DNA from: Octopus vulgaris
Lineage: Eukaryota
Direction: 5' to 3'
DNA length: 64,000 nt
NCBI GenBank assembly: GCA_951406725.2
Contig: OX597826.1
Location: 63,922,001 to 63,986,000 of the forward strand
In this document: piece after piece, positions 1 through 64,000 of the stretch
How positions within the stretch are numbered: the stretch's first letter is position 1
Layout of the letters: every line of letters starts with the position of its first letter
Notes under the pieces: model-generated
Told to the model about the DNA's origin: nothing
The model's input: the letters and a program-made list of their open reading frames with translations, nothing else
Databases searched by the model: none
Translations under genes and position numbers: made by a program

Positions 1-746
1 AATGTTGAGTTGGAGAAAAAACTGGGACATCCATTAATCAACTTAATGTTGAAGTATGAATATATTTCTTTAAATATTGTGCTTAATTATAACAGAAAGG
101 CAAAGCATTAAGGACAGAAGAAGATTAACTGAGCTTTTGGTTTCACTTCTATCTATCTTCAGAGTTCTAGACTTGAGATGATGCTTATTTTAGTGTATTA
201 AGGAATATATGATTGGTTGCCAAACCCAATTCTTACATACTTATTTTCTAATCATCATCACCACCATCACAAACACATATAAATAAAGCTTAGTAACTGT
301 TATTTAGGTTAGGTCTTCCTTGACTGAAGAGAGACTGATGAGCAAAAACACGCTGCCTTTCCTTCCAACAATATATCATGGGCTACATTAGGTAAGGTGT
401 CCTTTTTATTAAAGATAAAAGAGTATAATTAGGGGGGGGGGGATTTAGCTACTATTTCTAGAATGTTAAATGCCCTTGTTGGTTCTGTAAGTTCAGTAGG
501 TTTTAACAGTCCTGTTTTTTCACATTTCTGATAGAAAACCCATGATGTATTTTAAACCAACACGGATATTTTGCATGTGTGTCACAACAAATATGATCTG
601 TGGGTAAATTACAGGCCCTAAGTTCATTTATCACATTTTACAATCCATAACTAATTTCTTCACCCTTTTGTTTTTTCTAAGGTCCTTTAAAATCAAATTT
701 AAAATGACTGAATATTTCCTTTGGTTCCATCTTTTAAATATTCAAA

Positions 747-974
747 TTAACCCTTTAGCATTCAGATTACTCTGTCAAATGTAATATCTATTTATTCCCA
801 TTGTTTGGAATGAATCATACATTATCTCATAGCCTTGAAATTTTAATCATGTGACTGTTTATTTTTAGAATGACATTGTAAGGTAGGCATGAGAGGCGAG
901 ATCTGGCTGGTTTGAACATTAAACAATTAAAATATTTGGGCCAGATATGGTTAGTTTAACTGCTAAAGAGTTGA
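747..974 (+). mobile_element. piggyBac-type MITE, family A (~225 bp)
   Basis: TTAA-CCCTTTAGCATT...TGCTAAAGAG-TTGA termini; same internal sequence as copies at 19850, 44143, 46272 and 52126. Confidence 0.75.
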
Positions 975-1113
975 ACTATTCAATGTGCAATTGAAACATG
1001 TTCTTAATAACCAAGGTGAATTTTAAATAACAACAACACTGAACATTTGAATTTTTTGGAAATGTTTTAAATAGCATGAACTGAACTTTGCAATAAAAAT
1101 TGAAAACTGAACC

Positions 1114-1119
1114 TTTATT
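1114..1119 (-). terminator. candidate polyadenylation signal (AATAAA) of the HMG-box gene
   Basis: TTTATT on + about 270 nt downstream of the predicted stop at 1388-1390; AT-rich context, so weak evidence. Confidence 0.3.
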
Positions 1120-1387
1120 GAATATAAATGGTTTCTGAAGTCAATCAGAAGAACAGAAATAGACTTTAAAAATGAATTTTCTCATTCAATATCATGAGAG
1201 GTGATATTTGGTGGAGAAAGGTTTATGGAATATTCTAAAAATATATCAACTTTGAGAAAGAAAAGGAATTAACATGAAAATTAATAACAATATTTTTGAA
1301 ATTTGATATTAAAAGAAGGGAAAACTTAAAAGCCAAGCAGGATAACAATAATGAGAATTAAATAATGAAATAATTTACTGTAACAAT

Positions 1388-1463
1388 TTAACAAAATAGT
1401 GGTTCATCTTGAAAAATATCAAGTTGAGATGGATTGTCTTCCATTTTTGATGCTGTCAAAATC
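1388..1463 (-). CDS. HMG-box gene, terminal coding exon 5 (R)ILTASKMEDNPSQLDIFQDEPLFC*
   Basis: Long polypyrimidine tract TTCTTTTCTTTTTTTTTGTTTTCTCTAG acceptor; phase 2 matches exon 4; open to TAA. Confidence 0.65.
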
Positions 1464-1630
1464 CTAGAGAAAACAAAAAAAAAGAAAAGAATAGGAGTAA
1501 TAAATTAGTGTGCATATATTAACGACAGAAGAATTAATGATTAACCTTTTTGTTAACTTCTTTCTGTTGAAATACACTGTCTTTGTTACAGTTAATTTTG
1601 AAAACAATAAAAGAATTAGTGAAGTAACTT

Positions 1631-1985
1631 TCATCATCATCATCATTTAACGTCCACTTTCCATGCTAGCATGGGTTGGACGATTTGACTGAGGTCTGGC
1701 AAACCAGATGGCTGCACCAGACTCCAGTCTGATCAGGCAGAGTTTCTACAGCTGGATGCCCTCCCTAATGCCAACCACACCGAGAGTGTAGTGGGTGCTT
1801 TTACATGCCACTAGCATGAGGGCCAGTCAGGCAGTACTGGCAACAGCCACGCTCAAATGGTGCTTTTTATGTGCCACCTGCACAGGAGCCAGTCCAGCGG
1901 CACTGGCAATGACCTCACTCGAATGTTTTTTCAAGTGCCACCAGCACAAGTGCCAGTAAGGCGACGCAGGTAACAATCACACTCG
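1631..1985 (-). mobile_element. SINE with (ATG)n tail (family S1)
   Basis: (CAT)n followed by TTTAACGTCCACTTTCCATGCTAGCATGGGTTGGACG, shared with copies at 21948, 61563 and 62466. Confidence 0.8.
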
Positions 1986-2289
1986 TTATTAAAGCTGATG
2001 TCAAGAACTTAAATTAATATGAAATTTGGATTGAAAGTTTTATTTAGAATCTTAATTTTAGATCATTTTAAAATGAGAAGCATGTATCATAGAACTAGGC
2101 ACAGTTTCAGGTAGATTAGCATAAAAAGGTTTAAACTTCTTGAAACAGGGCAATTCAAATTTATGTAACAGGTACTCCTGCTTGGATAGATGCAATATGA
2201 ATATTAATATCCCTCCTCAGCATGATTTCGCTTCATTATGAGTTAAAGCTGGAAATCATTTGAGGGGCAAAGCAAGAGTGTTTAGTGTA

Positions 2290-2612
2290 GCAGGTAATAG
2301 TTGGGATACCCTTCGGTCATGACTGACCGTGGGTTTGCGCCTAGAAAGTTACCCTCCCAGGCACAAGTCTGGGCAAGATTGCTTACTTGCACTTTGTCAA
2401 CTGCATACATTTGCAAATGACCAGTGTTATCCAAGGGAAAAGCAAAGGGGCCGATACAGCTTGGCACCTGTGATGTCGCAACTCATTTCTACAGCTGAGT
2501 TAACTGGAGCAAAGTGAAATAAAGTGTCTTGCTCAAGAACACAACACACAGCCCGGTCTGGGATTCGAGCTCACAACCTCACAATCGTAAGCTCGCGCTC
2601 TAATCACTGAGG
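2290..2612 (-). mobile_element. tRNA-derived SINE
   Basis: Minus strand starts with a tRNA-like head (CTCAGTGATTAGAGC...GCTCGAATCCC), then the TGTGTTCTTGAGCAAGACACTTTA central domain. Confidence 0.7.
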
Positions 2613-2690
2613 TAATAATGCATTTATCTTCAATGTACTGACTGATCCAACAGATTGCTTACTTGCACTTTATCAACTGCATACATTTGC

Positions 2691-2695
<5 letters not shown>

Positions 2696-2765
<70 letters not shown>

Positions 2766-2778
2766 TGTGTGTGTGTGT
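2696..2778. repeat. (GA)n(GT)n compound microsatellite
   Basis: Direct reading. Confidence 0.95.
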
Positions 2779-4121
2779 AAATTATGTACTAAATTTGTGG
2801 GAAAAAAATTAAAACAAAATCAGGGCTGGGTAGTCATCAGAGGCAAAGTTAGAAATGCTGAAGCATTTATCTGCAATGAGAGAGTGTACATAGGTATGTG
2901 GAAATGCTTAAGTCTAAAAAACTGATCCAAAAGTGTTAACATTGTTTTGTTTTTAATTCATTTTATAAAATCATGGCTGTTCACTGATAAAGCTAACCTT
3001 TTCAAACTAATTAAACTAATATAATCCACATATTTACAGGCTTTTTTACTAGAATATGGAAAAATATCAAAAAAGCTAATTGTAAATTTACTTTTTGTTT
3101 TAGTACTATTTTTGCCACACATTCAACCCCCGCCCATCCCCCAATAAACTAGAGGAAAGAGAGAAACACCATTAAATATAATATTCTAGGTACTTGGAGA
3201 CTACTTTCTTGTGAGAAATACAGATTGTAACATCAACATGCAAATCTAATTAACAGCAGAAAGGGTTTGAGCAATTTACTTGAAGTAGAATTCCAATTAT
3301 CAATATGCCTGAGGCAGTTCTTCTCTTTCTCGTTGTGCACCGGCAACGAAAATAGACATTCATACCCTGTCATTCATTCTGTCTTTTTATGTTGCATTCT
3401 TCCCAATTACAGAGATGTCTGCTAGAATTGTCCGTTAATTTGGTGGTTGATATCTGTAACATTTGGTTATTACATTAAACTTTGTATGAACCAAAGTATA
3501 ATACTCAAATCTAGATAAGTTACTTGCACTTTGTCAACAGCATACATTTGCAAATTAGAGAGAGAGAGTGTAAATTATGTACTAAATTTGTGGGGAAAAA
3601 AATTAAAACAAAATCAGAGTTAGGTAGTCATCTGAGGTAAAGTTAGAAACGCTGAAGCATTTATCTGCAATGTGAGAGTGTACATAAGTATATCATACAC
3701 ACACGTACCATTCTCATCTGCATCATTTTACATCTGCTTTCCATGCTGGCATGTGTTGGATGGGCTGTCATGATCTGAGTCCTTTCTTACAGGGACCTAC
3801 TACTCTCATAGTTTGATGCTCTTGAACATGGTTTTGGTAGCCTGATGTCCTTCCTATCAGCAACCACTTTACAAAATGTACTCAGGGCATTTTCTCATGG
3901 CACCAACACCAGAGAGGCTTAAAAGTTCTGGGTATGACAAGACTAAAAGGAACTTACAACCCTACACTTTCTGTGCCATCCACTTTACAGAGTTTATTGG
4001 ATATATTTTTGTGGCAGCAGCACTGAGAGGGTTGTCAAGTCCTTGGTGAAACAGAAGTAATGGACACCTTTGCTTGGCCACCTCCAATCAATCTGGAGAA
4101 TGTACATGTACATGTAAAATT

Positions 4122-4124
<3 letters not shown>

Positions 4125-4176
<52 letters not shown>

Positions 4177-4296
4177 CTTCTTTCAGTTTCCATCTGCCAA
4201 ATCCACTTTGGCTGGCCTGAGGCTATAATAGAAGACACTTGCTCAAGGTGCCATGCAATGGGACTGAACCCGGAATTATGTGGTTGAGAAGATTGC
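4125..4296 (-). mobile_element. tRNA-derived SINE (family S2) fragment with (TA)n
   Basis: Reverse complement of the S2 body seen at 43408 (CTTTCAGTTTCCATCTGCCAAATCCACT...AGAAGACACTTGCTCAAGGTGCCA). Confidence 0.75.
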
Positions 4297-4460
4297 TCTG
4301 GGCTCGCATTAGGCAAGAAGTTGAAAGTTTTTTGGTCCATGACACTCCATGGACCCTAAGTAAGGCATGTGTAAAATTTAAATGAAATCGGTTGTGTAGT
4401 TTTCGAGTTTTAGGGATTTACAGACAGACAGACATTCTCATCTTTATAGATATCTATACT
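4297..4460 (-). mobile_element. Helitron-like 5' fragment
   Basis: Minus strand reads TCTATAAAGATGAGAATGTCTGTCTGTCTG...AACCGATTTCATTTAAATTTTACACATG, resembling the 5' ends of the Helitrons in this window. Confidence 0.45.
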
Positions 4461-5020
4461 AATATATATATATACAGCATGTCAAGGCTTGCCTCTCTAT
4501 CCATGCGAAGAATGGATCTAGTGGACTGTGCAGAAGAAACCTTCATGGTTCAATGGAAATGAAGGCAGCTACAGCAATGTAGAATGCAGAGAGCAAGGTG
4601 AGGCAAGTAAGACATCGTGATAATTCACTCATCCATCTCCATCCTCAGTCATCTTCACTTGGTCCTGCCACTGGATTGAAGATGGTCACGGACGAGGGAT
4701 TGAGGTTGATGGTGCACAACTCTTCTTCACTTTAAATTCAGTCACTATGTATGTCATCAGTCATCCTTAAGAATGGCTAGCTGACCCTTGTTGCTCCAAC
4801 AGATGAACATATATAAAATACATTCATACAAATATGCAATCATATGTGCACTGCATTTTTATGTACATATATGTGTGTAAATGTATATAGGGAAGCCTAA
4901 CAGCAACTTCAGGTAAAGCAATGTGGCCTATTAGTGCCTGTGTATGTATATGCATACAACAAGGGTTAACATTATTTACAATGGACAGATACAACAAGGG
5001 TTAACATTATTACAATGGAC

Positions 5021-5064
5021 CACAATGTTTCAGCTGATGTACTCTCCAGCCTTCATCAGGTGTT
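5021..5064 (-). ncRNA. minimal type-I hammerhead ribozyme motif (Penelope-type), probably degenerate
   Basis: AACAC-CTGATGA-AGGCTG(GAGAGTACAT)CAGCT-GAAAC-ATT-GTG: both catalytic core boxes and stem II present. Confidence 0.6.
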
Positions 5065-5270
5065 CTGGTGAAATTTCAAATCCAAACCTTTATTTGATTA
5101 ATGAGGTACTCTGTTCTCATTCCTAAAGTTTTTATTTACTGATGTTATTTTTTGTTGATATCATTTCCCAAGTCCTTGCCTGGGATTGAACTCAGGAAAA
5201 AAAATACCTTAGGAATGAGAACAGAGTACCCCATTAGTCAAATAAAGGGTTGGGTTCAAAATTCCACCAG

Positions 5271-5312
5271 GACACCTGATGACGGCTGGAGAGTACATCA
5301 GCTGAAACATGG
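5271..5312 (+). ncRNA. second hammerhead motif, degenerate
   Basis: GACAC-CTGATGA-CGGCTG(GAGAGTACAT)CAGCT-GAAAC-ATG; stem I/III 3' side eroded. Confidence 0.5.
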
Positions 5313-6089
5313 CAACAACAAACAAGGTAAGGACACCTATCCATCCATTGTAAATAATGTATATAATTTCTCATCGTAAAAATATAGAATAATAAAAACA
5401 AGGTTTAACATTTGAGTTTTCTACTATCTAATTCAATAAGAAACCAATTTGTCTCAAATTATGCCAAATTAACTTTCAGCATTATTTATGTATTCCCTGC
5501 CATCCAACAATATTAATAATGACAAAATCATACATGAACCTTCCCATGTTGAATATAATGACTTAACAGAGATGATTCTCCTCTACCCAAGTCTTTATGC
5601 AAACTTATGTGTTCACTACAAGATACCCAAGTGATTAACAAGTTATACTACAGGCAATTTTAAGCATTTCATTACACTAAATTGCAGTAAAATTATCCAA
5701 GTTCCCATCGGGGTTCGTGTATGTATGGTGTGTAATGTAGATATAATGGAAAACAGATGTTAATATGATTATGAGGGTGACGATAAAGTTTACCAATCCT
5801 ATAAAGGCTTCACAGTTGTAGTAGCTTGACTTTGCTACTCAGAATCAAAAAACTATCATATTTGCCAGATATATGAATGTAAATCCATTTATTCTGGCTA
5901 GTTTCACCTAGGGTGTCTTATGTATCTTAGCCCTCACTGGGATGCTACCATAATGTGTTACTGCTTTTGTTGCTGTGGTTGATATTTAATGAATTAAGGA
6001 GTTTAGTACCAGTGTCCTCATATGTAGATGTTGATGTGAAGTAAGCTCATCTAGGATCTTACATAGTAGAATGTCCAAGTGAGGTTTGA

Positions 6090-6277
6090 ATACCATATTC
6101 ACTAGTGTATAAGACACACTCTGACATAAGATAAAACCCTACTTTTTTTGTGGAAAACAAGTTTATTTTGCAGAAAAAATAAGTTGGATATATTTTATTA
6201 TACACTCATACACTTGTTACCCAAATTGTAATATGGTCATGAGAATAAGCACATCTTACACACTGTCACACATGGTA
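6090..6277. mobile_element. degenerate TA-flanked MITE (Tc1/mariner/pogo-type)
   Basis: TACCATATTCACTAGTGTATAAGAC...CATCTTACACACTGTCACACATGGTA imperfect terminal inverted repeat. Confidence 0.45.
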
Positions 6278-6661
6278 TATCAATATTTTCCATGTACATA
6301 CATATGTATTTTTAGATGGATACCGAAAAGCTATACTCTTCTGAACACAAGCTAGAAGAACCAATAGCATATGTGTATAAAACTATGTTTATGGTTGATA
6401 GATTTTCATCTTGCACGGGAGAAGAATCCTTGCCATTTGGACCACTAAGAATTTGATGGCCCAGACATGTGTATAGCATTAAGACAAAAGATTATTATTC
6501 ATTGACTAAAGGTAATAAAGAAATGAAGATGCTAAATAGGATAATAATTCTTATATATACACACAAATGAGAGTAAGTGAGCTTGTATGCCATACAAGAA
6601 TATTAACAATATACAAAGGAAATGTATAAATTGCGTTTTAAATGAATGCCTATTGTCTTAC

Positions 6662-6747
6662 CTTGATTTATTTGATTTTCTTTTTTCAGGAGTCACTTCA
6701 TCAAACATGCTTTCAAAAGGATAATCTTTAGGTACATTTTCAAACTT
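6662..6747 (-). CDS. HMG-box gene, coding exon 4 KFENVPKDYPFESMFDEVTPEKRKSNKS(R)
   Basis: TAATAG acceptor, AG|GTAAGA donor, 86 nt, phase 0 in and phase 2 out, matching both neighbours. Confidence 0.7.
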
Positions 6748-9612
6748 CTATTAATTAGATACATGAAAAAAGTGTGGAAAGGTATGTGATTGTTAAATCT
6801 ATTGGAAATTTAAAAGTTTATATTAAGTTTGTATTCATAAATATAATCCACTGGACCAATTCTTTTATGTTCTCTTTCCTGTAACTGGAAGGTATACCCT
6901 TACAACTTCTCACTATCTTTTCTTCTTTTCCAATAAAGCCATGTATATCCTGTACAGCAAGACACTTGTTTCTATTCCTCTATCTTATTAACCTCACATA
7001 AAGCCACCTCTCCCAATACTACCGTCTCCACTCAGTTGAGGGATTTTGTCATGTGAATAATATTGTAAACTTACTAGTACAAGTGCCACATAAAAAATAC
7101 CCAGTACACTCTGTGAAGTAGTTGGGGCTAGAAAGCACATCTAACCATAGAAACCCTACCAAAATAAACATTGGAGCTTGACACAGTCCTCTAACTCATC
7201 AGTTTTCATCAAACCATTCAACCCATATAGCTACTTTAATAATGAAGAATGATGACAAAAAGATGTTCTCTCTGGCATGGACTAGGTGGTTTGACAGAAA
7301 CCAGCAAGTTAGTGAATGCTGTCTTGTACTAATGTCTCAATTTTGGCACAGTTTCTATGGTTGGATGCCCTTCATAATGCCAATCACTTTGCAGAGTGTG
7401 TTGGGTAATCTTTTCATAATACCACCACCCTAGTGGAATTGCTTTGTAAGACTGAAGAGCTCTCAAATTAAAGAGAATCAGAAAAGGAATGGTGACTTAG
7501 GCGAAGTATGATAAGAAGAACAGATTTACTGTTGAAAAAGGTTGTCAGTGGAAAAACGAAGTGTTAGGGAAGGGAGTAATTGAAAAGAAAAAGAGCAGTA
7601 TCAAGGGTTAGTGAGAGTAAGTCAGAAAAAAATCAGGACAGTAGGGTGGGCTGTAAAAGGAGATTTAGAGCTAACCCATGATATATATGAATGAGGATAG
7701 ATGGAATAGTGCTAGAAAAAGAAATAAAGATGATCATACTGAGAAGCCAGAGCTTATCCTCAAACTAACATATCCAAGTAGGCAGATAGGAGAGAGCCTA
7801 GTGGCATAAGGATCAGGAAGGGAGAATAAAAGTTGCAAGAATGTGGGAGGAGGAGAGAGAGATGAATAGAAATGGGAGAGGCAATAGTCAGAAATAAGGG
7901 TGAAAGCAGCCAGTCGTGAGTCGGAGTACAATGGTAAGAATGTAGGATGGAGCACATGATATATGATTTTGGATATGCAGTGTTGATTCGAGAAGCAGAT
8001 GAAAGTTAGCTGAAAAAAAACCCCATTAATTATAGACTGGTTGTTTTATACAAGTAAATCTTAAGAGATGGTTTATGCATGAAAGATGCAAAAGATGGGA
8101 TATAAAAGAGATGATGCTAGAATAAACAGGAAATATAAATGGTTTATTACTGACTAGATGATATATAGGATAGATGCAGAGAAAAGAGTTGAAACAGTGA
8201 TGCAGAAATGGTTCTCAGCACCAAGGAATAGAGACACTTCTAGTAACCTATCTTGCCTTTAATTTGAGGTTGATCACTAGAATGCTTGGTACATTCTTCA
8301 TAGAGGAAAAAATTAGTGTTCATGACCAGTTGCCTATATCAGTTACTACTTACTTAATGACAGTGAAGTCTATCTTGTGTGTGTGATCCCCTGATTAATA
8401 GGTGATTAGACTGCCAGTAGATTTCTTGAGTAAATAGTTATGAAGCTAGAAATTGTCAGGCCATTTGCATCATAAAAGTCCAAGAGCTTTTATTCTTCTT
8501 TATTCCTGATACCATATCCATAGTCTCCATGTATATCAGGCCATCAGGGCATTAATCAACAAGTCCATTAAGTCATCAGCCATGATAGCTAAGTCATTAA
8601 CAGTCATTAACAAGGTAGTCTGCAAGAGGATTATTGATTCTATCCTTACTGGAGTGCATATGAAGAGATCACTGTTGCTGTTGTGTGACCTTCAAGTGAA
8701 GCTTAATTATTGTTTCACACACTGATTGCCTCAATTTCTTTATTGATTTCTCTGCAACAATTTACTCATTCCATTCACCCCAGTGCTATTACCTACTATA
8801 ATGAACTTCTATCTGTATTTCTTGCTCACAAGGAGTCTGATTCAAGGCTCCTTTCCACCTTACCTCTTGTACACAGTACACATTTCTCCACCTCCACCCT
8901 TGCAACTCTAAATCTCTCCACATCTACATTTCATCATTCTGGCAGCCTTCAAATTTTAAACTTGAAGAGAAAAGTTTCTGCTGGTAGGTGGGCTATCAGT
9001 TATCTTTATTCTGCATCCAAAAGGAAGACAGTTTTTATGATTACACTGAATGTAATCGTTAGATGATGATTACTGGGTTCTCATACATGGCCAAATGTTT
9101 TTACCTGACCACTGTACAACCATGTGCAGCACAAACATTATATTAGTCCTGTATATGCAATTGACTTCCATTGTACTTTTGATTAAGAATTTGACAGGAT
9201 ATTTTTAAAGAGGTGAGCTAGATACCCTTTCTATCACTAACCACTTTACTACATGAACTTGGTGTATTTTATTGTGTCACCAACACTAGAGTGATTGTCT
9301 CTTAGAGCTGAAGCATTCTCCCACCCATCTACACTGTGTCAGCTTTCATTCAATTTTGTTGCTCCCCTAGATGGGTTGCCTTTGCAATAACTTAGATTCC
9401 ATGTCTCCTTTGTGTGGTTATAACAATGCGCTTTTCATTACATTAGGTTTGTTCAAATTGCCTCATTTCCAAGACAAGTTACTTCCTTTATAGCCATGAA
9501 ACCATTTCTTTCCACATCCTCATAAAAAGATACATAATTGCTACATAATAAGAGAATTATTGACAGAAGTTATTTCTCATACCAATTTATGCAAATATCA
9601 TTAAAAACTTAC

Positions 9613-9753
9613 TGGGTTACATTTGTAAATGGAATGAGATTTAGCATCACCACCAGCTGAAATTTTGTCATTAATATAGAGTATTGCTTTTGAATCCATT
9701 TTCTCATTCTCTTCTACATGTTCTTCATAACTGTCAGAATCTGGGTCAGAGAG
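9613..9753 (-). CDS. HMG-box gene, coding exon 3 LSDPDSDSYEE...YKCNP
   Basis: TTTTACTTTTCAG acceptor, CCA|GTAAGT donor, 141 nt, phase 0-0, inside ORF 9601-9783. Confidence 0.8.
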
Positions 9754-11506
9754 CTGAAAAGTAAAATAGGTAAATATCAACATATTTCCTGACTTTCATG
9801 TCTTCAACCATTTCTTTTTTATATGAAAATGAAATAGAATGGAGATATTACCCAGTAGAAGCCGATATATTGAATTAAAGAAAGACTGAATAATAATTTA
9901 GCAGTTATCTCACTTGTGTTTTCAATAAGATATTATTTTAAAAAAGGTGAAGTTCATAAAAATATGTTCTCACTAGAATTAGCTATTGATTAACAATATA
10001 CCAGTTGGAATTCAGCAGAAGAAACTGTTCAGTTTTAAAAGAAATCCTTGGTGTTATTAAAATAAAATTAAAATTCTCTCTGAAATATGTCAGTCATATT
10101 TATTTCCGGTTAACATTAAATATGTGCAGATAATGACTATTCATTATTTAAATTATAAACATTTATATTTTCCCATACCAACAAATGCATAATATCATAC
10201 ATTTACAAAAATATTGCACTGAAGATATACTTCAATGATGAGGTCAGAATAAGATCAAAATATGTCCATAGTTGTCTAACATACTTTCTATTTGCCACTG
10301 ACTAATTTTTTTTCTTACTTTTTACATTTTTTCTGCATATTTTTTTCTAGTTAGTTTTTTAATATTCTATGTTAACACTAATTTATTATTGTTAATTATA
10401 AAATTTAATTATGAAAGTGTTTAATAGTAACAGTCAAGTAAGTGGATAGTGACTACAATGAAATTTAATCCAGAGTGGAGAAAACAAACACCTCTTTGTC
10501 CTTTCTCTTAGTTTCAGTGCTCACCTCAAACAAGTAAAAGTATAACATTTAGCTTAGCAACTACACTAAAGACGCATACTATGATTGAAATTTCAGCATA
10601 GAATTCAATGGTATCTCTTATGACCAATAAATGTACAAATTGTTGTCAGGAAAAATGAAAAGTTAACTAAACTGGTCTTGATTATAGCTGCTATAAAAAC
10701 AAACCATCATGATTGTATACAGGATTATATAAGACTAACATTTGAAATTCATCCTCTTTTGAAAGAGTCTTGCACATGAATTTCAATTGTTTCCATCTTA
10801 CCAAAAACAGCTTTATATTCATAATAATAATGCAATTATATTTTCAAACAATATTAAACCATTGGAGTTTAGACAACATCTTCAATATATTATAGTTTAT
10901 GATTTCTTAAGTTCAGTCTGCTATCAGTGCAATCACAGTAAATCTCTCTCACTGCTGAATTTTGAATAATACATCAGTTGTTTGTATTTTGGAATCCACT
11001 AATTATATTCTCAAATTTTAGTAAAACTGGAATTGTACAGTAAAATTGTTAGATGTTTTGATAAAGTTACTATGCTAAATTGACATAATAAATTCCTTAA
11101 ATACAGAGCTCTAACAATTACGATAAACTGTTACTGTCTATATTATATTTAATTTTGTCTCCTTCACCCACAGAGAGACCTTATCTACAGTCAATAATAG
11201 TTTACTAGCAAGCTGGCAGAATCATTAGCATGTCAGGCAAAATGCTTAGTGAAATTTCATCTGTCTTTACATTTTGAGTTCAAATTCCACTAAGGCCGAC
11301 TTTGCGTTCATCCTTTCAAACCTCAAGACAATAACCCTCTCAACTAATATAGCATGGAATAGTTTTAATAATAATTTTTTAATGTTTCTAATTTAGGCAT
11401 AAGGCCAGTAGTCTTGATTATATTAACCCCAGTTTATGAGTAATAATATATTTTGTTAGTAAAGCATATTAACAGGTAACTAAATATCACTGTCAACAAT
11501 TCTTAC

Positions 11507-12476
11507 CTCACTAATTCCAGATAATGGTGAAGAACACTCAGTGACCATACTGTCTGGACTATTACTGATCATTGATGTCATCAATGAAGGTGACACCATT
11601 TTCTTCATTTTTGTAACACTCTTCTCGCTTGAATCTGAACATTTTTGGGATTCTTTCTCATCTTGAGAGTTGTTCCAGAAATCCCATTCAATAGAAGATT
11701 CCAAATCATTATCTCCATAGTCATTAGAACTCAAAGATTCATCTGGACTAAATAAACACTTGAATTTTGAAGATGTTACATTGCTGGACCTTTCGCTATT
11801 TTTTATCGGGACATTTGCATTCCATTTCAGAATCTTCTCATTTGAATCTGATTTCTCTGACAATAACAACCTGTGATGATTTATGCCTTTTATTTTTTTA
11901 CTTTTTGTTGCAAGGCTTTTAGGTGTGCTGGAATCATTGTCATCACTTTTGCAGGCTACATTTTCTGTGAACACCGAATTCCCTCTTGATCCTTTTTTCT
12001 TGGGGGCTTGACAAACCTTTTGAATTATTAACTGACTCATACTTCTTTGCAGCTCAGGTGTTAAAGGTTTATTAGTTCTTTCTTCTGCAGATTTAGCCAG
12101 ATTCTCACTTGCTGAGATTTTCAAATCACTTTTAGGACTTGTTTCATCTGACTGTGAAGAGCTCCAATCTTGTGCGTAATTGAAAACTTGGTGTGCTTGC
12201 TTCTGGTTAAAATAACTTTTATCAACAAGTCTTTTGCTTCTTCTTTTGGACTCAAGTACATTAGGAGTAGAAGATCTACAATCTCCATCACCCCCTTGTA
12301 TTTTTCTGCAAGTTTCTTTCTTTTCCTTGATTGAGGTTTCCACAGTTTTTTCATGTGTTTTACTACTCCAGTTTGGCTCATTAACCACATCAGGTTTTAA
12401 TTCACTTGCATTACATAAAGATGGCACAGGAGAAACATTAAACTTTACTTTAGTCTTTTGATCTTTTTCTGAACAT
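11507..12476 (-). CDS. HMG-box gene, large coding exon 2 (Ser/Lys/acidic low-complexity region)
   Basis: TTTTGTTACAG acceptor at 12477, GAG|GTAAGA donor at 11506; 970 nt open; phase 2 joins exon 1 in frame (…GILKKR|CSEKDQ…). Confidence 0.88.
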
Positions 12477-12828
12477 CTGTAACAAAAAAAATAAAAAATA
12501 AAAAACAGAAAATTAATTTCATTTCTTTAATTATTATTATCAAAGTTTCCATATTGAATAACATATTTAGTTATATATTTCAGCAATTTATGCACACATT
12601 CAAGTTTAGAGTGAATATTTCCTAAGTAAAGCAGTTCCAATAAATTTTCGTGTTTCTAAAATCTACAAGCAGAGTCAATATTTTTTTTATTTAAGGTTCA
12701 GCTTAAAAATTAAAATTGTAAAATGTCACTTGAGAGAGATATCATAAACAGCTTCTGAAATCTTTCAGGAACTTTCATCATCAAAATACAATAATTCTTT
12801 ATTTAATTCTAATCACTTTTAACAGATA

Positions 12829-13460
12829 TAATAATAATAATAATAATAATGAAATTATTGTGTATAGTGTTCAGGAGTACTACAACTCATGAAAGGTGCA
12901 TGTGTATTACATAGAATTATGTACAAAAGTCAGGAAAGTAAACAGTGTACGAGTCATGATATACATGTGTGCATGCGTATGGAGGAGTGGGATATCAGGG
13001 GTAGTGTTGGCGAATTTCAAGAAGCCTGGAGGTTTTAAAGGATGCAATGTCTTGGCAACTAACAACTGATGCAGGTAGTTTGTTCCATGCTTCAGCAACT
13101 CTGAGTGTGAAAAAAGGTTTCCAAAAGTCATGGGAGCTGTGCTGTTTTCTGACTTTATAGGCATGCCCACATGTTAGACACATGGAGTTCAAAAAGATGC
13201 TCAAGGTAGTTGTTGGCACGATGGTTAATAATTTTGTGGGTGTTTACCAAGGCAGTTACCAGATGTTGGAGCTTCAATATATCTATTCCCAAGGAAGCAA
13301 GGTGTTCGGAGTATGGTAGATGCCTGCTGAAGGGTATTCACTTGGTTGCATGTCTCTGAACAGTTCCCAGGAGGTCAATGTCCTGAGCAAGAATAGGGGT
13401 TCCAGACTGGTGATGCAAATTCCAAGTGTGGCCAAACCATAGCCATATGTGTTAAAATTC
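12829..13460 (-). mobile_element. CR1/L2-group LINE 3' fragment with (TTA)n tail
   Basis: PHLEFASPVWNPY motif typical of the CR1-type RT C-terminus; FFTLRVAEAWNKLP further 3'; tail reads (AAT)n on +. Confidence 0.8.
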
Positions 13461-15933
13461 TTGGAAAAGTAACCTGCAACAACATTAATCTTACTTTTCC
13501 TGCATATCTCTTGAGGTTTATTAAAAGATCATTAGAATCTTCCTGAATTGAGAAATGTATAACAGATTTCAAAACTCACTAAGCATTTTAGTGAGAAAGA
13601 TATATACACACATACGTATGAGATGGGATTCTTTCTGTTTCCATCTACCAAATCCCCTCACCAGGCTTTTGTATATTTTAATAATGTACATAATCAGACT
13701 GCCTCTACTGTAAGGGAGTACATCTTGTCTGATTTGAGTAAAATTTGGAAAATTGGGAGATCTTTGTTCATTGGTAAGTAAATGTTATGTGCTGTGATAA
13801 AATCTTTCATAATTCATAAAGGTGTTTTTCTCACTAAAATGCTTAGCGAGTTTTGAAATTGATATACAAAAATAGAGTGGACAATGTAGAGAGTACAGTG
13901 TGTCCAGATTATCATACTGCACTCCATATGATTTATGTATACACAGGTATGATAAAACTGGGAAGACAGATCTGTGGACTATCAATCGTTATGTGGCTGA
14001 CAAGTTGTGTGTCAAAAGACAGCTAAATCAGGACTGACCTAGAGCTGCCCAACAACACACTAAAATAGTCCCAATATTGGTGGTCATATTAAGCTTTAAT
14101 TTTATGCTGACCAGCAAACCTATGAATGAATAGCACAAATCACTCTGCTTATTATCATTGAGCCATAGTAGATCCTTCAGTCATGTATAGAAAACAGGAA
14201 ATCAAAACCGATGTAACAAGTCCTGATTATTACACTGCATCTCCACTCACCCAAACCATCACATGATGGAATGTACAATGTGAATGCAGCCTCTCAGAGA
14301 TGCATTATCTATGGGCTGCTGCTTCCCAATGTTCAATTAGATGCCTGCATAATATAAATCTCCTAAAACAGAACTGGCGAAGAGTTACTAAATGATAACA
14401 GCAGCAATAAAGAAGGAAGCCAAATTTGATTTCATTACATTCAAAAAGATTTCTTTATAATACACATTATATAAAATAGGGAAAACAGCAGAGATATGTG
14501 TTATGTTTTTAAACAACAAAAACAGAAAATTATGAATAGAAACAAATATATAAAATAGAACCAGTAAGGATAATCACAATTCTGATTTTTAATTTTACTA
14601 TATTCTACCATTCTGAAGATAATATAATGGTGTTTCCTATAACTGACTCTAATCCAATTCAAAGATACACACCTTACTTAGCTTGAAAGTTAAATTTAGA
14701 AAATAGCATGTTTTTTAATGAACATTTTGCAGAAGTCAGACTCATATGCGTTATTCAACACATACTGGTAGATTTGAACATCAGATTATCGTTATTTAGA
14801 GAAACAAAGGCAGTGAGGTGCCAGAATATTTTAAAGTGTTGGAAAAAAATGTATTGTGGTATTTGTGCCATCTTTTTATATTCTGAGTTCAAATCCTCAA
14901 AAAGATGACTGCCTTTTATCCCCCCAGGATTGATAAAGTAGTGGTCAAGTATTGGAGTCAATTGTATCAACTATCTCCCTCCTTTCAAAATTGCTGACCT
15001 TTTGCCTTAATTAGAAACCCTTATTTAGAGAAATATATGGGGGTTTTTTTTATTCTAAGAAGAATGCAACCAGATTCAAAGCTGACATTTTTTCAATGAA
15101 AGCCAAACTGAATATATACTTTATATCAGCTTATTAACAATTTTTCATTGCTAAAAATTGGGTCTTTGAATTCATCTATGTCACATTTATGCCAATAGAA
15201 TCTATCAATTCACTCTCCCACTGATTCTAGTTTGACTAAAGTAAGGCTTCATAGGGTTAAAATAAGCTTTTATTCTTCTGGGAAAATACACCAAACAGTG
15301 GAGAGGATAAAAACTCAACCACATGAACGAAATTATTTATCTAGAATATTACCATCATCATTTAAAGTTTGCTTTCTACACACACACACACACACACAGT
15401 TTGGTCAAACAGATTGTATTTTCCCCACATCTTTAATTCTATGTGTATTAACCAAATTTAATTTGATCAAAAATATTTTTTTTCTGTAATTATGAGGAAA
15501 TTTACAAATCTATTTTGAAAGCTTTATTTGACATTTCTTACCAACCATTTAAATATTTCTCAATTTTTATACAGTAGTCACTTCTTATGAATTAAGCTAA
15601 ACTTAGGATTGCTGTCTCTGGACAAGGTATCTATAATACATTCAAAATACTTGATTTAATAAAAATTATGTTACCCATCCATCAATTGTAAACTGCCAGT
15701 AACAGTAACAATAAAAAATACATTAAAATCTCAAGGCAATAATAATTAAAGTGACTTATTTTAGAAACCTGATAGCTACATAAACTAAATGTAACCCCTA
15801 TTGAAGATTACAATAAATACAAAATTTTAAACCTGAAACAGAAAATTCCCACAAGCAACTGAATTGAAATTCAATTGTATTTCTGAATTAAAGAATAACA
15901 AAATTCTTCTGAAATTCCAAACTTAATTTACAA

Positions 15934-15964
<31 letters not shown>

Positions 15965-17594
15965 AAAAAGGCCAGAGCAGTTCAATGTAAAAAAAAAAAA
16001 ATGATATTCAATGATAACAGAAATAGTTTCGTTCCTTCTGATGCAATTTATCAGGAAAATAAGCAAATGATAACAAACTTTATCATTACTGAATATGTTC
16101 AAATTGTTTGTTTTACATATTGATTTCTCTTCTAACAACTGTGTGTGTTTTTGCTTCTGCTTTTTTGTTTGCTTGTCTCGAAATAAGGATGCTTGTAGGA
16201 TTTACTGAGAAAGAAAATTGATTAACGCCAGTTCTTTGATTCTGTGAAATTGAAAACCAAGATAAAAGGGAACAGAACAGGGAGCTACATCTATTCAATT
16301 TGATATCCTTCGAAAACAACATCAATATTAAGGATCTTCAGAAGAAGTAAAATCTATAAAGCTTCAATTTGTTATACATGGTGAATTCCATAAAATAAGG
16401 TTTGCACTGATCAAATAAAGAAACTGGCATAGAAGGGAAAATATAAATCCTATTTTAATTAAGTATAGATTATTTATAAGAATCTGTGGACTACTTCACA
16501 TACTACCTCTTCCTCTATTTCACCTTTAGACATTACATATTCAGCAAACTGAATTAAATTAACTTTCATTCAGACAATCATAAATGTTTTATTAATAGAT
16601 GAATGATATTAAGAATACTATAGAGGAGACACAGTGTAATATAAGATTAACTGTAAAGTATTCACATTTAGTTGAAGATATAGAAGTCCTTAAAAAAAGG
16701 AAATTTATTAATAATTTATTTTTTGCAAGCGTTTTCTAAACTCGCATTATAAAACACTTTCAGCGTATTGGTGCCCTGCTTTTAGCATATAAATCAATTT
16801 AGAGAAATATTCTTTCTGATACAGCCATCCTCACCTCCATTCAAAGGAGGATTTGAATTCAAAGCTGATAGCTAACAAAACACATTAAGTATACCTTGCC
16901 TACAATGGAAAAAAGTACTTCATGGTATCTGATCACAAGCTAAAGCAACTAAGTAATTTCAAGTGTCTTGGCCAGATTGAGAAGTACTGATCCTTTGGTT
17001 TGACTAAAAAAAAACAGCATTCTTTTTACAGCATTGTAAAGTAACTTGAATAAAAATACAGAGAAAAACTTGCAGAAATGCTGGAAAAAAATAGCATAGA
17101 AATTAGTATAAATTTTAATAGGAGTTTTACAGCTTTTAACTACTTTTGAGGATGTATTATAGTTACTTTTGCATATAAGAAAATGTGTATAATATATAAA
17201 TAAATGTATTTATTCAAGTATAATACACACTTTTTTTTTACCAGATTTTTAAACTTTAAAATTAGAAGGTGTGCTTTATACACAAGAACTAATTTGGTGC
17301 AAAAGTAATTGATTTTGTGATGTGTATGCATATATAACAGAAACTGCAATTATTTTAGCTTTAGCCTATGGAGCATATGATTTAGGAGTGAGAGGCTTAA
17401 GATTTCTTTGTCCAGAAATAGAGGTGTGCATTAAACATGAATGCATATTACACATGAATAAATAAAGTATGCTAATTTTTTGTCATCGTAGTAGGACATA
17501 TAGATGTTGCACACACAAACGGTAGGAACATTTTTTACCCCTTTACTTATATTACTCCTTGAGACTATTTAAAATACATACCGTCTACTATCTA

Positions 17595-18273
17595 TCTATC
17601 TATCTATATCACTATCTATCTATATCATATTAAAAATGAACTTCAATTTTGCTTGCTTGCAATGTTACACAGCCAAACTGGTGCATAATGGGAAAATACT
17701 ATGAATTAAGGTCCCCTTGAAATGTGAATACAAGCAGAATAAAACAAGTTTGCATAAATCGGACAACTGGTTCTTGAGATATTGGGAGTTTTGGGGGTAT
17801 AAATACACACAACTTAACCCTGAAAGGGAAGAAACTCTAACCTTTCGATTAGACAGATTATAATGGGCAAAAGTATTAATGACTAACTTGCCAATGAAAA
17901 AATACGAGTTGTTTTTTTACAGTAAATGTTTCTATTTTCATTTTTGTTAAGCACAATATTTTAATCATTTAGAAATATTTTTAAATGAATGTGATTTCAA
18001 AAATGTAAGTTGTTTGTACAGTTAGTATTTATATTTTATCTTTTTTTAAACAGACAATATCTTAATCCTTTTAAAAATTATTTTCAAGTGAATATTTTCA
18101 AGTATCTTTATAAATAGCCAATCCAGCATATAATGGGGAAAATGCTTTGAAAGTAAGGTACCATAGAAATGTGAATACACATGGAATAACAGAAATTTTG
18201 CATAAATCCGACCACAAATTCCCGAGATACACAGTTGAACTATTGGTGTCCCAATGGGTCATGGGTAATCTAG
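17595..18273 (+). mobile_element. Helitron-like non-autonomous element
   Basis: TCTAT... start after an (ATCT)n run; ends CCCAATGGGTCATGGG-TAAT-CTAG|T (hairpin + CTAG); internal duplicated block. Confidence 0.5.
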
Positions 18274-19189
18274 TAATACATAATATTGTAAACTAGATAC
18301 TTTAATGCCTTAGTGTGTTCAGTATTATATTTTACGTTTGTCTTCTTAGCACACAAGCACATTCCCAAGTGGCTTCTACTAATAACAAAGCTCTGTCCTC
18401 TAGTTTTATTATAATAAGAAAAAACAATGTACCATCCACTTTAAGTGATGACCTAATATCATCTACCCACACAGAAACTAAAGCGTTATTCCAAACATTA
18501 TGGAAAAGTGTGTTATCTGGCAGTCCTTGATAACTTAGAAACTCAAGGTCCTGAATTCCACCTACTGAGATAAAACAAGTACAGAAAGAAAAAACTTGAC
18601 TGCATTTATCAAAAAAAAAAAAAAAAAAAAATGAAAGCTGAGAAAATTGAACTTACACTCTTTCTAAGAAATTAATAAATAATACACTTCTTAGAAATTC
18701 ACTCTTAGGTGGTGTTTCAATGGACTTTGTAACAGCATTTATGTAAAAAGTATAAACAGCATTTTATGTAACTTTTACAGAAACTTACATTTACTTGAAT
18801 CTGAAATATTATTTCTTTTAAATGAGCTTTCATTACAGATTCATTATAATCCCAAAGAAGACATCCGTAAGTTGAAATGATTTCTTTCTCTTTTATATCA
18901 TTATCTTTCAGACAATATATTTGACTTAAAATGCTGTCTAATGGCATAAATTTTCCCAAATGTGTGTTTAAAATACTGTAAATCAGGGTCTACCAGGGGA
19001 ATCAATGAGTCTTCTATTCACAAAAACAAACTGAAATTAGTGAAAGAAAGCAAAAAACCTTGATGAACTGTAAATATATCTTTAACATAGAATGATTTGA
19101 AAGGTCTACTTTCAAACAAATAAATCTGGGAGACTTATAAAGTATGAGAAAATTCAGCTGTGCACTAATAAGTAGAGGAATCCTATAAA

Positions 19190-19410
19190 TTGATTTCAAA
19201 TTTTGGCACAAGGCCAGTAATTTTGGGGAAGGGGGTAAGTCCAATTACATCGAACCCAGGGGTTCAAACGGTGCTTATAATATTGACCCAGAAGGGATGA
19301 AAGGCAAAGTCAACCTCAGCAGAATTTAAACTCAAAACGTAAAGATGGATGAAACGCCACTAAGCATTTTGCTCAACATACCAATGATTCTGCTAGCTCA
19401 CCACCTTAAG
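19190..19410 (-). mobile_element. SINE family S3
   Basis: Reverse complement of the AAGGTGGTGAGCTAGCAGAATC...GAGTTTAAATTC...CTTTGCCTTTCATCC unit also at 63272-63710; second copy at 19580-19775. Confidence 0.7.
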
Positions 19411-19849
19411 AATCCTTTTTATTGCCATTATGTTAACACATTTCTAAAATTTTTTGTCTCAGTATCACAAAAGTAACAAAACCTTCCTCCTTCCTTTTGA
19501 ACTCTTATCAAAAGAGTAAAACAGATACATACAGCCAAAACCATACAAATCCATAAATCTGATAGAAGCAAAGGAATTAATACTGGTTTCAAATTTTGGT
19601 AGAAAGCCAGCAGGTTTGGGGAAGGGGCTAAGTCAATTACATCGGCCATAGTGTTCAACTGGTACTTATTTTATCAACCCTGAAAGGATGAAAGGAAGAA
19701 AGTTGACCTTGGCAGAATTTGAGCTCAGAACATAAAGAAGTACAAAATGCCACTAAGCATTTTACCTGGTGTGACAAAGGAATTAATACTAAGTATTTAA
19801 TAACACAGCAATGTGATTGGTTATGTATTAAAATTAGTGCCTTCTTTGT

Positions 19850-20305
19850 TTAACCCTTCAGTATTCAGATTTCTCTGTTAAATGCAATGCTTATTTATTT
19901 ATTTACATTGTTTTGAATTAACCCTTTTGTTACTGTATTTATTTTGAGATGCTCTGTGTTTCTTTCAATTACTTTAAATATAACTAAGAATTTAGTAAAA
20001 TAACTTAGTTATCATTAAGCTAGTGTTAGGAATATAAATTGTGACTAAGGTTTGGTGGAAGATTTTAATTCAAAACATATGAAAACAAGACATTTGTACT
20101 CAGAGCCAGAGCCAGTTTCAGCCAAGTTGGTAATGAAAGGGTTAAATATGTATTATCTTGTAGAATTGAGACCACTATGATGTGATTGTTTAATCTTGAA
20201 GTGACATTGTACGGTTGATGTGAGAGGCAATATCTGGCCACTTTTTACCTAAAACAAGTGGAATATTTAGGGTGGATATGGCCAATTTATATGCTACAGG
20301 GTTAA
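19850..20305 (+). mobile_element. piggyBac-type MITE family A, interrupted by a family B MITE
   Basis: TTAA-CCCTTCAG...CTACAGGG-TTAA; the two halves match the intact copy at 52126. Confidence 0.8.
19918..20145 (+). mobile_element. piggyBac-type MITE family B (nested)
   Basis: TTAA-CCCTTTTGTTAC...GTAATGAAAGGG-TTAA; inverted relative at 27857-28077. Confidence 0.85.
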
Positions 20306-21400
20306 AACAAACTGGGGCTTTTTTTTTTTTTTTACATACTTTTGAGTGAGTCAAAAGATTGCGAAACACAGCCAGCAATGCTCTACAAAGTGAACAATGA
20401 AACAAGATAAACTATCATGAAATGCTAGAAGTCTTGGTGAAATGCATAAATGTATTAAGAGAGAGCAAATGCAGGAAAGTCCGACTTAAATGGCAGAATA
20501 TTGACACAGCCAGCTGTATACTCAGAATTTTTAATTATCAATAATAATTAACAATGCTAACAAATAGTTTCAATGGTTACGTCAATTAAGACCAAATTGA
20601 AAAGATACTTCAGATTCTATTGATGCTATGATAAAAAAAATTAAATGCATCATTTATAAGGTTAATTAAAGCCTATGTTTTCGAAACTTTCTGCAATTAG
20701 CATGAATTCATAAAAGCTAACGAGATGAAACAAAATTGAAATGAATGAAAATGAATATTTATTTTTCTAGGAAGATGACCTGATTTTAAACATTGTATAT
20801 TTTTATATTATTATTTGATAAGTTCTACTTATTTTATATTTTTTTCAAGTGTATTTCATTAACACTGAAGTGGTGAGGTTTTACTGTTTTAAACAGTATA
20901 ACAGTCTTCATCAAAACACACACAGATACACAGTACAAATGTCACAACAACAATATACAACGTTCTGGTTACTGTCAAATCATGTAAAAGTTGATGCATG
21001 TCACTTAAGAAATTATTATATAAAGAACACAGTAAAGTGACAAATGACACTTCAGTATAGATTGCAGGGCAATCGATTGTTTTGACGTAATGGATTTCAT
21101 CAACTACATACACCCATTAACCTGGAGCTGTCACAAATGTCACAGCTCAAGTTGCACATCTGCAAACTGACTTGTTGCACTTTTTACCTCCAGTCTGCTA
21201 CTGTGAGACCACAACAGTCATCATGAAGAAAATTCCATGTTACACTAAACATGACCTCATAATACAAACATAACCTCAAAGTCAATTTGCAGACAAGTGA
21301 TTCAAGGTGAGACAGCTTTAGATAAAGCTTACTCAGACCTGATGAGACATAAGCAGTTGAAATAGCCAACAGGCTATCGTTTTCCAGTTTTATATATACA

Positions 21401-21770
21401 CTAGCAGTATCGCCCGGCGTTGCTCGGGTTTTAAGGGAAATAACTATAAAGCATTTTTAGAGAGTTATAGCCAAAAAATGGAAAAAAAAATGATGTAAAT
21501 TTTTTTTTTAGTTAAAAAGGTCGAGTTGCGTCCCCTAGACAGTCTGTGGTTTGTGTTTCTGATTCTCGACCCCATGTCGAATTTATCGATTTTTTCAGAA
21601 CTGGGGGAACTTTTCAAAACTTTCGCTGCGTTAGTTTTGAATTATGACATTGGGCTATGTGTGTGTCAAGTTTCATCAGAATCGGTTGAAAGCCGTGGTC
21701 AGGGTGAGGGTACAACCTAACAGACACACAGAAACACACACAGACAAACTGCCATTTATATATAGAGAGA
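21401..21770 (-). mobile_element. non-autonomous Helitron
   Basis: Minus strand A|TCTCTCTATATATAAA...CCCGAGCAACGCCGGG hairpin-CGATACTG-CTAG|T; no TSD; near-identical to 41145-41527. Confidence 0.85.
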
Positions 21771-21775
21771 TATAT

Positions 21776-21947
21776 TTCCTTTTAGCATTTAAACAGGGCA
21801 TATCTGGCTCAAATATTCTACCTGTTTTATGGTGAAACTGGATAGATCCAGCTTTTCCCTCCTATTCTGCAATATAATTTTACAAACAAACAATCACATC
21901 ATTGAAAGCTTGAAGCTAAGAGATAATGCATGATTAATTCAAAACAA
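21776..21947 (-). mobile_element. partial piggyBac-type MITE family A
   Basis: Matches 46272-46445; truncated where the S1 SINE begins. Confidence 0.6.
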
Positions 21948-22282
21948 TCATCATCATCATCGTTTAACATCCGCTTTCCATGCTGGCATGGGTTGGATGG
22001 TTTGACTGAGGACTGGCAAGCCAGATGGCTGCACCAGGCTCCAATCTTGATCTGGCAGAGTTTCTACAGCTGGATGCCCTTCATAATACCAAGCACTCCA
22101 AGAGTGTAGTGGATGCTTTTACATACCACCGGCATGGGCGCCAGTCAAGCGGTACTGGCATTGACCTTGCTCGAATGTTTTTTCACATGCCACCGGCACA
22201 AGTGCCAGTAAGGCGACACTGGTAATGATCACACTCAAATGGTGCCTTTTACGTGCCATCGGCACGGAAGCCAGCTAGCCAC
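21948..22282 (-). mobile_element. SINE family S1
   Basis: (CAT)n + CGTTTAACATCCGCTTTCCATGCTGGCATGGG; colinear with 1631-1985. Confidence 0.8.
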
Positions 22283-23852
22283 TAAGTTTATATCAAGGCT
22301 ACTGAAATTCTATCTAAATTATTTAATTTCATAACAACAAAAAAAGAAAATATTTAAATTGGAGTAGTTATTTACAATTGTTTCGTAAACTTAAATCTGC
22401 TACTGATCACATTTTAATTATATACCCACAAGCTGTTTCCTTGTTAGAGGTGATATTTTTACTTTATATCAGTAGACAACATGTAGTTATATTGATGCAC
22501 AAACAGTACACTACTCACTAGACCCCATTGTGATGCATTAGATTAAATCTTTCTTCTTCAACACCATTACTTTAATCTGCATTGATTGTGTGTTACTTCA
22601 ACAACAAACCAACTGAAATCCAAGAGAATATTAATCCCTGAAACAGAACGAAACCAAAAATCCTTCTAAAAAGATTAGATGACCAGTTCTTAAATATTTT
22701 ATAGCATTCAGCTATGAATAAAAATAGATGTTATGCTATCATACAAAATAAAAGATTACAACATCAAAATAAAGTGCCGAGTACTATAGAATAGAGATAA
22801 CCTCTTTGTTTGTTGGATTCATGACCCAGTTTCAGTTCTACCCTTGAGCCATTTACTTCATTTTACTTATGCTACAAATAGTTATAATAAAAGCTTGAAT
22901 GTCACACAATTTTCATTTATAAATTTGAAGTACTGCGCCTATTGTAAAAACTTATAAGAAATTCAAAAAGAACTCCCACACAAAGTTTATATATAAAACT
23001 CAATCGCACAGTATATAAAATCTAGTGAGAAATTATACTATTCCAAATGCCAATATTTGTATCTAGTTTTTGATGATTCAGTTAAAAATTCAGTTCATGT
23101 GACTCAATAAATACAAAACCTTCATCGGTTAACATTCTTAATCTTTAGATAAATTATATATTTAACACCTACCATGTTCAATCTGCCATATTTACTGAAA
23201 TTATCTTTGAACAAAATAAATTAAAATTTTACACAAACACAAGCACACACACATTAACCAAATACCCAACGAACACTGTGAAAGTGAACATGCTTTACTG
23301 GTAAGCTACCAGATGTATACCATTTTTGATTTACATACTTTTCTCTTTCTACAACTTTTTCAATGCACCAATTAATTCCTGGTGAACAAAATCTACATTT
23401 CAGTTTTGATTTATAGTTACAAACATTTATATTTATGTCATAAATGCTCTTGATAAAAAGGATTCAACATCACAAATTACCATTTCCTCTGCTTTACAAA
23501 ATCTGAGATTTCATACATTTGTAAGACAATATTAGCATTGTTTATATATAGTTGTTCATATATATACAAAAAAATGCTACATTGCAGATTTATCCATCCA
23601 ACGCCAGCAACTTCACCAACATCATTGAAACTGAAGGAGAATAATAACAGAATAAGTTACAGTTCAAACCTGACAGGCTATTGTAAAATACTAATAATTG
23701 ATTAACAAAAAAGCAAGATGTAATGTAATAAATAAAGATGTAATAAATTTGTATTTGTTTCATTCTGTAGGCTCCTATGCGACCTTAGACCAATGCTTCT
23801 TTGTAACAATAATTCAGATTGAAGTAATTAAATAAATGAAGAAATGAATTAC

Positions 23853-24340
23853 CTTTTCTTTAAGATTCCCTGCTGTACAAAAGGAGTTTCATCAACTACC
23901 ACCGGAACAGAGTAGCTGAACTTCAATCTGGAAGCCATGTATGTCTTACTATTGCTTCTTTGAAATGATGATGAAGATGATTCTTCAGTTGGACTAGAAC
24001 TTGTGAAAACCTTGTCTTCATTTTCATCAGATGGTCCAGACAAATCATCTTCGAAAAGATTCAACTCATTTAAATTATGGTGTTGACTGTTACTCTCAGG
24101 TTTTGTTGGCTTGCTTCTCTTTTGCTTGCAGAACTTTTTCTTTGAGCTGCTTTTTGGCACAGATTGACAGAGCACAGCTTTGCTGTAATATTTCTTTTCA
24201 GAAAGACTTAAATCATTCCACTTTTCTCTTAGTTTCTGTTGTATCTGATCCAGCGTCAGAAAAGGATAAGCTGTTGTCAGTCGATTTTTATAATCATTAC
24301 AAAATACAGTAAAACTGGCAACCTTTTTAACTTTACTCAT
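23853..24340 (-). CDS. HMG-box gene, first coding exon (divergent HMG box MSKVKKVASFTVFCNDYK...LREKWNDLSLSEKKYY + acidic/Ser linker)
   Basis: TTTCAG acceptor at 24351, ATG at 24340, AAG|GTAATT donor at 23852; F..F...(P)...I...L...W..LS..EK..Y pattern is the HMG-box signature. Confidence 0.88.
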
Positions 24341-26163
24341 AATGGCTTTTCTGAAACGAGATACACATAAACATACATACATTTATTAATGTATAAGAGT
24401 GTGTGGATACATACACAGTACAGCAAATTTTGAATATAAAATAGAATATAATTTATTTTATAAATTTAATAAAGACATCTTATTATTGTATTCAAGGAAG
24501 AGAGGGTAATGGCCATAGCCTGAATAGGCATTTATTTGAGAACACACACAAAAAAACCTGAAACTAGTGAAGTAAAAAAATTTGATCTAAAGAATTGGAA
24601 GGGGGCACATGGAAAAGGATTCCTACAAGATAGGTGAACTTGAAGTGAAGTATTGCATATAGTATTTGGTGTAGAGTGTAGGGAGAGAAACACTGTATGG
24701 ATATCAGAAAAATGAAACCAGTTCTGAAGAGCATAAAATATTATTGTACTCTGAATCCAGTTCAAAAAGTACTTAATCTTTTCATTCTTGCTGCACTTGT
24801 CATTGGATCACCCCTTCTAGGAATAAATATTACTAATAATGGTTTGTGTTCAAAGATAAAACCATAAACTTTTTAAAATCAAAAAATATAAGTGTTGATG
24901 GATTTACTTCTCCAAATTAAGACCAATTTCTTAAAATATTTTAGAATTCTAAGCTCCATTCATGAATTTTTATGTGTTAGCTATGAATATTTTGCTTTTG
25001 ATACAATATTTGACATCATTGTTCTAAGGATTTTCAAGTTGCAGCATCAGATAACTTAGATCCAGACATTCCTATCTATTAAGTTGTTAAACCTACTTTT
25101 CATTTCTCTTTAACAATTTAGTATGATAGAAGGAACAGGTTAACAAGTTCAGGGACAGCTTTAATCATTGTAATTTTAAAAAAGTCAAAAAATACTTTCA
25201 GCTATGAAATGCTGACTTCAATTTTGGCTAAAATTTCTTTTTGCCTTATTTGGCAGTCTCTAAGCTTTAGGATAGGATCTACAAAATGAATCTAATCCCG
25301 GAAAATTTTATAGGTGAAGAAAAGAATTTCTTCATCCATAATCTTTATTGGTACATATCTAACATGTCTTCCAAATGTTTGAAATATTCAGTTGCAAAAA
25401 ATTTGTAGTGCCTTAAACTTTATAAGAGAAATCAGACATAATATATAAGAGACTGTACAGTTATGAGCATGTGATGTACATGAAAGATAAATGTTGAGTA
25501 AGGGAGGGTCAAGTGATCTAAGAGAAAGGAACCAACAAAAGAGGAAGACATGAGTAGAAGGGTTAAGGCTGAACCTCATGAAGGGGAGATGACAAACAAC
25601 CATAAAGTGTGAAATACTGTACTACAGAAGACCCACCAAACCCATGCAAGCATGGAAAAAAAATGAATGTAAAATTATAACACGTATTTCCTGTAATCAG
25701 CTGCTAAGTAAATTTATGAACAGTTTCAGTGACATAAAGCTGTATGACCCACTGCTGAAATCATGACTTTACTTATTCATGAATTCTTTTGTATTTTTAC
25801 TGTTTTCCAGATAACTACAGATACTAGGTACTCTATCGTACAATTATAATGAATCCTTTAAGCAGGGAGTGATTAAGAGGGATTTTTGATCCACCTCCAC
25901 GTTTTACAGACCCAAGACCCATGGATAATTTCCTTCCTTAGCTACTATTTTGCCAGATGTTCAATAATAGTTATCTGTAGTTTCTCCAGATGTTTTTTTT
26001 AGCAATCTTTTATGTATTATCCATTCTTATTGCACATGATATGTATGTAGTTTATATAGCAACCTTGAATGATCCATCTAAGACCATACCAGTATAGCCA
26101 CTGGTTTTAAATTCATTCAGGAAGGGTCAGCAAGCAATAGTAAATTTGTGAAATATGATCATA

Positions 26164-26596
26164 CTAGCAGCATAGCCCGGCGTTGCCCGGGTATGTAAGA
26201 GCCCCTAGTAGGCAACGACTAATCCCAATCTAGTCCTTTCCCTCTAGGGAACGAAGGCGCATGTGTAGGTTGCAATGTCTTCTCTTCACTCCCAAATAAC
26301 TATTAAACAGCTATCAATAATTCAACCCAACCAATTCCTACCAGGAAGAAATTACATTCGAGACTTTACCCCCAACACCGCCACTTCTGCTAATAGCTGC
26401 TGCAGCCGCAAGTTATTCGAATACTTTTTCAGAACTGGGGGAACTTTTCAAAATTTTCACTGCGTTAGTTTTGAATTATGACATTGGGCTATGTGTGTGT
26501 CAAGTTTCATCAGAATCGGTTGAAAGCCGTGGTCAGGGTGAGGGTACAACCTGACAGACACACAGACACACAAACTGCCGTTTATATATAGAGAGA
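26164..26596 (-). mobile_element. non-autonomous Helitron (chimeric)
   Basis: A|TC...CCCGGGCAACGCCGGG-CTATGCTG-CTAG|T; 5' half shared with 21401, 3' half different. Confidence 0.8.
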
Positions 26597-27856
26597 TTAG
26601 AGAGGGTTAGTCCATGGTAGTACAAGGGTTCAGTCAAATTATTAAAAAGACCACCAGAATATCCATATCACCATGGAGCAATATCCTAGATTCAATACCA
26701 TACATACCATACAGCAAAACAAAAAATACAGATGTTTGATGGGGATTTTGATGTGTAATGAGACAGCTCGTTAAACATACCAATTACAGAAACCAAAGAC
26801 TGAGAATATTAACTCAGTTCTATTTTTGTTGTCAAATGATGCAGTGCTTCTGTCTTCAAGCAATTTTCTCAATATCTATATTTTTATTTCATGCTTATTT
26901 TGTTTATCATTAATCTTGTATTGCTGCCAAATTTTGTATACTGTCTCTGATACCTTTGTTTAGTATTAGATATATTATGGTTGACACCTGAATAACCATA
27001 CTGAACTATAAAAATATAATTGGCTTCTTACTAGTACATGTGTCAGTTGTTTCATGGTCATGGGGCTCAGAAACCAAACTATCATGGAGAGAGAGAGAGA
27101 GAGAGAGAGATTTAAAGTTATGTAAACAATGATTTTTCCCCTTCACTTTTAATATAATAGGTATGGACAGTATGCTAATAGCTATTAGTGTCAGTAGCTT
27201 TCTTTCTGGGAGATGAAGTTTACTGCTGCAAGAATCAAGAATTCTGGCTAAATTACCATTGAGAAAAACAACTGAAAAATTTGATAATAGCATTAGCAAA
27301 TCCTAGAGTGCATTGCTGGGGTTTTATTTTGGACCTTGGATTTAACATTACAAACTTAATGGCTGAGGAAAACAGAAGACAGAATAGCAGAGAAAATTTC
27401 ATCTGAATGTGATTTGATTGAATTGAGGGAGAAATTGGAGGTAAAACAGATAGTCGATTTTAAAAAAAACTTGGCAGCCAGATGGCACTACAAACAGCTA
27501 TTTAGATTGAGTAGGGGAAGGATGCAAGATTGTTAGAAGTTGGGAGAAATGCAGTTAGCCACTAACTTGAACACATAGTTACAAAGGGGAGAACTTATTT
27601 TGCATGGAGTGAATAAATGTGTACTTTGAATTCCAGATCTTTCTGTTTTCAACCAAGTTGAATTAGGATTAGGTTTTTTTTTCTTTTATATTGAATCTTT
27701 ATAAAGTGAAGTACTTGCACTTGGAAGACTTATCAATGTGTAGAGTATACATCAGTATGAGGTATAAGTTCATATGTAGGCAGATGCATTTTCTCACATC
27801 ATAAGTATGCAAGATTGCATTTGTATGCCTTTCACCTGATCAACAAATCTTCCACT

Positions 27857-28077
27857 TTAACCCTTTTGACACCAGCCCATCTGAAACTGCCTCAGGCTTT
27901 ATAGTACAAATGTCTTGTTTTCAAAAGTTCTAATTAAAATCTTCCACCAAGTTACAGTTTATGTTCCTAACACTAGCTTAATCATAGCTAAGTTATTTAA
28001 CTCAATTCTTTGTTAAATTTAAAATTAACTCCAAGAAACTGAGCATCTCCACAGAAATATGGTAACAAAAGAGTTAA
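27857..28077 (-). mobile_element. piggyBac-type MITE family B
   Basis: TTAA-CCCTTTTGAC...ACAAAAGAG-TTAA; reverse complement of 19918-20145. Confidence 0.75.
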
Positions 28078-29324
28078 TACCTTTTGGACACTAATCCTCC
28101 TGATACACTGTAAGATCCCTCTATTTGCCACTTTTACTAATGCTATAAAAGAAACTGCTCATCTGACCTTTATAATAATAATATTACTCCCTAATATTAT
28201 TATTATTATTATTATATATATTTGTGTATCTGTTTTAGTGTTTGTGCCCTCCCCACATGCTGGACAATTGGTGTTGATTTATGTTCCCCTAGCTCAGCAT
28301 TCCAACAAAACAGACTGATATAAATCAAAAACTAAAAAAAAATAAAGGAGCTTTTCTGTTTAAAATCTCCACAGGTGCAGCCAAAGTTTAGTGAAAATTT
28401 TAAAATTTGATGTATTGATGTAATTTTCCACACAGAATTTCAGGGGCTAATTAAATTTTTCCAGAAAAAGTTTTTAAAAGTTACTGAGGTTTAAAGTTTG
28501 ATAATTTTAAGGAAGCAGATACCTATGTCTGTGACTTTCAATTGATTAAAATTACCCAAAATTTGCAAACTTTAAAAGCTATTAATTCTTTATTTATTGA
28601 TTTATGGCAAAAATGAATTTCATGTCAATAGTTACTTTACAAAATTACACCAATACACCAAATATGAAATCAATGGAACAAGAACTGAAGAAATTGAAAA
28701 GTGGCAGCCAAACACAGAAGATCCAAAATAAGTCTTGGGGATGTTTTGTTCAACTAAACACTTCAAAGCAATGCTCCAGCATGACCACAATCCAATGATT
28801 GAAACAAGTAATAAGAGAAAAAATAATAGAAATAAAATGTTAAATCAGCAGGAAAAATAAACTATGGCAAAGTATCTGGTGGTTGCTGAAAAGTAATTAT
28901 TTTTCAGTGTTCATATATTTAAGCCTTATCTAGAATGACAAAATACTTTACCCACACATTTTGTTATGTTATATAAAATCTGTGACACTGTTTTAAAAAT
29001 AAATATTAAGTAATTTGGAAGCAAAAACAATTCCCTCAAGGAAATTTAATGTTTAAACACTTCAATATATAGTATGTTGTATTTTGACTGTCAGTGTTTA
29101 AAAGAGGCTGAAAATCTCAGACATCTACAGTTTTCCTTGAGAAGGCTTAAACCAAAAGTATTAGTGGAATACAGAGAAAAAGAGTTGGGAAGTTTATAAC
29201 GCAAGCAAAGTAAACTAGCTACATCTGGGAATCTAAACCAGGTCATGGACTTTGTTTGGCAGCTATTTAATTTCTTCAACACTAAAAGTATTACTCTATA
29301 TTTTTGAGATGAGTGATTATGTAC

Positions 29325-30078
29325 AGCCTTCATCAGGTGTTCTGGTGGAATTTCGAACCCAACCCTTTAACTAATGGGATACACTGTTCTCATTCCTAAG
29401 GTATGTTGCTGATATTATTTTTCTGTTAATATTAGTTTTCAAGTCCCTGCCTGAGCTTAGAATCCAAGGGTTAGTAGCCCGTGCTATTATCCACTACACT
29501 ATAAGCCTGTGGGCAATTACAGAGTGAATTTTAGGGCTTATAAACCTAGTATTTTATCTTTTCTTAATACTGATTCCCCTATTACATTCATATCTCCACT
29601 AGGTCTGCTTAGGAGGTTATTACTTCCTAACATATGTGCAGCATCGTTTAATTTTCATATTTTCCAGTGGTGTTCTCAATCAATTATTTTAACTTCATCT
29701 TACAAGGGGGAAGTGGTCTCCATTTTACCATACATGACTTTTATACCAGATTTTTCAACATATCCTTGTGTCACAGCTTTACGATGTTCCTCTACCCTTA
29801 TTTTAAGGGGGCAGCATGTTTTGCCTTTGTATAACCTACCACAACTACATGGGATAGAGTACACGCAGTTTTTGGTCATATTCTCTTCTTTGGGTGGTTT
29901 TGCTCAACAGAAAACAACATCAACAGAAAAATAAAATCAGCAACATATCTTAGGAAGGAGAACAGTGTACCCCATTAATTAAATAAAGGGTTGGGTTCGA
30001 TATTCCACCAGAACACCTGAATGTTGTGATAACAACAAACAAGGCGAGAACACCTATCCATCTATTGTAAATTATGTA
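29325..30078 (-). mobile_element. Penelope-like retroelement 3' fragment with GIY-YIG endonuclease remnant and inverted pLTR
   Basis: Minus strand from 29900 translates KPPKEENMTKNCVYSIPCSCGRLYKGKTCCPLKIRVEEHRKAV...EKSG, later (frameshifted) DEVKIID.EHHWK...KL.DAAHML; flanked by inverted copies 29330-29425 / 29925-30020. Confidence 0.8.
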
Positions 30079-30220
30079 CTAAAAGTATTATTTGCCACAA
30101 ATACATGTTCTAGTGAAACAACACCTGATGTCATCGAGCTAGATATAAACGGTGCCATAAAGGGACAAGACAAAGTCTTCTCTTTCTTTCTTATATAATT
30201 TATATATTTGGAGCAGTAAT

Positions 30221-30454
30221 TAGGAAGTGAGATGACAAATGAATAAAGAATAAACAATTATTTTATAAACTTCATTAGCTTACAACCGTTTCAACTATAA
30301 GATGCAGTGGACTCGTAGTTGAGTGCCTGAGTAACACCTTATAGCTCCAATGAAGCTTTAAGGCGTTACTCCATTACATCTTATAGCAGAAACATCTGTA
30401 AGCTAATGAAGTTCATAAAATAATTGCTTATCTCTTTATCATCTCACTTTCTTA
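30221..30454. mobile_element. palindromic Penelope-like terminus with degenerate hammerhead
   Basis: Arms about 30221-30310 / 30371-30454; TAGCT-CCAATGA-AGCT...AGCA-GAAAC-ATCT-GTA-AGCTA at 30342-30405. Confidence 0.55.
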
Positions 30455-30480
30455 TACAATTTATAAATATTATCATTTTT

Positions 30481-31111
30481 GGATCTTTTCCTTTTGAACG
30501 GCAGACAATTTCTAGTTAACTATAAACACTTTAAAACTTCGTATACTGGTAGAATGTGTCAAAATAAAACATTTTTTTTCTCTTGGCTTTCTTGAGAAAA
30601 TTGTAATTTGCTTGTTTAACGTTGTTTAATTTTTCGAATTTTAACCAATCCTATGCTCTCTTTTGAACCAAAATCATTTGCTGCGTCTAAAACTGAGACA
30701 ACATCCTGTAACTAACCCTAAACCTCCACCTAACCCTACATTTTTTTTTCTTAATTGTTAAATCAATTTAATTGTTACGCGTGTAAAAAAACTAAAGCAA
30801 TGGAATTAAATTAATTTAACAATTAAGAAAAAAAAAATTTAGGGTTAGGGGGGAGGTTTAGGGTTAGTTACAGGATGTTGTCTCAGTTTTAGACGCAGCA
30901 AATTATTTTAGTTGAATGGAGGTAATCGATTGGTTAAAATTGCCGAAATGCTCGGATTTTCAGACGAAATATCTTACAAACTATAGAATTTTCTCAATAA
31001 AACCAAGAGAAAATGATGTTTTATAAATACATTCTACCGGTATACGAAGTTTAAAAGTGTTTAGTTAACTAGAAATTGTGTTGACATGTGCCGTTCAAAA
31101 GGAAAAGATCC
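30481..31111. mobile_element. foldback MITE (~630 bp, ~295-bp arms) with internal TTAGGG-like units
   Basis: GGATCTTTTCCTTTTGAACGGCA...TGCCGTTCAAAAGGAAAAGATCC; arms pair almost to a ~30-bp loop at 30774-30803. Confidence 0.85.
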
Positions 31112-31300
31112 CAAATATTAAAATACACACACACCAAAAGTTTGTATCAATCTAGTTTACTTCGAGTTTCCAACATGAGTAGAATAATGCGGTTGGGATA
31201 CGTAACTTGTAGAAATACTGCATCTAGAACACAAGCGATGGAAACAAGGAAATAATTCCATTAGAATAACGTAAAAGAAATAACTATATATATATATTTA

Positions 31301-31394
31301 AGGGTGGAGGTAAAGAATACGTACACCACCCGTTTTCGGCGTGACAAAATCCCTAACCCTAAATACCGAGTGTACATATTCTTTATTTTCGCCT
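31301..31394. repeat. small inverted repeat / mini-MITE containing CCCTAACCCTAA
   Basis: TAAAGAATACGTACAC vs GTGTACATATTCTTTA. Confidence 0.55.
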
Positions 31395-31518
31395 ATTAAA
31401 GCATTTCATCCATAATTGTTAGTACGACAAAATATATCATAGATTAAATATCTTTATTCACTCCCGAATTTATCTTGCGCCCAGTCATAACTTCTTTTTG
31501 AATTTGTTACCCACAGGT

Positions 31519-31848
31519 GTGAGAGAGAGAGAGAGAGAGAGAGAAACAGACAGGACGAGCGAGGGAGGGAGAGAGAGAGAGTGAGAGAAACAGACAGACA
31601 GGGGGAGAGAGGGAGAGAGAGGGAGAGAAACAGACAGACAAGAGGAGGGAGGGAGAGAGAGAATGAGAGAAACAGACAGACAGACAAGAGGAGGGAGGGA
31701 GAGAGAGAATGAGAGAAACAGACAGACAGACAGGAGGAGGGAGGGAGAGAGAAAATGAGAGAAACAGACAGACAGACAGGAGGAGGGAGGGAGAGAGAGA
31801 ATGAGAGAAACAGAGAGACAGACAGGACGAGGGAGGGAGAGAGAGAGG
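31519..31848. repeat. purine-rich minisatellite, ~46-bp unit (GAGAGAAACAGACAGACAGACAAGAGGAGGGAGGGAGAGAGAGAAT), about 6 copies
   Basis: Direct reading. Confidence 0.9.
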
Positions 31849-31855
31849 ATGTGTC

Positions 31856-31863
31856 CAATCAGC
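31856..31863. promoter_or_regulatory. CCAAT box (CCAATCAG), possible promoter element of the HMG-box gene
   Basis: NF-Y-type consensus inside the CpG-retaining zone upstream of the gene; TSS not located. Confidence 0.25.
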
Positions 31864-34800
31864 GTTAATTTGCAGAAATTTGTTCTGTTGAAGAACGCCC
31901 GATGGAACCATTTAACCATATTTCTGTTGAAATACAGTTTTTGCTTCAACTAATTTCGAAAATTATGAAGAGCTTAGTAAAATAATTTTGTCATTAATTA
32001 AGCTGGTTCAATTTCCATTAATGTATTATTTATACCTTTTCTTCCAAAATTTTTTATGTATTTTAAAGATTTCGTTTAGGCATAGCGATACTACTAATAT
32101 GATGTTAGAATTCAATAGACACACACTTCAGAATTAAGTACTATGAAATTAATGGAATGGCAAGGGAACAAGAATTATGTAATAAACTTCGTTTATGTAA
32201 TTATTTTGACTACATGTGTACTAAAGAGCAAGACGGATTTGGAGAAGAGGAATCTGACACAGAAAAAGTATGTGAATCGATGGAAGGATGTGATAAAAAA
32301 AGGTGGGTGTGAGTAACCCTGCTTGGTCATCATGAAAGGAGAAAATAGTCTCTGGGCTCTTAGGCTGTCGGGTAAGAATCCTGACTGTGATATACCTATC
32401 TGGCCAAAATCATTTTTATTTTTTAAAAAAAGGAGAAAAGTAAAGTCTAGTATCATAATCAACATATGTAAATATCAAACGAACAACGTAAACTTTTTGT
32501 AATTATGTTTTGTATTGTAATGTACTATCTCTGTAACGATTTTTATAATCATAATAAAGATTTCATACATGTGTACTTTAAAGACGAGAGCCGAAGTGTA
32601 AAAGCAAGAAGCTTCCGAGAGAGACGTGAGGAATGTCATCACAACTTCAAGACATTTTACGTCAGGTAACCTGAAATGCCTTGAAAATGCAATTAAACGC
32701 CGCTTAACAGACTCTGGGAAATGCATGCACGCCACAACACCATTTCGCTCCTTTTCTAAACACAAGGCCTTCTACTTAGTCAAAAACAAATCAACACTAT
32801 TGTATAATAATAATAATAATAATAATTGTGTACAGTGCTCAGGTGCACTACAAATAAAAAAAAAACTTTACAAGAGCCTCAGGGCAAGATTGAACCTTTG
32901 GCCAAAGGGTATATGTGTTGCTGTGTCCACATCTTTACCCACAAGACCATTGAGACAACTATTTATCTACGGGTAAGTATAGTGGAACACGAATATTCCA
33001 AAGTGAAGTATGCCCACACAACTCCCGGAGAAAGGCATAAATCTCACACCTTCCCACAAAGGTGAAGCTTCCTTCTTGAGGGAAAATGAACACGCTTCAC
33101 TAAAAGTTACTGGACGAGACCATAAGGCGTTATTATTGTATTGAACTCGGTACCTGACTGTTGAGTTTAAATTCGAGTGGGGGGAACAACTTAATTCATC
33201 TCCTTTGAGGAATGACAGCCTGACAAGTTAATTGCAGACTGATAAGGTAATTAATAAATAAATTAGCAGTAACAGACTAGATTCGATTCAACTAATTTCC
33301 ATCCTCCCTACAGCAATAAGAATTGGTATTCTAGCAATTAGATGGTTTTCTCAAGATAAAGGTTACAGTTATGAAATATAAAATCTAAACACTCAAGAAT
33401 TAACATGTGTAGCTGTAAACTTTATAACAGGGTTCCTATTAATTTTACAGAGAAACAAAAGAGAAATATATACAAGTGTAAAACATTTGAACAATTGCAC
33501 TTGTTTAATTCAAACAATGCAACAAAATTAACAAAACTATATAAATGCTTTGAGCTTCCTTTTTTCAGAAAAAAAAAATGAGAAAAGATGATATATAAAA
33601 ACTGAAAAATGTGTATCATCAATTTGAACACAGAAACGTATGTAATCACATACAAACCTATATTCACACATATTGCGTATATACAGATATGTATGTGTGT
33701 GTATAGATAGATACACACACACATACATACATACATACTTCACACACATACTTCACACACATATTTACACAGACAAGAAGAATAAAAAATCTCAAATATG
33801 TGAAACACAAATCGGAGGAAAAAAAAGGGAGGATATTTTTTGGTCTCCAAAATTGGGACCCTATTGAAGGATATCCACATATACATACACTTCAGAATTA
33901 AGTATATAAAATTAATAGAATGGCAAGGGAACAAGAATTATGTAATAAACTTAGTTTATGTAATTATTTTGACTACATGTGTTCTTTAAAGACCGAGAGC
34001 CGAAGTGTAAAAGCAAGAAGCTTCCGAGAGAGACGTGAGGAATGTCATGACAAGTCCAAGACATTTTACACACACACACATATATAAACATATACACACA
34101 CACATATATATAAACATATACACCGACGTACATTTGTGTGTGTGTATAATATAGACACAAACATATATACACACGTGTGTATATGGATGAATATACACAT
34201 ACATGAGGAATTACTCCCCTCTTTTACCTGTGGTGTTCATTGAAGCGTTAAATGGTGACAGAAAGAATCGTCTTTAAAGTAATGATGCCAGCTGGGAGAT
34301 ATAGTTTCGATTTGAAGCAATTTTTTTTTAATCATTTGCGTTATCCCTCGTTTCATCATATTTTATATATTTAGTTACCACAGGAAATCTATGTATTTAA
34401 GAAAATTATAATAGCTTCCAAATAAATTCAATAATTGAAATGATAGCCCCCCCCTCCTTCCTGCCATTTATTATACAAGACCATTTCTTTGAAACTTTAG
34501 TTATCTTCAAGACATAACTAAATAAAAAAAAGGCGTTCCTTTAGTTTACACTCGGAAATTTAGTGCTCCAAAAACCTGTAGTTTCTTCTCATTTGTATGT
34601 TTTAAGCATCGTAAATTACGATTCTGAAAAAAAAAATGAGTTGGGGGGGGGTATTACTCCCCAGCCCAGCTTACCCCAAACTTCCACCCCCGCCTCGATT
34701 CATGTCACATATATTTTTGAAGAAGAATAAAAAAAAATCTCAAATATGTAAAACACAAATCGGAGGAATAAAAGGATAGGATATATTTTGGTCCTCCAAA

Positions 34801-35849
34801 ATTGTGGCCCTTTTGAAGGATAGAAAATCGAAATCTACGATATTTCAGATCCAATCCGAAGAAATTATGGTTTTGTTCGCACTGTATAATTTCCGACTGC
34901 ATTTTCTGTTTTTTTTATATATTTAATTTATTTTAAGAACCTAATTAACTTGAATAATGTATTCGTATTCTTGAAATAATTTCTTGAATACTTGGAGTGC
35001 AATACAATTCGCTTTTGGTAAAGTATTCTTTAAAATGTATAAGGAATATAACAATTCAAAAAAAAAAAACAAATTATGACGAAAGGCAAGACTGTGTGCT
35101 TAAGCTATATAACTTTAAAAAAGTTTTTCTCAACAATTTTCAATCGAATATTCAAAATAAATTTAAAAAATTGAACCTAAAACAATTGATGTTTTATATA
35201 TTACAAACCTTACAGCAATACCGCAAGAATCACGAGTTTTGTAATCTTATCCAAGTCCTTCAGGTGGGAGAGAAAAAAAAAACTGTATCACCGACAAAAC
35301 CTTCAATTCCAATCAATTCTTGTATTTTGGTACATTATTATTCGTATTAGCTGGATTTTTTTTTTATTAAGTGAATTAAGAATTTTTTCTGTTTTTGAAG
35401 CACAAGTTTTTTAGTTCCTTACTTCCAAGCGAAATGAGGTTTTTAAATATAAACACATGTAAGAGGATATAAAAATATAAAATCTATAACATGTCATCAT
35501 CAATGGTGTGTCTAATAATGTCTATTTCACTGTCCTGTTTAATAATGTTTATTTCACGATCCTTTCTATAATACTGCGTCTCTTATGAAATATCATAGTC
35601 AAGAAACAAAACAATAAAAACCACCAACATTTTGAAGCCAGTCACTCATATTTCTTTAAAGTCTAAACAACAAATACCAGTTCACCTCTGTTCCTGTTTT
35701 CTTGGGACATTAAGGAATAGTTTGCGGAAGATTTTGCTGCTATTTCTGACCTATTAACCATTTCTGATAAATTACACAAGACAAAAATGCTTATTACAAA
35801 GCAAAATATGTTTAGTTTTTAAATATCTTGTTTGCTAGTCGCAAATACT

Positions 35850-37125
35850 ATCCCGGGACCCACAGCAGACATAACAAGCTCCATCTCTGCTGTGGTCACT
35901 ACAACTTACATATATATAACAGAAAAGATTGAACGATAAGGGATACATAACATGCCCAGTATGACAAACATTGAATCGCAATAAATCAATGCATGTCGGA
36001 GACAATTGTTTGATACTCAAATGAAGACGATGACATGGAAAATCCGCAGCACTAGATATGCTATGTGAATTATATTCAGACATTTGGCATGACCAGGTTC
36101 AGCACAACGGCTAAAAACCGAGTTTGCCGCCCTTCTTTGATGTTTCACATCAAAATATAGTTCACAGAAATTGGAGGGAAATAAGGGAATTTTCATAATT
36201 GTGAAATCATGAGGAAAGTCCTGTTGTTAAAAATAAAGCTCTTATGGATCCTGTTAATGGTCAGGGTCTAAATTCAACTAAATGAAATGGATTTCGAGTC
36301 ATAAATAATAATAATATTTATTAAAAGAAGTGAAATAAACTTTGTTTTATTGAACGGTAAGTGAAATAAACTTTGACGGATAGTAAACTTTACATCTTGC
36401 TTTGGAAATTTTGTTAAAATTTAACAACATATGCATTAATTCATTTAAGCTTTGATGGATTTATCATTTATCTTACTCCTCGGTCTCTTTAATTGCTGTT
36501 GCTTATTGAAATGTGTATTTAAGTTTATCAATCTTTTTGACATCAATATCTAATTAAATCACCAGCCAATTTTGGGACTAAGTACAGCCTTCCCCACAGA
36601 GATGTGGTAGCTAAAGATTTAAACAGTATCGTAGGCAGATGGTGCACATTAAGACTAGCATATTCTGATAAAGGGTTTTCGATGCAAAAGGGATTTCTCT
36701 ATTGCATTACAATGTTGATAATTGAACTTCTGACAACCTGATCGATTATTCATATCGGCAATATCTTTTATTGACAATATACCAGACAAGGTATTGGTCC
36801 CTTGATTCCTATTCTTGGGCGAATGAGAGGACTTGATGCTTAGTTTTGAAAGACTTGGCGTACGAAATCTCTTGGAAAGAGGTTCTCGAGCAGAGAAGAG
36901 TTGAACTAATAAATATCGTAGGCTCAGATTTAATTTACGCTTCAGGATTTAATAAGATAGTTTGTTACACAATGACTCAGCCTCAATGAATTAGTGTTGC
37001 CAGCGCACACAGTGCGAAATTGTGGTGAGGTTCTCATTTAAGAACAACACCCAAGAACTGTAAAAATAATCTCTGCTACAGGTGCTCAACAAGAAAACTC
37101 GGAAGGCTGCACTGAGGACTATATC
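35850..37125 (+). pseudogene. highly degenerate piggyBac transposase relic
   Basis: Colinear motif remnants across frames: MFHIKI*FTEIG, NGFRVIN, LWKF, HLSFDG, QYLIKSPANFGTKY, VDN*TS, TRYWSL, ISWKEVLEQ, RTQCEI, CKNNLCYRC (Cys-rich C-terminus). Confidence 0.5.
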
Positions 37126-37334
37126 CTGTTTATAGTGCACAAATACTGGCTCTTCCCCGCGCTTGAACTGGAAATGCTCAAACATGAGCTGGAAATTGAA
37201 GTCAATTGTGAAAAAAAAATAATAATAAATAAGGGGTGATAAATGATCTGATTTTTACTTGTTGGCAGAGCGATCACCGAAGGCATGTGGCTTATGTGAA
37301 GTGATTGTATAATGAAGGAAGTAAAATGGGGAAA

Positions 37335-37732
37335 TCTATATATATAAAAGTGAAGTTGTGTGTCTGTCTCCTACGATTTAGATTCCTAACTACTCCCACA
37401 TTTTGCGGTGCAGTTTAACCAAAACCGGGTATCTTATAGTCGTGATTCATATCGAGCCCTTCTGGGTATTAGCGCGCGTCTACGATGAGTCTACAATTTA
37501 AAAAAAAATTTACCATCATTTTTTTTCCATTTTAATGCATTTTTTCGCTATTATATAAGGGAAGTAACTCTCTAAAAATGTCTACGATGAGTCAACGATT
37601 TAAAAAAAATTTACCATCATTTTTTTTACTTTTTTAATGCATTTTTTTGCTATCTTTTGGCTATAACTCTCTAAAAATGCTTATATAGTTATTTCCCTTA
37701 CAAACCCGAGCAACGCCGGGCGATACTGCTAG
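37335..37732 (+). mobile_element. non-autonomous Helitron (chimeric)
   Basis: A|TCTATATATATAAAAG...CCCGAGCAACGCCGGG-CGATACTG-CTAG|T; 3' part shared with 21401/41145. Confidence 0.85.
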
Positions 37733-38377
37733 TGTATAATAAAAAAAAAAAACGAAATTCTTTTTTGAATTTAAAGTGAATAGGTTTGGTGAAGTGCAAA
37801 ACTATTAGCACCTTAAATCTAATGTTTCAACTGCTGTTTACCACAGGTTCACCTCCACCCCATGAAATTTTATCTATAACAAAAGATATGACCATCTTTT
37901 CTTTCCATTTTTCGAGTCTGGTATGTCTTGGACAACATTATGTCTTTCTTTTTAAGACAGCACGGTGTTATTTGAGAGAGATTCAGCTACTATTTCTATC
38001 ATGTTGAGCGATTACATAAAGACTCGCCTGGGTGAGATTTACATACACCGATGTTTTTTCTATCTTGACTACGTATCAATCCTTCTGTCTGGAGACATGT
38101 ACCCTCTTTCGTAGTCTTAAATTAATAACTTCAATGACATCCAGGATGCTGCATAAAAATATTAAACTGACCCGTTTCTTCTTGTAACCATCTTTCATAC
38201 ATTGTACATGTCAGATGGATGATGGACAGAATGAAATAACCTGCATTAAATATATAAGAAAAAAGAAAAATAATCGGTTTAGTAAACTGAAATCAAATAA
38301 GTTATACAGAGCAATAATGCCCAATGCATTTAGTAAATACTGTGAACGTTCTGTTCTTGTGTTTGACGGCAGGTTAA

Positions 38378-38778
38378 TCTCTCTATATATATAAAGCTGA
38401 AGTTGTCTGTGTATGGCAGGTTTGGTAGCCTTCAACTAACACTATCTCCTCCGAGACCCTGCGGTGCAAGTTGACCAAAATTGAGAGTATGATAGAAGAA
38501 GGCTTGCTCTTCATTCTTTAGAAGATAAAATTCAAATCGGACCATGTTAACACCAAAATTTATTTACATCAAAAAAGTGATTTTTTTCTATGAAAATCCC
38601 TATTTTTTACGATCTTTTGACTGCTGTGTCGCCCTTTTTTCGGTGTATTTCAACCAGAAAAATGTTCACTTAAGGAGAACAACAAGCTACATAATGCAGA
38701 AATTTTACTTTTCAAAAATCCCAATTCTAAAGGGCCGAAAAGAAAACAAGCCCGAGCAATGCTGGGCTATACTGCTAG
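38378..38778 (+). mobile_element. non-autonomous Helitron
   Basis: A|TCTCTCTATATATATAAAGCTGAAG...CCCGAGCAATGCTGGG-CTATACTG-CTAG|T. Confidence 0.8.
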
Positions 38779-39419
38779 TTTCTGTTGAATACGTTTTCAA
38801 TAGAATGAAGTGCCATGTCTCTTCTAATGTAATTGTGTGCTATGGATCGTTGGGATCAACTGTGTGTGTGTCACGAGTGTTTAGTTTTCAGCCCACAAAA
38901 ATCAACGCCATGTTAAATGAATCAGCGATGAATGAACAGAACATTATGGAGAAAAATAGGTTTCGTTCTGCGACCCCCAAGTTGCGTTTCTAACTTGCCC
39001 AAACAACATTTCCAAACAGTTTTTAAACATGATATTGTTTCATAGTTCGAGAAATATTTAGGGTAGTATTAAATAAGATATGATTAGTAAATAATAACAG
39101 ATAAAACGGGGGAAAATATTTTTTGTTCATTGGTGGCATGTTGATGTGTACGTGTACGTAAGTCCGCATGAAAAAAAAAATACACACACCCGCTGCACGG
39201 TGATCCCGAGTGATAATAATCAGTGCATTCTGTATGGCTGAGTATTGTGGATGGTCGCAGGGCGCGCTTGCGGGCCAGGCGGAATCTTTAACTGATCGCT
39301 GATCCATGTTATTACAGATCAATTCGTGATAGGCGTGCCATGGTTCACAGTTGAGTGTAAAGTGTTATCCTTGATTCGTGTAGAATGAATCGGTGGTAAA
39401 GAAGGATGTGTGTGTGTAA

Positions 39420-39471
<52 letters not shown>

Positions 39472-39475
<4 letters not shown>

Positions 39476-39726
39476 GTATACCTCGACTTACGTCGGTAAT
39501 TGACTCCAAGACCTGCAGCTTAACTCGCTTTCACGTGATGTTGCACTTTGCTATTGGATTTTTAGGTGTTTTAAAATTTTTCATGCTTTTAAGTATGTTC
39601 GCTGAGTCGGATAAATCGACTGAAGTTGAGATTTAATTTTACCATTTACTTCTTAAACAATAATAAAAATAAACGAAGTGAAGTCGAAAAAGACGTAACT
39701 CGAAACAACGTCAGTTAAGATATGCA
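39472..39726. mobile_element. Tigger/pogo-like MITE, degenerate
   Basis: AGTATACCTCGACTTACG start; GACGTAACTCGA...ACGTCAGTTAAGATATG eroded inverted end. Confidence 0.45.
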
Positions 39727-41144
39727 CACAAATAAATATATATATATATATATATATATTGTCCACCATCTTATACCTACAAATTTAGAAGGAAAAACTC
39801 CTTGACAGGTACTTAAGTTTATCGTTCCCAGAGGAGGGATGGAAAGTAAAATTGATCTGGGTCGGGTGTGAACTCGGAATGTAAAGCTTCATGACTAAAT
39901 AGCGCTCGCAGATTTTCTAATGTTCTTAATGCTTCTACCATTCGATTCAATCAATAAGTATATCAAGCTTGGAGAATGTGTATTGTATTTTCTTCAACAC
40001 TGTGTTCTATTTCTTTGTTTATGCTGTAACTCTATTACATCTTTTTCTATTCATATTTTCAGAATTCTATCAATTGTGGTGGTATTGGCCTAAATACAAA
40101 GATTTTTTTTTTATTATCCGTAACTAACCTAATTTCATGCTCTATTTTTCAGGCTATTCTTACAAAACATTACGTTAATTTTTATTTTTCTCTTTTAGTG
40201 TATCAATGTTTTTACTGACTATATTCACATTCCTCGCTTACTTTAAGGACAAAAGCACGTAAATTTGAGCAATTTAAATCTTGTGAAAATATGAGGAAAA
40301 GTCGGAAGTCTATTAAGAAAAAAAAATCTGAAAATACGATTAAGAAAGCTGCTATTTGAGGACTTTTTGATAACCAAAAATGTAAAAGTAGATCCTTTTC
40401 GTTGAGTCAACAGAGGTTTCTTGTGGTTGATAGGATTGCTAGAAATAGCAACTAAATCTCATCTTTAAAAAGAAATGACAATGAATAAATGTAGTCCTAG
40501 ATACACTGGAAAAATATACAGATAGGTGAGACGATCACTGCTAGAATGCGTTTGATCATAGGTTCACAGGATGAAGACTGATCTGGGGTATGACGTCAGC
40601 AGCAAGTTAACTTCAGATCAAGCCTGATCGATCAGACCTATAATGGAATCGCTAGGGTGATGGGTTAAAGCGCCATCCCCTTCCAAAAAGGTAAGAGAAT
40701 AGAATAATTAGTAACTAGCGAGACTCGTGAATATTTCACAAAATTAACGGTAGACATATTGGGTTATTTCTGAAAATTTTATCTCAAAAACCTGAAAGCA
40801 TAGCCTGTGTTTTGTCTGTATGGAAAGATAGTCGCTCATCTGCTACTCATTGAAAAGTGAAAGAAATTGTAATACGATGATTACTTAATGCACTTTATAT
40901 ATACACTTTATATACTTTATGCACAATCTTATAGACTTAATACACTGCACTCACCCAATAAATATTCACTCTTATTTTTCTACTTTACCCATAAACAACA
41001 AGAAATATCCCATACATATGATACAACCTTTAGTTAAATTGCTTTTATCCATCACGTAAATACGCATAAATATTTCACAGAATTGCACTTATGCATATAG
41101 GTGATAGCTGATATAAAAAAAAACTTGGTTCAATTTAAAACAAA

Positions 41145-41527
41145 CTAGCAGTATCGCCCGGCGTTGCTCAGGTTTGTAAGGGAAATAACTATAAAGCATT
41201 TTTAGAGAGTTATAGCCAAAAAATAGCAAAAAAATGGGAAAAAAATGATGGTAAATTTTTTTGAGAGTTAAAAAAGGTGGAGTTGCGTCCCCTAGACGGT
41301 CTGTGGTTTGGGTTTCTGATTCTCGACCCCATGTCGAATTTATCGATCTTTGTCAGAACTGGGGGAACTTTTCAAAATTTTCGCTGCGTTAGTTTTGAAT
41401 TATGACATTGGGCTATGTGTGTGTCAAGTTTCATCAGAATCGGTTGAAAGCCGTGGTCAGAGTGAGGGTACGAGAAAACAGACACACAGAAAACGCACAG
41501 ACAAACTGCCGTTTATATAGAGAGAGA
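41145..41527 (-). mobile_element. non-autonomous Helitron
   Basis: Same termini and body as 21401-21770, inserted at A|T. Confidence 0.85.
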
Positions 41528-41565
41528 TACACTTTTCACTATTCAATCACCACCTCAATCTCTCC

Positions 41566-41603
<38 letters not shown>

Positions 41604-43407
41604 CCCTCTCTCTGCCTTTCTTTAACCTCACCTCTGTGAAAATTATATTTTTTATCTCTCCTCCTCTACCTTCAACTAACTTTTTTAACCATGTAATAAA
41701 TATTACGTTCCCCCTAATGCACTTTATATACTTTGTGCACAATTTTATAGACTTAATACACAGCACTCACCCAATAAATATTCACTCTTATTTTTCCACT
41801 TTTCCCATAAACAAAAAAATTACATTCCTTCTACCTCATGTCATGGATGCTTCTCTCTCACTCTTTTTCTTAATCACATGAAAACATTACTACAGACTAA
41901 GTAAAACAATGACAAGCAGAATTATTATAAGACTAACTGGCCCTGTGCCATCAAAAATGACGGCTAACTGTAGTATTTTATATATAAATAAGGACAAAAG
42001 ATAGAATATCGATGGTAATTCTAATTAATACACTTGTCAATGTTATCTAGTGGTTGTCTTTTGAGATGTGATATTGATCATTGTTTTTTACTGAAAGAAC
42101 ACTGGTTCACACATACAAACATTCACATACTTTCCTTGTACATGTACACACATACTCACACAGGGTTGAAACGCTGTTTGATTTTTCTTTTCAGCATTGA
42201 ACGTTCACCATTCCACTTCCATTGCATACACACGTGCACCCACACACAGAGTTGAAACACTGTTCGATTCTTTTTTCACCATAGAATTTTCATCATCCCA
42301 CTACCAAGTTTGCCATCATCCCTTCCTTCTTCATTCATCTATCACCCTTTCCTTTCTCATTCATGTATTGTGACAGAGAAAAACATGAGTATTATTATAG
42401 TAGATGTTTAAAAATGCTAAGGTGGCAGTTCATATTTTCTTACGTCTGGTGAATGACAGTGATGGGGAAGCACTATTATTGCTTTAATCTACTGCATAAT
42501 ATTCAAAGAAAACAAGTTTGTTTACTGAAGGATTAGTAAATAAACTATTGCACTCATAAGGCAAGTGTAATAGTTGATCAGTGGACTTTAAGATAAGCTA
42601 TAATTACTAATCTTGTGATGAAGGAAAAGAGCAAGGGATTGCATGATGCTTTCCTTCTCAGAAAGAAATTTTGGGGCATAACTTTACAAGTGTGACCTGC
42701 CAATTTTGTTTCTTCATTACTTTCAGGAAAATGGATATTCTTCTAATGAAATTTTATACAAATACCTTTCAGGTGGTGTAGATTTTGATTATATTGGGAT
42801 GTAATGTTAAAAAACAAAAACAAATTCATAGCTGCGCATTGTCACCATCATTCGACATCTGCTTTTCCATGCTTGCATGGGTCAGACAGACTTTGTTGAG
42901 GTGAAATTTCTACAGCCAGATGCCCTTCCTGTCCTCAATCCTCACATGCTTCCAAGCAAGGTCGTATTTCTCATGGTCAGATATATTTAGCACACAAGCC
43001 TGATGCTCATTTACAACTATCACATGATGTCAAAACAAGGGTACATACAAACACATACATGTGTATGTGTGTTTATATATATATATAGAGAGAGAGAGGT
43101 TATGAGAGCTAATGGTGTTAATAAGACCCAAATGTATCAGATAATGCTGAATAAGTGCTGATATGGACCATGATAGAGTATAGGGTATATTTGTATTTTT
43201 GAGATGATGTATGTGGTTGGCGAGTGTTGTAGATTTACTATGTTTATCGTACCTAAAAGAATGGAGGTGAGCAGCTTATCATTGCTTAAAATTTTTGGTT
43301 GATCCTATATATATGGTTGTAGAGTTGTATTTGTAAATTACATTATATCTTCACAGCCTTGGTTTTTTTATCCCATTCTGAAAAAAAAAATTTATATAGG
43401 TGCTATA

Positions 43408-43572
43408 GGCGAAGGAGTGGCTGTGTGGTAAGTAGCTTGTTTACCAACCACATGGTTCCGGGTTCAGTCCCACTGCGTGGCACCTCGGGCAAGTGTCTTC
43501 CACTATAGCCTCGGGCCAACCAAAACCTTGTGAGTAGATTTGGTAGACGGAAACTGAAAGAAGCCTGTCGTA

Positions 43573-43609
<37 letters not shown>

Positions 43610-43815
43610 CTGTGTTTGTTCCCCTAGCATTGCTTGACAATCGATGCTGGTGTGTTTACATCTCCGTGACTTAGCAGTTCGGCAAAAAGTGACCGATAGA
43701 ATAAGTACTGAGCTTACAAAAAGAATAAGTCCTGGGGTCGAGTTGCTCGACTAAAGGCGGTGCTCCAGCATGGCTGCAGTCAAATGACTGAAACAAGTAA
43801 AAGAGTAAAATAAAA
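43408..43815 (+). mobile_element. tRNA-derived SINE family S2, near full length
   Basis: GGCGAAGGAGTGGCTGTGTGGTAAG (A-box-like), GGGTTCAGTCCC (B-box-like), internal (TA)n, ...ACTGAAACAAGTAAAAGAG tail. Confidence 0.85.
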
Positions 43816-43850
43816 GAGAGAGAGTATATATATATATATATATATATATA

Positions 43851-44030
43851 TGACAAGCTTCTTTCAGGTTCTACCTACCAAACCCACTAGCCTACTCACA
43901 AAGTTTTTTTTATTTTTTGTCAGCTTGGACATATAATGGAAGTATTTACCCAAAGTGCCATGCAGTGGGACTGAACTCCAGACCATATGGTTAGGAAGCA
44001 AGCTTTTTCAGCCACGCTACACCTACACTA
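43851..44030 (-). mobile_element. SINE S2 5' part, inverted to the previous copy
   Basis: Reverse complement of 43408-43570. Confidence 0.7.
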
Positions 44031-44142
44031 TCTGAGTGATAGCAAACACTTAACCTCATAGATTTGCCAACTTTTACTCATAATTCCTACTAAATCTCTA
44101 TAACTGATTGTTGTCTTCTACCAGGAATTGTAGAAGTGAGAT

Positions 44143-44366
44143 TTAACTCTATAGCATTCAGATTACTCTGTCAAACATAATGCTTATTTATTCTCATTGT
44201 TTTGAATTAACCATGCTTTGTCTCATAGCTTTCTGGTTTCAATGATGTGGCTGTTTATTTTCAGAATGACATTGTAGGGTATGTATGAGAGGCCAAATCT
44301 GGCCAATTTGAACAGAACACAGAATATTTTGGCCAGATTTAGCCAGTTTAATTGCTGAAGGGTTAA
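44143..44366 (+). mobile_element. piggyBac-type MITE family A
   Basis: TTAA-CTCTATAGCATT...GCTGAAGGG-TTAA. Confidence 0.75.
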
Positions 44367-44914
44367 TTAATTCTCTGATAATTTTTCTATATCACAAAGA
44401 ACAATGGAGAAAGTAAATTTGATAGCAGTTGTAAAATTTGCTTCATTAATTGAGAATAAGTAAAAGAATTCCAACCAATTCCATTTGGTTTGATGCTAAA
44501 TGGATTTGAATGATACAGTTTTATAATTACAACTGTTTTTCTCTCTTAGAACAACATTTTGTAATTAATATTTTATTATGCGTACATTACAAATTTTAAT
44601 CAACATTATCCCAAACCTTTCAGGCATAAAATAATACAGAAAACAGTTACAGAGAAATTGTGTTTTTTTTTTTTTTTTGCTTTTTGTTTCTTTTTTTTTT
44701 TCATGCTTGTGGTTACAGTTGATATCTTTTCATATTGATTTACATTTGAACACGTATATTTAAAAGAATGAACTTTAGCAAATGTTCCAACCATTTTCAC
44801 AATGTTGCTAACTGTAATTTTTACTAGTCTCACCACCACAACCACCAGTTAAAAAAAAAAAAGCTTCACAGCACCTTCTATGATTAAACGCATTCCAACA
44901 ATAACCATGTTGTC

Positions 44915-45680
44915 TCTGTGTGGTTAAGGAGCTTGCTTCCCAGCCATGTGGTATCAGGTTCAGTCCCACCACATGGCTCCCTGGATAAGTGTTTTCTACT
45001 ATAGCCCCAGGCTAACCAAAGCTTTGTGAGTGAATTTGGCTGACGGAAACTGAAAGAAGCCTCTGTGTGTGTGTGTGTATCCTTATCGTGATATCATGTA
45101 AATTGTTGTAAACAAGCATCACCATCATACAAGTGGTGTTATTCATTTCAAATGTTCCATAGCAAAACATGGCTGGCAACGGAGAAATATTGTCTTGCCT
45201 GGAAACAGGTGGAGATTAGCAACAGGAAGGGCATCCAGTGTAGAAAATCTGCCTCAACAAGTTCTGTATGACCCACGCAAGCATGGCAAAGTGAATGTTT
45301 AATGATGATAGTTGTGGTGGTAGTATATGTAGGTGTAGGCATAGCCATGTGGTAAGAAGCTTGTTTCCCCAAACATTTAGTTCCAGGTTCAGTTCCACTG
45401 CAAGTGCCTCCTTCTATAGCCTTGTGCTGACCAAAGCCTTGTCAGTGGATTTGATAGATGGAATCTGAAAGAAGCCCATCGTGTGTGTGTGTCCGTGTCC
45501 CACTAATGCTTGACAACCTGTATATGTCCTGTAACTTAGTGGTTCAGCAAAAACGACTGATAGAATAAGTACCAGGCTTTTGAAAAAAGTAAGTACTGGA
45601 GTTGATTCAATTAACTAAAAGTTCTTCAATGCAGTGCCCAGCATGGCCACAGTTTAATGACTGACACAAATAATATATAA
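44915..45680 (+). mobile_element. cluster of SINEs (S2, S1-type tail, S2)
   Basis: S2 heads at about 44915 and 45331; S1-like GGAAGGGCATCCAG...GCAAGCATGG...AATGATGA at 45150-45308. Confidence 0.7.
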
Positions 45681-46271
45681 AAGGACATTATCCAATATGT
45701 CTTCTCTTCTCTCTTTTTTTTGTTTGAGAGAGAGAGAGAGTAAGATATGATCTGAGGGAGATTTGGCAGATATTTCTAGGACATAGTCTTCCTTGATTCA
45801 TCTTGGTTTTATGAAGCACTGACAAATGCTATTAATTACATATCTGACTGTCTCTTCCTTTCTATTTTTTTTCAACATTATAAATTAATGACAAGAGTTA
45901 AATAAAGATTAAATGAAAGCTATTTCTGTTGTATTTTATATACAGAAACAGAATATCTTAGCAACATTTGCTGTTTTTCCAACTTGACGTGCTGCAACAT
46001 GTTTTGTTGTTTTGCTAAAAGTTTAAACACAATGTGTCTGCTTAGTTGAACTCTGATCTAGTGACCTGTCAGCAAATGTGGTCAGACATGGCTATTCGAT
46101 CTATCTTTTTTTCTTCACATAGTATATCTAAGATTACATTATCCAATGTCTCTTTTCTTTTATGGCATAGTAGGTTGTGATTTTTTGTGAGAAACTTGGC
46201 TGCTATTTCTTGCAAATCATACAGCCACATAAGCTAAGTTCAAGGAAACTGCCTGAAAAAAAAAAGACACT

Positions 46272-46499
46272 TTAAACCTTTAGCGGTTAAACTGACCATA
46301 TCTGGCCCAAAATATTTTACCTGTTCTATATTAAAACTTGCCAGATCAGACCTCTCACTTCTACCAGACAATGTCATTCAAAACATAACAATCATATCAT
46401 TGAAATCTTAAAAGCACGATATAATGCATGATTAATTCAAAATCATGTGAATAAATAAGCATTACATTTGACAGAATAATCTGAATGTTAAAGTGTTAA
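46272..46499 (-). mobile_element. piggyBac-type MITE family A
   Basis: TTAA termini; reverse complement of 747-974. Confidence 0.75.
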
Positions 46500-46861
46500 G
46501 ACTTCAGACCAAGAAGAATTTACTATTTCTCTCAGTTCAAATGTTCCTCAACAGGTTCTTGTATTAGTAAAGGTTCTCCACTCTGGATTTAAAGATTCCT
46601 TTGTTGGCTTGCTGTAAGTGTTTGTATGGTCTAACTACGACCATGCTTGGGCACTTCCATGAAGGATTTTTAGTTGAATGAAGTGACCCTTATTACTTAA
46701 CCTGGTACTTTTGCATTGTTTTAGTCTCTTCAAAATGATGCCACCCTGCTGGCTAGGCAAACTGGCTAACATTCCCCCACTGATTGAAAGGGGACAATAT
46801 AAAGACAGACAGGACAGCACAGTGGGGACAAAAACATAAAACGAATGAAAAATGAAAATAT

Positions 46862-47135
46862 GTACAGGAGTGGCTGTGTGGTAAGTAGCTTGCTAACCAA
46901 CCACATGGTTCCGGGATCAGTCCCACTGCGTGGCATCTTGGGCAGGTGTCTTCTGCTATAGCCCCAGGCCGACCAATCCCTTGTGAGTGGATTTGGTAGA
47001 CGGAAACTGAAAGAAGCCTGTCGTATATATGTATATATATGTTTGTGTGTCTGTGTTTGTCCCACTAGCATTGCTTGGCAACCGATGCTGGTGGTGGCCA
47101 CAGTCAAATGACTGAAGCAAGTAAAAGAGAGAGAG
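46862..47135 (+). mobile_element. SINE S2 with internal deletion
   Basis: Highly similar to 43408-43650, then jumps to the 3' tail. Confidence 0.8.
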
Positions 47136-47289
47136 TAATGAAATTGATGAAGATGAAATGGCTGCATGTGCCACACTCACATGCAGTACCATTTAAACAT
47201 TCTTACTGTCCATTTTATAATCCATGTTTTTAGTCTCTTTGCATCTTTTGTTTTACTTTTTTTTTTCTTTTTTCTTTTTCATAAACATA

Positions 47290-48170
47290 AGTTACTCCTT
47301 TTTTAAAATTCCTTTCATATATGGCCTTAATTCGTTTAGTTCAACCACTGATGGTAGTTCGCCTTTCTCGCCACACAAATAACATCTGGGAGGCCTGCCG
47401 TCCACCACTACTCTCAGTCTCACATCTTCTGGTAGAATTATTTCTTCTGGGATCTTGATCCTATCACTGTCAGTTATCTGAAGTAACATCTCATTCCCCT
47501 ATCCCCACCAGTCCACCTTTCTCGTTCTTGTCACTCTTAGTATCCTGGCATCTTCTTCCATATTGTGTTATCTCGCTGCAACCAGCCATATCTCCTCTAA
47601 TTCTGGTGGTATTTTTCCTACCTTCATTCAGACAACTCTTCTGCCACAGTAAGTTGGTAGGAAAACCCACTCTTCTGATTTTATGGCACAGTGGAGTGCA
47701 ATTTCGCTTCAAAATTACTATCGAAACGCACCTCCACTCATCTTTTTATAAATGTCATCTTTCTTTTAATTACTTCAATTGGTGCTATTTCAATTTTCTT
47801 TGACGATACTTTCAGAGTTTTATAAATTATGGTCTGTCACTTTACACCATATATTACATCGAGTGGAGGCGTCAATTTTAGATTGTAACCATCTTTTTCT
47901 AAAAGGTTGCCACATTCCTTCAACCTTACCAGCTTGATTTTTCACCTCTCATACTTCCAAATCCTGGACTTCAACACCTTTTCCAGTTGCAGTCGCATAA
48001 CTGTGGCTCATGGATGGTTCAGCTTGCATAGCACTTCTTGTTGGTTCTCCCATAAATGGGAAGGAAAATAACAGTTCAAAAAATACTCGTGAGAGAAAAC
48101 AGCAATTTGAAACAGGAAACAAACATGGTACACCTACAAGGGGAGACCTCCAACAACAAAATATCACACT
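47290..48170 (-). mobile_element. LINE ORF1 relic (L1/Tx1-like zinc knuckle)
   Basis: IPEEIILPEDVRLRVVVDGRPPRCYLCGEKG resembles the ...GRPPxCxxCxxxGH CCHC knuckle of LINE ORF1 proteins; broken by frameshifts upstream. Confidence 0.55.
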
Positions 48171-48939
48171 TCTTCAAACAAAATTATAATGTTAAGTTCA
48201 ACAGGTAAACAGTTTTTCATGCTGCAATGTAAGGTCAGAGTGAAGTCCATTGTCAAAATGGGGGAAGCTAGGTGTTATTAAACAAAACTGTGAAACTATA
48301 ACAAATTGGCTAGACTTTGGCAAACCTTTATAAGCAGAGATAATTGTACCCTACTCCCCCCAGTTTTTGTGACAGTCTTTTCTCTGAGACAAAGTTGTTC
48401 AATTGGATTCTGGAAGCTATGATTTCCTGTTTAGTTTATGCACATTGTGCTTTGTGTTAGGCATTTAGGAACTTATTTTATGCTCCAGGAATTTGCCAGA
48501 ACTTTTGTCAGATATAAAATAATTTCCGGGTCACATCTGAGTGAGTAAAGAAAAAAAATCTCTCAAATTATGCTATGTCATAATATTTATGTAAATTTGG
48601 AACCCTGCATTTATGGCAGGTTGTGTAGTAATTTTGCTAGCTATGGAGAACGGATGATGATGATTTTCTGTTAAGTTAAATGTTAAAATTTGTGTAAATA
48701 GCTAAAGGGTGTATGAATTTAATTTTTTCATGTAGCCAATTTTTGTATTAGACAACAGTAAATTTGGTCTAATGGTTACTCAACATGCTTGCTTGTATGA
48801 AGCAATTTTGTGTGAATTTAAAGCAAACTAGATTTTTGTTTGACTATTTAATTTTTACTATAATTATTAATGTAATCTGACAGTCATTTTGTTATGAACT
48901 TTTAGTTTAACTGGTTGCTTTGATTTATTTATGTTTAGG

Positions 48940-49175
48940 TCCAAGGTTCGAAATCACAAGATTCGAAAACCAAATTTGTACTACTAAAATGGAAATCCAG
49001 ATTTTTTGAAATCTAACTTTTCGGAATCCCTATTTTTTGAAAACCAAATTTATGACGCTAGTTTTTGTGTGAAGCCAATTTTGGTGAAACCGAAATTTGT
49101 GAATCCACAGTTATGGATCTAAGTTTGTGAAATTAAGTTGGTGAAGCCGGGATTCTGAGTCTGAATTTCTGAACT
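48940..49175. repeat. degenerate ~15-bp tandem repeat (GAAAACCAAATTTGT-like)
   Basis: About 13 variable units read directly. Confidence 0.6.
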
Positions 49176-49519
49176 GTTTATATATGTTACCTTTGTAGAT
49201 ATTTTGACTGCACATCTAGTGTGATATTGGTTTATTTTTGTTCATATATATTTGTTTTGTATGTGGGCTGTTTTTTTTTTATGCTGACAATTGTTAATAA
49301 TATTTTACAAAAGACTTCATGGTGTGTTGTTGTTTTGAGTTCACCCTATTCTCGTTGATTTTGTAAATTCAGGTTATGGCCACCAGGTCGTAACAATAAA
49401 TATATATATATATAGTTAATATGTACATTTCAATCTTGTATTTGATTTGCAAGATTCTTGTTGTGAACTTGTGTGTTGAAACAAATTTTGTTGTACCTTG
49501 GGTGATTGTAACACCGAAT

Positions 49520-49750
49520 TTGTAGTCTCCAAATATGCCAGATTTAAATCCCTTTAGACTACTACATTCAAAGTGTTCTTGAAAGAGAAACTAATCAATA
49601 TCCTCACAATAGCACAACTTCACAGAAGGCTGCTGTTGTCCAGGTGATATGTGAAATTAATAAGGATCATTTAATGAAGGTATGTCAACGATTCCAGTCC
49701 TATATTTAAACAATCATAGCAACTAAAGTGGGATGCATAAAATAATCTTA
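49520..49750 (+). pseudogene. Tc1/mariner-superfamily (DD37D/maT-like) transposase C-terminal fragment
   Basis: SPNMPDLNP-(frameshift)-LDYYIQSVLERETNQYPHN resembles the SPDLNPLDY motif. Confidence 0.55.
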
Positions 49751-49800
49751 TATGAGTAGGTTCTGAAAAGATCCTGCCTTTAAGAATATTGCAAAAGGTC

Positions 49801-49967
49801 TGGTTGGAGGCCCAACCTTCCAAGTTCTTTTACAGGGCTTAGAAAAACTGAAGGACCACTGCAATAAGTGTGTGAATCTGTGGAGAGAATATCTTGAATA
49901 AAATCATAATTAACTGATCCTCCTGTATTTATTTTTACCCAAAGCCAGGAACTTTTCAGCACCCCCT
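49801..49967 (+). pseudogene. mariner transposase 3' end with TIR
   Basis: WLEAQPSKFF..GLEKLKDHCNKCVNLWREYLE* followed by GGAACTTTTCAGCACCCC. Confidence 0.6.
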
Positions 49968-50399
49968 TGTGATAAAGCTTATCAAGAACATGATTTAATT
50001 AAAATACATTTGGTTTATTTTTGTTAGATTGGGGTTGTTTTATTAACTTTCCAAATATGTCCTCAAATATCTCTCATATCATGTATATATGTATAAACAA
50101 ATGATGGAGACCTCTACATGATTAAAGTAGCAGCAACATCTTTTTAAGAAGCTGCTAATTTCTCAATGTTTTCAAACAAATGAATCTATTTTCTTTCTTG
50201 CTTACATAGTTAAAGCTTCTAATCTCAAGGGTTGAAAGCTGTTAGGTCTCCTTGGTGTAGCACCATCACAGCCACCCAACATATCACAAACATGTTCAAT
50301 TTTTGTCTTCTTTTATCCAAGGGATTTTTTTTAAAAAAACAAAATATTATGAATTATTATTTATGGTATCATTTGCATTTTAATATGTATAATTTTTTG

Positions 50400-50750
50400 T
50401 GAGGTAAGAAGCTTGCTTCCCAGCCACATGGTTCAGGGTTCAGTCCCATTGTGTGGTACCTTGGGCAAGTGTTTTCTACTATAGCCTTGTGAGTGAATTT
50501 GGCAGATGGAAACTGAAAGAAGCGTCATATATATATATATATGTGTGTGTGTTGGTCTTTGTGTCTGTTTGTCCCCCACTGCCACTTGATAACTGGTGCT
50601 GGTGTGTTTATGTCCCCATAATTTAGTAGCTTGGCAAAAGAGACCAATAGAATAAGTATCTGGCTTTAAAAAATAAGTACTTGGGTTGATACATTCAACC
50701 AAAAATTCTTCAATGCAGTGCCTCAACTGACTGAAACAAGTAAAAGATAA
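50400..50750 (+). mobile_element. SINE S2
   Basis: Colinear with 43408-43815. Confidence 0.75.
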
Positions 50751-51424
50751 AATCTATATCACATTTTTATGCTGTCGTGGGCCAGACAAGAATTATTGCA
50801 ACAGATTTTTCTATGCATTACATGTATGTGTATATGCAACTGAAGTGGCGTTAAATTGAAATGGCTATCTGTATATCATACATAAAGCATATATGATGCT
50901 GACAAGCAAGTTTCTAGGGTTTTCATCCAATATAAAATCTCTTATAGATGTGCTTTGTCAAAAATACTCTATATTACAGGGAGAGGACATTCATCCCAGC
51001 AGCAACAAGCAAGAATGTCAGATGCATTTCACCATTCTTGACTGTTGTCAATAATGTGTAATCGCAGCCACATGTCTCAACAGAATTTGTTGCTTCCAGT
51101 GATAATGTGAACAGCTGCCAGACTGAATAAAAATATCTAGTATATGCAAGTGTAGCAACATTAAATTAAAATAGCCATCTGTGTATCATACATATAATAC
51201 ATATATATGTATACATACATACTATTGACAGATATAGTGGCTTTTCAGCCAAGATAAAATCTCTTATGGACATTGCTCCCTTCACCCATTCTAGCCTGTC
51301 TATCATCACTCTCTCTCTCTCTATTATTCCCCTCTTGGTTTACATAACCTCAAGTAACCATACATGCCTTTGAGCAATGATTCACGCTTACTCTTCAAGT
51401 ACACAAAGCAACTCTGCTAGTGCT

Positions 51425-51745
51425 CATCATCATCATCATTGTTCGACCGTGGTCGAGACAATGGAATTTACCATGCTACGCCAGACTTCACGGTCCATCA
51501 TGGCATTACGGAGGTCCTGTTGCTGGATGCCTGTATCCCTGGAGATTACATCAGGGTAGGAGAGTGTGCGCCCTCTGGTATTGCGAGTAGATGGCTTCCA
51601 GAGGAGAAGAGTAGAAATTACCTCTTTTTCAGCTCTACAACAATGTCCAGCAAACTGGACTCTCTTACCTTTCACAAGAGATGACACAGGTGGTAGTTTC
51701 CCATATATTTGCATTTTGGTTGGATGGCGCTTCCACGAGAGATTT
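51425..51745 (-). mobile_element. 5'-truncated RTE-clade LINE with 10-bp TSD
   Basis: Open C-terminal ORF (...RVQFAGHCCRA...LLLWKP...RGR...Y.DVI..D...MMDREVWR...), (TGA)n tail, TGCTAGTGCT at 51415-51424 and 51746-51755. Confidence 0.85.
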
Positions 51746-52125
51746 TGCTAGTGCTGCTGCCACCATAAAACGTACTCAGTACACTCTGTACAGAGATTGG
51801 TGATAGGAAGAGCATCCAACCGTATAAAACGAGCCAAAACTGAAAATAGCGGCAGTCTATGAGAGTAGTGGCTCCCAGTAAGAACTGACTTGGACTCTGA
51901 CAACATATCTAACCTGTGTCAGCTTGGAAAGTGGGTGTAAAAATGATAAACTTGACTGGTGTTTTATTTTATCAACCCCAAAAAGGTAAACAATGAAGCT
52001 AACCATGGTCAGAATTAAACACAAACACAAAGATCCAAAGAAATGTTGTCTGACATACTAACAATTCTGCCAGCTCACTGCCCTGTGTGAAGTATTAGTT
52101 GAATGAAAATATACAGGTGTGATTA

Positions 52126-52353
52126 TTAACCCTTTAGCGTTCGCATTATTCTGCCAAAATTAATCCTTTTTTATCCACATTGTTTTGAACTAATCATGCA
52201 TTACCTTGTAGCTATGAGAATATGATGAGGTAGCTGTTATTTTTAAAACAATATTGTAGGGTTAGTGTGAGAGACCAGATCTGGCCAGTTTGAACATAAA
52301 GCAGGCAGAATACTTCTGGCCGGATATGACCGGTTTAAATGCTAAAGGGTTAA
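52126..52353 (+). mobile_element. piggyBac-type MITE family A, best-preserved copy
   Basis: TTAA-CCCTTTAGCGTT...AATGCTAAAGGG-TTAA. Confidence 0.85.
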
Positions 52354-52760
52354 AGACCTATAAATGGCAATGACAAAATATTTAACTACATTCACAATTT
52401 TTGAAGATGAAATAAAATATGAATTACTTTATTTTATTTTATTTTATTGATATATCATTTTCAAAATGTATATTCAGTTTGATAAATTTATCAGACGTTT
52501 TTTTTAAAAAAATGTACAAAAACAACAACAGCAGTATGTTTCTTTTGTGTGGGGTCATTTGGTTTTTAAATAAAATAGAACACAAGCTGTACAAAAATAC
52601 TGGTAGATACATTATTAACAAGACTACAATGCCATAATTACCTATGTATTTGATGATTTATACTTCAAAAGACATAATGATAATTTATTTTTAATTAAAC
52701 AACCTAATGGTATGAAAGATTATATATGTAATGATACTAACATAAGCACAAGGCCATCAA

Positions 52761-53390
52761 ATGTGTGTGAGTGGGTATATATATGTATATGTGTGTATAT
52801 ATATGTATATACTTACATGTATATACATATATATATACACATATAGATACATACATATATATATATACACATACATATATACACATACATATATATACAT
52901 ATGTATACATCTACATGTATATATATATACATATATATACATATATATATATATATACATATATGTATATATACGTATATATGTATATACATATGTATAT
53001 ATATATATACATGTATATACATATATATACACATATAGATACATACATATATATATACACATACATATATACACATACATATATATACACATATACATGT
53101 ATATACATATCTATATATATATATACATATATATACATATATATATGTATATATATATAGATATGTATATACATGTATATGTGTATATACATATATAGAT
53201 ATGTATATATATGTGTATATGTATATATATAGATATGTATATATGTGTATATATATATAGATATGTATATATGTGTATATATATAGATATGTATATACAT
53301 GTATATATATACGTACACATGTATATACATATATATATATGTATATGTGTATATATATACATATACGTGTGTGTATATATATATATATAT
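52761..53390. repeat. long imperfect (TA)/(CA)/(TG) microsatellite
   Basis: Direct reading; source of the spurious YIYI ORFs; second tract at 53577-53770. Confidence 0.95.
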
Positions 53391-53394
53391 GCTA

Positions 53395-53580
53395 GACCAC
53401 TGAAATCTAGAAGTTTTTTACATTCTTTCTGTGTTTATTTTCTCTTATTCCTTTCTGTTGAAGATCATAGGCTCGAAATGTAAAAGACTTTTTCATTTTT
53501 CCTGTGTGTCAAACTAATACACTTGCTTGTTGTTTGTACACCTGTTTTCATCTTTTGTTTTTCTATATATTTCAACTATA
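53395..53580 (+). mobile_element. possible Penelope-like terminal fragment with eroded hammerhead
   Basis: CTTTCTG-TTGAAGA-TC(ATAG)GCTC-GAAAT-GTA-AAAGA at 53451-53487. Confidence 0.35.
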
Positions 53581-53611
53581 TGTACAAATATACATATATA
53601 TATATATATAT

Positions 53612-53644
<33 letters not shown>

Positions 53645-53942
53645 TTCACACACACATATGTATATACACATATATGTGCATACACATACACAGACACACG
53701 CACATATATACACACATATATATATACACATATATATACATACATATACACACACACATACATATATATGTCATATTGAAGTTATTTTTAATAGGGTAGA
53801 AATTAGACATAAACCAAATAAAGGGTTTTGTTTCTCCACTTGACATTCTCACAAATTACACATTAATGTTAATTGACTTTTTTAACAAACTAATCTAAAT
53901 TCTTATCCTATTAGCAGAACTCACTTTTATTTTATATTTTAG

Positions 53943-54023
53943 ACATCGTGAAAGAAAATGCATCACATCTGAATGTATCTATAAAATGCTGAACTGGCAG
54001 GAGTTCACAAGGAAAATAAACAT
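53943..54023 (+). CDS. candidate internal exon HRERKCITSECIYKMLNWQEFTRKIN (unknown gene)
   Basis: CTTTTATTTTATATTTTAG acceptor, AT|GTAAGC donor, 81 nt, only the phase-2 frame is open. Confidence 0.4.
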
Positions 54024-54068
54024 GTAAGCAAGCACTCCATGTCCTCTCACCAGCACTATATTATCAGT

Positions 54069-54310
54069 CTAGTTAAACAATTAATGACCTTAATTCTCAA
54101 ACTGTAAATAGATATTATACAGCAGTATATTTTATCACTCTCAGTTTTGAATTAACATAGTTAACTCTCAACGACCTCAATTCTACTTGTAAACAGATAG
54201 CTATAGAGAGGTATGGTTTATCACATCTAGTTGTGAATTAACATACTTAACTCTTAATGATCTCAATTCTCTTTTCTAAATTTACATATAGAGAGGTATA
54301 GCTCATCACA
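54069..54310. repeat. degenerate ~88-bp tandem repeat, about 2.7 copies
   Basis: Recurring TTAA(T/C)GA(C/T)CT(T/C)AATTCT...TATAGAGAGGTAT...TCAC...GAATTAACATA. Confidence 0.65.
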
Positions 54311-55630
54311 GAGCCATTAAAATTCACAAATGTTTTATCTTGAAAATCTGAAGTCAAATTCCACTGTGTGCACATCTACTTAAACCAATCATTAGATGCA
54401 GAGGAAGTTTTTAATATTTAAATGACCTAATATGATTATGCAATATTACGTTCTTTTTACTAATTCAAAAGTTGTGAAATTAAACAATTTCCTTAAGTTA
54501 TCTGAAAAGTTAAATTTTTAAAAATTGTCCTATTTATATATATATATATATATATATTTCCTTTTTTTTACAAAAAACTGTATTTCCTTTGTTTTAATTT
54601 CATAGTAAATAAATATATAACAATAGTGACAACAAAAGATGTTTTTATATTCAATGCCTTACTCTTAGCTTTAGATATTTCCATGAAAATTATAGTTAAG
54701 TGAGTGATGATTGTTTTAACATAAGTTTACAATCAGCTTTGACAATAACATTACTTGAAACATTACAAGCCTGAAGGTATCTTAAGTCAATACAACCTGA
54801 ATGTCAGAACCATTGACCGAAACTAACCAAAATTGTTTCCAAGCACCAATTTAACATATTTTTTTTAATGAAGCAGAAATTAGCTTTATGAGACTAATGC
54901 TGCTAAGATGTGAATGAAGAACTGCACTAGCCAAGTGGTGAAAGGTGTTGATATCTCAGCTAAGGGGTCTCAACTTCACATCACAACACTAAACAATGCA
55001 CTGTATTGTTTTAATTCTAATTCAGAGGCCATGTTCTGAACATAACTCAGTCCCATTTACAGGGCTACGTCTACAGAGTAGGTAAGAACAGAGAGAGGGA
55101 CTAGATAAAATAAATGGACATAGTGGTAAAACACTGAATTAACTGGTTTGGTTGGGTCTAGAACATATAGATAATAAAATCCTCATGTCACACAAAAACA
55201 TGTGTCCAAGAGCTCCAGTATTCTCACAGAGACCAAAGCATTGGGTGTGTGGCATTAAACAGAAAAGAGACAAATCTCCTCCTGGCTAGGATGCCAGTCT
55301 CATTTTGGAAGTAACGTTCCCAGACGATCTGGTACCTATTCGGGACAAATGTATAAGTTGAGATATTAAGTGTCTAGTCTAGCAAGAGAAAAAAGTTACA
55401 CGCAAGATACCTTTGTGGTTTTGAACTTGAGTCTTATGCAATTGTTGCCGAAAACCATATGAATTTGGCCATTTTAGTTGTATTCACATAAATATAGAAC
55501 AGACAGTGAAGAATTATTTTGACACCCAAATAAATTAAACTGCAAGACAAGTAAGAAGTGAGTAGGTTACTGATAGTAACTGGAAAGACAACAAGAGTTA
55601 GATATAGGTAGACATGACTTCATCTTTTAG

Positions 55631-55702
55631 TGGAGCAAAGAAAGAAAATTTAACCCTGGAAAAATGGATGATGCTTCAAAATGCTCTCTTTCAGACAAAT
55701 GA
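55631..55702 (+). CDS. candidate internal exon GAKKENLTLEKWMMLQNALFQTN (unknown gene)
   Basis: CTTCATCTTTTAG acceptor, GA|GTAAGT donor, 72 nt, phase 2-2, in frame with 53943-54023. Confidence 0.4.
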   Translation, partial: WSKERKFNPGKMDDASKCSLSDK

Positions 55703-56097
55703 GTAAGTATTGTGTGTGTGCGTGTAAAATACATAGATATAAATGTGTGTGTATGTCATATACACACGTGCATGAAGAATGAGCTTTTGAAGTGATATTA
55801 ACCAACAATGGAATTGGAATAAACTATTCCTCATACCACACTCTCAATTTTAAACCTTTTTGAAGAGAAAAAAAATTTGCTTCTATTTGCTTTGTGATAT
55901 GAAGACACGCTTTAAAAAAACCCAGTTTTATCAACTTTACAATCTCAGTTTTGAAGTAAGGCAACCAAAGAGAGAAAGATGATACAGAATATTTTCCTGG
56001 GAACCAGACATTTCACGAAAAGGTTAAGATGGAAAGGTAGATAGCTGATTCAAGATAACTAACAACAAGAATAAAATTATTGAAGGAAGTTGTTCTC

Positions 56098-56100
<3 letters not shown>

Positions 56101-56137
<37 letters not shown>

Positions 56138-56193
56138 TATACATACATATATACCCAACACATGCCAGTATGGAACACAAATGTTAAATGATG

Positions 56194-56260
<67 letters not shown>

Positions 56261-56335
56261 CATACATATATACCCAACACATGCCAGTATGGAACACGAA
56301 TGTTAAATGATGCTAATATATATATATATGTATAT
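56101..56335. repeat. (TA)n tracts with a duplicated ~60-bp unit
   Basis: ATACCCAACACATGCCAGTATGGAACAC(A/G)AATGTTAAATGATGCTAA occurs twice. Confidence 0.85.
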
Positions 56336-56678
56336 ATCATCATCATCGTTTAACGTCTGTTCTCCATGCTAGCATGGGTTATACATACATAATGAATATG
56401 TGTGCGTCCGCGTGTACACATATATACCTACATAAGTTAAGGGTTGACAGTTATTTTGAAATAGCCTTTAATGATTTATGCTTTTAATATATAACTATGC
56501 AGAAAACAGTACACACATATTCACATGTATATGTGTGTGTGTGTGTGTGTTATATATTTAAATATAAAATTTTAAATACATAAATACAGTTTTTATATAT
56601 TAAGTAAATGTGTGTGTGTGTGTGTGTGTGCGCGCACATATATATACAAATACACATACACACACATAGGCCCAAATA

Positions 56679-58355
56679 TAAGTACATCTCAGAAAATTAG
56701 AATATTAAGGAGGAAAAAAAAATGAATATTCAAAAAATTTATTACTCTTATGTACAATAAATGTGGCAGTAGTGCTCCTTTTTAGTCTGCAAACAATTTC
56801 TAGTTTCTAGAATGATGACTATCCATTGTAAAAGTACAGACAAATATTTTAATTCTATTCTACTTCTCTCAAAATATTACAATATTGTCTGAGCATGTAA
56901 GAGTAATACTCATTCAGCCAATAATTTTTTTTTAATTTTTAATTTTTTTTTACAGAAAACATTAGTGCTGTAATCATGAGCAAGACCTCTGATCTAACTG
57001 TTGACTAAAAAGATCATCAGTAACATACTTCACGAAGAGGGGAAGACACAGAGAAGATTATTTCTTTAAAAGCTGGCTATTCCCAGATTTCAACATTGCA
57101 GCCACTTTCTGGGATACCATCTGGACATGCAAGATGAGGCAGAAAAAGGTGAGCCAGCAAGAGGGACAACTGTAACTTCAAGAGAACTGTGAAAAAAAAA
57201 AAAAGCCAGTTTGACAACAAGGAAGATTTTCATCAAAAGTTGACACAGAAGTTAGGGCATCAAGAACCACCTTGTACAGCAAGATAGCTTCAAGAGATGA
57301 AGCACAACAGCAAAGTACCTAGCACCAAGCCTCTTTTCACTGATAAGCAATGTTACAAGTGGTTGAAGGAGGCAAGGAGAAACAGGAAATAAAGTGATGA
57401 GCAGTGGCACATTGTGACTTTTTCCTGATTGGACTAAGTTTTTGTATCTCATTTGGAAACGAAGTTTGCAGAATTTGGAGGTCTGGAAATCACAAAACAC
57501 CAGCCATTAGAAACCCAGTCTCGAATTTCTGGCAATCAGTGATGCAATGTCATATGTAGATATTGGACTTTTGTGTTTCTTCGGAGTTACAGCCAATGCA
57601 CAAGTCTACCATGAGATCTTGGAGCATTTCTTGTTTCCTTATATCAAACATCAAGCTATTTGGCGATGTAAAATTTTTGTTTCAGCAAGATTTGGTACTT
57701 GCACATAGCGCCAAAGCAAACACTTCCTGCTTTACTGATCATCACATCAATGAGCTACCTTACCAAGGAACTGACTTGGCCTAAATCCCATACAGAAACT
57801 ATGGGGTATAGTTAAAAAGATGCCCAATTTGTGTCCCAGCAGTCATTTGGTTGTTAAGGCGGTTCCCACACTAGCAGTCAGTCAAAATGATTAAAACAAA
57901 TCAGCATCAATCAGGAAGATAATCATTTAATGAAGCTCAATGCAACTGCCTTAAAACTGCTCCCTGCCTTAAAACAAAAGCCTTGAGTATCCCTTTTTAG
58001 GAGCCAAAGGCTGCTAAGGAGACTACCGGGACTTCCATCAAAATTGACTAGTGTCACTAATTGGTTTCCTCTGTCATAATATATCCAGTCACTGAAGTCA
58101 AAAGAGCACCAAACATGTACTGACATTTTGTACCCACCTCTCGATTTTTAACCGACTTTCTAATGATATGTTTCTGATGTTATGCTGTTACATTCTAATA
58201 TTTCGAGATATTGGATTTTTAATGTATCAATAAAATGCTGGAAATAGCAATTTACATTTAGTGAGCCTAATGCAATTGAAACTTTTATGCTCAGACATTA
58301 ACTGACAACAAAGATTAACGCTTGCATAATGTTTTAATTTTCTGAGACACACCTA
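56679..58355 (+). mobile_element. degenerate Tc1 transposon with TIRs (interrupted at about 57820-58125)
   Basis: TIRs CATCTCAGAAAATTAGAATATT / AATGTTTTAATTTTCTGAGAC; transposase remnants LFPDWTKF and FQQDLVLAHSAK...FTDHHI...DL.LNP. Confidence 0.75.
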
Positions 58356-58945
58356 GAGATCGATATGTCATTATCTACATATACACATTCAAACACACAC
58401 TCACACACACACACATACTCATGTATGTGTGGGTGTTTGTATATGTACACACAAACACATACACACACATATAGATATTTTCTTTCTCAAGTAAATTTAG
58501 ATTTTATTTCTATTTTTATAGTTATGCAATATTTTTGAATTTTTCTCCTGCCAAAAAATTTTTTAAAAAAATCTTTAATATAAGGATTTCTTTGCATTGT
58601 GATGGTCATTCCTTTGTCCTATGTCCTGAAGGCAACAATTAACGACATCACAAGTGAAGCAGCATAGTTCCAACTGGAAAGTGAAACCAAAATTGCCAAG
58701 GAATTTGCTTTGTTGTGAAACTTAACCACCACCACCACTGTTACCACAGCATGCCACACACCATACAGCACCTGCCACAACAGAATCTTTTAAATATGAC
58801 AAATATTTGAAATATATACAGAAAACAATTTAAACTTCAAAAACATGAATTTGTTGGGTTTTTCTTTGTTTGTTTGGATTTTTTTTCCATACCCATCCCT
58901 TACTAATCCCCAGAATTATTCCCATACCCCCTAATTTTATAAAGG

Positions 58946-59215
58946 TCACCATTTTGATATCCACTCAGGACGGTTTTTAAACTTAGTCTTTGATCGACAA
59001 TAAAGATCTTTCTTAGCAGGAGGGTCTGATGGGCTTTCAATACTGACAAAACTTTTAGATTCACAGGTTGCAGTTGAGGGTCTCTTTGTTGTACATCCAG
59101 GATATGATACTTTATTGAGTGGATATTTCGAGTGTTTTGAACTGTATTCTGCCAACTGTTCATCTCTTGACAAACCTTTGCTGGGTCTAACAGTCTCTAG
59201 CCGTCTTAGAAAAGC
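58946..59215 (-). CDS. CFAP97: last coding exon of a cilia- and flagella-associated protein 97-like gene (KIAA1430 family)
   Basis: Strong TTTTTTTCTTCTTCCACAG acceptor; AFLRRLETVRPSKGLSRDEQLAEY resembles the CFAP97 segment [24 protein letters not shown] (from memory); Ser-rich tail ending RPEWISKW*; upstream exons not identified in the window. Confidence 0.72.
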   Translation of the reverse strand, partial: AFLRRLETVRPSKGLSRDEQLAEYSSKHSKYPLNKVSYPGCTTKRPSTATCESKSFVSIESPSDPPAKKDLYCRSKTKFKNRPEWISKW

Positions 59216-60900
59216 CTGTGGAAGAAGAAAAAAAAAAGAAATATTAACACAAATGAAGGTGAATTACTGCCTTTTTTTTTTTTTTACTTGGGTGGAAGCT
59301 AAGCAAGCACAAGGCTAATTCTAAAGTAAAACAACTGAAGAAACTGATTAGCTTTGAGAAAGGATTCCAGTTACAGTTTAGAAGGAACATCAAAAACATA
59401 AAGGGTTTGCAGTACTGTCCCCTGTTGCAGAAAAGAAGTGATTTTAAGGTGGTTCTCTCTCTCTCCCTTTCAGTCAAAACAGCTATGACAAATGAGTAAA
59501 AATCAGAAAGATAATTAATTTAATCAAGCTCAATGCAACAACTAAATCATTCCCCAACAAAGCCTTTGAGTAGCCCTGTTTAGGTCTAGTCTACCAGGTC
59601 AGCCAGCCAGCTTTAAGTAATGTTACAGAAGTATTGATAATTCAAAACCAATAAGACTTGAGATGTGAAAGCTTTTCCTGAAATAGGAAGTGCAGTACTA
59701 GTAGTGCAGGCAATGAGGAAAACAAGTATCAAACTAAAGAGATGTAATAAAGACAGTCCAGAACCAAGAAAAAAGTTGTTGATGGTCTATACTCCAAAGA
59801 GAGTGAAGAACTTAAATAAATAAATAAAATTTAAAAAAGCTGTTTTTAATGTGCTCTATTTCAATTATAGGGTGTATTTTGAGTGAAGTTTGGTTGCTGT
59901 TTTTATCAGACTGAACTATCATGTAGAGACTCCGTCTTTACAATTTGAGAGTAAAACCTATTGACATCAACTTTGCCTTTCAGCACTATGGTGTTGGTGA
60001 GACATGTGCTAGACATAATCAGCTTTAAGTCAATTGACAATACCTCTTCCCTATAAACTTCTGATTGTGTTCAATTATGAAAAAATCCTTATCATCTAAG
60101 TAGTGGATTTATTACAGTAGTAATTGGCCTTACAATAACTCTATTTCTCTATGTTGTGAATTCAAACCTTTCACTATGGTCTTTACTCCAAGTTAAATAA
60201 AATACGAATTATAATTCCCTCTATCATACTTTTATTACTACTCCTACTACAGCATCATTATCCTAACATTCTTCAATACTATATTTCACTCAGCTAAGGT
60301 GTCTTGTTTTGTAAGTACTTGGCAATTTCACTAATGCTGGTGCCATGAAAAAAAAAGCACCCAGTACAGTCTGTAAAGTTGTTGGCATCCAAACTGAAGC
60401 AGACATTGGAATTCAGTGCAGCCCTCTAGCTCACTGGTTCCTGTCAAACCATCCAACCCCTGCCAGCATGGAAAAATAGACATTAAAATGATGATGAATT
60501 CTTGATTTTGACCTAAGACCTAATCATAAAGATTATTGTAAAGTCAAGTATTCAATTAGCTATCTCCATGTCATAGATGACTGCTCAAGCAAAGCCAACC
60601 AGTTGTTACCAAAGAAACAAAGAAAGGAGAGAAGAAAAAAATACATATAAGACAAATCCATGAAGTAGCCTCAATGTGGTCGCTTGATCTGCTAAAAATA
60701 ACAGCAAAATCTCTCTGAAATTACACCACTTTACTGTCTTCAAAAGACAAGAAATGATAAGAAGATAGTGGATAATGTAAGGGTAGATGTCAGGACTAGA
60801 CAACAACCCAATGACTACAGTAGGTAGACATGAACTGATAACCATACCAAGTAAGTCTCTAGTCCACCTACTGGAATGTGCATCACTGAAGGACTTTATT

Positions 60901-61260
60901 AGGCACTGGTATGGCTGTGTGGTTAAGAAGTTTGCTTTGCCACCAAGCAGTTTCAGGTTCAGTCTCACTGCATGGCACCTTGGGCAAGTATTTTCTGCTA
61001 TTGCTCCATGCAAACAAATGCTTTGTGAATGAATTTAGTAGACATGTGGAAGACTGCCATGTGTGTGCGTGTCTACATTTGTGTTTGCATTTATCCTTTA
61101 CCACATGACAACTGGCGTTTGTCTATATCCCACTGACCAAGTAGTTCAGCAAAAGAGGCTGCTAGGGATATGAAGCCCTAAAAATAAGCACTGGCTTTGA
61201 TTTATTTGACTGTGCCCCAGAATGGTCGTAGTTCACTGACTGAAACAAGTAAAAGATAAA
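60901..61260 (+). mobile_element. SINE S2, diverged
   Basis: TGGCTGTGTGGTTAAGAAG...GGCACCTTGGGCAAG...ACTGAAACAAGTAAAAG. Confidence 0.7.
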
Positions 61261-61562
61261 AGCAACCTGGAGGAAAGCCAGTTACCATGACCCTTTAAAA
61301 GGTTCTCCAAGACAAGTGAGAGGAAGTTATTCTTGAACTAGAGACCTGACCTCTATGCTTGCAACAGAACAGACTCCATTAAAGGCAACCCAGGATGCAA
61401 GATGTTGGTGTTAAACCACGTAACAGATTAAGCCTAGCATCCCAGTAGGATTTGAACTTGGAACATTAAGAACCAGAACAAAAACATTAAGGCATCCTGT
61501 CCGACATTCAAATGATTTTATTAATTAATCCCTGAAGAATGAAGAATAATGTTGACATTGTT

Positions 61563-61858
61563 GGTGGCACATAAAAGCACCATCCGTTCGTGTCCGTTGC
61601 CAGCCTCGCAGGCCCCCGTGCCGGTGACACGTAAAAGCACCATCCGTTCGTGGCCATTTGCCAGCTCTGTCTGGCACCTGTGCGGGTGGCACATAAAAAG
61701 CACTCACGGAGTGGTTGGCGTTAGGAAGGGCATCCAGCTGTAGAAACACTGCCAGATCTGACTGGGCCTGATGAAGCCTTCCAGCTTCACAGACCCCAGT
61801 TGAACCGTCCAACCCATGCTAGCATGGAAAACGGACGCTAAATGATGATGATGATGAT
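61563..61858 (+). mobile_element. young SINE S1 with (ATG)n tail
   Basis: GGCACATAAAAGCACC repeats, GGAAGGGCATCCAGCTGTAGAAAC, CCATGCTAGCATGGAAAACGGACGC. Confidence 0.85.
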
Positions 61859-62465
61859 TGGCGTGATCTGAACTTAGAAACACTGAGATAAATACCAGCA
61901 AGGCATCCTGTCCAAAACTCAAACAATTTTGCCAGTCCACAGACCTGGACTGACACTTTATTTATTGACACAATAAAGATAAAAATTAAAGTTGACATTG
62001 GTGTGATTTGAACAAGGAACAGATCAACACCACAAGGTTTGTTTTTTTTTACCTTATGTTCTAACAACTCTGCCAATTTGCCTTGCCACCTTTGTTTGTT
62101 TGTTTTTTTTTTAAATTTTATATTGATTTTTCCAAAGTGTGAGCGTTTCCACAAATATTCTACAAATGGATAAACAGTCACAGCAGGTGTTTCACAGCCT
62201 TCTCCCAGTGGTGAAGTGGGACAAGTAGTCATTCATCAGTCAGCGGTTAGAATTAACCGAGCTGTCTGTCTGTTCATTCATCTGGTCATTCATTCATTTA
62301 TTTATTCTTGTTCAATCAATATACAACTAAAATAGGACTGGAGTATGTTATAGATCTGCTATTGACTATTTACTTACTCTCCCACGCAAAACTGATTTGT
62401 ACTTGGTTTGATTGAGTCATGTCTTTCACTACAGATTCTTATGACCTCACTTGAAAATCTTTATG

Positions 62466-62724
62466 ACGTGGCACGTAAAAAGCACCATCCGACCGACCAT
62501 GGCCGTTTGCCAGCCCCGTCTGGCACCTGTGCCGGTGGCACGTAAAAAGCACCCACTACACTCACGGAGTGGTTGGCATTAGGAAGGGCATCCAGCTGTA
62601 GAAACATTGCCAGATCAGACTGGGCCTGGTGCAGCCTTCTGGCTTCCCAGACCCCAGTTGAACCGTCCAACCCATGCTAGCATGGAAAGCGGACACTAAA
62701 TGATGATGATGATGATGATGATGA
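62466..62724 (+). mobile_element. young SINE S1 with (ATG)n tail
   Basis: Near-identical to 61625-61858. Confidence 0.85.
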
Positions 62725-62772
62725 TCACTTAACTTTGAAAGACATCAACTTAATATTATTATTATAGTATAT

Positions 62773-63715
62773 GCCACTGAGGTCAGCTTTGCATTTCATC
62801 CCTTCAGGGCCAATGAAATAAGTACCTGTTGAGTACTGGAGTCGATGTAATTGACTATTCCCTTCCACCAAAATTTCAAGCTTTGTGTCTACAGTGGAAA
62901 GGATAAGACTGTGAGCTTGGTAGAATCATTAACACACTAGACAGAGTGCTTAGTGGCATTTCTTCTGTTTTTATGTTCTGCGTTCAAACTCCATCAATGT
63001 AATCATCTTGCCCTAACCGCCACCAAAATTTCAGGCCTTGTGCCTATTGCAGAAAAAATTATAGTTATTATAATTGCCTCTGCCACTGAGATTGATTTTA
63101 CCTTTCACCCTTTCAAGATCAATAAAGTAAGCACAAGTTGAACACTGAGTTCAATGTAATTGACTAAGCTCCACTCACAAAACTTTAGGCTTTATGCCTA
63201 CAGTTGGAAAGATTATTATAAATATTATGCCAAAATTAGAAAGTATTATTATTATTACTACTATCATTGTTGAAGGTGGCAAGCTGGCAGGATTGTTAGC
63301 ACACTAGACAAAATACTAAGAGGTATTTTGCCAGTCACTACATTCTGAGTCTAAATTCCACCAATGTCGACTTAACCTTTCGGGGGGTTGATAAATTAAG
63401 CACCAGAGAAACACTGGGGTCGATGTAATCATCTAGTCCCCTCCCCCACAATTTCAGGCCATGTGCCTAGAGTAGAAAGGATTATTGTTAAGGTGGTGAG
63501 CTAGCAGAATGGTTAGCATCCAGACAACATGCTTAGCAGTATTTTGTCCATCTCTACATTCTGTGTTCAAATTCCACCAACATCAACTTTGCTTTACATC
63601 CTTTCAGGGTCAATAAAATACGTCACAAATGAGTACTAGGTTCAATATAATCAACCTACTTCCCCCACTAAATTTGCTGGCTTTGAACTAAAATTTGAAA
63701 CTATTATTATTATCA
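62773..63715 (+). mobile_element. head-to-tail array of about 5 S3 SINE units
   Basis: Repeated CCACTGAGG...TTTCATCC.TTC.GGG...AAGTACC...GATGTAAT...AAATTTCAGGCC...AGAAAG units joined by (ATT)n. Confidence 0.75.
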
Positions 63716-64000
63716 TTGTTAAAAGTTCCCTGTCAATCCTGATCCATCAGATCAATGACCTTCCAGCTGCGATCATCTCATAATTTTCTTGGGAATTGTA
63801 AACGTAGGACTACATTGTCCTCTGAGTTCTCCCTTCTGATGGAAGATCAGGTGTGTCAAACATACAAACCAAAGTAGTGATTAATCTGATCCTCAACTCA
63901 ATTTTGTAAACAAAAATCTATTAAATATGTATTACCAGCATGCATTCAGAGTTATAATTTATATTCAACCCTTTAGCCATTTATTTTGGCCTACATTAAC

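Follow-up and report, generated by a model that had tools for sequence, protein, structure and literature searches.

The octopus gene analysed here encodes a 586-aa protein for which we favour, with a rough probability of 0.55, the role of a nuclear PP1-targeting scaffold that docks PP1 through a conserved pair of SILK and RVxF motifs and belongs to a new, unnamed family. The gene lies within a window of 64,000 nt of the Octopus vulgaris contig OX597826.1, and all coordinates are counted from the first letter of that window.

The gene and its family

The gene is on the minus strand and consists of five exons with GT-AG ends, which splice in frame to 586 aa and a stop codon.

23853..24340, minus strand: coding exon 1, aa 1-163, with the HMG-like domain, basic stretch, KTY, VVVDETP and GILK
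11507..12476, minus strand: coding exon 2, aa 163-486, predicted disordered
9613..9753, minus strand: coding exon 3, aa 487-533, Ser/acidic extension of the B56-like island
6662..6747, minus strand: coding exon 4, aa 534-562, MF-x-E-x-TP, the first half of the conserved C-terminal block
1388..1463, minus strand: coding exon 5, aa 562-586 and stop, R-x-L-x-S and a terminal F-rich motif
1114..1119, minus strand: AATAAA, probable poly(A) signal, with the ends of two contigs expected some 25 nt beyond it

The spliced product is identical to the O. vulgaris protein CAI9732028.1, and exon 1 used as a query gave a single match in the octopus genome. Ungapped contigs, one per run in four of four sequencing runs from two studies, cross 23853/12476, 11507/9753 and 9613/6747; the RNA origin of these runs is presumed by the tool and not on record, their tissue is unstated and their depth gives no ranking of expression. 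Three of the four predicted introns are thus joined by public contigs, while the junction 6662/1463 is supported indirectly, by database gene models and by two contigs reaching 370 nt beyond exon 4. The five-exon in-frame gene of the original prediction is confirmed as genuine, and so are its motif coordinates.

Members of the family occur in cephalopods, bivalves, gastropods and the hemichordate Ptychodera (an acorn worm), with conserved islands in the predicted disordered tail; the presence in a hemichordate makes the family older than the protostome-deuterostome split. Members measure 575-870 aa, and those with the PP1-docking pair described below share about 15-28% identity with the octopus protein, Argonauta (67%) being the exception. 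Ptychodera was reached at E 2.2e-6 in the exhaustive search, whose profile was built from just four sequences. With profiles made from bivalve sequences only, the HMG region scored 61 bits in octopus and 44 bits in Ptychodera vs. at most 38 in other HMG proteins; for the C-terminal region the scores were 41 bits in octopus and 56 in Ptychodera vs. at most 10 outside the family. A search of the octopus genome with the Ptychodera protein under a stricter filter gave no match.

The only Pfam families shared across 42 aligned members were HMG types, and all database names of members were uncharacterised or automatic. NCBIfam did not match any of five proteins; the ESM Atlas returned no usable match for the whole octopus protein and, for a bivalve N-terminus, CHDNT at 0.79, below the bar. 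Pfam, the database names and the 2012 human and fly SILK-RVxF lists yielded no orthologue among characterised proteins, nor was a vertebrate or model-organism member found, which is in line with the earlier view that this is not a recognised named HMG family.

Conservation of the candidate PP1-docking pair

The candidate PP1-docking module consists of two short motifs:

23858..23869, minus strand: GILK, SILK-type PP1 motif, aa 158-161
12440..12451, minus strand: KVKF, RVxF-type PP1 motif, aa 172-175

The pair is formed across an 11,376-nt intron with a gap of 10 residues, exactly as had been claimed. A SILK and an RVxF motif within 30 aa of each other were observed in 10 of the 16 full-length members, each with a shuffle p ≤0.0025, although these p-values are not independent because the members are related; moreover, the search profile included the motifs, which biases it toward motif-bearing matches. 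The SILK-type motif was present in 12 of 16 full-length members and in 18 (strict) or 21 (loose) of 22 N-terminal fragments. At the RVxF site, Argonauta carries RVQF in place of the octopus KVKF, so that the consensus is preserved, and nine of 16 members carry [RK]V[ST]F. Both motifs fall in low-pLDDT sequence (about 50-60) and rank 15 and 5 among 521 tail windows by conservation (top 3%). The check proposed earlier, whether GILK and KVKF are conservation islands, had a positive outcome: octopods, bivalves and gastropods share the bipartite module as such an island. Six of 16 members lack the strict pair, which is absent in the Mercenaria models, Aplysia and Elysia and degenerate in Sinanodonta, Haliotis and Ptychodera; hence either some lineages can do without it or the gene models concerned are in error.

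The spacing lies inside the range listed for human SILK-RVxF proteins, namely 7 residues in CSRNP2, 18 in RIF1 and 28 in KNL1 (PMC3410773 file S8). KVKF is a tested PP1-binding motif of Mypt1 (PMC3770619); nothing beyond these four residues is common to the octopus protein and Mypt1, and ankyrin repeats are absent from the family (Pfam). PP1-family genes in octopus were found only exon by exon. PP1 docking through the candidate pair is well supported by its conservation, and PP1 probably binds SILK and RVxF jointly.

The HMG-like domain, the B56-like island and other conserved blocks

Four further features bear on the proposed function:

24170..24331, minus strand: truncated HMG-like domain, aa 4-57 (Pfam, AF2 pLDDT >90, fold matches, 39-sequence profile)
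23882..23902, minus strand: VVVDETP, proline-directed site just upstream of SILK, aa 147-153
11993..12061, minus strand: TP, amphipathic helix and APKKK island, aa 302-324
11507..11524, minus strand: LSGISE, B56 consensus within the best-conserved tail island, aa 481-486

The predicted N-terminal HMG box was retained in part. Pfam HMG_box matches aa 8-55 with 31.8 bits (cut-off 25.4) and was found in 32 of 42 members at E ≤0.1, and the domain is basic in composition. AF2 predicts the order strand-helix-helix-short helix-strand, and helices 1 and 2, together with the first part of helix 3, overlay those of HMGB1-3 box B, BAF57, HBP1 and SSRP1. Foldseek gave an rmsd of 0.7-1.5 Å over 43-45 columns against HBP1, SOX30 and SSRP1, and the best VIA Z was 6.8; PDB sequence and fold searches returned generic HMG boxes only, none with Foldseek E ≤0.001, which does not imply a new fold. 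Residues P26-F27-L28, Q32, I33 and W41 are invariant in the 39-sequence profile, whereas HMGB has P-G-L in place of P-F-L. In the predicted model, helix 3 is not the canonical long helix that pairs with an extended N-terminal strand; it spans four residues (aa 46-49), and strands 4-8 and 53-57 close the domain (two AF2 runs). In 33 of 39 sequences a Pro lies no more than 14 residues behind helix 3, and the N-terminal strand P-x-x-P-x-S was found in 0/39. The usual DNA-wedge residues are also missing: position 11, equivalent to HMGB Phe103 (the first wedge), is hydrophobic in none of the 39 sequences, which makes DNA bending doubtful, and position 30, equivalent to Ile122, is Leu in two, both octopods. 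Without these residues and the long third helix, the label 'DNA-binding' is not established. The predicted complex of aa 1-64 with aa 294-330, computed with alignments unused, scored 0.01 against a mark of 0.34, which speaks neither for nor against docking of the conserved tail helix on the HMG-like domain.

The LSGISE island is present in 18 of 21 sequences and ranks first of 515 ten-residue windows. LSGISE was thought to be built by the exon 2/exon 3 junction; it lies entirely in exon 2, and the junction adds the acidic tail. Octopus aa 481-489 (LSGISELSD) fit [LMFI]xx[ILV]xE. Of positions 2, 7, 8 and 9, at which acidic or S/T residues are looked for, 2 and 8 are Ser and 9 is Asp, and the acidic tail follows. 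Position 6, however, is E in only 11 of 18 homologues and Q in four, T in two and K in one; the K may stem from an exon left out of the gene model, as Potamilus suggests. Glu6 is retained in cephalopods, Haliotis, Lottia, Patella and most non-pteriomorph bivalves, and replaced in seven of 18, among them Ptychodera and each of the four named pteriomorph bivalves. The identity of S482, G483, L487 and S488 is 0.79-1.0 vs. 0.43 for E486. The published B56 motif rules permit no variation at position 6, and pS/pT is no substitute for Glu (PMC5586252). The octopus genome contains two B56 genes, both split into short exons. The LxxIxE claim therefore stands for the octopus consensus and its top-ranked island and not for the family at large; whether the octopus LSGISE docks B56 is uncertain.

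The predicted abundance of CDK-type sites was confirmed: 12 S/T-P sites were observed in the octopus protein vs. 6.4 expected (p = 0.015), and 14 of 16 full-length members are enriched at p < 0.05. In the TPEK site, TP is kept and the remainder is not conserved. At the VVVDETP position, S/T-P occurs in 19 of 33 sequences. The TOPBP1 ligand patterns, with hydrophobic residues at -5 to -3 of a pS/pT-P, occur in 12 of 33 (BRCT2) and three of 33 (BRCT1), the octopus site fitting the latter exactly (both patterns from PMC6175577). The TP-helix-KAP island was found in 14 of 20 sequences, with helix 303-318 predicted at pLDDT of about 88. Its spacing in octopus is export-signal-like, as in nine of these 14, and a basic, NLS-like stretch comes next. 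The C-terminal block is conserved even in Aplysia and Elysia, both without the strict PP1 pair, and K-[TSND]-Y occurs upstream of SILK in eight of 16 members; reading KTY as PDS5-binding is a weak lead. The wide family, the TP-helix-KAP island, the C-terminal block and the hydrophobic-acidic-TP site before SILK had all been overlooked.

Two readings of short strings were rejected. Neither ABBA-like string is conserved as an ABBA motif: LNLFED ranks 448 of 519 tail windows, and LDIFQD belongs to a different conserved F-x-x-L-F block. Y-x-F strings of the cohesin-binding (CTCF-like) type are scattered and unaligned among members.

Proposed function and alternative explanations

The family resembles KNL1 and RIF1 in having SILK and then RVxF in disordered sequence, and most members share RVSF with a phosphorylatable Ser. 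It differs in its N-terminal HMG-like domain and in length, those proteins exceeding 2300 aa. MELT repeats were found in none of 16 members, and no RWD or Rif1 HEAT Pfam match in 42, the octopus model being disordered past aa 60; a Rif1_N search matched nowhere in the octopus genome and is uninformative. RepoMan (CDCA2) and Ki-67 are likewise disordered scaffolds with RVxF, a LxxIxE-type site and many S/T-P (PMC6406801); the family, in contrast, uses SILK, has a variable Glu6 and lacks LSPIxE (0/16). PP1_bind (PF15276) was found in 0/42 members at E ≤0.1, an FHA domain is also absent, and the octopus PP1_bind gene is separate, on another contig. Identity with RepoMan/Ki-67, RIF1 or KNL1 was rejected, PP1_bind, HEAT and MELT all being missing. 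PMS1 has an HMG box. It appears in the human SILK-RVxF list (PMC3410773) and was rejected because its MutL domain is absent from the family. Sororin was rejected as well (Sororin box, YSR and FGF each 0/16; patterns from PMC10656103), and a Shugoshin_C search of the octopus genome gave one weak match under the cut-off.

That an ordinary HMG-box protein carries these motifs in its disordered tail by chance is barely credible: RVxF alone appears in 46% of shuffles of the octopus protein and the loose B56 consensus in 66%, yet the strict LxxIxE appears in 10%, SILK in 3.6% and the pair in 0.2%, and the pair recurs in order in 10/16 members despite their divergence. Conservation thus largely refutes this reading. 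It is highly improbable that the protein is a fast-evolving orthologue of a named vertebrate or model-organism protein, missed since only short islands are conserved. The hemichordate member, reached by a four-sequence profile, would suit such an orthologue, but the restriction of shared Pfam families to HMG types, the separate PP1_bind (Ki-67/RepoMan) gene, the uninformative names and the lack of a fitting close SILK-RVxF pair in the 2012 human and fly lists speak against it.

A RepoMan-like switch, with a working DNA-binding HMG box, a CDK-controlled PP1/PP2A-B56 exchange and both phosphatases essential family-wide, is unlikely. The fit of LSGISELSD, Glu6 in many lineages, the top-ranked island, two octopus B56 genes and a basic domain over the Pfam cut-off argue for it; the position-6 replacements, the better-kept neighbours of E486 and the unusual residues at both wedge positions argue against. 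Distinctly unlikely, in our view, is a phospho-regulated replication, repair or meiosis chromosome protein in which PP1 mainly resets the protein's own phosphorylation and the main partners bind elsewhere (TOPBP1-type BRCT at T152, cohesin/PDS5 at KTY, or the C-terminal block). The exact BRCT1 fit in octopus, the BRCT2 pattern, K-[TSND]-Y and a C-terminal block that outlasts the PP1 pair are set against the rarity of the BRCT1 pattern, the missing strict YSR, FGF and Sororin box, and the scattered Y-x-F strings.

We infer the function of the PP1-targeting scaffold from motifs alone, in a family whose members were found only outside vertebrates and model organisms. The predicted HMG-like fold and the basic stretches are the only pointers to a nuclear or chromatin location; the domain and its adjoining basic stretch might attach to chromatin or to one of its proteins, and would probably not bend DNA. 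PP1 might be released in M phase by phosphorylation of the TP before SILK and, in most non-octopods, of the Ser/Thr of RVSF, as in KNL1, where Aurora B phosphorylation of SILK/RVSF blocks PP1 (PMC6406801). In octopods K or Q replaces the Ser of RVSF, so that this latter switch does not apply to the octopus protein. The Ser-rich LSGISELS island may be a second phospho-controlled docking site; its use for PP2A-B56 in octopus has somewhat less than even odds, and it is probably retained for something beyond PP2A-B56. The TP-helix-KAP island and C-terminal block would likely serve nuclear traffic and a further partner or substrate. Of the dual-phosphatase chromatin adaptor first envisaged, the PP1 module and S/T-P enrichment stand, while the variable B56 Glu and missing wedge residues weaken the remainder. 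A broader reading is doubtful: an ancient bilaterian family of chromosome phosphatase switches with a new HMG-derived, strand-closed domain that targets chromatin or a chromosome protein, a CDK-controlled PP1/PP2A-B56 swap and a third partner at the C-terminal block. Its task would be like that of RepoMan or shugoshin, perhaps in meiosis, in the lineages that have kept it, and it would have been overlooked so far because model organisms lost it.

In the literature covered, which leaves out most subscription papers, no paper joined an HMG box with SILK + RVxF PP1 docking. The specificity of PP1 and PP2A comes from targeting subunits; those that sit on chromosomes have, to our knowledge, nearly all been described in yeast, flies, worms and vertebrates. 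The HMG variant with its invariant P-F-L loop, predicted to be closed by strands and to lack the wedge, is small and solvable, and its structure may reveal how the HMG box was repurposed. Docking motifs kept in order from octopus to acorn worm point to a conserved nuclear phosphatase circuit that the model organisms may lack.

Gene model and genomic surroundings

The gene consists of five minus-strand exons with GT-AG ends and a 586-codon open frame. The spliced product is identical to O. vulgaris CAI9732028.1, and shows 97% identity to O. bimaculoides XP_014786165.1 and 67% identity to two Argonauta proteins. The latter (P0002 and P0006) are near-identical, lie on separate contigs and represent either alleles or a recent duplicate. 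Exon 1 used as a query gave a single match in the octopus genome. The exons and the neighbouring features are as follows:

24340-23853 (-), exon 1
12476-11507 (-), exon 2
9753-9613 (-), exon 3
6747-6662 (-), exon 4
1463-1388 (-), exon 5
L008:1440-3107 (-), outside the window, large exon of the upstream neighbour, Pfam Hmw_CFAP97
about 59216-58946 (-), open frame behind an AG at about 59216, which we take to resemble the last exon of the Hmw_CFAP97 neighbour; no Pfam match
L004:7006-7398 (+), roughly 23 kb to the left of the window, exon presumably resembling ZMAT2/Snu23; no relevant Pfam match

Three of the four junctions proposed in the original prediction (23853/12476, 11507/9753 and 9613/6747) were joined at consecutive record positions by a single contig in each of the four runs placed on 6000-24600, while the predicted last junction, 6662/1463, has indirect support. 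The RNA nature of the runs was a guess of the tool; as contigs without GT-AG introns are transcript-like, the three joins are read as splicing despite this label. In three runs, the contigs extend beyond 24352 (by 126 bases in run X1), which implies an additional 5' exon. Interspersed repeats within intron 1 (19200-20150 and 21400-22200) match very many contigs, and a long TA-rich simple repeat occurs near 53 kb (52750-53800).

Family membership and the HMG-like domain

Word-based searches recovered octopods and two unionid bivalves only. A four-sequence profile compared with 1.84 billion representatives retrieved 105 proteins with E-values of 0.001 or less. Beyond the four previously known, 42 of the 101 matches carried the family signature (YPFL or LSG[IVF][ST]); those without it were excluded as non-family, the inspected ones being ordinary HMG proteins. 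The members looked up (20 of the 42) came from the bivalves Dreissena, Mya, Mercenaria, Mytilus, Pinctada, Saccostrea and Ylistrum, the gastropods Haliotis, Lottia, Patella, Batillaria, Aplysia and Elysia, and the hemichordate Ptychodera flava. No vertebrate, insect or nematode protein was among these 20, although with so shallow a profile this does not prove absence. Bivalve-only profiles recovered octopus and Ptychodera separately via the N-terminal domain and via the C-terminal region, and the hemichordate link thus rests on both. All database names of the looked-up members were uncharacterised or automatic, the 42 aligned members shared no Pfam families beyond HMG types, and no description of the family was found in the literature searched, from which subscription papers were mostly out of reach. 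Within these searches, the earlier view that this is not a named HMG family is supported.

In two AlphaFold2 runs, residues 1-60 scored a pLDDT over 90, and strands 4-8 and 53-57 were predicted to flank helices 10-24, 30-43 and 46-49; the remainder is predicted to be disordered, except for a helix at 303-318. The structural neighbours of the domain are HMG boxes, which match mainly across about 43-58 residues. In the HMMER alignment, T11 and L30 fall on the wedge positions Phe103 and Ile122 of HMGB1 box B (positions from the available text of PMC11276821). None of the 39 members of the domain profile has a hydrophobic residue at position 11, two have Leu at position 30, 33 have Pro after the short third helix, and the N-terminal P-x-x-P-x-S strand typical of HMG boxes was found in 0/39. 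Residues P26, F27, L28, Q32, I33 and W41 are invariant, which is circular for P-F-L, as members were chosen by YPFL, but not for Q32, I33 and W41. The proposed DNA-binding HMG box survives in part: the predicted fold is of HMG type, and the domain is basic and may contact DNA, but canonical bending is doubtful. The P-F-L loop may be protein-binding.

Probable PP1 docking module and conserved islands of the tail

In the protein, 10 residues separate GILK (158-161) from KVKF (172-175), against 11.4 kb in the genomic sequence. Strict SILK and RVxF pairs within 30 residues were found in 10 of the 16 full-length members, with a chance expectation of at most 0.25% (2000 shuffles of each), and [RK]V[ST]F in nine of them. 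Among 521 tail windows aligned between octopus and 14 others (Argonauta was left out as a near copy), KVKF ranked 5 and GILK 15, bearing out their proposed status as conservation islands, even if the ranks are optimistic since alignments of disordered sequences anchor on such islands. S/T-P stands directly upstream of SILK in 19/33 sequences. Of 21 N-terminal fragments, 15 stop 1-9 residues past the SILK-like motif, suggesting an early origin for the intron that separates SILK from RVxF. According to the available text of the respective papers, KVKF is the core through which Mypt1 binds PP1 (PMC3770619), the SILK-RVxF spacing is 18 residues in RIF1, 28 in KNL1 and 7 in CSRNP2 (PMC3410773, supplement S8), and Aurora B turns off the SILK and RVSF motifs of KNL1 (PMC6406801). 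Judged from these motifs, the octopus protein probably docks PP1.

Sinanodonta, Haliotis and Ptychodera carry a degenerate form of the pair, which is missing altogether from the Mercenaria models, Aplysia and Elysia. Three Mercenaria models (P0117, P0118 and P0018) have neither SILK nor RVxF; the Aplysia and Elysia proteins (P0061 and P0109) retain the C-terminal block as well as the HMG-like domain, without the strict pair or the LSGIS island. These absences reflect either real loss or gene-model error.

The octopus sequence LSGISELSD matches the B56 consensus and carries residues that are favoured at positions 2, 8 and 9 (rules in the available text of PMC5586252), and the LSGISE island (481-486) is the best-conserved ten-residue window of the tail, present in 18 of the 21 sequences examined. 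Two multi-exon B56 genes are present in the octopus genome:

G000:C3 and G000:C16 (stretches L009-L014), B56 genes, that on C3 spanning more than 220 kb

Position 6 of the island is E in 11 sequences, Q in four, T in two and K in one. In the accessible portions of the sources, no variation is tolerated at this position (PMC10970375) and a phosphorylated S/T does not substitute for its Glu (PMC5586252). As the position varies, S482, G483, L487 and S488 are better kept than E486, and the loose consensus arises in two thirds of shuffles, the island is under selection that B56 alone is insufficient to explain. The claimed B56 motif is therefore retained as a candidate ligand in octopus, where biological docking seems slightly less probable than its opposite. 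The serines of the island are spaced by three residues, an arrangement presumably favourable to a kinase relay.

A TP-helix-KAP-basic island was present in 14/20 sequences, nine of which have what we take to be export-signal spacing. In all four named pteriomorph bivalves (P0014, P0021, P0114 and P0045), both this spacing and the position-6 Glu are lost, possibly by a single lineage-level change. The C-terminal block (MF-x-D/E-x-TP, basic residues, R-x-L-x-S, F-x-x-L-F and terminal I/L-F) is kept from octopus through Ptychodera, as well as in Aplysia and Elysia. VVVDETP (147-153) matches the TOPBP1 BRCT1 pattern (available text of PMC6175577), which is retained in only 3/33 sequences, or 12/33 for a looser pattern. 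Sororin-box, YSR, FGF, MELT and LSPIxE patterns were absent from all 16 full-length members (Sororin patterns from the available text of PMC10656103). Of the other proposed sites, the ABBA-like LNLFED showed no conservation in the family, and only the TP of TPEK is kept.

Relation to known scaffolds and a possible mechanism

PP1 docking is likely similar to that of KNL1 and RIF1, yet the octopus protein did not classify with either in the respective membership tests. The layout resembles RepoMan, but membership was likewise not indicated. A Ki-67/RepoMan candidate is encoded by a separate octopus gene:

G000:C2:6764702-6764869 (L018), PP1_bind domain match in an 860-aa open frame

For Shugoshin_C, the octopus genome gave one weak match only, below the cut-off (G000:C14:37411276-37411317, L019).

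On the observed gene, family, motif order and conservation and the predicted fold and disorder, the octopus protein would be a nuclear scaffold located by its N-terminal domain, a model to which we assign a probability of about 0.55. PP1 would be held while the TP near SILK, and in most species also the RVSF Ser, is unphosphorylated, and would be released when these are phosphorylated in M phase. The Ser-rich island may serve as a second regulated docking site, for B56 in certain lineages, and the C-terminal block may engage a further partner. We regard these proteins as members of an unnamed family that probably docks PP1 and has an atypical domain derived from the HMG box.
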